Origin: Amoebophrya sp. A120
Taxonomy: Eukaryota; Protista; Dinoflagellata
Direction: 5' to 3'
Assembly (NCBI GenBank): GCA_905178155.1
Contig: CAJINV010000013.1
Location: 2,360,281 to 2,424,280 of the forward strand
DNA: 64,000 bases
The notes beneath the pieces are model-generated. The model was not told the origin of the DNA. It searched no databases and saw only the letters and a list, made by a program, of their open reading frames with translations. Both the position numbers and the translations under genes were made by a program. Shown here piece after piece: positions 1 to 64,000 of this stretch (positions are counted from its first letter, which is position 1; each line of letters starts with the position of its first letter).

Positions 1-382
1 GGCGGCTCTGCAAATGCGGAGCTCCGCGGGCCGATTCTCTGAAAACGCATAAGGAAGGGTGCGGGAAACAGATCGGCAAAAGGTGTCTGAAAGGGACACG
101 CCGTTGGGTCGTCCGCCATCGTGATAGGATCACCGTGTCTGATCAACAGGCCCCCAGTATATTTTTTAGCGCGCAACCGGCCACAGAAGTAAGAACCGAG
201 CAAGTTTGTAAGACTACCCCATCAAGGCAAAACTGGAGCTCCAGCTTGCTCGCGGGCTTGGATGGTAAGGCAGGGCAGCCACACATAGCGCCCACTGGTT
301 GCAGCCATGCGTAAGCAATCGATAGCGGTTTTGCAGGTGCGGCCGGGTGGTAGTTAGGAAGTGGACCGGGTCTCCACCTAGG

Positions 383-452
383 GGTATCGGCAGAGGCTAA
401 ATCTGTTCTAACGCCCAGGTATTGGCAGAGGCTAAATCTGTTCTAACGCCCA
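383..452. repeat. 35-bp tandem duplication
   Basis: GGTAT(C/T)GGCAGAGGCTAAATCTGTTCTAACGCCCA at 383-417 and 418-452, one mismatch. Confidence 0.95.
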
Positions 453-471
453 CCCGCCAGGAGTTAAATGG

Positions 472-495
472 TACTACTACTACTACTACTACTAC
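472..495. repeat. (TAC)8 microsatellite
   Basis: Read directly from the sequence. Confidence 0.95.
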
Positions 496-496
496 T

Positions 497-609
497 GGAG
501 ACAAAATTCGGGCGCCTGTTGCTGACTACGCAATACAGATTTTTGCCTGTTCCAGAATCCGCATCACAAGTTCGCATCCTTCCAGACCCAGACATTTTTA
601 CATTTGATA
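497..609. mobile_element. Right arm of family-A TIR intron (partial)
   Basis: Ends CTTCCAGACCCAGACATTTTTACATTTGATA; the interior aligns by eye with 3361-3469. Confidence 0.85.
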
Positions 610-614
610 GAGGG

Positions 615-3600
615 TGGACATGGTCCAGGAAGCGGTCCACGATCTGCTTTACACGCCCTACAGACAGTACGAAAACAATTTTGCGGGCGAGGCGATCATT
701 TTCAACGCGACCCTGCTCGCGGAAAACACGATGACCAAGGGCCAGTTTGACTACATCGGGTCCTACTCCTGCAACCGGATTTTGCCGATTGACCGGGAAG
801 TCGGGAAGTTCTACCAGGGGCTCACGCACAGCTTGCCGAGGCTGAAGTTACGGCCGTTTTCGATGGTGGGTGTGGTGAACTCAGTTGTTTCATCGGGGAT
901 GATGAACAAGGGAAAGTCTTCCTATGTCGAGGGAATTGTCGAGGAAAAAACGATCAACGTGACGCAAGTGTCGAAAAGGTTTTCCCTGTACGATCTCGGC
1001 TTTCATTTCTACTACAAGGGGGAGGAGTACGGCGACATCGCCCCCTTGCCGGAGTTAGAACTGATGTCTTATTTCGTGGCCGTGGAGCTCAAGGTCGACA
1101 TCGGGCGGTTGTTTTTGACCAACAAGTTGATCATCGGGGGCTTGAAGATCGTCACGCAGGACCCGCTCGGGAAGTCGTTGAAGGTGCTCATCCGACTGGA
1201 CAAAATCCCGGTGTTCGCTGATTTCATCGAGTACAGGGTCGACTCTTACGAAGTGATGAAGTCCACCTACAAGGACAGCTTCCGGCTCCGGGGCCGCTTC
1301 GCGAACCTGCAGGCGGAACCCGCCCGCGACAGTTTTGAATCGCTGGAGCTGCCGAAGTTTCAGTATCCAAGAAAAAAACGATGTTAGTGTAACTGTCTTT
1401 GGCTGACAGCATCACAAGTATGCTCTACATGACAGAGAAAACCTGTCATGCGTGGGTCGTAAGGGAAAACACACACGAAAAGAGGACTTCATGGTCGTCT
1501 GGCATGACAGGTGTAACTCTGTTGCATGTTCTGCATCACAGAGTTACACTTACACAGTTTTTTGCTTGCATATCCAGATCTCCGTGTTCATCAACACGGA
1601 CGCCGCCGAGGACGCGAACGTGCGACAGGTTATGGACAGCAACAATGGCGGGAGTTACGAGTCCTGGCGGCAACGGGACTTGAAGAAAACCACGGAAATT
1701 ATCCGCAAAGTCTACAACATCGACGTCTACCCGGACTTCACGCCGCCCGCGATCTTCTTCGAAAAACCGCTCTCCGCGGCGTTTGCGAGGAACGAGAATG
1801 ACGCGAGCTTCATCACGACGACGGCAAAGGATAAGCACACCATCGACGATTTCTACTTCCGGGTGGCGCAGAGGACGGACGTGGGGATGACAATCAAATT
1901 GAAATCCGAGGACGGGCAGGAGGACCGCGTGTACCGGGCGCGAGTCGGGGTGCCCTACGGCGGGAAACTGCGGTTTCCCAACGCGGACCAGGTTTTCAGG
2001 GACGGGGGGATTCAAGAAATGGCGCCGGGGACGAACGGATCGGTTTACGTGAACGGCACGTTGCAGGAACTTTCGAACTGCACCCGGCCCACGGAACTGG
2101 CGGCGGTGAGCAACAAGACCGCGATTCCGTACGTCTGCGGTGTGGGGGACGTGTACGCGGCCACGCAGGGACGGCGGGCGCGGAACCCGGTCACGGGGGA
2201 AGATTTGGGCTACAGCGAGTACAGCGCGCGGTTCATCCAGCAGGACCCCATGAACGGGAATTACTTCACGATCACCGCGGAGCTAGTGAAGGTGAAAGCA
2301 GTGCTGGAGAGGGTCGTTTTCACCCCGGACCCGGATTTCGTCGGTATCGGCTACTTCGACGTGCAGGCGCAGGTGTTCGACAACCACTTGTCCCTGAACG
2401 GCCGCGGCGGGCCGATGAACTACGGGAAGCAGGCTTTTGTAGTCGAGCGGGACGAGTATTTAGCGGACAAGTGTAAGGTGACCATCGACGAGATTTACAC
2501 GAAGACTTCCGGTGCGTCCAGTGAAATCGAGTGGGACTTCGGCGGGGAGTCGCCGAAGCAGCGCTCGACGTTCCACGCCACCGTGTGGGGGAAGTGGAAA
2601 ATGAAAAACCCGAAAATCCAGGTCTTCACGCCCAGCCAAAGGCCGTCAAACGTGAAGTACAACGTGTCGGACTTGAACTACGCGGAGACGGACGATTCTT
2701 TCCTGGACATCCCAACCCCCTCGGTCGAGACGAACCCGCCGCACCACTTCCTGGATTTTTCCGAGTCCGGCGATCGGTTCTCCATCGACTGCGGGAAGAT
2801 CACCGTGGAAATCGCGTTGAATGGGAAGCTATGCATTGCAAATAGGTCTGGGTCTGGAACATTGGAACTTGTAATGCTGGTGCTACATTCCTGTAAAATC
2901 GGTATTGCATGACTAGCAAAAGAGGCCCTCTTTTGTCATACAAGACCGCAGTTTCTCATGTGGACTGCGCATGAGAAAGTGTTCGGAAAACTTCCCAATG
3001 CTTGGCTGCATTGGGAAGTCTTTCAGTCATTCACACTTCAGCATCACAACCTTTGAGACACAGACATATCTGCATTTGATAAAAGCCGATGAACATCAAG
3101 GAAGTGTCGATCGGCGGCGTGACGCACTACCGGGAGCGGATCGTGCCCGTGAACAAGACCGAGTACCCGCGGGACGACCTGATCGACTGGAAAACGTATG
3201 GATTGCAAAAATGTCTGGGTCTGGAAGAATGCAGGAGTTTGCCATGCAGATTTTGCATGACCCATGAGGTCTGTGATGCATGACATAGCATGACAGATTC
3301 TGCGGGACTTTTCTAATGCCTGTCCTGCATGAGAAATGCCCTCTCCGTCTCCGCGACGTAGCACAAATTACACCTCTTTTGCTGTTCGTGCAATACAGTT
3401 GTTATGTAGATTCCAAAAATAGCATCACAAGTTGTATCCTTCCAGACCCAGACATTTTTACATTTGATAAAACGGCCATCGACAAGGGGGACCAGGTGAA
3501 CGCGAAGTTTTCGCACACCACCATCGGCTACCCGCACTACGAGGCGACCCTGGGCGAGGTGAAGTACGGGGAGAAAAAGTACAAGGAGTACAGCGAGTCC

Positions 3601-6600
3601 GACAAGATTTTGAGCGTTCTCGGGAAGGGGCGACTTTTCTTCGACGCGGGGGAGTCGTACGAATCGGACGCGGACAAGGAAAACATGAATATCGCCAGAA
3701 AAAACTGCTTCACTGTAAATTTGTAATGCAGAAAATGTATTTCACTTTCACAAGTGTTTGTCTTGCTTCACATGCAAGACAGTGGATTTTTAGCTATGTT
3801 TTCCCTTAGGAACCTTGCATGGCAAATTTTCTCTATCATGTAGACCAAACTTGTGATGCAAAACCTGCAAAATCCTTACAGTGAAACACTCTTTTCGTAC
3901 GATAATGAATTGGGACGTGGTTCTGGACCAATCCTTTACCTCGGATGGTACGATGTTGCTGTTGCACGGCTTCCCGCACGAGGTCAACAAAGCCCTCTCC
4001 CACTTGTCGTACGCATACACGCCGACCGACCCAGAGATGATCGAGCGGGAGGACCATCCGATGTTCGAGCACGAGATGTGGGTGAACGTCTTCGGCCCGT
4101 ACGAGTCGTTTTCGAGCTTGAAAAAGACGATTCAAGTGCATCCAAGAATCAGTCCGAAAAAAACTCCGTTGGCAGACAAGTACTTCGAGGGCTACGCGGA
4201 AGTGGTGTCGGAACGGATTCAGGAGCAGGACAATCTGAGTTCGCCGTATGTGAAACTTCTGTGGAAAAGCCTGTTCGGCGCCGTCGAAGCGAAGGAGGAC
4301 ACAATGACGAAACTCCCGTGCATCGGGGTGAAATACCGGCTTCCCTACAAGAAGGAAGTCGGCCGGTACTTCACGGGGTTGACTGCGGATACGAGTAAGC
4401 ACGGCGACGAAACCACGGCGGTCCGGTACGACTTTGACGACGATATGGCGCACGACTACGACAACATCACCTTAACCGTGTCCGTTTCCGCGGGGAATCT
4501 CACTTTCTACGGGGACAGTATTGAGGAAACGTCCGCTCTGCTGAAGTTCTACCGGCAGAACGTAACCGACTACGCGCGACTGCAGGACTCCACTGCGCTG
4601 GAAATTGAAAGATTGAGAGATCTCCTGCGTCAGTTTCAAAAGCGCACCAGCTTCTTCCCCGCCGCAAAGCCCTTCAACTGCGATATCCTCACGGAGGACT
4701 GTCAGTCCTTCGATATCGTGATAAAACCCACCGCTTTCGATCCAGAATCGACGGGCATTTTCGACTTTTGCGGCCTCTACTACGTCCCGATCCCGGACCA
4801 AAATGTTTTCTTAAACGACATTGTGATGCTGGACGTGTCCGCCCGGATGACGAACGGGACGCAGTTCTACGATCCAAAATCTGACCCGGAGCAGCGAATT
4901 ATTTACCGCGATCATTTAACCCCGGCGATCCCGATCTCGCTCTTGCCGGTCCCCGACCCGATCGATTTGCAGTTCAAAAAAGGCGCTTTCCCCGTGGTGT
5001 ACCAGGGGGAGGAATTTCCTCTCGCGGATTTGGTGAAAATCGTGGACAAGGACCGGAGTTACCTCTACCGCCAACCGGAGACTTTACACGCCCCAATCCC
5101 CTACATTTTCCGGTTGACGCTCGCGGGGGAAAGGTCCCGGTTTGTGCAGCCGTTACCGGGGGACTGCATCAGCAACCCGGACAACATCAAAAATCCGGAC
5201 ATGGACGCGCACAACCCGAAGATCCCGCAGCCGAGCTTCTCCGAGGCGCTGGAAATGTACGGGTTGCAGAGTTTGAACCTAACTTTACCAATAGAAGACG
5301 CGATCCGATGCTTCGACCAGTTGCGAATCAAAATTCCGGACGACGCGGCGAGTTCGCTGCTCCCTGTGATCGACGCGGCGGACGAGCTGGCTTTGGAGAA
5401 TCCGCCCGTGGTGCTGCATTCCATCCCGGTAAACTTGACGGAGCAAATCGGGATCTTCAACCTAGTCGTCGACATCCACTTCGACAAGGAGATTTTCTAC
5501 GACGACAAAGCGAGCAAGGCCGAGGGCGAGAACTGGATCCGGGATGGGAACATCATCGAAACGGAATTAGCGAAGGAGTTTCAAACGCCCTACGTGATCT
5601 TCATCGACTGCGGGCCGGATGGAACTTGTGAAAGGGACGGGGGGTACGGCGACAATGTCGAGTACTTCATTTACCTGGATGACAACCTCCAGGTGCAGTT
5701 TTTGTCCAATGTGCTCAGGATCAAACCGGGCTCCGGGTCCGGCGCGGCCTCTTCCTACACGGGGAATGGGATCAAGCTGGAGGGCAACCGGCAGTACGCG
5801 GTGCACGTGATGGAGGGGATTCGGGACGCGTACTTCAACAAGTACAATTCTCTCTACATCGTCACCTTCAAGACCGGCCCGGAACCGGTTTTACCGACAG
5901 CTTGGCGGGTTTCCGGGTTGACCGAGGGCCGGTGGAACACGAACCCGTTCTGGATGCCGCAAGAGATCAACCTGACCAATTCTTCCTTCACGAAATCGGC
6001 CGAGGGCTGGCGCGTCGCCGAGCTGAAGATGTACACGGAGCCGGGGTGCCAGGCGGTGAACTTGATCACCGGTACGCCCATCGGCTCCGGCGCGGAGGAC
6101 ATGATCAGCAATGCGTACTTTGCGTTCGATAACGACGTGAACACGTACTGGACCTACAACCCGAATTTGACGCGGACGGACTTGGATCTGTTAGAGGATT
6201 ACTACCAGAACATCAGCTACAGTGGCATCACGGAGGTGGAGCGCATGCTCACCTGTACGAACCGCTACAACGGGGAGATCGCCTGCGACCGCCCGGCGCA
6301 GTACTTTGTCGGGTTGTTTCTCGGGGAGAACCGCGGGGAGAACGTGCTGTCCTTCCAAGTGATCCCGAGCTCTGCCAACCACACGCCGCAAAACGTGTCT
6401 CTCGAGTTCTACTACGAGCAGTCATGGCACCGGTTGCGGATAATCAACGTGAACCTGACCCACACCGATGATTGCTACGATGTCCCGCTAAACTACTCCA
6501 CGTCCGACCTGTTCGCAACCCCGGCGTTTTACGACGCATCCGCGCCGATTGTCGTGAAAACGCACCCGCCCGTGAACAAGTTTCCGGACCCCGCGCCGGA

Positions 6601-9600
6601 CGAGGCGGTCAACAGCATTCCGCCGAAAGGGTCGGTTTTGCTCGAGTTTGACGAGGATATTTTCTACAACACAAACACCACCTTTATGGAATCCGCCCTG
6701 GGTCGCGCCGCGCCCGAGCGGGGACTGCAGGCCGTGTACGGCATTGCGGACAAGCGGGGGCAGATCGCCGGGACGGGCGGCTACTTAGCACGCCCGATCG
6801 CCGTCTACTACCGGTCCGGGCAGGTGCCGTGCTTTTCCCCGGATGATTTCGTGTTCATCATCGACCCAAAGTACTACCCCGGAATTAAAATTCTCGGCAA
6901 CAAACTCATCTTCCACGCGGTCGACGGCGTTTTCGACTGGCCTTTGGGATTCCGCATGTGCCTGCACTTCCCCTACGGGGTCTTGCGTGACGCGGCCGGG
7001 AATTACTTCCCCGATGACCCGGAGGGGTACACGATGGTGTTCCACTCGATTCCGACCAACACGAGGCCTTTTGGAGATCAAATCGAGCCGGTTGTGTTAG
7101 CCACGTCCTTCCCGATTGGCGGGGTGATCCAGGACCAGCCGTTGAACCCGCACCTGCAATTCTGGTGGTCGGAACCCTTGTATGACAGTGCACAGCTCTC
7201 CCTCATCGGTGTTTGTATTGCATGAAGAGCAATACAAACACCAGCACACGTGGAGCCTGTGCATGGCAAAGTCACGCGCTTAGAGTAAGTAGTACCATTT
7301 GGGTTTCCGGAACCTGTCATGCAAACAGTGGCGCAGGACAGCACTTGGGTTTCGCCTTTTGCATGGCAAATGAGGGGGAGTCGTGCACGCTCATACCTTG
7401 CGGGTTTTGATGACGGCGGAAAACATCACGATCATCGGAACTGACGGACACTACGCGGGGGTGCCCATTCTGGACACGAACCAGGTCACGATCACCGACT
7501 ACGGGCTGATTTCCATTGACTTCAAGTATTTCATGCTCAACCCGGGCGTGCAGTACAACATTTCCTTTCCCGCGGGCATGTTCGAGGACACCTGGCACCA
7601 GGACACGCGGAAGAAAAACCCGGAGCAGCTCATCCAGGTCACCATGGGCATGGTGAACCCGATTGTGGGGGAGAGACGGGTGAACCGATTGGAGTCTCTG
7701 GAGAACTCCGAGGAGAGATTCGTGGAAAAATTTTTGCTCGCCCACGGCCCGGAGCAGAAGTTCCCGAGAATTGAGACGCTCAACCAGACATATTTACGGA
7801 CGTACTTGGAGAGTCTGTTCGGCGCGGACACGTTCAATTACAACAATTCGTACCTGTTCAACCAGTCGGAGGCAAACATGATTTTGGACAACGACCGGGT
7901 CCGGGAGGCGGAGGCGTTGACGAGTGAACTGTACAGCTTGAAGATCGGGGTGGAGTACACCGAAAACCCACGGCTGTTTTCCACAAAATACAGCGAAGAA
8001 ACCGGGAGGGAAGTTTCCCTAATCGAAAACACGCCCACACAGGAGGCGAAGTTCATCGTGAAGAAGTCCAACGCGCAGCCGGTGTTGCGCGTCGCGAACG
8101 AAACGTTGCGGTACGTGTTTGCGAACGAGTCCGTGATGGTTTCTGACGTGTATTTGGAGGACGATGATTTCACGGAACTCGAGTTGAACATCACGATTCG
8201 GGAGGGCACATTAGCAATCCTCCCCACCGCGTGGTACGAGTTTGGGCCGGTGTACCGCCGCAGGTTGAACCCGCGGAAGTTGCGGCGGAGCTCTGTGCTG
8301 GACCTGAGTTACTCGGCGGTGACGTACACGATCACCGGCAGCAGCGCGCAGCTGAACGCGGCACTTTCGAACATGACCTTTTTCATTGACCCAGATGACA
8401 ACGCGGATAGCTGGAACCGGAAGCCGATCCAGGACATTCCCATGCAATTTGTCTTGAAGGACGGGGACGACCACGTGGCGGAGACCACGATTCTGTACGT
8501 GGTGTCGGCCATCCAGGCGGGCAGGTTGAAACTCTCCGTCAACGGCATCTCCTCCGACATGCCGGCGGGCTCCGACTTGACGCAAACCCCGCAAATTGCG
8601 ACCGCGGCGGCGTTCCAGCAACTCGGCCCGATTTGCAACTTCAAGGCGGAGCGCGGGGGGGACACGTTTTATCGCGGGATCGAGTACACCGTGGAGTTGT
8701 CGTCGTCTGTCTGCACCGAATTCAAATTGCGCAACGCCGTGCAGACGCTGGAATCACTGTCCACGAGTCTGTCCTCCGTCCCGGTCGTGTTAGACGCGGA
8801 CTTCAACGCCTTGAACAAGGGGAATGTGGAGGCCGCGATGCGGTTAGTGGAGGAGTCGACCGCCTTGCCGAACCAGGAGAACCAGCCGCTGCCGGGTGGT
8901 GAAGTGTTCCGCATCAAAGTCCCGTCGATCGCGGCGCTGAACCGCGTTTTGCGGCAGGAAATCATGGTGAAGCCCTGTCGCTGCAACACCCGGTCGTGTC
9001 CGCAGAAAATTTTTTTGTCCGTGAAGAACGTGATCATCAGGAAGGGGAAGTCGCTCTTCGACCAGCTGAATTCAGTAGAAAAGGAATTCGAATCCGTCCA
9101 ACTGGAATGCGACTTCATCGCTCGGCTAGAGCCCACTCTCGCCGTCCGCACAAGCAAGATGCTGGCCATTGAGTCCGGACAGACGTTAGACATCAGCAAG
9201 TCCTTCGTCTTCGACGGCATCGCGACGGTTGAGACGGACGCGAAGGAATTGTCTCTGAATGTCACGTGCCACGAGGGAACTTTCCAGGGCCAGACGTACT
9301 ACACCGGATCCAGTATTGCGGATATTTTCGAGCAATTCTTTTCCGACGGAACCCTCTACGTCCCGCCGGCGAATTTGCAGACCCCGATGCTGGACAAACT
9401 GAATTTGACGTTCTACTCGCCCTTTTTCGGTCCGGATTTGGATTCCATGGTGCAGGAAAACCGCACCTACAACGCGTCCGACAGCTCGACGTCCAACCCG
9501 ATTCTGAAGCAGGACCCGAATTTGTTTATGAGAAGTTTCGTCTACGAGGTGGAGATTGACCCGATGACGGTGGTGGCGGGCGCGGTGCGGTCGAATTTGG

Positions 9601-12600
9601 TTGATGTCCGATTTAACCCGAGTTCGCTGGTGACAAGGGTCCGAGGCGACCAGACAAGCGGGAACAACGGGAATGGAGCATCAAGCAGCACCACGAGTTC
9701 GGCTTCGGGGCAGCAGACGTCCAGCACCCAGAAGGCGGGGTCGCTCGCGGCGTTTTCGATCTTACTGTACAACTTCGACGTCCCCGAGGCGGAAGTGGTG
9801 ATTTCCGCCGGGCCCCCCGGGACGAAGATTTATTTTCCGAACCTGTTTCACATGCGCGCGGACAACATCGTGGAAACCAACGAGACCGATACGGCGTACG
9901 ACAGCGCGGTGCAAATGTCGGAGTACGAGCGAACCACCTACGCCTCCGCGCACTGGCCGGCGGCTAAAGTGCGGCGGATTTCCGTTCCGGGGGTGGACGA
10001 CGACAACTTTTCCTCGAACAGCAAAGACGCGACGGTGTACGATGACCGAGTGGTGAACGACGAGACTCTCCACTCGTACCGCGAAGTCATTCTCCGCGGG
10101 CCGGTGTTGGAGTTGAAACGAGCACTGCATTACGTGCTGTTCGATCCGCCCACACATGTGAAGACGCAGCAGGAGATCGCGATCACGGTGGACATTTTTG
10201 AAATTGAAGAAAAACTCCCCTTCATCGCGGAACTGTACACGCAACGAGGCGGGGACAACTTCAAGATCGGCGCGGGCGTGTACCCCGTGACCGTCTTACC
10301 GGCCTCCGAGCCCCCCAAGCCGTGGTGCAGCATCGAGGGGCCGACGACGGTGTACCTGGCGGAGGATGATTTGGACGGGATGTTCGGCGCGACGCCGTTT
10401 TCCATGAACGGGTTGTACAAACCAATAGATATCGATTCTCTCACCCGGTCAGACAACGAGGTGCAGTACACGGCGGAACTGCTCGCGATGTTTTCGGAGC
10501 GAAACCGCCGGTTCCCGTCTGGGATTTTCAGCCTGGAGCGGCTGGACACGGTAGACGAGGTTTTTTACGACCAAATCCTGGACGCGAAAAAGATCAAGGC
10601 GTACGTGAAGGCGAAATTTGGCGTGCTGTACCCGGAATCCACGTCCCGGTCGTTTTTCGCGGGGAGAAATCTCAAAGCGTACTGCGAGCAGGCGTCGAAG
10701 ATGAACGGGGCGACCAACAACGGGAATGACTTGCGGCGGGGGAACGGGATCGCGAACACGCAGCTGACCGGCCTCGGGAGCACCCGGGTGAACCCGGAGG
10801 ACGTGTGTTTGGACAAAAATTTGCAACTTTCCGAAATGAACAGCGTTTGGGAGTTGTCCGGGACCCGGGAAGAAGTGTCCCACGCGCTGTCGAAACTGAC
10901 TTACGAGAATTACGCGAATTTGGAAAGAGGGGACTTCATCGAAATCCAGGCGGACTGTTTATACGCGAAACAGGTGGTCCATGTGGTGTTACGGTCCGGC
11001 CGCTCGCCGTACCGAGACGTGGAGCTGGATATGGAAGTGTCAGAATCAAAATTGACAAAATCAAAAATATTTGTGATGCACAAAATCGATGCCAGTTGGG
11101 GCCTCAGTTTCCAAGCGGCGCATGACAAGGTTCGGGAGCACCAGAATCCAGCCTTTTATGCTGGCTGGGCAAAGAAGACTGCTCCTGTCATGCTACTCTG
11201 GCAGCGCGTCTTCTGCCCCTGAAAAGGCTTGCAATCGGTCTCATTTGCCTGCTCCCCAACACAGGCCATACGCGCCCTACATTTTATGCATCACAAATGT
11301 TTCGACTTTGTCGATTTCGGTCCACCTGACACTCCCATACTGGAAGTCAGTAGGGACGCGGATGACGACAGCATCCGGGTGTCCAACGGTATGAGGGTGC
11401 ACAACTCCCCCTCCCTCTCATTTGTCATGCAAAACCCCAAATCCAAGTGCTTCCCTGTGGCACTGTTTGCATGACAGATTCGGGAAGCCCAAACAATACT
11501 ACACGAGACGCATGAATTTGTCATGCACAGGCTCCACGTGTGCTGGTGTCTGTATAGCTGTTCGTGCACTTCTACGAATGAGGGGGAGGGGGCGTTGTGC
11601 ACTCCCATAAACGGGGTTTACCAGGCATTACCCAGCATCGACGTGGTTCTGAGGAATCAACTGTACTCTGCGGAGATGGATGCCGCCGACGACACCTATA
11701 GCATCCCCCGGACGATTCCGATCATGGACCGGGAGCGGCCGCAGGCGTATTTTGAGGTGGAGTTGTCAGCAAGCTGCGGGTACGTCAGGTTAAACAGCAA
11801 CCGGATGCGGGGGATTTATTATCACGAGAATTCGCTCGAGTCAGGGTTAGGGATTCCGTTGAACGAGACAAGTTTGGTTAAGTTCACGGCACCTTTGGAA
11901 AAAGTCGTCCGCGCACTGAAGTACCAGCATTTGGAGTACACCTTGCCGTACAGATCGCGGTGCTTGCAGCAGAAGGTGCTTGCAACCTCCTCTGTGTTGT
12001 CCGATTTGAAAACGGCGGAGCAAAACCAGCAGGAGGTCGTGGAAAGAGAGCGGATCGCGAAGCAGCCGAGAGAGAAGATCCTCGGGGAGGAGACGCTGGG
12101 GAAGTTTATGCAACTGTCTTTGCGGATTCGGGACCTCCGGTATCAAGACGTGATTTTCTACGCGCCGGCGCTGAAAATCCCGATCCGGCGAAACACCGCG
12201 CCGAATTCCGCCGGGTTCTTCGGGTGCCACGCTTTCATCGACTCGTTGCTCTTTTACAAAAAGGTGCAGTACAAAGAACCCGTTTTGCTCTCCTCGCTGT
12301 TCTACGTTCTCGACGATAGTATTGCCTCCGACGCGAACCTGCAGTCCATGACGTTGGAACTGAGCACCACGTCTGGCGCGTTGTTCCGCTCCTTCGGCGC
12401 GTTGCCCGAGGACTTTGACTGGCGGGGGTTCGGGTTCGACGAAAATTTCTTCACGCAGAAGGCACAAATGAAGGAGAAGTATTCCGAGTACGGCGGGGAG
12501 AACGTGTTCGGGAATTACCAGCCGAAGTTAAATCCCTACGTGGACGACAGCCGGAACGGAAGAGACGAAATCCCCTACTACGAACTGTTCAAGGAGCTAC

Positions 12601-15600
12601 ACGAGGGGCAGATCGGCTTCCAAATCGACCCGCCGTCCGAGCCGTTTTACGAGAGGCAGATCCAGTTGAACGGGACTGTGGTGGAGATTAACAAGGCTTT
12701 GACTTTACGCATTGCAAAGGTATCGTATAATTTAGTGCAGATCGCATGACAAATTTTTACAGAAGGAAAAATAGAACTTGTCATGCTGGATCAGGTAAAG
12801 AAAACGGATCTGTCATGCCAGGCTGCAAACTCCCGTACGAGCACGATACTTTTGCACAGGATAATTTTACCTCCGTTGGCGGATCCCGAAGCGGGAGTTG
12901 AACACGAAGCAGTCGGTCGTCACCGCGCGCCTGAAGTGCAGACGCGGGGGGGAGATGAATGAGCAAGCCACAACAGCAGAGCAGAATGGCCAGCCGCGGC
13001 CGAGAAAGTCCGACTACAGGGTTGCGGACGTGCGAGAGGCGTTTATCTTCTTGACGGACAATGATTTTAAGACGGAGAAACCGATGCTGATCCGGTCGGA
13101 CACGGATGAACAGGTGGAGTATTCCGAGACGGACTACCCGAAATTCATCATCCACCCCGGCCGCGAGTTTTCGATTTACGACAAGACGAAGTGGCAGCTG
13201 CACTACCGAGAGACCGACGTGATGTTGTTCCTGGACCTCCGCTGCACCAGCTCCTGTCTGTTCACAAACCACGTGGTGGAGTGGAAGGATTCGCGGGTCC
13301 GCGTCGCGGGGACCGTTTCCGCCTTGAACGCATGGCTCAAATTCCTCCAAGTGAAGGTCATTGACCGGTCCGCGACGAAAAGAACCACGGTGGAAAATTT
13401 ACAGTTTTTGGAGATCCGCGTGTGGGACGCGTCGCTGACCGATGCGACGGATACGTACGAGAAAACGCCGGACTCGACGTCCCTCTACGTCGCTGCGAAG
13501 GTGGAGCTGAACTTGGTTCCCAGTCCGGAAGCGAAAGCGACCCCATTGCTATCCACCGCGTCCGCGGTGTTCGACGTTTTTCCATCCGACCACCCGAAAT
13601 TTCTACAAGGGTTCGTGAAGTCGGATACCGTCGTCCCCGGGGTTAATGGTCAAGTGAACGCGGCCACGCGGAAGGAGATGCAGAAGAAGAGAGCATATGT
13701 CGAGTTGGAAAACGCCTTTCGGTTAGTGTCCCGCGACGCGCAGAATTTGTTCAATTTTGCGGATAATTTGGACGACGTCGAAGAGCTGTTAACTTTGCAG
13801 GTTTTCACACGGAATCTCAACGCGGTTTTAGCCATGAACGGCACCGCGACCACGAACAAAGAGAATACGTTTCTCTACCCGACAAGAACCGATGACATCA
13901 ACGGTAGTACTCAGTTCTACTACGGGGATTCGATAAAACCCCCGGAGTTGGAGGAAAACGAAACTGCGTCCACCCTTCCCCCCGCGTTCGAAAACGTCAC
14001 CTACACGTACGGGTACGGGGCGGTGAGCGAGAAACCGAAAATGCAGCCGGTGTACTACGAGGGGCAGCGAATCGTCATCGCGAACCGAACCGCGAAGTTC
14101 CTGAATGCCGCTTTACTGACTCTCCGGTACTTCAAACCATTGCCGAATGAAGATTCGATGGGTAACAGTTTGGAAGACAGCAGCAAGGTGGATGATTCCA
14201 ACGAGGCACCTCCGGAAGACGATTTAGTGACGGTGCAAATCCTGAAGCAGACGCAGAACTTGAATTACCGGGCGCACGGCGGGAACGCGATCGTTTATGA
14301 AGAGGAGATCGTCCAGGAGGGTTCGGTGCCGATCTACTACATGGCCCCGGAAGCCAAGCCGGAGGTGTTCGTCGACAAATCCTTGTTTGATCCGTTGCTG
14401 AAGTACACCTTGTACGACGAGTCCGGAAACAACATCGGCATGCGCGGCACGGTATCTCCCGCAAGAGTTTCGTAGTTGCTACTTAGTTGCAGCTGGTGCC
14501 ATCATGCATGACCAAAAATGCGTTTCGCTATCTGAATCTGCATGAGAGATTTCATCTTCATGAGCGACAGCGATGCTTTTGCAATGCATACACGGAAGGA
14601 AAAGAGAAGAACGAGATTGATCCGAAACAGGCGACCTACGTTTTCTTCGCGGACCACACGCATAGATTAGTGGAGCTCGGCTCCGTTTTCAACTACAGAA
14701 AAATCGACTACGCCGGGTCGATTGTGGTTACGTGCGTGCGGTGTGACGGGTTTTTGATGCAGGACGTGTCGGAATTGCAGGAATCGCCCCGGAAGCCGTT
14801 AACGGTGACCTACCGGGACTACAGGCAATTGAAAGCCTTGACAAGCACTCTCCGATACGTCGCGAACGGGAATTTCACGGGTATCGACCGCGTGGAGTTC
14901 ACGATCTACGGGTTAAGAGCCCATCCCAGCTACACCAAAGTCCACCCTTTTACGGCTTTCGTCGGTGTTCACGTGACCAAATACGAACTGAAGCAGGCGC
15001 CTTTGATTCTAGCTGTCCGAGACTTCGAAACTGGGACTTTACACCCGGACGGGCTCACTGAAGATTTGGTTTTCAAAGAGGATTCGGTGGAAAAAATTGG
15101 GTTTGTGATCGAGCCCTTAGAAGTGGAACTGACTTCCGACGGAATCGCGTTGCAACCTCTGTTGAAGACCGCGAACGGGAAGCCGGGGTCGATCGAGTTC
15201 TCCAATAACGGCGTGAACAAGGGGGGCTGTTTCCGGGACCACTACGGCCCGGGGCGATTGTTGCAAATCACGGGGACCACGTCCCCCTGTGCGCTGTTCA
15301 CCGTGGTGACCGTTCTGGTGAATCAGACCAACGCGTTTGAGCTCTACCCCGCATATGACGTGGGCTCCAACGGCACCTCCGCTTTTCGGTTCCAGTCCAC
15401 CAGCTACCCGGACCAATGTTTAACTTACAACCCGGTTTTGGAGCAGTGGAATCTGTTCGCGTGTGGCTCCGCTTTCGTCGCCACGGGGTCTCCTCAGATA
15501 TTCTACTTGAGGACCGGGATGGTCGCCGACGATGGAGGCCCTAGTACTTCTGTCTCCCAAGAGCAAAAAACCTACTGCGCGGTAGTCGCAAATCCCCCGT

Positions 15601-18600
15601 ACGAGGGCTCAGCAACCGCGGGGGATTTGCACGAGTACTGTGTGGAGCAGGGGAAGATCGATTTTGTCACTGCAGACTACGCGGTGAAGGGGGACGCGGT
15701 GTATCCGAACGGTACTGCGTGTTCCGCTTCGAATTTTTCCATCGACATCTTACCTCAATTGGAAGAAGTCTGTTCTAGCACCAACTCCTCGGTCTACTGC
15801 GAGTTTCCGACGAGCTACTTGCCGGGAGGGTCGAAGTTTGTGGAACAAACAGGTTCATCGGCTTCCGCGAATGGAACGGCGATAAACAATGGGTCCAACA
15901 GCAGCGGTGCGGTGAGCACGATGTCAATCGAGGATCAACTAAAATCCGTCCGCGGCTGCGACCTGGAGCTCCAACTCTCCTACTATTGCCCGAACAATCT
16001 CCACACGCCAATCGACAAGAAAATCCCGTACCTGTACTGGGAGCAGGGTTTCGAAGACGCAATCCGGACCGTGATGTGCGACGCGCCCTTCCGCTACAGC
16101 CGGCAAACCGAGTACATTCTGAAGCTCTTCTCCGCGAACGGAGAGGGAAGTTGGCAGCTGCGATACCCGAAGGAATTGAAATACTTGCCCTTTCTTCGGG
16201 ACTCCGACGCGGAAGTGTCGCCGACGGGGCCAGTGGAGCTGGCCAGCGCAGCTGGTGCTAAAGCGAACTACACACTGAATCTCGGAAAGTCTGGCGATGC
16301 GGACTTCCTCGATGCGTCGAATACGACCTCCGCCTACATCCCGGAAAACAAGACCCGCGAGCAGTTGATGAAACAGTTCGACCTGAACGAGCAAAACGCG
16401 GGCACGGCGCAGACCATGCTGGACGAGCAGCCGCCACTCTTGCTGGAGATGCAGCCGAAAAACCGGTCGACGAAGGTTTGCGAGCAGCCCGTGTTGAGAT
16501 ACACCTTTTCCGAGCGGATTCAGCTGAACCAGAAAGAGAACATGGTTTTGGTGTACAACTGTGGCTGGTATCCGGTGGTGAATGAGAAAACGAAACTCTC
16601 AACGATCGGCACTGCTGCCGGCTCGACCGAGCTGCGCATCGGCGACGACACGCGGAAGAACGACAGTAGTGGCCAAGCGGCGTTCTTGCAGGACCCGAAT
16701 TTATTGAACGTGTGGAACAGCAGCTCTGAAATGAAAGCCTCCGGTGGCATAACGACAGCAAAGGACACTCTGTTCCCCCACGGGTTTGAAAAACAGCTGA
16801 TCCCGAGTTACTGCAAGTTAGAGCAAACGGTTTCGACAAACAGTTTGAAGGACTTTCAAAGCCAGCCCCTGGGCTTGATGGCGACGAGCTTCGAGGAATC
16901 CGCGGATAGCCGGGGGTTGGAGATCAAAACAGAGTACCGCTCTTTGATCGTGAAACTACCGAAAAAGCTCCAGCCGTTGTCCGAGTACCGGGTGTTGTTA
17001 TCGAACGGAATCGTGTTCGACCTTCACGGGCAGAAGTATCGGAATGACGAGGTGGCGACGATGGCATTGCAAGTTTTCCGCACCGGTGCCAATGACGTGG
17101 ATTCGGTTGCGCCGCGCAGTTGGCGGCTGGAAGCGGTGCAGTATGTGAAGACGATCACGGATGAGGATAGTGCAACGTCAACTTCATCTGTAGCAAACTC
17201 ATCAAGCAACTCCTCATCTTCTGGCGGAGAGGGAGAAGCAGGTACAACTAGCAGCGGCGCGAAACCAAAAAAGTACGTGTGGCAAGTTTCGGAATTCGAA
17301 CTTTTCCAGTCGGCCGATTGCGACGCAAGTGGAGCCCCCGCACAGAACGTTTCTTCCAGGCTGAAAGGCGTTCCGTTTTCCTCCACCGCGTGGAGTTCTG
17401 CTTTTCCAGCGGAGAACGCCTTTGACGGCAACCTCAACACGGTATTCGAGTCCAAGTTCGAATCGCACTACTCCGGCTTGTTCGCAGACGGCAACCCAAC
17501 GGCCTTGGAAATCCGGAACGAGATCCACGAACAGTGCGTCCGTTCGTTGATGTCGTCGAACACGTGGGTGCGGCGGAAGGACGCCGGAACGGTTCTTGCG
17601 AGAAATAGTGAGTCTGGCATGCAGAACACAACTACACAAACACAACAAGCTCTGAAAGACACTTTGTTCGCCGGAGGGTTCAACGATACTGTCGAAGCGC
17701 TGATCAGCTCGTTCTGCGAGAAACGGGGAATCACGCTCGGCTTGTTTCTGGCCCAGCCACAGATGGTCCGGAGTTTCAGGATCAGGCCAGCCAGGACGAC
17801 CAGTGGCGTCAACAGCACTGCAACCACTAACAGCTCGTCTGCAGAGGACGACGATGATTCGGGAAGCTTGCTCAATGGTGGCATGTCAAATGCTTCGAAC
17901 GCAAGTTCTGTTGCTGACAGCAACGGCACAAACGCTACAGCAACCGCTGCCGAGGATGTTGAAACCATTGCCGACCCGCCAGATGAGGTCGCATTGCAGT
18001 TCTGGTATTTCGGTCGGTGGCACACACTTGAACGGTTCGCTTACGCCACTGTGGTCTCTGATTCTCAACAGCAGGACCAGCCGGTATGCGTGAACTTTTT
18101 CGACGCAAGCTCCGGGATGGACAACGCGTTGCTCCGGGTTTTGAATGCTGAATTCCAAGCGAATTTCGAATCCGACGCAAAACTCCCCAAACTGATGCCA
18201 CAAAAGCTCCTAACCCTTCCAAAACTCCTTCCGCAAGACGAAAAAATCCTCTTTGATTCCGAGATGCTCGCGCCGCCGGTGCAGCTAGGGAGAGTTAGCC
18301 CCGGGAGTACGGTGTTACTCACGTTCGACCGGGACATTCAACTCGGGAAGTCGTCCGGAGATGCGGCTTTAGTCACGGTCGTGCAGGAGGTGCTGGACGC
18401 TGATAGTACAACCACAAACACGACGGTGAACAAGACAACAAGACTGTTTAAAATGATCGAGGACGAGGAGGAGAAGGTTCCATTGCCCGAGAATCGCCAG
18501 GCGAAAACCTACGAGTGTGGCTCAACTACTTCAACCGCGGTATCTTCAACAACTTCCGCCCAAGAAGGGATAGCAGCAATGATCTCCAACAGTGTGAAAA

Positions 18601-21600
18601 AGCAGCTCACCCTCACCCCGCCGCTCCAGCAGCAACTCGCGGGAGAACTGCACATCTCTCTCTACCAGAACCGCATGGTTTTAACGCTCCCGGAATCGCT
18701 CTTCCCGCAAAACTCGAAATTATCCGTGCACTTCGCGGCGGGTGCGATTGTCGATCTGTACGGCGGGCAATTCTACCACAGCGAACTGTTGATGGATGTG
18801 GTGGATTTGAACAAAACCGAGTCCCTCGCCGCGTACTTGAAGAAGGAAGTCTACTACAGTGGCGGGCAAACCATCGCGACCAGCTCGGTTGCGGACATGC
18901 AGGTCGCGTTGCCCCGGGACGCAAACCGGGACCTGATGGCCAGCTACGTGCACGACCGCAGCAACAAAATCGGCGTCATCGGCACCAGCAAAGACCCGTT
19001 GTTACTCATGTACGCCCCGCACCAACTGCAGACGGATTTTCTCGGCCAGGAATTTTTGTTCTTTTTCCGCGAGCCCATGGACACCGTCAGATATGACGGG
19101 CAGGTCTTTCCGATTGACAGTACTTCTATCTCGGAACAGTGGAAATCCAACCTGTACCTCATCATTCACGAGGTGAAAGACGTCGACAGTGAGCTCGCGG
19201 ACATCAAGACCATGCTGGATGACTACCGCTACCGTTCCCCCGACTGGGGCACGGACGTTCTGGTGAATAGTAGCGCGAGAGTCAAGGCATTGTCCACCGA
19301 TCCGGAACAGGTCCGATTGAACACCGGCGCGACCCTTCGTTCCTACCGCGAGCCGCTCTTCACGAACTACTCCCGGACGTCCGAGCGGGGGCCGGCGTTG
19401 TTCGTGCGGGATAAGGAAAATGCGGAAGTGAGTGCGAGTTTGAATTTGATCAAGTTCAAATTGTTTCAGCCCCTTGTCCCCGGAAAGAACTACATCGTGG
19501 AATTCCCCGGCGGTTTATTGCAAACAAAAGCGACGAGAACGCTGATTTTCAAGGGGATCAAGATCAACTGCCGGGTGAAATTACCGGTGCCGGAGATCGA
19601 CAATTCCCTCCAGATCGCGAAGTTTTACGAGTCTTTCGTGTACTTGAAAGAGGAGGAGAAAGCCAGTCGATCCGGCGCTTTCTCCGATTTCACGGTGTTT
19701 GAAAAAAAGCAAACGGCGTTTTTGAAGCAGCTGTACGACGGGAAGCGGGTTCTACAGGAGTTCCAAATTCGAGGTCCGGCCATGGCGTTGGCGGAGTTTT
19801 TGGACGATCTTGAGTACTACACCGGGGAGCGGTCGCAAACGGTCAATACCTATGCGCGCGCGGAAGTGTACTTCGCGACCAATCTGACGCTAGTCGCGGA
19901 CCAGGAAGTGAACATGCGGATCGACAGACTACAGAACCGGGTGCCGCTCATCTACTACGATCGGTCGAAAATCAGCATGGATTTGAAGCTATGCATGGCA
20001 AAAGTACCGTGCGTAGTAGTAATTGCATTACAGATTTTGGCAAGCCGAAAAGTGCAACTTGTCGTGCAGAGTCAGGTCACGAGAAGGCTTTGTCATGCAA
20101 GAGTGCAATTAGTACAACCGGAGTACGATACTACTTTTGCAGAGTATAGAATCGCAACGATTTCTACAGCTACCACGCGAAGAAAAAGCTACAGACGCAG
20201 CTACGGGCGAATTTACTGGCAGCCTCGACCTCTTCCTCCTCCGCCTCTGCGGTAAGCGTGTCCGCAAGGCTCGCGGGCGATTCGAATGTCTTGAAGATGA
20301 GGGAAGACTACCAGGGCTATGACCCGGCCTTGGACCCGACGAGGAAACTTTCCCTAAGGACCATCGCCGGCGCACCCTACCCGCTGAAAAAAATCGTCAT
20401 GAAGGACGACATTTACCAGGGCTTTCAGTGGATGACGTTGACCGTCGTCGCGACGGAGGGGTTGATCTACGTGGACGAACACTATTTGTTGCAGCCCCGG
20501 CCGTTCAGATTGATGTCGGGGACGTTGAACGGCACCACCGCGCTGACGATTTCCGGCACGCTGTACGACTTGAACCACATCGCGCGAAACTTGCAGTACG
20601 CGTACCCGATGCGGTCCAAAGCGGTGCTGAATCTGGAAAACCAGCTCGAGCAGCCGATGCAGAACGTGAAGGTAAACTTCGTGTTGTCCGACGGCATGGC
20701 GGTAGCGGGGTACACGAACAACAGCAAGTCGATGCACGAATTTAGTTACAACAACGTCGACGAACCGCTGGACGCGTCGAACTTGACCAAACCGGATTTA
20801 TTTCAGTTCGCCGGCCGGGTGTTGGGCCTGAAGGACAACGTCCCGGTCAGCAACGCGGAAATGTACATCACCAACTACTTCACACTGGTGAAGCAAAACC
20901 GGTACGTGAAGAGGGAATCGAGATGGAACATGACGTCGAATTCTCCCGAGTTGAACTCGAATCTAGAGCAGGTTCTCGGCGATCTGGGCAGAATGCAGAA
21001 TTTTTCGACTTTAGGGACCCCGCCCGGGACGCATTTCCTCCCCGAGATCGTCCAGAAGGAAGAAAAACACCACATCGTCACGGACGAAAAGGGGAATTTC
21101 TTGACGTTTTTGAAGAGGGGTTCCGCGAAAGTCGAGATTTTTCGGCAGGCGAGCTACGCGTATTTAGACTTCGTCGAGTACGATATCCCGATCCAGCAGC
21201 ACTACAGTGCGAACAATCTGGAATTCTTCCTCCAGCCGGACAACACGCCACTGTTGTGGGAGGTGGAATTGGAATACGACCAGTTTGACGTTGACAAATT
21301 GGATTTAGACCTGCATTCCTTCATCAACACGACGAATTTCTATTGCCACACGAGCTACCGAACCCCCAAATGCCAGCACGACCGGCTGATCGGCGCAAGC
21401 TCGGAGCTCGTGCAGGATCGATACGGCCGCGGGTTGATCAGAGAGACTCTCACTCTCTTCACTTGGCCGGACATCTGCAACTACCCGTACTTCCCCTTCA
21501 CCAACGAGGGGGGTATCAACGTGATCGACTCGCCGTACATATTAGAGGGCAAGCGGTTCCACGAACTGTGCAACGGGAATTTCTACCTCTGGGTGCAGAT

Positions 21601-24600
21601 CCACACGAGTTCCGTCGCGAAGTTCTCCGACATCAACGGCGAAGTGAAGGTGCGGGTGAAGAAGTCGCAGTACAAACAAGACCAGTACTACGAGCCGGCT
21701 AACAAGCAGGACGCGATCGTGATCGGGGAGTTTGACTTGAGGAAAGCGAAGCACGTTGCCACCACGGAACACAGCAAGTACACGACGTACGGCGGTGAGA
21801 ACGCAAAGGAGCGACAAACGGAGAATGTCTGGCTGGGCTTCCGGATTCCTTTGGACACGGTGGATAAGGTGGAATTCATTCACGAAGTCGGAAACCGGGA
21901 CAATTTGGTAAATTGGATCAACTACGACCTGCTGTCTGAACCGCTTCGGATGAGAAGCAGGAGGCAACTGGAGGAGGAGGAGAGCAGACGGAAGCTGACG
22001 GAGGCTGTTCTAGGAGGTGCTGGGGAGGAATACAATAGTTTTGCTGCAACCCTTGCCAGGCAAGCTGCGCCTGTCCGCCGCTCCTTGTTCGAGGTGAACA
22101 ACACAGCAAATGTAGCTTCTAGTACTTCCGCGAAACAGGTTCTCTCCAAAGAAGACTACCTGCACTTCGGCGGCGACAGCGGGACGGCGTTCTCCTCCAG
22201 ACAGCTTTCCCTCCTGTCCGACAGTACCGGAAAACAGGTCGCGACGGTGGCGAGTAATAAGAAATTGAACCAAGCAAATCTAGTGCCGTTGAAATCAGCA
22301 AGGAAAAATTTCGTTGGGAAAGACAAGAGGCGGATCCACGATTTTGAATCGTCAAAACGGATGCTTTTGGACGACGCCGCGGTTGAGTTTGCGAAGAAAG
22401 TTGACGAGGAGCTGGATGGAAGGGTGGAGGAGGAATTGACTGCGTTTGAAACGAGACTTACTGCTGTGAAGAAGAAAATGATGCAAGAGCAAAGCAGTTC
22501 CACACCAGGTGCGGGAAGTGCGTCTCGGCGATTTTTGGAGCATCACATTGATCCGAGGAAAGACTTGGGGCGCGGCGTGCATGAGGTGTTTCAGGGACCA
22601 TTTCCGCTGGTGGAAGCCAGTACCGGTGCAGGAACTGCGCAGGGAGCATCATCTTCCGCACAGGAGGACAATTCCAATTCAACCGACGCAGATACTTCCG
22701 GTGATGACAACACAACCGACGGTAATAGCTCAAATGTGTCTAGTACTTCTTCCGCAGCGGTGGTAACTACAGCTTCGACTTCCCAAAACACGACGCAAAA
22801 CTCCACCGGAGTTCCTTTTCCCTACATTGGCAAATCGATCTTCTTCACCCCGATTGTCACGAAAGAGGACCTCTACGACGATTCCGGCTTCAATTTGCAG
22901 CGTTCCATCGAGCGCATCAGTGCCGCGACGAACACGACCACGTCTCCGCCGATGCTGGTCGTTTCCAATGTCGTTACGAACTACAAAATCGCTTGCATCT
23001 CCGACCACCCGTTCGACATGCCCGATCGGGGGCTGCACTACAGCACTCCGGGCGTCCACTGGCAGAAGGAATTGGTTTTCGGGAACAGAGTGTCCGACTC
23101 GCAGTTCATCCAAGTGCACTTCAACAGCTTCGAAAAGTTCAAGTTCTACGGCACGGACTACCGCTCGCTTTTCGTGTCCCCTAACGGGTATATCACATTT
23201 GAATCCGGGGACAAACTCAATTACAACTACGCGCACCCACAAAACCACTACCGGCGGGTCCGTGTCGCGCCCTTATTCGGCCACTTTTCCCCGTTCACCG
23301 GCAAGGTGTTTTACCAGGAAACGTCGGACGACAGAACCGGGAAAAATCCGCGGATTGTCATCACGTGGGAAGATGTGGAAACCTTCGCGCAGTACTTTTA
23401 CCGCACTTACGATGGAGAGGTCACTCCCTCTTCGAGAGAACAGTTGGAAAAGCTGTACAACCAGTCCACAACACCGGAAATCCTCGCCGAATACGCGACG
23501 AAGGCACCGCAACAGTACTTGCTGCCGGACTTGCTGCTCGGGAAGGAGTTGTCGACGAAAGCTTATGAGAATCACATCCGGAACTGGAAGGAGAAAAAGT
23601 TCAACTACTACACGTTTTCCGCCGCTTTGTACATCGAAACCGGGGAGATCAGGTTTTCCTATTCGAAAAAATTCCCAGAATTACTCTCCGAAGTCGACAA
23701 TTTCCTCTCCGGCTTGTCCCCCGGGCCGCAAACCGCGACGCACTTCCAGCGCTACGGGTCCACAACCATCACCGCTCTGGTCGAGGAACGGGATCTGATC
23801 GCGAACAGCAGCAACGTGACAGTTTCACAGACTGTCCTGAACGACACGGGGACTGGGTACGAGGAAATCCAAACCTACGTCCGCAACGACTGCCAATCGG
23901 TGTGTGGGAATAAAGTCAAAGAAATCTTCGAGACCTGCGAGGTGAACGGCCCGAGCTACGGGTGCTATTTGAACAACTGCACGACGCGCCGGGGGTACTA
24001 CTGCGACGACTTTGGGCAGTGCTTCGCCGCGAAATGCGGGGATGGGTACCGGGATGAGGACATTGGCGAGACTTGTGATGACTTCAATACGAACAACGGG
24101 GACGGCTGTTCGTCTACTTGTCAAATCGAGCCGGGGTTCACGTGTAAAAGAAAATCCCAGTTCGATGCCGACAGCTGTCGTCTCTTCCACCTTATCAACT
24201 GTAAAAATGTCTGGGTCTGGAAGATTTCTAGATTTGTCATGCACATTTTGCATGACTCCTGATACCTGTGATGCATGCCCTAGAGTCACAGATTTTGTGA
24301 GGGCTTCCTGATGCCTATACCGCATGACAAATGCTCTTTCCGTGTAGCAAAACTTGGACTCTCTTTGCTGCTCATGCAATACAGATTTTTTTAGAATCCA
24401 AAGTTAGCATGACAAGTTGGATTCTTCCAGACCCAGACATTTTTACAGTTGATACACCTCGCACCCTCGGAATTTTTCAAGTACCCCAGTTACGGCTCCG
24501 ATGGGCGGTTCATGGGGAACAGCTTCGACCTGCAGATATCATAAGAACAAAGTTCGTCACGATCACGCATGGGTATTTTTGCACTACAAAAAATGCCTGT

Positions 24601-27600
24601 CATGCGTAAAAATGCATGATAGCCTTCTTCAAAAGGGATTTCCCTTAGTGTTGCTGCAATGCAAGGAAAAGTTGTGATGCTAAAAAAAATTGCATTACAA
24701 ATTTCGCATTAAATGCAAAATCTCCAAGATAGTGACTGTGACAAACTTTTTTCTCTCCATAGCAGAGGCAGGCTTTGTACTACAGTCCGCGCAAGGATAA
24801 GAAGGTGGAAATTGGGGCTTTCACGAAAAATTTTGTCAACGACACAACCAACGCGGACAACGAATTTTTCCAACAGGGCTACTCCGTCTGCCGGCAGGAG
24901 TTTTTTGCGAACGAGAAAACGAGAAGTAGTTCAGGCTCTGCAGTATCTACTACTACCCAAAATTTAAATTACAAAGACGACACGAAGCCTATGCCCGACT
25001 ACCCGTCGAGCCGCGCGACGGTCATTCCCAGGGGCTATCTGTCCGAAGACGACAGTTTTGAGGTGGCGTTTCCAGACGACAAAGAGTTTGAATTCTTTAG
25101 CCAAAAGTACAAAACTTTTTTCATTGGTTCCAACGGGTATCTCACCTTCCAAGCGCCGGACACCAGTACAACCGCGAGTCTCGCCGCGCACTTCGACCAG
25201 CCCCGGATTTCCGGCTTCTTCGATGATTTGAGCCCAAATCTGACCCCGGATTCCTCGGTCACTTACGAGACGAAAGACTGCGTTAGCGACAGTCCGGCAG
25301 CGGCGAACAATGAGAACTACGACAATCTGTGCAGAATGGTGATCACCTACATGAATGTCCACCGGCACGGGCTGCAGACCTCCCAGGAGGTTTTGACGAG
25401 AAATCTGACTCTCGACAACACGTTCCAAATCACGCTTTACCTGAATACGAACGTGATCCGCATTCTGTGGTGGAATTTGATGGAATTCCCTCTATCCTAC
25501 CCGGGCTTCGTTATCGGAATATCAGGGGGAAGAACCGCACTCGGTGCCCCCTACCAAAACGCCTTCGGGTCCAGCTTGTATCTGAAGCAGGGGTACCTGA
25601 CTTTGCCGACAAATTCCGCGACTTTTCCGCGGAACACAGTTTTCGCGGACGTTTTCAAGGACTCCTTCACGATAGAGTTTTACTACAAGGTCGATCTGCA
25701 GGACAGACTCAAAGTGCAAACGAACCAAATTGTGCCGATTTTCACGACTACAATCACCGACGCGAGCTCCGCGAACCAGCTGAATCTGTATTTGAACGCG
25801 GACAATTCTCTGTCCCTCCGCCTCGCCGGGACGAACATGCCGTCGCCGTTCACGAAGATGGACAAGTTTCGCTTACCACTGGACACGTGGGTACACTTGG
25901 CCTTCGTCGTCGAGCGCAAATCCACGCAGTGCTCGCTGGTCACGAATTCCTGCACGTATGTGATTCTCTACGTCGATTCGATCCGCGAGGGGGATGCGGA
26001 GTTGGACGAGTCGTGGCATTTTTCCAGTGTGGAGGAAATTTCGACAAATGTTGCCACCAACATCACGACGAACACGACGAAAGTCACGTATTTGGCCCAC
26101 GACTTCAACAACGGACAGGGTTTCCGCATCGGCGGCGGCGACATTAGCCTTCCCGACCCGACGAGCCAGAGTTCCGGGCAGTTGAGCACGCAGGCGGCGT
26201 ATTTTTACCAGTTTCGGATTTACAAGCGAGTGCTGCAGCCGAAGGAGCTCGGGAAGTGCGAGTTCCACGAGGATTTCGAGGCGCGAAACGCTTTGGTGGT
26301 GCAATTCACGTTTGACCAGACTTTATCCGAGTTGAAAAATGGGTTGAAAGTGGACCGGTTTGGCGAGATGGAGTTCCTGCACGAGACCCCGTCGGAAACC
26401 ACCTGTGCGGCGAAAACCACGGTGGCGACTGGACTGCAGGAAACGGGCGACTTGACGGACGACTTATCCTCCGCGCCCCTGTGCACCTTTGAGCAAACTT
26501 GCGGGAATTTCATTTTGGAAAATCTCGAGGAGTGCGACGACGGAAACTTAGATGACAGCGACGGCTGCGACAGCAACTGCCGGATCACGACCAATTACGC
26601 GTGCGAGTCGCAACTGATTGCCAGTACGAATGACTACGGGAACAGCACTTGTCATTTAGTCCAGTGCGGCGACGGGATAAAGGAGGGGACGGAGGCTTGC
26701 GACGACGGAAATTTGCTCGACTTGGACGGGTGTTCGAAGGATTGTATCATTGAACCAGGGTACGCCTGCACCGCGACCAGCACGTCACTCGTCTCCGGGA
26801 CCTACAACCCGTCAATTTGCAGCGGTATCTGCGGCGACGGGCGGGTGGTTGCGAACGAAACGTGCGACGACGCGAACGAATTGAACTTCGACGGGTGCGA
26901 CGAGAACTGTGGCGTGGAAGTTGGGTACAAATGCCTTTTAACCGAAAGACCGACAAAATGCCTCCCGATCTGCGGCGACGGGGTGCGAATCGGCGGGAAA
27001 GAGGAGTGCGACGACGGGAACACGGCGAATTCCGACGGGTGTAGCGAACACTGTAAAGTGGAGCTCAACTGGCACTGCGCGACGCCCGCCGAGCAGTCGA
27101 CGCGGACGCTGATCAACGAGTTGGGGGCGATCAACGTGTTTGAAACCGTGAATCCGCAGACGCAGCAGATCGAGATCATGCGGAAATACCACACTTTTGA
27201 GACGATCATCAACAACGACATCAGCGAGCGGATCGTGCCAGAATCGTTTACGTTTGGCTTAGGTGACAACTGCAAACGGACGGTTTGTGGGGATGGATTA
27301 ATCGAAGGGCAGGAGGAGTGCGATGACTACAACGGCTTCAACTACGACGGCTGCTCTTCCACTTGCAAAATCGAGCCGCAGATGGAACTCAATACCGCCG
27401 TCGGGACGATCGAGGTCAACGTCTTTCCCCGACCGCAGAAGTGCCGCCTGGAAAACGGGTACCAGATCGAGCTATTCGAAGAGTCGGAAGCGGGGTATGT
27501 GTCTGAAGTGGAGAAAATTGCCGGGGTGCTGAAATCTTTGGAAGGTGGTATCATGAGTAAAAGCGTCACCGCCCCAAGGTTAAGTTGGGACGAGGTCTGC

Positions 27601-30600
27601 GACAGAAATCCAGAAGTTTTGGGAGTCACGCATGACAAGTTTGGGCTCGCAGTGTAAGCTAGTTTAGCTAGAAAAGCCACAACATCAAAACTCGGCGAGT
27701 CCTTATCCTGATTCTAGCATGACAAGCTTCTAGATAGCATGGGAAAACGCAGCTTTCCATGTTTGGGCTCCGCATGAGAAAATTTTTTGCAGCCTGGCGT
27801 ATTTGCATGACAGCGTTGGATTGGGGACGTCGTTTTTACTCAGGATAGATGGAGCATCGAGTAAGGAGGCAAACATTTCTTACTGGCAGCCGTTGAACTC
27901 GACGATTTACAACTCTAGTGACGCCGCGGCGACGAAACGGCGGGAGGAAAACATGCGGTCCGCCGCGCTGCAGATTGAGAACGAGTTGAACAAAAACATG
28001 CCTTTGATGAACAAAAACGCGATCGAGCGCAGGAAGCACGAGACGCTCGAGGATTCGATCTATAACTTGCGGCATACGGTTCTCACCGGCGACATTTTGA
28101 CGTCGCAACGACCGTTTCCACTATCCTCTTTAACCACCGAGCCAGAATACACGCAGGCGATCACGATTGTGAAGGTGAACATCCAGGTCCGGTCCGGCGT
28201 GATCACTTTCCTTCCTTTAGAGCAGCGCTGGATGAACATGGGGAAGCTGGACGCGACCAGGGAGAGGTCGTTGTGGGCGAACGAGGGTTTGTACTTTGAG
28301 GAAATCGTGCACGACGTAGATGTATCGACTGCAACACTCGTATCATACTAGTGCGACTGCATTTCAATATGCAAAATTTTCCAACAAAGTGTTCAAGATC
28401 ACCAAGTAAAGTGCAGTTTATCATGAAGAGAAGTCGGGAAGAAAAGTAATGCGGATCTGCAAACTGCACGAGTACGATATGACTTTTGCAGTCCATAAAG
28501 CGCCGGCACCACCCAAACGTTCCTCTACAAACAGGAGTCAAAGAACTTTAACATCAGCGGAACCGCGGATAAGGTCGACCGCTTCTTGCGGGATAGCGTG
28601 TTTTTCAAACCGTTGAAAAACTTCGTCGGCGTGGACAAAGTCACCTTCTCCGCCCTGTCGGGAATCGGCTTCCCGGACGGACAGAGTCTATGCAAACTAG
28701 ACGTTTTATGAAATGTAAAAATATCTGGGTCTGGAAGAATGCAACTTGTCATGCTGTCTTTGGAAGGTAAAAAAAATTTGTATTGCACGACCAGCAAGAG
28801 GAGTTCAGTTTGTGCTACGCGGAGCGCGCGTTTCTCATGCGGAATACGCATAAGAAGGCCCCTTAAAAATCTGTGATGGTCGGCCAGGCATTACAGACAT
28901 CATGGGTTATGCAAAACATGCATGACAAACCTGGCAATCTTCCAGACCCAGACATTTTTACACTTGATACGTTTTTGTCCAGGTGTACGCGGTCTACGAC
29001 GACGACGGCCCGCAGATTTACTTAAACACAGCGAAGATGATAAACTCCACGGAAACCATCCCGGCTTCACATTTATTGAACGCCGTGGCGATCACCGGGA
29101 GGCCGTACGAGCCGGAGAACAAGAATTTCTACTCTATCGTGATCGACGCGTTTGGGAAGTTGCGGAACATCCCGTACTTGTCCGTCGACGAGGACTGCCT
29201 GATGTGCAGAATGCCGGCGATCGAAGTGAACGACGGGGACTGCATGCTGATCCGGGACGGGTCGTGTTATTTGAAACTGACCGTGTTTGGCAACGGAATC
29301 TTGGATATCCGCCTTGCCGGGCAGGTCGGCAGAACCGTGCAGATCGCCGGGCAGCACGACAATCTGAACAAGGCGCTGGACCAGATGAGAGTGACCCCGT
29401 TGTCCGATTTCTCCGGGTTTTGCAACCTGACGATCACGTTGGAGCGGGTTTTGACGAACGAGCGGGTCCAGAACTTGGTGGGTCAGATGTCCATCGTGGA
29501 ACACATCCCGGTGTTCGTGCGACCGGTGGACGACGCGCCGGTGTTGTTGTTCGGTATGCAATGCAAAAGCATCGTACTAGTATAAATTGCATCACAAATT
29601 TATTACCCCAGCATTACAAATTGAATTTGTAATGCTGATTTTCCCTTGAGAAAAAGATTTGTAATGCATAAATGCGATTACTACGTGTAGGTGTACGATG
29701 CTTTTGCAGAGGATATTCGGTTTTCCGGAGCAAAAATCGCTGTTCCACGGGTCGATTCTGGACTTGTCCGAACCCTGGGAATTCACCACGAAAAACGGCG
29801 GGAAGTTGGAAATCGAGCGCCAGATCGCCGAGGACGGGACCAGGCGGGATAGAGAACCGAATTCCGACTTGCTCTTGGACGCCTTCAGCGGGGTGGACGC
29901 AGCGGACTTCACGACAGGTGCGAGCTTGCTGTACGAAAACACGAAAGAATTACTACTGCGGGAAAATTCCACGGCGGAGTCGCGGGGCGAGAAATTCCCG
30001 CGGTACTACCGCGACTTGATCGAGGTGCGGCCCGGGTACTACGTGTACAGCCGGGGGCTGAAGCCGCCCATCATTTGGGACAATTTAGTGGAGATTTGGG
30101 ACGACGAGGCGAGCCAGACCATCTGGTCTCCCTGGGAAGACCGGCACTTCACCGAGCCCGGCTTCGACGTGACGAAGTTGCAGCAAGAGTACGCCGCGTT
30201 GTTAGCGTCGAAATCCACGTCTCTCACTTCCGTGAACGACTTTATCCTGAGTAAAAACGTACTCACACCAGAGTCAAGATGGGAAATCTGCTAGACAAAT
30301 CAGCCAGCTTTGCTCGTTTGGCATGACAAGTTTGTCCTCGTAGCCAAATCCTGTTTAGGTAGTTCAACAGCATCACAGATCTAGTATATCATGCTGATTG
30401 TAGCAACACAAATTCCAAAACACCACTAGAAATGCCTCTCATGGCGCTCCGCATGACAAACTTCTTTGGCATGCAGATTTACATGACAAACTCTGGGGTG
30501 GGGACGGTTTTACTCAGAATAGACTTTCTGGTCACGCTATCCGTCACGCTCGGCCGCATCGCGTTGTTTGACCCGCCGGACTATGCATTGCAAATATGTC

Positions 30601-33600
30601 TGGGTCTGGAAGGTTGGAACTTGTGATGCATGTTGCGGATCATACAAAAATCTGTGCTGCGTGACTTGCAAAAGGTGCGTACTTCTGGCCATGCTGCGAG
30701 GGCATTTCTCATGCAGAACAGGCATCACAAAGGGGCTGCGGATCCTGTGATGCTAGGCCCTGCATTCCAGACTTGGCGGAGCTTGGAAAAACTGCATGAC
30801 AAATCTCAGCATGGCGGAGCTTGGAAAAACTGCATGGCGGAGCTTGGAAAAACTGCATTGCGTTGCTGGTCCTGTGCCAGTCGCGGGGCATGTTCGGGTG
30901 TTCCGGGCTGTGCTTTGTGCACCCCTCGGACCCCGCACCCCCCCGGGCTTAGTAGCGCAGTCTGTTAAGCATGACAAATCTCAGAATCTTCCAGACCCAG
31001 ACATTTTTGCATTTGATACGGACGAGATTTGGCTGCAAACCCCGACGGTGCAGTGGAATCAGGAGTTGAAATTCGCGCACAACTACACCCTGGTGTCGGA
31101 GTTGTTCAAGAAGGGACTGCGGTACACGTGGAACGAGGAGACGGAATGCGGCAGAATTGGCCAACTGAAAATCGAGGTCGACGACTACCGGTCGCCAAAA
31201 ACCGTCGGCATCGCGACCATCTGGCTGCCGCACTGCGTGGATTACGAGTTCAGGGAGAAGCAGGCGGTGGAAGGTAGTGCTGGCACTAGCAGCATGTACT
31301 CCTCTGCTAGTACAACGTCGAGTAGTTCCTCGTCCTACACTTCTGCGACAAACAAGAACGAAACGACGAAAACCCGCACGATGCGCGTGTTTGAGGACAA
31401 TTTGGATATCAAAGAGCCGGCGGCGCGGTTGGCGAATTACGTGGAGGTGAAGGACCTGCAGGAGGAGTCGGTGTTTCTGAAGATGGAAGTCAAAGTGAAA
31501 TACGGGAAGTGCCAGCTGTGGCCGGAGAAAATGCTGATCCAGGCGGACCGGGAGATTGCGCAGGTGGACACGCCGTGGGAGGATGAGCGGGGCTGCTTCA
31601 CGGACGGCAGACCGGAGTCGATCAACAGTGTCCTGCAGCACATGCGGTACATTTCGCCGAAAAATTTCTTCGGCCAGGACGAGATCGAGCTGAAGATCTA
31701 CCGCGACCCGGACTTCTATTTACCGGGGCGGGATTTTTCCATTCTCGAAGAGCCGTTGAACACCGAAATCTTGAACCCCACCGGGAATCAAGTGGAGCAG
31801 GTCCGGCAACAGTACATCGAGCAGAACGCGAAGAGATTGAAAATCCCCGTCGAAGTCGTTCCGGTGAATGACGCGCCGCGGCTCTCCTCCGACCGCACCT
31901 TTTACTCCGTTTTGGAGGACGGGCTACCGTTTCCGGTGGAGCAGATTTATTTGGAAGATGTCGACAGCAGGGAGGAGATCACGCTGTTTGTCTATTTAGA
32001 CGACGGGGGCGTGTTTGAGCAGAGGATTTTGGTGTGCGGACCCGAGCTAGATCTGAACGCCACGAGTGGCACTGGTTTTGAGGGAGGTAATGACACGAAC
32101 GACACGGCTGGGTCATCTTCGAGTAGGAGGCTGTCTTATCACAGTTCTTCATCTTCGGGTTCATCTAGTGCCATGTCTTCTTCTGGTTCCTCGTCTAGTG
32201 CTGGATCCTCTTCCACCTCCAGTTCTGGCGGAGGCGGCGGCTCTTCCTCCTCATCCTCGGGCTACGTCTCAGCCTCGAGCGGCTACAGCTACGAGTACAT
32301 GGCGGAAAACAAAGTCAAAGGATTTTTGCAGATGTATCGAAAGGAAAAATCCCCCCTCCCCATATCAAAACGGAATTTCTAATGCTGGATTTGTGTACAC
32401 AAATCAGGTTTGTATTGCAGAGAGGCACTGCGGCCGGATCCCCAGGCTAGGTAGGGGCGTATGGGTCTAGTTGTTCAGCACGGCAAGCGGGTCGCTTTTA
32501 GGCCCAACAGCATGACAAATCGCTTCCATAATGGGGCGAAAGCTTCTGCCCTTGTCTTCTTGCAAGACAAACATGATTTGTGACCTTAAATCAGCAACGC
32601 AAATTTTCGGCAACATACCTTTTCATCGATATGGGGTCGGGGGATTTTTCCTCTCAATAAGATGAACGCCGAGGAGAGAAACGTCGACGCCGTGTTGAAG
32701 CACCTCGCCCCTGTGAAAAACGGCGTGGAGCACTTGTATCCGAACGTTTCCGTGCAGTTGTTCGACCCCTTTGGATACCACTACGACAGCGACAGCAGTG
32801 CCGGACAGAACATTCTGAACGGGAACGACACGGGTTTACTGTTGAACGTCTCCTACCGGGTAAACTCCGTGCTCTACCCGAACAAGTACAGTGCGTGCTT
32901 TGAATCCTTCTACGGGCTAGCTCTGACGGGGTCTGTACAAGATATCCACAAGATTGTCAACCAGGACAAGAACTTGCGGATAAGAACCCAAATCGACTAC
33001 GCGGACGCGTTATCAAATGCAAAAGTGTCTGGGTCTGGAAGGTTGCAACTTGTGATGCTGTTTTTGGATTCCAAAAAAATCTGTATTGCATGACCAGCAA
33101 GAGGCGTCCAGTTTGTGCTACGCGAGGACGGTATCTCTCATGCGGAATAGGCATCAGGAAGCCCTCTAAAAATCTGTGATGCTAGGGCATGCATTACAGA
33201 CATCATGGGTCACGCAAAATGTGCATGACAAACATGGCGATCTTCCAGACCCAGACATTTTTACATTTGATACGCGTTCTTAGTGAAGTATTTCGCGGTA
33301 GACAACCTGAAAGACGCCAAGCCGGTCGAGACCCTAACTCCCGGCACCAACAGCTACGGCCAGGCGGTGATGAGCTACAGCCAGGCGGACAGCTCCAAAG
33401 ATCCGAAAATGTCGAATGAGATCACCGCGCACGTGATTGTGCAAGAAGTGCCGGACGCGCCGAAGTTGTCAAACGTCTGCGAGTTCGACGCCTTGGAGGA
33501 ATACGCGTTCCGGGAAGTGCAGAAACCGGAGTACAATGATTTGTTCCCCGCAAATTCGGCGCCGCACAACAGAACCCTGACACAAATCAACGTCGTTCGG

Positions 33601-36600
33601 GATTTGTTCGTCCGGAACGTCACCTTTGCCTACCGCGAGCAGGTGGATAATGGTGTTGTGGCCGCCCCTTCGCCCGAAGAAGTTTCAAATAACTCGTCAG
33701 CAGTATCTGCGTCTAGTACTTCCTTTACCAACGCCCTACTGATTCGCAACACGATGCAGCGGGTGAGTGTTGCAAACGCTCACCCGCACCCGTTTTTAGC
33801 TGATTCCGCATCTGCTTCTCTCGAAAGCACCCAGGGCGTTTTGTACGTGGAGAAGATCCGAAACCGCTACTACGTGCACAACGCGACCTTGTCCTCGGAA
33901 CCCTTCCTCGGCTTGGTTCGACGCGGCGGCTGCACGCAGATCCGGCACTGCGTGATCCTGGAGCCGTCCAACGAGTGGGAAAGCTACGACTCCACCGTGG
34001 TCGCGTACCTGAAGGTCAAAGACGATTACTGGTCGAAATTTTTGGAGCAGACATTGAACTGCACCTTGTTCACGTCCGCCTTGCAAAACGACACGACGAG
34101 CCTGAAACTGCTGCAAGCGCAGACGGCGGCGGACGTGGTGTTGCCCGAAGAATGTAAGAATTCGAACGCGACCGGTTCTGGGACTTCATCGACGAACAGC
34201 ACTGGCAGCGCGACTGCTGGAATAATTGATGACGACGACTCCTCAAATTCTACTGCGGTGGTTGACCCGGGCATTTCGACCATCCCTAATCCAGAGCGAC
34301 TTTTTCAGTTCATGCACGGCTGGTCTTTATCCGTGGAGGACGCGAATGTCGAGCTTCGCGGGGAGAAGACCGACCGGCTGTACGTCATCGGAGAGCTGGC
34401 TTCCGTCAGTAAGGCGCTCAAGGGCGGGATTTATCTGGAGTCGGCGAGAACGATTTGGGACGACAAGGGGGCGTTGAAGACGCTGGATTTTTTTGTCGAC
34501 ATCGAGGTCAAATCCCTCGGCAGGCTTTTCGACCCAGATTCCGACCCGGTCAAGCTGTTCCACGAGGAGACGGACATCGAGTCGATGTCGGAGGATAGGG
34601 AACGGTGGTACTACCCGTCCGAAATGACGGAAATTTTCGGCGACATTTATTCCGGGGACGCGTTCTACCAGGAGTACCACGGGCCGGTGTTGCTGGGGAT
34701 GACCCCGACGTGGACGATTCACGACCCGGCGTTCGTCACGCCCTACCAGAAATTGAGCACAGGTGCTGGTGCTACTGAGGACGAAGATGACTTGGCGATT
34801 CTCGTGCCGCAGAGTAGTGGTGGAGGAACTACCTCAAATTTGACTAACGGCACCAACGGAACGAATTCGTCGAGTACCTCAACATCGACAGGAGTCAACA
34901 ACTCCTCTGCAACGACCGAAAATAACGACACAAACAGCACAAATGCTTCTTTCTCCTTCCCGGTCCCACCACCTCGTTTTTACGACCAGACGCTGAATCG
35001 CTTCCCTTCCGTCCAGCGGTCGTTGAAAGTCCAGTTTCGCCGCATCAACACGCCGCCGATCATCGAGACGAGCGGCGAGTCGGTCTTCTTCGAGACCACA
35101 AATCTCGACGAGTTCACCATCCCCAAGTCCGCCCAGATTCAGATCAAGGACCCGGATGTCGGCGCGCCGAAGGATTTGCAGCAGTTGCTTGCCGAGGACA
35201 GCATCAATTTCGTGCCCTCGGTGATCTCGCAAGCGACCGTGTTTCAGCCGGCGAAGGCGGCTTTGGTGCCCAAGCACGTGTTATGCATTGCAAAAATGTC
35301 TGGGTCTGGAAGGATGGAACTTGTCATCGTAAATCTGAAGCATGCAGAAATCTGTGTTGCATGAGTGCCGAATGCTGTCCACTTTTGACCAAATTGGAAC
35401 GGAGTTTCTCATGCAGAATAGGCATGGCAGAGACCTCGCAGAGTCTGTCATCCTAAGTCCCACATTCCAGACCACATGGGTCATGGAAAATCTGCATGAC
35501 AAGCCTACACTCTTCCAGACCCAGACATTTTTACAGTTGATACGTGTACGACGTGCACGTCCGGATTGAGTCGCCGATTTTGCAAAACGTTTCCTTCGCG
35601 AACGAGTTTTTTCCCGTCGAATCCGAGGGCACGAAGGAATTTGTCGTTTCCGCGGCGGAAGCGAACAAGAACTTGCAAGACACGCTGAAGGTGTACTTCC
35701 CGTCGCAGTACTGGTACGGAACCGCACCGATCACATTGAAGGTGAGCGACTTGGGCAACGCGGGGTACGACGCGTTTCCGCCCCTACCGCCGGAGCACAC
35801 GGCCTTCGAGTTCTATTCCGTGCAGGGATGTGTGCACGTGGACGCGGTAGACAACAGCGGCGGGGAGCTGGCGGTTTTGCGGGAGGGCGTTGAAGATTCC
35901 GACGCTTCTGCGACGAACAGCACAACATCAGCAGATTCCTCATCACTGAACAACCAAACCGCGTACGAAAAAGTTTCCATCGCGAAAATCCCGCCCTCGG
36001 CCGAGCACAGCAGCCGCTGGTGGGACAGCTTGTTTTCCAAGTCCTACACGATCGAGTTCTACGTGAAGTACGACGGGACAGAGAAGGTTTTGTTCTCGAC
36101 GAACAGGGATCTACCGCTGTTGGAAGCGCAAAAAGACTACGATCCGTTCGCGAACTACAGCAGTGACGCGGTGAGTAACGAGACAACCGCGTTGACGCCC
36201 GGGAGCAAGCAGGAAGTGGACATCGAAAACCCGAAGGATTTTTCCACGTTTGCGTACGACCTGGATTTCGCGGACACGCCCGGCGGCATCAATCTGTACG
36301 CGGAGAATCCGGATGTGCCGAGCTGCCCGGTCGTGGAGGATTTCCCGCTGATCGACTTGCAGAACTTGACAGTCTATCAAATGCGAATTTGTCTGGGCGT
36401 CGAAGAATGCGAGACTTGTCATGCATGCTCTGCGTGACCCATGATTTCTGTGATGTATGCTCTAGCATCACAGATTTTGTGATGGCTTCCTGATGCCCAT
36501 GCCTATACTGCATGAGAAGTGCCCCCTCCGCGTAGCAAAAACTGCGCCCCTCTTGGTGCTGACCCAATACAAGTTTCTGTAGAATCCACAGCCAGCATCA

Positions 36601-39600
36601 CAAGTTTCACTCTTCCAGATCCAGACATATTTGCAATGGATACAGTCACCACCAGCCAGTACTCGGAGAAAAACGCCAGCAGCTTCGCGATTGACTCGGA
36701 TTACTCCACCTGCTCCGCGACCGACGACTCGGGGTTCGCGGCGGGTAGCCACTGGTGGCGGATCCGGTTCACGAATCAGCAGATCAGGTTGCGGAGGTAC
36801 CGGGTGTACCTGCCGTCTGGGAGTCGCTTTATGACGACGGAAGAGAAGGAAAACATTCTCCTCACCGTCGACGTCGCGGGCACGGGCCAGACGCACCACG
36901 CGCTGCCGAAGGGGAAATTACTGACTGACGAAGCAACCGGGTCGGAGTTCGTCGAGGGTGAGGTCGATATCGCGGTGAAGGAGCTGCGGGTCTGGAACTC
37001 GGCGGCCAACGGGAACAAAATGATCGGAATTTGCGAGCTCCAGCTGTTCGGGGATTCGTCGAAGTACACGCCCCAGGTTTTCGCCCGGGTGGATGCGCAG
37101 AGCGACGCCTTTGCCTTCAACGGCGACGCTTTTGCGGTGGTGAACGACAGCAACAGCAGTTCGATCGCGAACACGCAAACGGGCACGTACGGGACCGGGA
37201 TGCTGATGCGGTCCAGGTACCGGAATAAGGGGCACCTGGCTGGAATTAGGGTTGCGATGGACGCGACAAACTACTATGATTTTTTTCTCCCAAAGGACAA
37301 ACAGCATCTGTCTTTGGAGGAATTGATAGGAACTAGCGAAGAGGAAGTGGAAAGAATGGTGTTGAACGACCAGAATGTAGTATCAACTGACACTCTACAT
37401 TCAGCGACCTACGCGGATAGCATTACCACGTGTCAAAACGTCGCGAACTTGGCGAAGGTGGAAGCCGCTCTCGCGTCGGAAAACGGTATTTACGACGTAC
37501 CATCAAGCAGCGCGGGTGACAGCCGGGTAGCGAACTTGGTCGGTCCGGACAGTGGTCTGGTGCGGAATAGCACCATGACCGGCTTCGGTTTCCCCTTCGC
37601 GGGAGAAGGGACAGACGATTCCGACACGCGGGAGAGGAGTAGATGTAGCAACGTCGGGAAGCTGCTTTTCAACTTGAAGGTCTCCAGCGAGCACGGCGGG
37701 TTTTTGCTGGGGAACAGTTCTTTGCCGCTCTCGGTGGAAAGATACAATCGGGAGAACGCGATGATCTTAGCGCGGCTCGGCGTTCTCCACGACTTCTCCT
37801 CTTCCTGCTGCACGCAACCCATGAACGTGATTGGTGTGGGTGTGGAAAGTTCTCCCAGCGCAAACATGCCGGACGACTCGACGGGACCCTCAGGGGCTGG
37901 GAACTCCGGGGTTTTGGAGTCCTTCCAAATTGAACCGTTGTCTGGTGGGGTGAATAGCTCGTTTTCTTCCTCGGGCTCCGCAGGAGCCGCTAGTACAACT
38001 ACACCTTTCAAGTTCCGGCAGTTGCAGGGGTTTATGCTCTACAGGCTGACGTATCAGACCACAACCACGTCGACCACGACACGTAGGCCACTCCCGTCGT
38101 ATTGCCTAAAAGGGGCCACGACGTCTACCACGGCAGGCGCATCGAGTACAACACCCAAAACCCCCGACGAAATTCGGCACTCGCGCGGCTCGTCCGACTC
38201 CACGGTGGGAAAGTTTCGCGAGTACCAATTTGACTCGGACGCGACACTGCAGGTGGATAAGTCCGGGCGTTTGTTTATCCTAAGCAAAAACGTCCCCACC
38301 CCATAGTCAAGTTGGGAATCTAGCAACACAAATCTCCAAGTTTTGGGACCTGTGCATCACAGGTTTCCCTCTGCAGCGTAGTGCTGATTGGCAAGATAAG
38401 CCGCATGAGTAAGCCATTTTCACATCCTGTTTACAGCATTACAAATTCCAAAACACGACTGGAAATTCCTCTCATGGAGCTGCGCATTACAAATGTTCCT
38501 GTCATTGCACATTTGCATAACAACTCTGGTGTGGGGACGTTTTTACTCAGGATACTGTTCTACCAAATCGCGCGGTCGAATCTGCCGATTCAGTACTGGG
38601 CCAGATCTATCCCACAGAAAAAAGCTGGCAGGGCATATTTGTAATGCAAAAATAAACACACAGAAAAATCTGTCATGGGCGGCCTCATAGCATGCAATGC
38701 AAAAAAAATTTTTTGTCTATTTATATTTGCATTACAAATAAATATGACCTGCCAGTTTTTTTCTGTGTGATAAGATCCGGGCTAACGGCAACGAACACAC
38801 TGGAGGTCGGCCGGTGGTCGCACATCGCGCTGGTGCACACGAGAAACGAGGGCCAGCCGTGGCAGAAGAACACCGCGGCGATCTTCGTGGACGGCAACGA
38901 AATTGTCCGGTTCCCGCTCTGGAACATCTACTCGCCGTTGGACAAGAAAGCTACTGGATTACACTTCTGCGGCTATCGGTTTACGCAGATGAAGGTGTGG
39001 ACGCAGGCGACGCCGAAGGGGGATTTAGGAGTTTGCACCAACCGACACAAAACTCTTTCCGTCACGCAGAACGCGGACTACCGCTACCGGAATTTGAAGC
39101 TCGATTTGTCTTTAGAGGATCGGTTTTACTACAATCAGGATCTGATGAACGACGACAAATTTTCCCTCGCCATTGCCGGCCGCTGGCGCGCGGACGGGCC
39201 GTCCAGGTGCCGGTACGATCGGTCGATGTTGACGTACTGCTTGTGCTACCACGGGACGCTGTCCAATTCGATCCTGAAGCAGCACAGCAACGCGAACGTC
39301 GACCGCGAAAAATTCCCGGACGTGGATGTGGTCAGCGACATCACCCGGAAGTACTACTACCGCAGCCGACAAGCCTTGAAATCACCAGGCGAGGACGCGA
39401 ACTCCGCCGACCACGTTCTGCCCGAGATGTCGGTCCGGATTTCCCACGCGGCGGTGCAAAAAGCGGAGCAGGAGCTCTCCGTGTTCCGGCCGTACTCCGC
39501 GGTGGACACGAAACCGACACTGATCATGCGGGGCGCGGGCAGAAACGAACTGGACTGGAAGTTCCACAAAACGAACATCACGACGGTCGCAACAACGTCG

Positions 39601-42435
39601 AGCCAAAACACAACACTTTCCCCCTCGGAGAACACTGACCTGGAGATCGCGACGGGCTACCAGGTTGGCGAGGACGGCGCGATGACGGTGGACCTGCACA
39701 TCGAAGATTTCGAGCGGTGGGACATGAGCTACTTTTCGCACCGCGTGGAAGTTGCGGTCACTTGCGATCACTGCTTCTTGCGTTCCCTGTCGCAAACGTC
39801 CGGGCTGCGGATGGAGGTCAGGGACGACACCGCCGCCAACAGCACGACCAAGCCGTTCGACGAACTTTCCGCGAAACTGGCCCTGGACCCGACTACGCCG
39901 CCGCTGTTGGAGAACCAGATGCGGAAGAAGTTTTTCTACGTCGCGGCGCCGCTGAAGTATTTGAACGAATTCTTGTCCCGCCTGGAGTACAAGCCGGACC
40001 GCAACTTCTTCGGCGTGGACCCGGTTTTGGTGCAGGCGAAAGACCCGACCGGGAAACTGTCGAATCGGATAGACATTCTGATCGACGTACAGCCGGTGCC
40101 CGACATCCCCGCGCTGATCTGTCCGCCGAGTCTGGAGCTAGACGAGAACGACTTCGACGACAACCCAGGCTTTGACAAATTGTTCCTCCGGGACAACGAC
40201 GTGCCGGAGGGCGAATCGGATGACAACTATCAAAAGGAAAAACCCCCCCTCCCCATATCGAAAAGGTATGCTTCCGAAAATTTGTGTTGCTGATTTCAGA
40301 CCACAAATCAAGTCTGTCTTGCAAGAAGACAAGCGCAGAAGCTTCCGCGCCATTATGGAAGCGATTTGGCATGCGGTTGGGCCTAGGGGAGAGCCGTTTT
40401 CAATGCTAAACAGCTAGACCCAAACGCCTCTACCTAGGCTGAGGATCTAGCTGCGATGCCGTATTGCAAGACAGCGCGCATTTGTGTACAGAAAACCAGC
40501 ATCAGAAACTTTCTCTCGATATGGGGAGGGGGGATTTTTCCTCACAATAGCAACGTGGTCTATTCCTTCACTGCGCAAGTCAGTGAGGGGTTCATTCGGT
40601 ACAATTCGAGTCTCGCGTTTATGGCGTTCTCAAATGTTACATTCTCAACTGCTACATAAATTTGTGATGCAAGAACGGCAAAAATGAAAGGGGGAAGATT
40701 GCGCCTTTCGCATTACAGATTTGGCACAGATTCAGATGCTGTTTAGTCCTTCGTAGATTTGCCATGCGAAGCAGCTTAATCGCGGCGATCTTGCTGGTAA
40801 ATTTGCATGACAAATCATGTAACAGTTGAGAATGTAACGTTTGAGAGTTCCATAGCGTTCCCGGAAATTCTGTCAACCGGTGGTGCTTCCAGTGCGGTAG
40901 AAACGATGCGGGTAGCCAACGACTCGGTGGTGGTGGAGCAGAACAAGCTGACCACAATCAACCGGCTCGCCGACATACGACAGGTAGAGGAATAGTGATT
41001 TTTATTCTACTTTCTTGATTAATATACCATACGCATGACCATGATGAGTTTTGATCCCCATGTAATTTCAATCATCATGCGCTCCCAGCCACTCTCGCTC
41101 GCAGTCGTTGAGTCTCTGCTCTCCCACTTTTTGTTTTGGGGTTCGGAGAATTTAGATCTGCTATAGGAAAAGATGGCATTTGTCTGTCGAGTGTGCCCTT
41201 GTCATGTACTATGGGTTGGCATTCGCCCTGGAAATGCCAGATACTTACTGCTCGAATTACGAGAATCAGCGCGAATGCATTTCCTGCACGCGTGCGAAAA
41301 GCGATCATTCCGACGGCCATTAACTTCAGGGTCCTGTCGATGGTTGATCACTGAGGATCGTTCCTGCGCAGATGTTGAGTCTCCGTGCTGCTTTTTCAGT
41401 GTAGCACGGAGAATTTAATTCTGCTAGAGAAAAAATGGTCTTTGTCTGTCGGTCCAGTGCGTTCCAAAAATCGCTGTGGCCGCCCTGGATGATCCAAACA
41501 ATTTTATTTCCCACTCGTTCTTGTGTTTGTCTTGTTGTCAGTTTTCTTGCATGTGCATCTACAATAAAATCTTTGGCGATGAACCAAAATCGATTGACCA
41601 CACCAAGACCAAACCACTTCTACAGATTCTGAAGGGTATGACCTACGAGGCATCCTCCAGCACCTTCCACGGTGTCGTGCTAGCAACCTTCAATGCCCAG
41701 AACGTGGCGCCGAACAGTTTGGCAATGGAGTGCAGTGCGGGCCTCCTCGTTCACCCGGTGAACACCGCGCCGACGGTTAGCTACACAGGACCGCTGACGG
41801 TCTCGAGGAAGACGAAATTGGGCTTGGGAATCAGCATTGCAGGTTTGATGTTCATCTTTTCGTATTCATGATGATCTTGCACGCAGTCGCAGTTGATTCG
41901 TGACCTTGTCAACAGCGAGTTCTATTTTCTAGATTGGTTTTCGCACCAAAACTGCATGCGAAATGACATCGACAACACATCAGGTCTGCGATTCGACGAC
42001 GTCGACTTTACTTCGGACCGGTTCAGCGACCGTCTCGGCGCCGTGCGGGTGGACCTGTCGGTCGGCGGTTTCCCGGCCGCCTGCAGCCCCACGCTCTCCC
42101 TGGCGGACGACAATTTCGACCGCATTCTGGGCATCCCCACGGAGAACATCGGGAGCACGGAAGGTCTGTCGTTCCTGGTCGGCAACGGGTGGAACGATGC
42201 GGTGCTGTCCATGGAGGGTTCGCTGCCGTACATGAACCGGCAGGTCGGGCGGCGGCTGCTGCTCGACGCGGGAGCCGCGAACGGCAACGGGAATTCTAAC
42301 GACTTGTACAACCAGCAAAGCACAATTCCCTGCACCACGGCCTTTTTGAACGTGACCGTCAACGACAAAGGCAACTTCGGCAAGGGCGCGCCGTTGGAGG
42401 CAAGTCTGTCGCTGCTGTTCACTATCGTGGCGTAA
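615..42435 (+). CDS. Giant (about 11,500 aa in window, N-terminus upstream) multidomain extracellular/adhesin-like protein; 29 exons in window
   Basis: Reconstructed exons (one TSD copy kept): 615-1363, 1578-2829, 3087-3196, 3475-3689, 3910-7180, 7401-11029, 11345-11389, 11615-12705, 12869-14452, 14596-19989, 20154-24192, 24460-24536, 24767-27548, 27853-28322, 28503-28706, 28975-29554, 29721-30242, 30527-30581, 31024-32334, 32665-33010, 33278-35281, 35548-36374, 36648-38275, 38560-38607, 38778-40227, 40555-40619, 40860-40983, 41626-41842, 41984-42435 (TAA). Total 34,541 nt, with frame continuous across every junction. There are 26 TIR introns and GT-AG introns at 40984-41625 and 41843-41983. 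The recurring motif G....LN.AL..L.Y.P..NF.G.D...V.PV.DAP resembles Ig/cadherin-like repeats. Junctions can slide up to 5 nt within each TSD. Confidence 0.85.
1364..1572. mobile_element. TIR intron (singleton family), 209 bp
   Basis: TIR TATCCAAGAAAAAAACGATGTTAGTGTAAC / GTTACACTTACACAGTTTTTTGCTTGCATA; TSD TTCAG/TCCAG; removing 214 nt keeps frame (FQ|ISV). Confidence 0.85.
2830..3081. mobile_element. TIR intron family A, 252 bp
   Basis: TATGCATTGCAAATAGGTCTGGGTCTGG...CAGACATATCTGCATTTGATA; TSD GAAGC/AAAGC; frame restored (GKPMNI). Confidence 0.88.
3197..3469. mobile_element. TIR intron family A, 273 bp (opposite orientation to 28707)
   Basis: Perfect TSD AAACG; TIR ...AAAAATGTCTGGGTCTGGAAG; frame restored (WKT|AID). 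Confidence 0.92.
3690..3904. mobile_element. TIR intron (singleton), 215 bp
   Basis: TIR TATCG..GAAAA..TG.TTCACTGTAA; perfect TSD ATGAA; frame restored (ENMNWD). Confidence 0.9.
7181..7395. mobile_element. TIR intron family E, 215 bp
   Basis: TIR TATGA..GTGCAC..CTC.CCCTCAT; perfect TSD CCTTG; frame restored (EPL|RVL). Confidence 0.92.
11030..11339. mobile_element. TIR intron (singleton), 310 bp
   Basis: TIR TATGG(A/G)AGTGTCAG; perfect TSD CTGGA; frame restored (ELEVSR). Confidence 0.92.
11390..11609. mobile_element. TIR intron family E, 220 bp (reverse orientation to 7181)
   Basis: Perfect TSD AACGG; interior TGCACAGGCTCCACGTGTGCTGGTGT is the reverse complement of the 7181 interior; frame restored (SNGVY). 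Confidence 0.92.
12706..12863. mobile_element. TIR intron family B, 158 bp, degenerate TSD
   Basis: TACGCATTGCAAAGGTATCGT / ACGATACTTTTGCACAGGATA; TSD GACTT/ATTTT (3 mismatches); removing 163 nt keeps frame. Confidence 0.75.
14453..14590. mobile_element. TIR intron family B, 138 bp
   Basis: Right end CGATGCTTTTGCAATGCATA, left end diverged; perfect TSD CACGG; frame restored (RGTEGK). Confidence 0.88.
19990..20148. mobile_element. TIR intron family B, 159 bp
   Basis: TATGCATGGCAAAAGTA...TACTTTTGCAGAGTATA; TSD GAAGC/GAATC; frame restored (LKRNDF). Confidence 0.85.
24193..24454. mobile_element. TIR intron family A, 262 bp
   Basis: Perfect TIR TATCAACTGTAAAAATGTCTGGGTCTGGAAGA; perfect TSD CACCT; frame restored (FHLAPS). 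Confidence 0.95.
24537..24761. mobile_element. TIR intron (singleton), 225 bp
   Basis: TIR TAT....AGAA.AAAGTT.GTCAC..TCAC; perfect TSD GCAGA; frame restored (LQRQAL). Confidence 0.9.
25660..26260 (+). other. Laminin-G / concanavalin-A-like domain in the giant protein
   Basis: SFTIEFYYK...LPLDTWVHLAFVV...LYVD...FRIGG...QFRIYKRVL matches the LamG3/pentraxin-like pattern by eye. Confidence 0.7.
27549..27847. mobile_element. TIR intron family C, 299 bp
   Basis: TATCATGAGTAAAA...TTTTACTCAGGATA; TSD GGTGG/GATGG; can also be read as GT-AG 27545-27848; frame restored. Confidence 0.88.
28323..28497. mobile_element. TIR intron (family-B-related), 175 bp, degenerate TSD
   Basis: TATCGACTGCAACACTCGTATCATACTAGTGC / GCACGAGTACGATATGACTTTTGCAGTCCATA; TSD AGATG/AAGCG; removing 180 nt opens the otherwise unannotated exon 28503-28706 in frame. 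Confidence 0.8.
28707..28969. mobile_element. TIR intron family A, 263 bp
   Basis: Perfect TSD CGTTT; frame restored (LDVFVQ). Confidence 0.93.
29555..29715. mobile_element. TIR intron family B, 161 bp
   Basis: TATGCAATGCAAAAGCATCGTAC / GTACGATGCTTTTGCAGAGGATA; perfect TSD TTCGG; frame restored (LFGFPE). Confidence 0.92.
30243..30521. mobile_element. TIR intron family C, 279 bp
   Basis: TATCCTGAGTAAAAACGT...CCAGAGT TIR; perfect TSD GACTT; frame restored (NDFLVT). Confidence 0.92.
30582..31018. mobile_element. TIR intron family A, 437 bp, containing a 175-bp nested insertion
   Basis: Perfect TSD CGGAC; frame restored (PPDEIW); 437 minus 175 equals 262, the usual family-A size. Confidence 0.92.
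30794..30984. repeat. Nested insertion bounded by a 16-bp direct repeat, with two extra 23-bp tandem copies
   Basis: GCATGACAAATCTCAG at 30794-30809 and 30969-30984; TGGCGGAGCTTGGAAAAACTGCA at 30774, 30812 and 30835. Confidence 0.9.
32335..32659. mobile_element. TIR intron family D, 325 bp
   Basis: TIR TAT...AGGAAAAATCCCCC..CCCCATATC; perfect TSD AGATG; frame restored (LQMNAE). Confidence 0.93.
33011..33272. mobile_element. TIR intron family A, 262 bp
   Basis: Perfect TSD CGCGT; frame restored (DAFLVK). Confidence 0.93.
35282..35542. mobile_element. TIR intron family A, 261 bp
   Basis: Perfect TSD CGTGT; frame restored (KHVYDV). Confidence 0.93.
36375..36642. mobile_element. TIR intron family A, 268 bp
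   Basis: Perfect TSD CAGTC; frame restored (LTVTTS). Confidence 0.92.
38276..38554. mobile_element. TIR intron family C, 279 bp
   Basis: TATCCTAAGCAAAAACGTCCCCAC / GTGGGGACGTTTTTACTCAGGATA; TSD TTGTT/CTGTT; frame restored (RLFYQI). Confidence 0.9.
38608..38772. mobile_element. TIR intron (singleton), 165 bp
   Basis: 33-bp TIR TATC.CACAGAAAAAA.CTGGCAGG.CATATTT; perfect TSD AGATC; frame restored (WARSGL). Confidence 0.93.
40228..40549. mobile_element. TIR intron family D, 322 bp (reverse orientation to 32335 and 56542)
   Basis: TSD ACAAC/GCAAC; interior is the reverse complement of 32335; frame restored (DDNVVY). Confidence 0.92.
40620..40854. mobile_element. TIR intron (singleton), 235 bp
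   Basis: TIR TATGG...TCTCAAA.GTTACATTCTCAACTG; perfect TSD GCGTT; frame restored (LAFPEI). Confidence 0.93.
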
Positions 42436-44245
42436 GGGATGGGGGGATAGGATTTTGGAAGAAAGTGGAGGAGAACATCATGCATTCAATTTTCGGGCGG
42501 ATGCAGGAAGACGTCCGATAACCCGTCCACAAGGCTTCATGCCGAGGCGGAACAAGCTAGGAATTTGATCAGAACCACACGCACAAGCAAGCCAAAGGAA
42601 ATATTCAATATGACAATTACCAGATCCAGGAGCAGTATGGGAAATACTTATCACGTTAGCAGTAGCACCAAAATCGAACTATGTATTGTTTCTAACTACG
42701 TAGCAGCTGCTAGCATAGCTAGCAGACCGATCCCAGCAATTGGTGAGGACTTTTATGTTTGTTTCGAGAAATCTTTACGTCGTGCCACAGCGGTATGTTT
42801 TGCTTTACTTTTTTTGTCGTTCAGGTTGTGAATTAGTACTTTGTTCAAAACTAAATACCATCTTGGTCCTTGTCCCTTCAGTTTCGATTTTGCTGGACAA
42901 GAAAATTCCTGTAAATCACTTTGGATATAAACTTACAAAGAACATGCATTACTTCGAAAAGAAGCGTACGCTTAGAAGACCTAGGCCGTTGTGGCGAGAT
43001 ACATCTTGTCGATAAGTAGAAGACTGAATTCGTGACATTCGATTTTTACTCAATACGAAATTCCGCCTATAGCCCAAAATTTAAAGATTTAATTAGTTCA
43101 ACAGGGGATCGGAAATTTTCTGGTCCCATCCACAAGGTATCGATGGTTTTTTTCATTTGGTTTCAGGTACCCAGCCACAATGTTACTGCTCATGTAGCTC
43201 TGTTCATCTTTTGTCGTAACTGGGCGCCGTGCAGGGCGTGGAGCACTGCCGGGCGTCGACTTCGCGTTCGCTCCAGGAAGGTTAAATTGGTCATCCTTGC
43301 GTAGAGCCGCAGCCGCACGATGCGTTTCTCGTCTCTGTGTTACACAGATTAGACGCACTGCAAGTAAAAAATGTACAAGAATAGAAAGCGGCTAAAAATG
43401 CAGCCTCACGGGGCACGACGGGACGGCATAGTGGAGCCGATTTCATGGGTGATGTGTTGAGAAGCCTCGTTCCAGTTGGCGATGCTACGCGACTGAGCCT
43501 GCTCTGCCGCAGACTATTGACAAATAAGTAGAACTGCGAACGTTCTCTCTCTCGCGCCCACTCCGGCCACGGCATGCACGAGTGATTGTGACTTGGTGGG
43601 GGATTTTGCTTATTTCAGAGTGAAAAGGGATAGGGATACGGAAGACGGTTGAGCGATAATTGAAGCTTCAATTAACCTAAAGTGAGGACGAGAACGTCGG
43701 TGAAGAACGCGGACACCGGAGTGCAGGCTTCAGTCGATGAGCGCGTGCACGACACGAGCGAGTAGGTGCACGACCTAAGTAAAAGCTGTTCGTCCTGCTC
43801 CTGGTAGTCGATGCAAAAATACTAGTACAACCCGGTACTACATGAAAGATTTTTTACGTTGAACACCAGCAGAGACATGAAAGCACGCGGCCGTTGCGCG
43901 CTTCTTTGCACCGGAACAAAGGATTTGTAAAAGCCCGTGGCTAGTGCAACGCGAGTACGACGGACTGTGACCTCCGCTCGGTGCGTTAGTTGTCACGCGT
44001 GCTGCCGAACGCCGGAACGTGAGGGAGGCGAAGCAGCGCCGCGCTTCGTCCGGCGCAGAGTTTTCACTTCGTTGCTCACGCTGCTGTGAAGATCGTTAGA
44101 AGGACTGCTAGGAGCACAGGAAAGTAGTTTCGAGGAGACCTGAAGATCCTGCCGGAGCTCCTCTGGGTTTATTTCAGAAGCTACAACTACCTCGACCTCC
44201 CACGACCTTGCCTAGTGCGTACGAATCACCATCTCCACCGCCATC

Positions 44246-46977
44246 ATGACGCACCAGGGTATGGAGTACTGCCCACTGAAGGGCTCGGTCCCCCCGATCC
44301 GTCCGGGCGCAAAACTGTTGGGCAACGATCCGTACTACCTGGTTAGCCCTACTTCGTTCGCCGTGGGCACCGTGAAGCAGGACGCGGTCAAGTGGCGCAA
44401 CGTCGCGTTTGACGGGGGCGAGCCGCCCGCGCGAGTGTCTTTTGTTCCGTTTCTCGTGCACATCGACAACCGGCCCTTCGTGTTCGTTTTCGGAGGGCAG
44501 CTGGTGGAGGAGGTGGTGCCGACCCTGAAAGACGACAACGACGGCGGCGAGTTTGGCGGCTTGCAGCGCGGAAAGAAGAAAAAGGAGGAGCCACCGAAGC
44601 TGCGGTTCACGCCCAGCACGAAAATGTACTGCTGTGACGTGGAACAGCGCGCGTGGAGGTCCGTGCGCATGAAGGACCCCACGCCCGCACCCAGGGCCTT
44701 CGCGACGGCCGCAGTCATGGAAAGGAGTAAGCAGTGTACGGGTTGTAGTTCAAAAGTTCTTTTCGATGTGGTTCTAGTTCATCTACATCGAATAAGTTTT
44801 TGATTGCTTGGTACTATCATAAACGTGTGAAGACGAGGGGAAGAAATAATCATCTCTCATCTTCTGCTTTATTGACACCCCAAGGGTTCTTCTGCTTTTC
44901 TGTTCCACAGGTCAGTGCGCCGTGATCGCGTTTGGGCAGGGGTTGCCGGAGAACCTGAAGCTGGCGGACAGCTGGGTGTTCGACTACTCGAAGGCTACCA
45001 TCTCCTTTCCAGACATCGAGAACTGCTTTTGGCGCAAGATCTACACCGAGCAGCACGCGTATGACGAGCCGCAGCCCGGGCCGCGGCTGCAGCCCGCGAG
45101 CATGTTTCTCCCCACGCCGAAGGGGGACGCCGAGGAGATGCTGATCTTCGGCGGGCAGGTGGGCGATGTCGGGGCGAACAGCGACGCCGTCTGCGACGAC
45201 ATGTGGAAACTTGATATCAAGCAGGAAAAGTGGGTACCGGTGAAATACGCCGGCTATTACCCGGGTGCGAGGAGGGACGCCTACTTTGTGCAGGCCAGCC
45301 CGACGGAGGTGCTTTTCGTCGGCGGTAGCGCGGAGTTGCTCGCGCCAAACGCCAGTTCCGACGTCGTGGGCAACATCAGCTCACCACCTCCGAGTCCAAA
45401 AAGCGGCACGGTTGCGGGGAACCAGGTTGGTCTTGTTTTCGGCTTTTCTTGGACAGCGTCGTGCAAAAGTTTTTTGTCCTTTTTACGGATGGAAACAAGA
45501 ATAAGTACCCATCGTTGTGCAAGTTTCACGTAAGGCGCAAAATAACAAGCGTATTCATCAATTTTTCATACCACAGTCGACCCAGTTTTCCAGCAATCTA
45601 GGGGCAGCAGTCGCGATAGACCAGTGTCTGGAGACGTTAGTGTTCGACACGGAGCTCGCAATTTTCACCCGGCCGGCCATCGGCTTCCTCCCGAAGAACG
45701 TGCCCGGGAAGGCTTTGTTTCTGGGTAACAAGCTGCCGTGTCTCTTTATGAGCAAGAAGACGAAACACGGGTACATCCAGTATCCCGCCCCGAAAAAACC
45801 GCCACCAAAACGGGAGGAGCCGACCGAGGAACTGACGCGCAACGACGCGGAGAGGATGCTTTTCAGAACGCGAAAGGAAATGGACGAATTAGAAAATGAG
45901 CTTCAGGTGGGTTACTTAAGTAGTACAGTTCCTTAGTATAATTTCCACGCGACGTCGCGTCCGTGTGAACAGCCAAGCGGGCCTTCTTGCTGCGGTTCCA
46001 ATTTGGTTTTTGATGTATGCGAAGAAGCAATCAGACTCTCGCTCGCTGCTGCGATAGCAAAACTATGCGTTTTTTGATTTCTTGATATGATCCCTATGGA
46101 TATCGATATATCAGGCCGTCTGCAAGGAGCGTCTGGACTTGCGGGCGCAGATTGAAGAGCTGCAGGCCGACGAGCAGCAGGAGGGAAAAATGGAGGCCAA
46201 CGATATGCATTGCAAACAGGTACCGCAGTCGTACAAGGTGCAGCTGTGGTGCATGACAGAAAGGCTTGTTAACCCAACTCAGGCTCAGCATCACGAAAGC
46301 AACGCTTTCTTCTGAAAAGATTTGTGATGCGATTTTACAACTGCGATACGATACCTTTTACGATTTGCATAACCGAGGCCTACAAGCAAATCGAGGAGTT
46401 GCGGCAAAAATTGCAGAAGGAGGAAGACCTGGAAACCGAGATCTTGCACTGGATCAAGGAGGAAACTACGTGGCGAAGGAATTTCAGCTACCTGAACCGG
46501 CAACTGAAAAACCTGATTGCCACTGCGGAAGCAAAGTACTTCAGCGAGCAACTGCTCGAAACCGCCGTGGAGAACGGTCTGGATTCCCTTCCCAGTCCGC
46601 AGGAGCCGCAAAGTAAGCTGGCCAAGAAAAAGTCCATGAGCGCGGAGCATTTGGCCGAAAACAAAATGAACGACTTCGAGAAGGACACGGAGGTCGCCTA
46701 CAAAACGCACGCGGAGCAGATACAAATGCTGCGGGAACTGCTGAAAACCTGTCCCGAGTACCGCGAACTGCTGCAGCTGTCGAAAATCCGGGCGCAGCAG
46801 AAAAAAACCCGAAAGTCGGTGATTGACAAGCAGATGCCGCCCGAGTTTCTGGCGCAGATCAGCGGCGCGGGCGGGGGCAACGCGAGCAGTGCCGCGAGTC
46901 GGAAGAACAGCAGCGCGAGCGGCGGAGGTGCGGGCAGCGTGTCGTCCAGGAAAAACTCGACCGGATCCGCGGGGTAA
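44246..46977 (+). CDS. Kelch-repeat (beta-propeller) protein with C-terminal coiled coil
   Basis: Exons 44246-44726, 44911-45425, 45577-45906, 46115-46203, 46377-46977; three GT-AG introns and one TIR intron. Kelch motifs PPARVS..FVFGG, PAPRAFATA, PGPR...LIFGG...DDMWKLD...W and PGARRD...LFVGG. Confidence 0.8.
46204..46371. mobile_element. TIR intron family B, 168 bp
   Basis: TATGCATTGCAAA...TTTGCATA; TSD AACGA/ACCGA; frame restored (ANEAYK). Confidence 0.85.
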
Positions 46978-47749
46978 GGGTCCTCGTCGTTAGTATTCGG
47001 ATTTCCATGGAGAAGAAGAAATGCACACATATATGATCCGCTGAAGTGTTAAAGTAGAGTGTTTCTGCAGCTGAAACAACTGCTAGCGGACGTTGACGAT
47101 CCACAAGCTGCTGGAAACACGCATCAATGGAACATCCTGACGGTGAGTGTTGAGCCTTGCACTGCCAGTCAGTGAGTGAGTCCCTGGACAAGAAGTCGAA
47201 CGCAAAGTGTTCTCAAAGAAAAAAGATAAAAGAAATTTATTAAAATATTTTGACATGGATGGCCGGCGTGGACGTTCTCTGTGAAGTTAGTTTTGAAATT
47301 GTGCCAAATCGAAAACTTTCAAGTTCCAAAGCAGCAGATCAAGTACCTGATAGGCGTGATATTTATATTCGACGCTTCATCTACATCGCCGCTCTCAGTA
47401 CAGTTCCCTCCAACACCAGATCCGCTTTTCTTTTGATCTGCACGGACGCTCGTCCATGCCCCATTTGATTGGTCCAAAAGTAGATCTGCTTTTTAGATCG
47501 CTCCTGATCATCTTCTAGCGATCTTCTAGCAAAAATAGCACAAGCACTTACCATGTAATTATGCAACAATACGAGTAGCTTACGCTTACCCGGGACCTCC
47601 TACACAGCGACAATTTTTACCAGTGAAGCTCAGAATAACGTTGATGTAAAAGGAAAAGCTAGATTTATCATTTTCATTAAGCGTTCACATCGATCGCAAT
47701 TTTCATTTCTTGATCCAGCAACTTACTACCGAAGACATTAGAAAACAAA

Positions 47750-48034
47750 ATGACGGCAGTTCTCTCCGGCTCGACGATTGACTCGGAACAGGAGGCTATC
47801 AAAGTTTCCCTGGACCAGTTTTTCAAGGATACGCTGTCATTCACCACCGAGTTCTACACCGGGACGGGTGAGGAGTCCGAGCCGCTGCTGAAGCTCGTTT
47901 TCGATTTCTGTAACGAGAAAGAGGCAAAGGTCGTTCCTCTGGGCGGCGGAATCTGCAGGATCACGAAAAAAGGCGCGCCAGAGCAGCAGGAGGCAGGCGG
48001 CGCTCCTGGGGAAGACGATTCCGATGAGGAGTAA
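47750..48034 (+). CDS. Small acidic hypothetical protein (94 aa)
   Basis: AAAAATG context and GC3-rich codon usage like neighbouring genes, flanked by AT-richer DNA; no family recognised. Confidence 0.6.
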   Translation: MTAVLSGSTIDSEQEAIKVSLDQFFKDTLSFTTEFYTGTGEESEPLLKLVFDFCNEKEAKVVPLGGGICRITKKGAPEQQEAGGAPGEDDSDEE

Positions 48035-48712
48035 AGATAGGGTACGAAGATCATGTTCTTGTTTCACTAGAACGAGGGGTCTCGGTGAGGACGACCCTGT
48101 GCGACTACACGAGCAAGAACTACTATTGGAATTCTCTGTTGATGACAATTATTGACGAGAAAGTAAATGGCTTGCGCTTGCGCCGTTTATCTGACCACGC
48201 GACTAAACGGACGACACTGCTCGTAGCTTGGAATCCATCGTGTAGCTGTTGCTACTTCAATCGCAGTATTTTTTGACGCGATTTCGTCTCGTCCGCAGAA
48301 GAATACCAACTGCGGATGATCATGCAGGTGTTCAACTTCAAGCTCAGGGTGTTTGTATCAGAGACTGGCTGTGGTCTATGGTTTCGGTCGTGAGCACCAC
48401 TACTCTTGCGCCGGGTCTATGATATCGTGCGTTCCCTCCTGGCGACTGGCTCGCTGTGCACTTGTTTTAGTTTTTTGCGCTGTATCCAGTTCTCTGTTCC
48501 CAGTCTATTAATCGATTTTGGTAGGTGATTGGTTCGTTCCTTTGCATAGATTCTATAAATATCCCTCAGAACCGTTTTCAAAATCCCACCTGTTGGCAGC
48601 GAGGCCGCACTCGGACAGCCACGCGTATTTGTTGTTTCTACCTGAACGCGTGTATCTCTCACTCCGATATTACTGCTTGCTATCTGCTTCAAAACCACTA
48701 CCCAAACGAACC

Positions 48713-49377
48713 ATGGCGACCGGTCCTTCCGCTAAGGCTCCTCTGGAGACCCCTCTGCTTCAATCCTCGGCCCAATCCAAAGCGGAGAAGGGGCCGACAC
48801 TTATCTTCGATGGGGTCTGCAATTTGTGCAACGGCGCCATGCATTGGTACTTTGACCGATTACCCCCGGACAACGTGGAAAAGGTAAACTTCATGTGGCT
48901 GCAGCACCCGGTTACGCAGGAGGTTCTGGACAAATTTGAAATCACCAACATCCAGGATTCGTGGGCCTACTTTGAGGACGGAGAGGTGAGCAGGGGGAGC
49001 ACAGCATGGCTAAAGGTACCTACTACGTCGTTCTGACGAACCTTTTCCTTTTGCGGTTGCGCAGAATTTTTGCGCGGTCGTATTTTGTTTACCAAAGCAC
49101 ATAAGACAATCCTGTCCTGCTTTTCGCACATCGCAATCAACCGCAACATCTCATTCCAATGCCTCTGCAGGCGCTCCGCTTTCTGAAAGCGCCGTGGTGG
49201 ATACTTTCCTACCTTCTCATCTTTCCGGAGTGCCTGCGCGAACCTTTCTACAATCTGGTGGCGCGGAACCGTTATCGACTATTCGGGAAGGGTGACGTGT
49301 GCAAGCGACCAGCCGTGGCGCTGAAAAAGAGGTTTCTGCATGACACGGTGCCGCCCGCTGCGGTAAAAAACGAATAG
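48713..49377 (+). CDS. DCC-family (DUF393) thiol-disulfide oxidoreductase
   Basis: Exons 48713-49015 and 49171-49377 (GT-AG intron). Signature LIFDGVCNLCNG (DxxCxxC) and C-terminal YNLVARNRYRLFG. Confidence 0.88.
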
Positions 49378-50151
49378 GATGCTGAATTCTTAGCAGTGGC
49401 ACGACAACGCATGGAATGGTACTGTAGCAATCCTCGTCCTCGTCGCGCGGCGAGCTGTAGTTACAACGAATAGAATGCGTCCAGGAGTATATCGCAGACC
49501 GGATGCAATATGACTCGTTGTTGATTCTGGCGCTGTATAATTTGCTCTCTACGCAAGTTTAGCTCGACACGCAGCAGCGCAGCTGAGAAATTTTATGTCC
49601 GTGTTAAGCAATGACAGAGTCATAGAGTTGGAAATCATTCATTGCCTCAACGAACTGTACTAGCAATCTTGACGATGATGTTTGAACAATGGCCGTGCAG
49701 TTTTCCAGTATTTCTTTCTTTTACTTTTCCCCGGTGTCTCGGATCAAGTTCGGTCTCTGTGGTTGTAGTACGTGTGCTCTCCGATTCCGGTGTTATTGAT
49801 TTCTGACCCCGTCGTGATTTCATAGGAAGGCATTTTTTTTCGACATGTCGTGACGTCGTCTACGTTCTTCTTGTTCTCCCGATAGTGGTCCCTTTGTCGA
49901 AAACGAAAAGTAGTATCACTCTTGTCAAATTGTGTCGTTGTCGGTCTCAGCCAAATTATCTCGCCTTTGCATAGGAAGAAAGAGGAAATGAGAAGTAGTG
50001 CGAAATTGAAATTCCACGACATCGCGCCTCGTCCTTGTGCAAAAATTGGTATTATGTAAGGTCTACCGATTCTACTCCCACTGTTCAATTGCTTCGATAA
50101 GCGCTTTAGCCGCATAGAAAAAGTAACGACTCAAATATATTTTGCAAGAAA

Positions 50152-53100
50152 ATGCGCAGTCCTCTAACGGTGCTCAATGCAAGAGCCACAACTACGTCGT
50201 CCTCGTCGTCTTTCAGTGGCTGTATAGCAGGGTGGTGTCGCGCAACTGGCCGCGGAGCATCATCAACTCCGTCGAGCTCGAGCAGCCGTCGTCTGTGCAC
50301 CGCGGCGCGAGAGCTCCTATCCGCGTCAGCTTCCTCCTCTTCAGGTGCGGGCAGGAGTAGACCTGATTCCGATTCAGCAGAGCAGCAAAAAGCGCAACTC
50401 CCACGGAATATCCTGCGCGCGGCGAGGCTGCAATTGGAACACAGTGGACGCTGTAGGTCGACGGGGTCGGCCGGCAAAGTGAATCAGGATTGGCAAGAGT
50501 TTGGGGATGCGCTATTGGATCTAGGAACGTCAGAGGCAGCTTCAAACGCGAACTCATCTTTCAATTCTCCCTTCAATTCGGCGTTCCTCACCACAAAGTC
50601 CGGCATCACGAACCTGCAGAAACTCTGCCGTCTCCTCGCCTTCGACGCCAATTTTCGGAGTTTCGCTTTTTGGCCCTTGTTCTCGGCCAGAATAGCGGGC
50701 ATCTACGATCCCGAGGACGAGGCGGCGCGGGAAACCGCGAGGGAAGCGGCTGGCGGTAGTAGTGGACCTCTCAGTGGGGAGGATCACCACGACACAGATC
50801 AAGCCAGGCGAAGCGCCGACAATGATTTCGACGAGAACTACGATGATGAAGATGATGACATTTATGGCGACGAAGGTGATGATATTGATGCCATCCAAGA
50901 GTCTTTCACGGGCCAAGCGTTGCCGCTGGAGGACGTGTTGATCATTTGTGAGTGCTATGCCCAAGTGAACCACCAGTGCAAGCACGCTTTCACGGCCTTG
51001 GTGAAACAGAGCTTGCGACGGCTCCGCGAGGATCTGCCGCTGACTTCGAGTCCGTATGATGATAGTACTAGTGCTGAAACTGAAACATCAGGACGACAAG
51101 AAGAAGTACCAGATCTTCACCCCACGACACGAAAAACGGTTCTCTCCGCCGAAGAAATTGCAAACTTACCGACGAGACTGCAGCGCCGGCAGGCGGAGCT
51201 CGAGAACAAGAGGATCCGGGAGGAGGAGGCGCGCCTGGAGAGGACGAAAGTGCTCTTCCACCGCGTGATGAAAGTGTTCGCGAAGGTATCAAATGTAAAA
51301 ATGTCTGGGTCTAGATCTAGAACAATTCATGTTTGTCATGCTTGTCTGGCATGACTCTGAAATCTGTCATGCAAGTTACCCAAGAGCTTCGTTTTTCTGT
51401 GATGCAGAAGCGCAGTTTGTCATGCAGAATAGGCAACACCTAGGAGCTCAGAAGCTTGTCATGCTGAGCCAGCATTTGTAGCCTCATCATGAGACGCCAC
51501 CCAGCATCACAAGTTTCCAGACCCAGACACTTTTGCATTTGATAGAAGGCGTCGATCCGCAACAACCGGCTGATGGAGGAAATTTCGCAGTTTCTGCTCA
51601 CCTGGCGCCAGCCGCGGCCGTTCGAAAACCGGGAGTTCGCGTTGCTCTTTCTGCATGTGATGAGCCAAACTGGGTATCGCAGCGATGTGCTGTTGCAGCA
51701 CTTCGGGAAGCGGTTCTGGAACACGAACGGGGCGGTTGATCAGTTTGGTGCTGGTGCAAGCGAAGTGAGGAGTAGAACGACTTCTTGCGCAGCTGCTCTC
51801 TTGGGGGACAGTGAGAGTAATGTCCCGAGTACACGTCTTCAAGAGGAAGAGCCCTCCGCCAGTAGTGGTCCTACAAATGAAGCAGAAGCAGGCCCAGATT
51901 TTAATTCTGTCGACTCTACTACGAAAAATTCCACCGCGTGGAAGCGGCAAGTCCTGTTTGCCGACTGTTTTTTGGCGTGCAAACAAATGAAAGATTACAA
52001 CAACACGCAGGAGCCACAGGCCGCCAACCCCTTTGTTGAAGAGCTTCACTACCGTTCCCAGTCTTGGAAAACCCTCCCCGGGAAAGAAATTGCTTCGGTG
52101 GTCGTAAAATCCCTGGGCAAGCTGCAGTACCGGCACGACTCGTTACTCAAGCTCGTGGTTTCCGACATCCTATTAGACGACGACCAGCGGGCGATAGCCC
52201 GGGCCATTGCAACGAAAGACGGCGATGTGGAGGATCGTCATGCAGGAGGAGGGAGCGATAACGACGGTCCGACAACTGCCGCTGCTCTTGTTGACGCTGG
52301 ACGAACTGCGGCGGGACAAGCTCAAGCATCGTCTTCGTCTACATCTTCAAGCGGATTGATTTGGCAAGACAAAGACCACCGCGGGCCGAGAGCAGCCACT
52401 AGAAATAAGAGCACCACTGCGATGAATGACAACAAAACCAAGTACGACGCGGCCGACGTCGCGAACGTGTGCGAAGCGATGCTGCTGACCAAGCGGGATA
52501 AGGGGAAAACGGACTGGTGGAACAGTCAGCAGCAGTTCCAGCAGTTGCTCCAGTCCCTGCAGGTGCGACTCGTGGACGAAATGTCTTGCCGTGACACGAT
52601 GAAGGCCAAAGATCTGGCCTGCAGTGCCTGGGTACTGGGGAAAGCGAAGGTGGACCGGGAGGATTTGTGCCTGCTTTTGTGGGAGGAGTTCGTGGAAAGG
52701 AGAATCTTGCGGCTGGGAGAGGACCTTCCGGAGATGTCGAGCCAGACACCTGGTCTGGCGCATGGGGACTGGGGCGATGTGGCGGATAGGGATGATACTA
52801 GCTTTGTTGAGGCGGGATCGGGAAAAATGGAAGCAGTTGAAGAATCATCGACCTCCGGCTGTAGTAGTTTGACAAGTGGCGGCGCATCTTTATCTGACGA
52901 AGAAGAAGAGGTCGACCTAAACGGGCTTTCCGAGATGAGAGGCGCCTCGTCTTCTTCGTCCAACGGAAAAATGGAGATATTATCGGCTGAGGACGAGGAA
53001 GTTGCTATATTCGGGAGTAAAAATAGCCGCGGGAAAAAAGAACCACACGACATTAGCGACGAAGGTCCTCTCGGTCTCGACGAAAAAGAAGATCCGGAGG

Positions 53101-53970
53101 AGCATGTTGACAGCCTCGAACTCTTCCCAGAAATCGATCCAGCTGCTGCGAATATAGAACTACAAAGAACCCGAGTAGGACAAATAAACGACGAAATAAC
53201 GTCGGTCGCCATCGCAGGAGCATCATTTCCCGCGGGCCAAGTCGATCAAACAAGCGCGTCATTGTGTGAAGGAACACCATTTATTTCACGACCCGCAGCA
53301 CAGCAATACAACAACTCTCGAGCTGCAGGCACTGTTCCACCTGAAGAGGATTTTTCGCCGGAGCTTTTGGTGCAGTTTCTCGAGGGGCTGGTTTACATGT
53401 GCCCAACTCACAAGCGAAAGCGAGCCCTGGTTCCCAAAATCGAGAAGCTCTCCCCCTGGATCTGCGCGAACGTGTGGCTGTTTGACTTGCACGAGCTAAT
53501 TCAGTATGAACTGCAAAAGTATCGCACCCGTATAAATGCGTTACAAATTTCCTCAGCATGAGAAATAAGATTTGTAATGCAGATTCGCCTTGGGAACAAG
53601 ATTTGTAATGCAAGACTTGCATTTATACAAGTGCGATACTTTTCCATTTGATATTCAGTGCAACCGGTACTTGGCGGACTTGGGGTACAGCGAGTTCGGG
53701 TACTACCAAGCCTTCGTGCCGTTCCTGAACCAAAGGACGAATTTGATGACGGCGACGGACGTGCAGAACGTGCAGGACACGTACAACAAACTGAAGTTCA
53801 CCGACGACGATTTTCTGACAGACAACATGATGATCGGCCGCCAATTTTTCTACCGGCTGGGGAAGCGGTGGCAGGTGCTCTACGCGAAACAGATGCGGGA
53901 GCGAACAAGCAAACGGAATAGCTTACTGGGAAAGACTGGTAGGGGGGAATTTTCGCAGCGGATTGGGTGA
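50152..53970 (+). CDS. Large alpha-helical repeat protein (FAST/HPR/OPR-like), possibly organelle-targeted
   Basis: Exons 50152-51286, 51550-53504, 53659-53970 joined across two TIR introns. Ser/Arg-rich N-terminus and degenerate repeats such as EIASVVVKSLGKLQYRHDSLL, DLACSAWVLGKAKV and ELIQCNRYLADLGY. Family assignment is tentative. Confidence 0.65.
51287..51544. mobile_element. TIR intron family A, 258 bp
   Basis: Perfect TSD GAAGG; can also be read as GT-AG 51286-51548; frame restored (FAKASIR). Confidence 0.92.
53505..53653. mobile_element. TIR intron family B, 149 bp
   Basis: TATGAACTGCAAAAGTATCGCAC / GTGCGATACTTTTCCATTTGATA; perfect TSD TTCAG; frame restored (LIQCNR). Confidence 0.92.
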
Positions 53971-54854
53971 AAAGTGATGCTTCAAGTTTAAGCATAAGTA
54001 GAGTCAGATACTGGATGCTGCTCATCTTCTTGATGCTGATGCGTTTTGGAGGACACAGCTAGGAATACTCAGGTCGAGGGCGTGCTGATACGTCCTGAAA
54101 CAAATGTACAAATAAAAGCACGGCAAGACACTTCTGCAAAAGACAACAGAGTCTGAGAGGGTAGATTTTAGGAAGATAAAAAAATACAAATACGAACAGC
54201 ATTTTGTTTGTTCTTTTCGAGCATGCGAGCTTCAATCTTGATGTTGACACCTCACGTATTTTCAGATGCTAACGGTCGACGAGAAGTTACAACTCGTTGA
54301 GAGAAACAAAGAAACATATTTGGAGAGAGTCTTTGCTATCGTCGAATTACGTTTGAAAGATTTTACTTTCGCACAACATCAAAACGTTTGTTGATCACAC
54401 CATCATTGGGGAGGTCGTATCGTTACAGCTTTCGAAAAGAAACATCCACAGACGTCTGTTATATGTGACTATGAAACGCGCTGTGTCTCTGGTTTTTCTA
54501 GGTGGAGGGACGAGAAAAGAGCAGAGAGCAGCAAAATACTAAGACGGAATAATTGAAGATACCATCCATCGTGCGTCTCCTTGTTCTTCCTGGGTTGACC
54601 ACCGTCAACTCGACGTCCATACTGTGGAGTCGTTTTCGTTTCTGTTTTGGTCGCAAGAAAGAACAAATCGCGAAGACATTGTCACGCGCAGGGGAATAAT
54701 GTTTTTTTGAGCAGTGTTGTTGAAGGGTCGTGGGCGAGAAATGATAATGAAAAACAAATGTCTGACGTGCTGAAGCCGCGGCAGTAATCGCTAAGCCACC
54801 AGCGCGATTAGCACCCGTACGACAGAAATAAGCGCAAGGCAAGGGAACAGGAAA

Positions 54855-57800
54855 ATGCAGGTCCAGCAAGGTGGGCAGACGACGCTGGCCGGCGGGCAAG
54901 CGAAGTACAGGGAGGATGACAAGCACGCAACAAATATAATGTACGACCGAAGGGTCGTGAGAGGTACAATTTTGCTGGGTTCTTTTTCGGGCTGCATACC
55001 ATCTTCACACTTGCGTACTTACCACGTTAACGTATTAACTCACATTCATCTCTTTTCACAACCGACAAAGCTGTCCAAATATGACCAACACAGGTAATAC
55101 CTACGCCGCATTAGTCGTGCCAGAAGATGATCCACAGCAGCTGGCGAGCCAAAGGGCAGCCCAGAGAAGAAAGCTTAAGGCCGCAAACCAACGATTTCAG
55201 AGGGTACATGAACGTTTTGGAAAGTTGGGATATCGTGCCTCGCTTTATTTGAAGATGTCGTGTCTCACGGCTTACCCTGCACATCGATCCACGAGCAATC
55301 TTTTGCTGCCTTCTAGGGTGCAGCTTCAGCATGGAAAACTTCTAAAAAAATCTTCTTTTCAGCCCGGCACGCCAGAAGCAGTTCCGGGTAGGCATCACAT
55401 GGACGTGCAGACAGACCCGTATCTGGAAGAGCTCACACAGCGCGCAACGGAATTTGAAGCGGAGACACAAACGGATTTCCTCCTAGACCGACCCGCAACA
55501 CCACTTTATATACCTGAGAAGGTACTACAAGTAGTTGTAGTACTCCAACTTTCACTTTCTTGGAATTTGAACATGTGTGGCGTCGAAGTAGGTACTTATC
55601 GAGCTCCTCGCCGCCTCTTGTTCGTGTTGATGATAAACTAATGTGCAAGGAAGTGAGCTCGCCCGTTGTTCAACATGTAAGGAGGTGGAAAAAGTAATGC
55701 ATTCTATGCCGAATCGAAAAATCCTGAACCTGATAATTCCCAACGCACACCTACAGAGCGGGCAAGACGCAGCAACGCAAATCGAGGACAATGATTTGTT
55801 TGACTTTGATCTGGAGGTCGAGCCATTGCTCGAGGTACTAGTGGGAAAGGCGCTGGAGAGGTCAATGATGGAAGTTTTGGAAGAGGAAGAGCTGAGCGCC
55901 ATGCGCCGGCACCAGGAGCACTTCCAGCAAATCCGGGAGCAGGAGCTGGTCGAGGTGCAGAGAATGGAGGTAAGTACTTACAACCTGGTTTATCTACAGT
56001 TTTGGCAGCACTTCTGTCATGCACAAAAGACAATCACGAGTGATAAAATATCACCGAACGCGAGGCGATAGCGATGCAAATGCAATGCGTGTTCTCGTGG
56101 TTGTGTGCCATGATTCATCACGCGCCTTCATCCGAAATTTTCTCTTTTAACAAAATTGTTTATAAATTTCACTGTAGAACAATCAAGCGTAAATAAAAAT
56201 AAACCCATCAGGCCGTCGAGAACCGAAGACAAGAAGAAATTTCCCGCAGAAAAGAGCAGTCCTCCGCAAGAAAACAATTCGACGAGGCTGTCATGCGAAA
56301 AGTATAATTGATTTTTTTCCCCATACTAGAAGTTAGGTTTTTTGTGATTTGTGTTTTTAGAAAAATTTCAGAGGAGGATATCAAATTCCGTGGGCCTAAT
56401 ACTGAGTCTGAGCCCCCCCCTCCATGATCCTCATCACATCCGTCTGAGATGAAAATTCCGACAACCCTCAGATCCTTTCCCGAAATGTGGCGCGAAGTTA
56501 CCTGTCCGGGCTGCAAAACCGGTGCTTCGACGAGCTTTTCGTGTCAAAAGGAAAAATCCCCCCTCCCCATATCGAAATGGAAATCTGTGATGCAGGATTT
56601 GGGTACACAAATCGGATCTGTCTTGCAGTAAGGCATCGCAGCCAGCTCCTCGGCCTAGGTAGGGGCGTATAGGTCTAGTTGCTTAGCATTGCAAACGGGT
56701 GCCCCCTAGGCGCAACAGCATGCCAAAGCGCTTCCATAATGGTGCGGAAGCCTCTGCGCCTGTCTTCTTGCAAGACAGACGTGATTTGTGACCTCAAATC
56801 AGCAACGCAAATTTTCGGAAACATACCTTTTCGATATGGGGAGGGGGGATTTTTCCTCTCAATATTTCGACGCGGGTGTTTTTCACGACAGCAATCTCAT
56901 CGCAGTGGAGGGAATGTTTCTGCCATGGCTTCTGGACTCCGTCAAGGACCGGGTCACCAAACTCGCAAGTCATCAGAAGGTAAGTCGAATCCGAAGTGGA
57001 GAAGTTCGTTGTGAAGAAGTTATTGTGCGTCTTCATGAATTTTAATTTTTTGCACGCGGGTCGTTCGTTTCGGATATGAATCTCATTGGTAGCAAGATGA
57101 GGTGATTTTTTGTTCTACTTTGTCGTGAAAATGAAACAGGCACTCGAGAGCGCGGTCGCGGACGTTGCCGAGGGCAAGACACTAGCACACGACCGGGTCT
57201 TGGCCGTCTACGAGGCGGAAAGGGACGAGTTGGAGGCAGCGGAGAGACGAATCCGAGCAGAAAGGGACGAGGAAAACAAGATCGCCGCAATGGAGGCTGT
57301 ATCAATTGCAAAAGTATCGCACTCGTATAAATGCATTACAAATTTCAATTTCCTCTGCGGGAAAAATAAAATTTGCATATGCAAGACTTGCACTTATACA
57401 ACGAGTGCGATACTTTTGCACTGGATAGGCTGCGCGAATCGCGGCGGAGGAGAAGCGAATCGCAGAAGCAGAGCCAGAGGATTGGGTCAAGGAGGTAAGT
57501 AATACTATCATATCCGATTGAATTTGATGAGAAAGACAACGAGGTTGATTGGTGCACGAGTATGAGCAAGACCCTTGACTAGGTTTGTTTTCCGCGACGC
57601 ATCATGATCGATACTATTGATAGGGTGAGGATGGAGGCCAAAAAACATTAAAACAGTTTACCTGCGTCGAGTACAATGAAGAGGAGAATTTAGTGACCCT
57701 CGACGACGAATCGAGTGACACCACCGTCCCAGAGGAGTTAGTGGAGGAGTTGAAAGCCCGCGTTGCCGCGGAAAGCGAAAAGGAGGAGAAGGTGCCGATC

Positions 57801-57908
57801 TTTGTCAAGGTAAACAAGACCCAGAAGGTGGTGCTCGAGATCATTCCCGCCCCCGTGGTTGAGGAGGAACCACCCGCGGACGAGGAGGCCCCACCAGCGG
57901 ATGAGTAA
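54855..57908 (+). CDS. RSPH3: Flagellar radial spoke protein 3
   Basis: Hallmarks NIMYDRRVVRGNTYA, GRHHMDVQTDPYLEEL, QTDFLLDRPATPLYIP and DLFDFDLEVEPLLEVLVGKALE. Exons 54855-54963, 55094-55203, 55363-55521, 55757-55969, 56212-56301, 56472-56541, 56870-56979, 57140-57299, 57433-57494, 57624-57908. The true start may be a 9-nt exon at 54758. Confidence 0.9.
56542..56864. mobile_element. TIR intron family D, 323 bp, in RSP3 (starts TGT)
   Basis: Perfect TSD TTTCG; removal restores ELFDAGVFHD; similar along its length to 32335. Confidence 0.93.
57300..57427. mobile_element. TIR intron family B, 128 bp, in RSP3
   Basis: TIR TATC.A.TGCAAAAGTATCGCACTCGT; perfect TSD GGCTG; frame restored (MEAARIA). 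Confidence 0.93.
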
Positions 57909-60468
57909 GTGAACACTCCAGCTTTTGTTTGTCGTAGCACACAGTCTCGCTCAACAGCTGAGCAGGCCAGCAGAGAATCTTCAATCACAAAAAAACTCAG
58001 AATCAAACAGTTAACCATTAGAATAAAACAAGTCAAAAGAACTTCGAGTTCAGAGAAACAGAGAATCTATTTTACAATCAGCAGAAGTAGCAGAGGCACA
58101 CTATTTATTCATCAGACTGAAAATATCGCTAGTACACAGCTTCAATATTCTAGCCATAGAGCGTTTTCTTTATCATTCAACCTACTCTACAGTTACCGTT
58201 ACGAAAACAGTTTACAGCTTTGAACAGAATTTCATCCGACCGAAGAAAGTTAAAGTTTCAGCAGAATACAGTTTTACCAGCATCGGAGTATACCGCTCCT
58301 ATCAGATCGAGGTGCGAAGAACCTCGAGCTCGACATCAGAGACCATGGGTTTCAACGATATTACCAGGAGAGTTATTTCTACTATTACAGCCGACGTCTT
58401 CGTGTTACCCGAAGATGATCCGATTGCTTAATTCTTCAGACCTGTTTAATAGACTAGCTGATCAGCTGCAGCTGCACCAGAAGAAGAAAATACTACTTAC
58501 TACATCAGAACTTTTCGCTGAATAATAATGTACCACTCCGTGACGACTAGTATCTTCAGTATGCTTCTAATCCTCAGAGGACACAACTCAGGAGAAGTAG
58601 ACCATGAAAACACGATGCGGAGGACTTGCATGCTCCTGCGGAAATCGCGTCCATGGTTTTCGATTTTTGTGGAGCTTTTGCACAGTACTAGGCGCAACAC
58701 CACTCAAACTTACCTGTATAGTACTAGATGAGAGCAGATCATGGAAGAGGTGGGACAACACAAAAGCCGAGGATGGAAATGAAGCGACAAGCGAACTAAA
58801 ACAGTGGATAATGCAGGAGACACTTGATAATGTGAAAGCGAAAAGTACATGATAGGCAGAGATTTTTTTTCGGGCCGTGAGGAGCGAGTAAACCTCGTCT
58901 CCGCGCACCGTTGCTGCACGGAAGAGTTCTTTCCATCACGGTAGGGTCATGAATTTAAGCTCCGTATTGATTCGATTGAACATATCAGCTGGTGCTTCAG
59001 GTGGTAGAGCCTTGTTGTGCTCGTGGTGTCATTTGCGTCGTAAACATTCGTACTTTCGTACAACCCCATCATCGCGCGCGAAAACAACTATTAGTTTGCC
59101 TGCATTCTTCGTGACGTTTCGATGTGGCGAGCGGGCTAGAGACATTTGTTTTCGACGCTTCGAGACGCGACGAGAGATGAAGTCATCTTATTGGGAAGGC
59201 GAGCGACGGTGAGCCGTAGGCGAGGGGAAGCGATAGAAGCGATAAAGGCCGTTTGTTGGGTTGGTCGCGATGTCGGTAAAGACCTGGCACTCTACTCACT
59301 CGCGAAAATGAACGTGTGAAAAGCAATACATAGCGAAAAGCCGCACCAAAGGATATTATTGCCATTTTTGACTACAGCGAAACAAGAAGACAGAAGTGGC
59401 CAGTTAAGGATAGCGCAGTTTCAAATCTCGACCCGTTCGTAAAAAACGCAGTACCTTTTGGAACGAAAGGGACCTCGGGCTAGTTTTATCCCGCACACTG
59501 GCAGTAGTGCAGGACTACACGAGGAGTCCCCCGGTAGCTGCCGACCGTCTTGCTCACAGTAGTGGTCGTGTGCCTTGCTGTAGTAAAAGTAGATCGCGGC
59601 CGAATTTTCGCAGTGAAAAAGCACAGGCTGCCAGAGCTGCTACGAGTCACGACAACCTGCCAGAGCAGCAACGGGTGTCGTGTGTAGTTCAAGCAACGGT
59701 AATCAATCTTCCTAAGACGACGACCTCGAACAGCAGGGTGCGGCTCGTAGTTGCCTTTGTTGGCAATAATTGCAAGCCACAGCAGGATAGACCGAGACGC
59801 CGTCCTGTCCAGCAACAGTATAGAAACTTGAAAATTTCAAACTAGTACGTCCGTGACGTAGTCGCTTTCCGTCCCCTTCCAGCGCGGCGATTCCATCAAG
59901 CGAACAGACCCTCAGTCGTGCTGTTCTTCTCACGTCTCACAACGAACTACAAACGGAGGAATAAGTAATCAAGAGCCCGGTGGCAGGATCTGTCGGGCCG
60001 CACGTCGTGGCACAACTGCAGACAGATCGCCAGCGACCAGTGCGTCTTCTATCTTCTTCGGCTGCGAAGACTTCTGTGATTTCCTACACTACAAAGAAAA
60101 CTTCTCTACCCTCGATCTCGAATCAACGTCGTGCACAAGTCTTCGCCTCCTTGCGCAGAAGCGCCCTCTGGAACAACTACACGGACTAGTAAGAAAAAGA
60201 AAAACATCCCGGACGAACAGCACTGCAGCTGCTGGTTGCTACGATTATAGTTTGTAATCGACCGTTGCGAAAAAAACATCGAAAATGATCGACCACGCAC
60301 GCGTTGCGGAGCTCAAATCCATGGTGGAATATGCTGAGGAAAATCGGTTCTTTTCGCCCTGAATTTGATCTCTTGCGCATTCGTTCTAGAAAGATGAAGA
60401 AAGAAGTGCAAGCTGTCTGTGTCTTTCTCTTTGCCCAATATCGTGATGCATTTTTACTAGCATCGGAG

Positions 60469-62480
60469 ATGGAGATGGGCGGCAAATCCGATTTTGCATG
60501 GCATAACATGGAGGCGGAAAGGAAGGCGGAGGAGCTGATCATGGAAAATGAGATGCTCGCGGATTACTTGCTTAGAAACGAGGCCTCGGTCTCCGGTACC
60601 ACACCAACATCAGGGAAAAAAACAGGGAAAGCACCGAAAGTGTACATAGTTTTTATACTGTTGTTGCATTTAGGTCACTGATGTGTTTTCTCGACGTGAT
60701 GCCCTTTGCTCCTCATGCGTGGTAGTTCTGATAGATTGGCAAACGCCCCGAGCAGATTCGTGATTAGAAGCAGGCAAAATATTTATATTACCCGAAAAAA
60801 TTATCAAAATAATCCAGATCGACACTCACCCTCGACGAGAAATACCGAATTGCCAATGGCGAGGTAGAGACGCTAAACAAGGATATCGACCAGACGAAGA
60901 AGGCATCGGATCAGAATTTAGGTATACTATAGTCTGTTTCCGTGCAGTCATTCGTATGCTGCTTTAGTTCTTCGATGCACGACGAAGATGTGCTTGCGTT
61001 TCCTGCTGGCTTCCTTTGCATAGCATGGTAAGTCTGCAGTGGATGACGACGAGGTATATTGATCATGAAAGCAAAAAAAAAATCAGATGTCTTGAAAGCC
61101 CTGATGGAGGAAACCGACATAAGAATAGCAGAAGTCAAGCGCGACGCCTACGAATTTAGAAGGGACATAGTGCTGGGGGCAGAAAATCCAAGGACAGGGA
61201 AGACCATGGCCGAGAAGGTATTAGTTCCGATTCGAAAGGTTTCGTGTGCAATAAAACAAATGCATCTATGTTCAGATGCAATACCGAGTAGTCCTACAGA
61301 CATGCACTAACTAGCACATCAGACACGTCATGAATACAACAATGTTTTTACCCGCCATTAGTGCAATGCATAAACACGACGATGATATTGAAACACTTGG
61401 TAGAGCGTCGAAATAAAAAACCGGTCCACTTTTTTAGCAAAAAAAACAACTTGAAATGAGGTTCTGAAGTACCTCGAAGACAAGCTGACCGGAAAGGACA
61501 TGCTGATTAACAAACTTTTGATGAAGAATCAAGCCCTGAAACAAGGCATAAAAAAAGCCGAGCAAGCCTTGAAATCCAAGGAAGAAGGGGGTGACGATCT
61601 GCAGTACATCGACTTCCACCAACTGCAAATCGAAAATCAGCAGTTCGTGCTGCGAATAGAGGAGACCAACCACGAACTGATTCAGTTGAAGCGAACCTAC
61701 GGGAGGACGGTATGGATTGGTTCTTGGATCATGTTGATTCAGTAAATTCTTCTCGAACTTCCACTACTACAAAGAAACATGCCTTGTTCTCGCTCCCTCT
61801 ATGGAACATGAAAGAAGTCTTAGTACCATCAACGTCGCGACAGTACACGAATTTGCTCAGGTAAAAATGCTGAACAATATGAAGAAGCGCTTGACGCAAC
61901 TGCAGTCAGAAGCAAGCTTTTTCCAGGACGAAACAAAGGAGCAGCGGGCGATGCTGGCAAAGTCCGAGCTAGATATTTCCCGAGCGTCGGAAGAGGACGA
62001 AAGGCATAAGAGAGACAACAGGAGATTGCGGGTAACAATTAGTGGTAGATTCGTTGACATTCTATCTTCAAGCGTGCTTGTCACGCTTGCTTGTCAAGCG
62101 TGCTTGTCACGCTTGATCAAACCAAAGGATCCATGAACCAACACCTGACGCGGCCGTTTTACTGTGTGCAAATTCATCCTGGGTCCACCGATGAAGTATT
62201 TCTAGGCTACAAGAAAAACACAAACGATGGTCAGGCCCCCTCAAGGATGAAAAATTTCTTGTCTCCACCCTATGTATCAGTATCTATGATAAAACAGGCC
62301 GGCCTTAAGAAGAGTCAGGGGCTCGGTGATATGCCGCAAATTCTCGACTACGTAAACCAGAAGGCCGATGAGGTCGAGGTGATTAGCCAGCACAAGAATT
62401 TGCAGAAGAAGCTCGAGCTTGCAACAGTCGCCTGGAAGAAAGCGAAAACGGTGGCGAGACAGCACAATCTGCAAATCTAG
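60469..62480 (+). CDS. CCDC113: Coiled-coil ciliary protein CCDC113 (CFAP263, DUF4201 family)
   Basis: Exons about 60469-60641, 60818-60921, 61087-61217, 61461-61709, 61861-62031, 62298-62480, all GT-AG. Motifs EVKRDAYEFRRDIV, AEKVLKYLED and KEEGGDDLQYIDFHQLQIENQQF. Confidence 0.82.
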
Positions 62481-63358
62481 GCGTAGGCGATGTTTTTGAT
62501 AAACTACACGACTCGCCAAGGTCGCAAAGTAGAGGAGAGGAGAGCCTTACAACTCTTCGACCTGTTAAACATTTCCTGCAAAAAGGGAAATAAAGCAGTC
62601 TTACGACGCCTGTACACAGATACAGCTTCGAAAAGCAGAGAAAAGATGAACACTCAACTCTCGACAAAATTTACTCGACCAAAGAAATTCCAAAAACTCA
62701 AATTACACTCAAACTTTACAAAAAAGCTGACGCTGTTAGCTAGTCTCCGCGTCTGTTGCTTAGTTCATCCAGATCCAAAATTGAACTTGTACAAAAATTA
62801 TGTGTGTCTGCTGGTGTACGTGTAGTTGCCACAAGAACTGGAAGCTCCGTGGGACGCAGGAACCACTGGCAGATACAAAGATGCCGCAAGGCTTCTCAAG
62901 CGGGTCGAAAATTAGAGAAACGAAGGGAACTGCGACAAGAAAAAAGCGCTACTAGCGTGGTAATCATGTCGCAATTGTACAAAGAAAACTAATATTCCCG
63001 AAAAATAGAAAAGCTGCCCATCGTCCTGGCTGGTGCTCGAGTAGTAGAATGCATCAGCGCCTGCTGCTGCACCTGTCGCGCGTTCTGTTCTTCAGTTCTT
63101 GTTTTCTGTGCTGAGCTGAGTTTGAGATGAGGTGCGAGACGAGACCAGACCAAACGAGACGAACCGTAGACAAAATTTTTCGAGAAACCAACTTGCATAC
63201 GACCACCTAGAGGAGCCAGCAGCAGCCGTTCTTGCCTGGTCTAATAGATCAGAAAAAAAACAAATAAAATGAGGTAGGGTCGGGCGGCCGCGTGCTTTCC
63301 TCGTCGAACCAACACCATGCGGCGCCGCGGGCGGCGGAAGGCCTCCTCTGGAGAAATC

Positions 63359-63810
63359 ATGTCCTCGTCGCACAGTAAATTCGTGCCAATTTTTCGTTCG
63401 GAAAAGTCGGGATCTTCATTCTCCGCGGTGTCGCGGGCGGTTATGCTTGCGACGCCACTTCTCTGCTGGCTCTTTTCCGCTTCGAACCTGACTACGTCAA
63501 CCACCGCCCTGCGCATCCCGACCTCCGGTGACGCGCAGGACGATGAGGGCGAGGAGCCCTGTGCTTGCGACCTCTGCTACGGGGAGCACCTGACGAGCGG
63601 GTTGGAGGCCACGCGCCCGGGCATCGCGTTTCAGTGCGCGACAAAGGTCCCCGGGAAGTGCGCGCAAGCAGGCTTGTCGGAAACCTGGGTGATCAATATC
63701 AACCGCGTAGTGGAGAAAAACCGGTGGTGCGAGTCCACTTGCAAACCGATCCGGCCCGTGTCCATGAAAGATTTGAACGTAGACGGCAGCCAGGGCGCGG
63801 CTATCCCGTC
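63359..63810 (+). CDS. First exon of a cysteine-rich, probably secreted protein (3' end unresolved)
   Basis: Hydrophobic segment MLATPLLCWLFSA followed by CACDLC...C...C...WCESTCKP; GC3-rich codons stop at about 63810. Start (63317, 63359 or 63443) and end are uncertain. Confidence 0.55.
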
Positions 63811-64000
63811 GTGAAAATAAAACGTTTCTACTTATTAAGTACGATAACGCGGTTGCACGTCGACGGGATGCGCAAGTGAAAATCGTGTGACATGGAAGAT
63901 GCGCAGTCTCATGCGACGAGGCGTTGTGCAGTGCTTGCGTAGGCGTTTTCGAATAATTCAGATTTTCCAGCATGCTTTGGTACTCAGGACGAACTACATT

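Follow-up and report, generated by a model that had tools for sequence, protein, structure and literature searches.

Genes and elements in the window

The window (i.e., the whole stretch of DNA analyzed here, 64,000 nt from Amoebophrya sp. A120) contains a giant host gene on the + strand (611..42435; 11,514 open codons counted from 611, with the 5' end lying beyond what was found), the domain matches of which are DUF4215, Laminin_G_3, and Big_5. This gene carries 26 elements with TAT...ATA ends and two canonical GT-AG introns (40984..41625 and 41843..41983; both +). The radial spoke protein 3 (RSP3) gene (54855..57908; +) matches Amoebophrya sp. A120 protein P0001 and contains two elements; a 70-amino-acid RSP3 exon exhibited 100% identity with an A120 protein and 81% identity with A25.

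In total, 31 elements (128 to 437 bp) were identified within the window, each of which has inverted-repeat ends (TAT...ATA) and is flanked by a 5-bp target duplication. They are known A120 introner elements (Farhat 2021; PMC7789003), with no difference in kind. According to the text of that study, the inverted repeats of these elements start with TAT, followed by seven looser bases and then AAA; the elements are MITE-like, about 240 nt long, and have noncanonical ends and direct repeats of 3 to 5 nt (5 bp in the legend of its Fig. S19). The host here is the same strain, and the ends show the same arrangement (i.e., TAT, seven looser bases, and then at least three A's). TAT forms the 5' end of 29 of the 31 window elements (the others start with TAC and TGT), and A occupies end positions 11 to 13 in 26 to 28 of the 31, so that positions 1 to 3 and 11 to 13 are near-invariant.

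For a wider sample, we used 142 other loci from 18 of the 64 parts of a sequence collection; these have no long stretch in common with the window and may be from the same or a related strain. The duplication was a perfect 5 bp in 22 of the 31 window elements and in 158 of the 192 locus elements with strong arms (6 bp, none; 4 bp, one), thus falling within the published range of 3 to 5 nt. The composition of the flanking repeats was unconstrained.

Twelve elements are given without a direction: 11030..11339 (repeat CTGGA), 12706..12863 (TAC...ATA; three repeat mismatches; its removal is required by the frame), 14453..14590 (CACGG), 19990..20148 (GAAGC/GAATC), 24537..24761 (GCAGA), 28323..28497 (AGATG/AAGCG), 29555..29715 (TTCGG), 38608..38772 (AGATC), 40620..40854 (GCGTT), 46204..46371 in a second gene (AACGA/ACCGA; weakly opposite to 12706, with scores of 54 versus 20), 53505..53653 in a third gene (TTCAG), and 57300..57427 in the RSP3 gene (GGCTG).

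Orientation of the copies

Orientation was determined from local alignments of element interiors only, after trimming 45 nt of each inverted end (maximum score of the shuffled null, 32). Family A lies forward (+) at 2830..3081 (repeat GAAGC/AAAGC), 28707..28969 (CGTTT), 30582..31018 (lengthened to 437 bp; CGGAC), 33011..33272, and 35282..35542, and as the reverse complement (-) at 3197..3469 (AAACG), 24193..24454 (CACCT), and 36375..36642. For example, 24193 and 33011 scored 29 forward and 216 reverse, and 33011 and 36375 scored 24 and 186; the most diverged member is 2830 (scores of 57 to 82). The two family E copies, 7181..7395 (+; CCTTG) and 11390..11609 (-; AACGG), are opposite to each other (20 forward, 150 reverse). 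Within family D, 32335..32659 (+) and 56542..56864 (+) lie the same way (306 forward versus 73 reverse), and 40228..40549 (-; ACAAC/GCAAC) is inverted relative to both (52 forward and 286 reverse against 32335; 76 and 332 against 56542). The coordinates and orientations given for these three families in an earlier note on this DNA were thus reproduced. A further opposite pair, absent from that note, consists of 1364..1572 (-; TTCAG/TCCAG) and 3690..3904 (+; ATGAA; 34 versus 90). The three family B copies, at 27549..27847 (GGTGG/GATGG), 30243..30521 (GACTT), and 38276..38554 (TTGTT/CTGTT), all lie the same way (+). The note also lacked a diverged, weakly forward family A-like copy (51287..51544; +) and elements 12706, 19990, and 46204.

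In the 142 loci, we found 103 family A copies at unrelated sites. Among the 47 copies with a strand call (56 of the 103 were without one), 23 were sense and 24 antisense, in agreement with the ratio of about 50:50 that the earlier note expected if one element can work as an intron in either direction. The ratios at three thresholds were 23:24, 18:21, and 14:16, and the locus-level strand gave 21:27; seven of the eight other clusters also showed both orientations. The two orientations are therefore used about equally. With their short noncoding bodies, terminal inverted repeats, fixed target duplication, and 23:24 orientation, the elements have the features of MITEs (i.e., non-autonomous TIR transposons).

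Removal from RNA and position of the cuts

Each of the 26 elements between 611 and 40992 truncates the reading frame when retained singly (26/26), and removal of L+5 nt per element (L, element length) from all 26 leaves 11,295 open codons in one + strand frame. In the RSP3 gene, L+5 removal of 56542 (which starts with TGT and lies inside a conserved stretch, between RCFDELF and DAGVFHD) and of 57300 reproduces the residues that are annotated for the A120 protein, and the product has no indel relative to two relatives that lack the inserts. The elements thus lie in + strand genes with the frame preserved, as had been claimed. Removal of L+2 or L+8 nt likewise keeps the 611..40992 frame, and independent two-flank frame calls gave a removal of L+2 modulo 3 in 16 of 17 elements (forward family A, 4/4; reverse family A, 4/5).

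RNA-level evidence comes from one contig of one run, the kind of which was guessed, over the region 22500 to 42400; such contigs conceal retained forms when these are rare and say nothing of efficiency. This 9,670-nt contig (X1 record 4) lacks seven elements and crosses their sites unbroken. It drops exactly L+5 nt for both a forward (35282; 266 nt) and a reverse (36375; 273 nt) family A copy, and its two other skips equal L+5 sums, i.e., 597 nt for 32335 plus 33011 and 454 nt for 38276 plus 38608. Removal of L+2 nt (i.e., of TAT..ATA with one flanking N on each side, which would make the ends GT or AG and leave one residue too many) would instead give 263, 270, 591, and 448 nt, and it is also ruled out by the RSP3 relatives. 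The contig departs from the genome at 40223 with 1,819 nt left, from which we infer the removal of 40228. The raw RNA runs X9 and X10 contributed 3 and 0 reads, respectively.

X1 record 4 also lacks the two GT-AG introns, as judged from bin depths, and therefore represents spliced RNA. The depth was 6.12 for 40984..41625 (expected, 5.9 if removed and 30.3 if kept) and 23.7 for 41843..41983 (expected, 23.7 if removed). These controls bear on the idea of excision at the DNA level, comparable to IES removal in ciliates, by which the empty site would be restored before transcription. Loss of an element with exactly one duplication copy is what precise transposon excision would produce; however, the contig without elements is also without GT-AG introns, and in the DNA-like run X5, contigs pass from exons into elements at flank depths of 19 to 29, with one contig spanning 28323 entirely (the window itself may derive from X5, and rare forms are lost from contigs). 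Excision from DNA is therefore disfavored, and we consider it very improbable.

A hairpin flanked by a direct repeat of which one copy is lost is a known signature of reverse-transcriptase template-switch artifacts. The junctions might accordingly be noncellular switches across the hairpin between short direct repeats, but we give this explanation hardly any credence: each of the 26 elements breaks the 11,295-codon frame, the RSP3 relatives lack the inserts, seven element sites are crossed by the 9,670-nt contig without a break, and junctions also occur at mismatched repeats. Ribosome hopping from one repeated codon to the other was rejected as well, because at 12706, 19990, 27549, 28323, and 38276 the mismatches lie within the in-frame codon and because the elements are absent from the RNA. 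The elements thus combine noncanonical ends with removal from RNA, as do the published A120 introner elements.

Mismatched repeats show which copy remains. At three sites (38271, 40223, and 28321), the RNA carries the 5' copy; for 28323, X1 record 3 tracks this copy to 28321. Only site 28323 narrows the cut, to after repeat position 4 or 5, as read from piece ends under a leftmost-joint convention and, at this site, from the upstream piece. The cut appears to follow transcript polarity. Repeat mismatches fell at positions 1 to 5 in counts of 11, 8, 4, 4, and 1 (positions 1 and 2 versus 4 and 5, P = 0.007, noticed post hoc); this gradient flattened to 8, 6, 5, 4, and 4 in the loci once weaker strand calls were added and is not relied on.

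Terminal signals and candidate machinery

Conventional splice signals were scarce. At any one cut register, GT/GC..AG was present in at most 5 of 141 elements, and only 3 of the 31 window elements (51287 among them) have such a register of any kind, so that, in their ends, the elements do not resemble conventional U2 introns. A scan for the YTRAY branch motif 10 to 70 nt from the 3' end, which leaves the last 10 nt outside, found none in 29 forward and 27 reverse family A copies. With orientations at 23:24, both of them removed from RNA, and neither carrying its own GT-AG pair or YTRAY motif, the earlier claim that one element serves as an intron in either direction withstood the tests by which it might have fallen.

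That note had also attributed direction-independent removal to symmetric signals, meaning either a TIR stem that juxtaposes the ends in RNA or recognition on double-stranded DNA. The symmetric ends do harbor the signals; however, symmetry need not mean a stem or double-stranded DNA. A linear reader would be equally blind to orientation, because an inverted repeat gives the same 5' UAU-N7-AAA and 3' UUU-N7-AUA either way. Ends close on each other in 136 of 141 predicted folds, as expected by construction, since any inverted repeat folds; fold z-scores were -7.7 for a forward copy and -5.7 for a reverse copy. Selection for an RNA stem was not apparent when the mismatched pairs between the arms were counted in the direction of the transcript (143 elements, first 12 positions; G-U, 54; A-C, 85) or in family A alone (G-U versus A-C, 13:16 and 13:16), and folding energies showed no consistent difference between sense and antisense (21/29, 12/26, and 39/86). 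Arm positions 4 to 7 were only 38 to 80% complementary. A stem is nevertheless plausible as a predicted structure.

We propose, with moderate confidence, that these non-autonomous introner elements of the DNA-transposon type are cut from RNA in either orientation together with one 5-bp copy, likely by machinery that recognizes the TAT-N7-AAA at the termini, presented on a stem predicted to join the two ends. Insertion would occur in random orientation through a transposase of the cut-and-paste type whose cut is staggered by 5 nt. As inverted repeats, the ends would pair with each other in the pre-mRNA regardless of orientation. A factor would then recognize the invariant UAU/AUA and AAA/UUU, and distance would set the cuts (0 to 1 nt before UAU and 4 to 5 nt after AUA), so that polarity would come from the transcript and not from the element. 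The joined exons would equal the empty site, and insertion would consequently cost no residue. Catalysis may come from an altered spliceosome without U1 or from a separate enzyme. In Table S4 of Farhat 2021, the nine commonest A120 noncanonical classes all start with N-T (PMC7789003), and Euglena introns are reported to depend on a paired motif whose distances from the cuts are fixed (PMC12501133).

A real but minority possibility is that a relaxed U2-type spliceosome reads linear signals within the inverted ends (UAU close to the 5' cut; a U-run plus AUA close to the 3' cut, with the cut placed at a fixed distance), with no need of a stem; orientation would be irrelevant because both ends carry the same text. 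The invariant positions are sequence-conserved across families, positions 4 to 7 pair poorly without G-U excess, and A120 retains U2, U4, U5, U6, and 83 of 89 spliceosomal proteins, without U1; a U2 spliceosome also handles transposon-derived noncanonical introns in Fritillaria (PMC11282704). This model is opposed by the lack of a dinucleotide rule at any register and by the would-be -2 U of a terminal branch site, which was no commoner at the 3' arm (73 versus 86 of 143). Nor did the ends improve in a transcript-polar manner. Adaptation of 5' ends to GUAUG-like donors was rejected in the larger set, where the TATG variant tracks the element's own left end: among the forward copies (n = 23), its G is at the transcript 5' arm in 6 and at the 3' arm in 2, and among the reverse copies (n = 24), in 1 and 12, respectively. 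G preceded TAT in 47 elements and the mirrored C was present in 33 (of 141; P = 0.10).

Symmetric, sequence-conserved ends without RNA-strand pairing bias are also what binding at the DNA level would leave. A protein on the inverted ends in double-stranded DNA (e.g., a domesticated transposase) might thus mark the element during transcription and direct its removal from nascent RNA. We regard this as improbable: no such protein has been identified, the text of Farhat 2021 reports no transposase in A120 (PMC7789003), and transposition alone predicts the same conservation of ends.

Relation to known systems and significance

Both the elements themselves and the creation of introns in either orientation are already in print. 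A hairpin has been proposed to join exons in A120 introner elements, in a text that leaves the cut position open; here, orientation was counted, removal was exactly L+5, and the cut was narrowed (PMC7789003). We found no orientation count for A120 elements in the text and supplementary text of Farhat 2021 (where "strand" has no hits and "orientation" is used for genes only), the Gozashti papers, or reviews; figures, data sets, Huff 2016, Henriet 2019, and the final version of Roy 2023 may hold one.

Introners of Aureococcus anophagefferens (Huff et al. 2016; PMC10228655) and Polarella glacialis (bioRxiv 10.1101/2020.10.14.339549) are described as DNA-transposon introns with target duplications in both orientations. 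Those introners have GT/GC/GA..AG sites from the element or the duplication and an orientation bias, whereas the A120 sample showed no required dinucleotide and no bias; their function in either orientation is explained by ends that look alike to a linear reader. Euglena nonconventional introns share the lack of GT-AG, inverted ends that pair (by prediction in A120), sliding direct repeats, and a proposed MITE origin (PMC12501133; PMC11282704), as well as cuts at fixed, unequal distances from the paired motif (3 nt and 5 to 6 nt in Euglena). However, Euglena is an unrelated lineage in which genetic tests of pairing were made and circles observed, while the A120 stem is predicted from sequence. 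The Euglena motif is CDG..CHG, and the exon that follows begins with a purine (PMC12501133), neither of which applied here (ends, TAT..ATA; flanks unconstrained, with no exon rule seen). Fritillaria borealis shares TIR/TSD transposon introns with non-GT-AG ends (PMC11282704; bioRxiv 10.1101/2025.08.15.670264), but with dominant AG-AC/AG-AT ends and a demonstrated U2 spliceosome route, whereas the A120 ends fall within a free 5-bp duplication (PMC11282704).

More than 60% of Amoebophrya introns lack GT-AG, and their removal route is an open question (Farhat 2021; PMC7789003). The constraints measured here indicate that the element interior, its direction, and the flanking sequence are irrelevant to removal and that removal recreates the empty site exactly, the cuts being staggered around the putatively paired ends; together, these place all of the signal in about 13 to 30 bases at the termini, so that it would be simple to build a minimal reporter and to test a stem against sequence. 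Surveys of introners in which similarity has to be in the same orientation (PMC12130899) would divide such families or count too few of their members. Tentatively, and with some doubt on our part, A120 might possess a second, non-spliceosomal RNA surgery system that recognizes transposon ends, makes cuts whose fixed stagger depends on the direction of the transcript, and restores the exact pre-insertion sequence by rejoining the exons. If so, a copy in any orientation or site would be silent, i.e., transposition would be undone at the RNA level, which would explain some 30,000 genic insertions.

Elements and host genes in the window

Inverted ends with flanking direct repeats located 28 elements in the window, and frame breaks revealed 3 more (31 in total; 128 to 437 bp). 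They start with TAT (except one TAC and one TGT), end with ATA, and are each flanked by a 5-bp duplication (perfect in 22, singly mismatched in 7, and mismatched at three positions in 2). Because the inverted ends match in both directions, orientation was scored on the interiors only (null maximum, 32). Every orientation proposed in the earlier note was borne out (family A at 2830, 28707, 30582, 33011, and 35282 versus 3197, 24193, and 36375; family D at 32335 and 56542 versus 40228; family E at 7181 versus 11390), and another inverted pair was identified (1364 versus 3690).

The family A copy at 30582 to 31018 reaches 437 bp through internal tandem copies (a GGCGGAGCTTGGAAAAACTGCATG-like unit near 30776 to 30860) and extra sequence, with its ends and duplication still intact. 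A reverse family A right end finishes at 609, preceded by unrelated sequence with a 33-bp tandem duplication (near 384 to 449) and a TAC run; no matching left end or repeat was found within positions 1 to 609. This may reflect nesting of one insertion in another, or the element may run past the window edge. By eye, short motifs (GCATGACA/TGTCATGC, GCATCACA/TGTGATGC, and GCATTACA) are common to most interiors of unrelated families in both directions; they may be subterminal sites bound by a mobilising protein or may belong to the removal signal. The gene for radial spoke protein 3 (RSP3; 54855 to 57908, + strand) has a canonical GT-AG intron at 55971 to 56210 that includes a similar TGTCATGC motif and may hold a decayed element within an older intron.

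In the giant gene (611 to 42435, + strand), removal of L+5 (i.e., element length plus one repeat copy) at 26 elements yields a single open frame of 11,295 codons, in agreement with the earlier note, which saw frame preserved in + strand genes. Any one element kept singly truncates the frame; removal of L+2 or L+8 also preserves it. Once the two GT-AG introns (40984 to 41625 and 41843 to 41983) are also taken out, the frame runs to 42435 and counts 11,514 codons. When 56542 and 57300 are removed from RSP3 as L+5, the joints read ELFDAG and AMEAARI, and no residue is added relative to relatives; L+2, which would insert one residue, was rejected. The identity of a 70-aa RSP3 exon is 100% with an Amoebophrya sp. 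A120 protein, 87% with a second relative, and 81% with A25.

All 26 introns in the first 40 kb of the giant gene are TAT...ATA elements, the GT-AG introns being the last two only. Its frame (at least 11,514 codons; no start codon found in the window) contains cysteine-rich DUF4215 repeats and Laminin_G_3 and Big_5 matches; the product is probably a giant protein that is secreted or displayed at the surface.

Removal from RNA in both orientations

We compared four sequencing runs with positions 22500 to 42400 (X9, 3 reads; X10, 0 reads). No run recorded as RNA contains the stretch, and the kind of run X1 is our guess. One assembled X1 contig (9,670 nt; depth, 30.3; zero differing letters in five listed pieces) joins 35275 to 35542 and 36368 to 36642, lacking 266 and 273 nt (i.e., L+5 of a forward and a reverse family A copy, respectively). 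Its gaps of 597 and 454 equal the L+5 sums for 32335 plus 33011 and 38276 plus 38608, and it departs from the genome at 40223, ahead of the reverse family D copy, with 1,819 nt remaining. Bin depths at the two GT-AG introns are 6.12 and 23.7 (expected, 5.9 and 23.7 if lacking and 30.3 if kept); the contig thus lacks them and is therefore spliced RNA. Assembled contigs give neither RNA strand nor splicing efficiency. We consider a reverse-transcriptase artefact very improbable as the source of such joints. X1 depth is about 30 at the giant gene's 3' end and declines to 1 to 5 upstream of 28500, as expected if capture of so long a transcript is biased toward its 3' end.

Run X5, which may be the window's own source, has a flat exon depth of about 24. 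Its contigs extend into elements, and one covers 28323 from end to end; the DNA therefore contains the elements. Their excision from DNA is a most unlikely explanation, and marking of the elements at the DNA level is also improbable, if slightly less so.

Orientation in other loci

A family A end-pattern search of 18 of 64 parts of the collection returned 142 loci; they lie in other contigs and share no long stretch with the window, and their copies are 78 to 94% alike. These metagenome-collection contigs are dense in A120-type elements (241 distinct elements in 258 kb), 103 of which belong to family A and could be oriented clearly. They may come from A120 itself or from a sister strain, and telling which would give a date for the burst of elements. 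A strand caller based on codons, right for 30 of 31 window elements (one below threshold), assigned 23 family A copies as sense and 24 as antisense (47 uncalled; 9 with short flanks), matching the predicted ratio of about 50:50. Stricter cutoffs gave 18:21 and 14:16, and locus-level strand gave 21:27 (55 uncalled). Both orientations occur in seven of eight other clusters, and independent frame calls on each flank indicate a removed length equal to L+2 modulo 3 in 16 of 17 cases.

Signals in the ends and the removal mechanism

The cut position is masked wherever the repeat is perfect. At three mismatched repeats where X1 pieces stop (38271, 40223, and 28321), the RNA has the letters of the 5' copy, which it follows through position 4 at 28323 (AGATG/AAGCG). 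From upstream piece ends only, under a leftmost-joint convention, we infer a 5' cut 0 to 1 nt before TAT and a 3' cut 4 to 5 nt after ATA. This fits the N-T start of the nine commonest noncanonical A120 intron classes of Farhat et al. (2021, PMC7789003), the register of which is also ambiguous.

The earlier note had allowed that each orientation might carry its own conventional branch point and splice sites. No such pattern emerged: between 10 and 70 nt from the 3' end, none of the 29 forward or 27 reverse family A copies has YTRAY, and GT/GC..AG fits at most 5 of 141 elements at any cut register. No splice-site rule was seen in repeat composition, and an apparent 5'-specific TATG and a repeat-mismatch gradient failed or weakened in larger sets.

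We favor, with somewhat better than even confidence, a MITE-like element that would insert in random orientation and be removed from pre-mRNA by a factor reading its terminal motif, probably on paired ends. The two cut distances would be fixed, unequal, and dictated by the direction of the transcript, and joining would restore the empty site. Arm positions 1 to 3 and 11 to 13 are near-invariant, while positions 4 to 7 pair in only 38 to 80%. Predicted folds close the ends on each other in 136 of 141 elements, as any inverted repeat would (fold z, -7.7 and -5.7 for two single elements). The transcribed strand has no excess of G-U over A-C (54 versus 85 in the first 12 arm positions, copies not being independent), which counts against paired-end reading. 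The main rival, in which a relaxed spliceosome without U1 would read these ends as a linear sequence, seems to us possible but rather doubtful; the orientation result cannot tell the two readings apart, since inverted ends present the same text in either direction.

The feature is real and belongs to a known system: Farhat et al. (2021, PMC7789003) report the same elements in A120, with TAT-N7-AAA inverted repeats and 3- to 5-nt direct repeats; they propose a hairpin that brings the exon ends together and note the lack of a U1 snRNA. Polarella classes (bioRxiv 10.1101/2020.10.14.339549) and Aureococcus (as cited in PMC10228655) are reported to make introns in either orientation, though not equally often, using G[TCA]..AG sites. 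The closest working model (PMC12501133 and PMC11282704) is the nonconventional introns of Euglena. We found no published orientation count for A120 elements in searches of freely available article and supplementary text. The symmetry of the A120 elements is unreported in that literature yet largely expected, and the unsolved mechanism of their removal is usefully narrowed.
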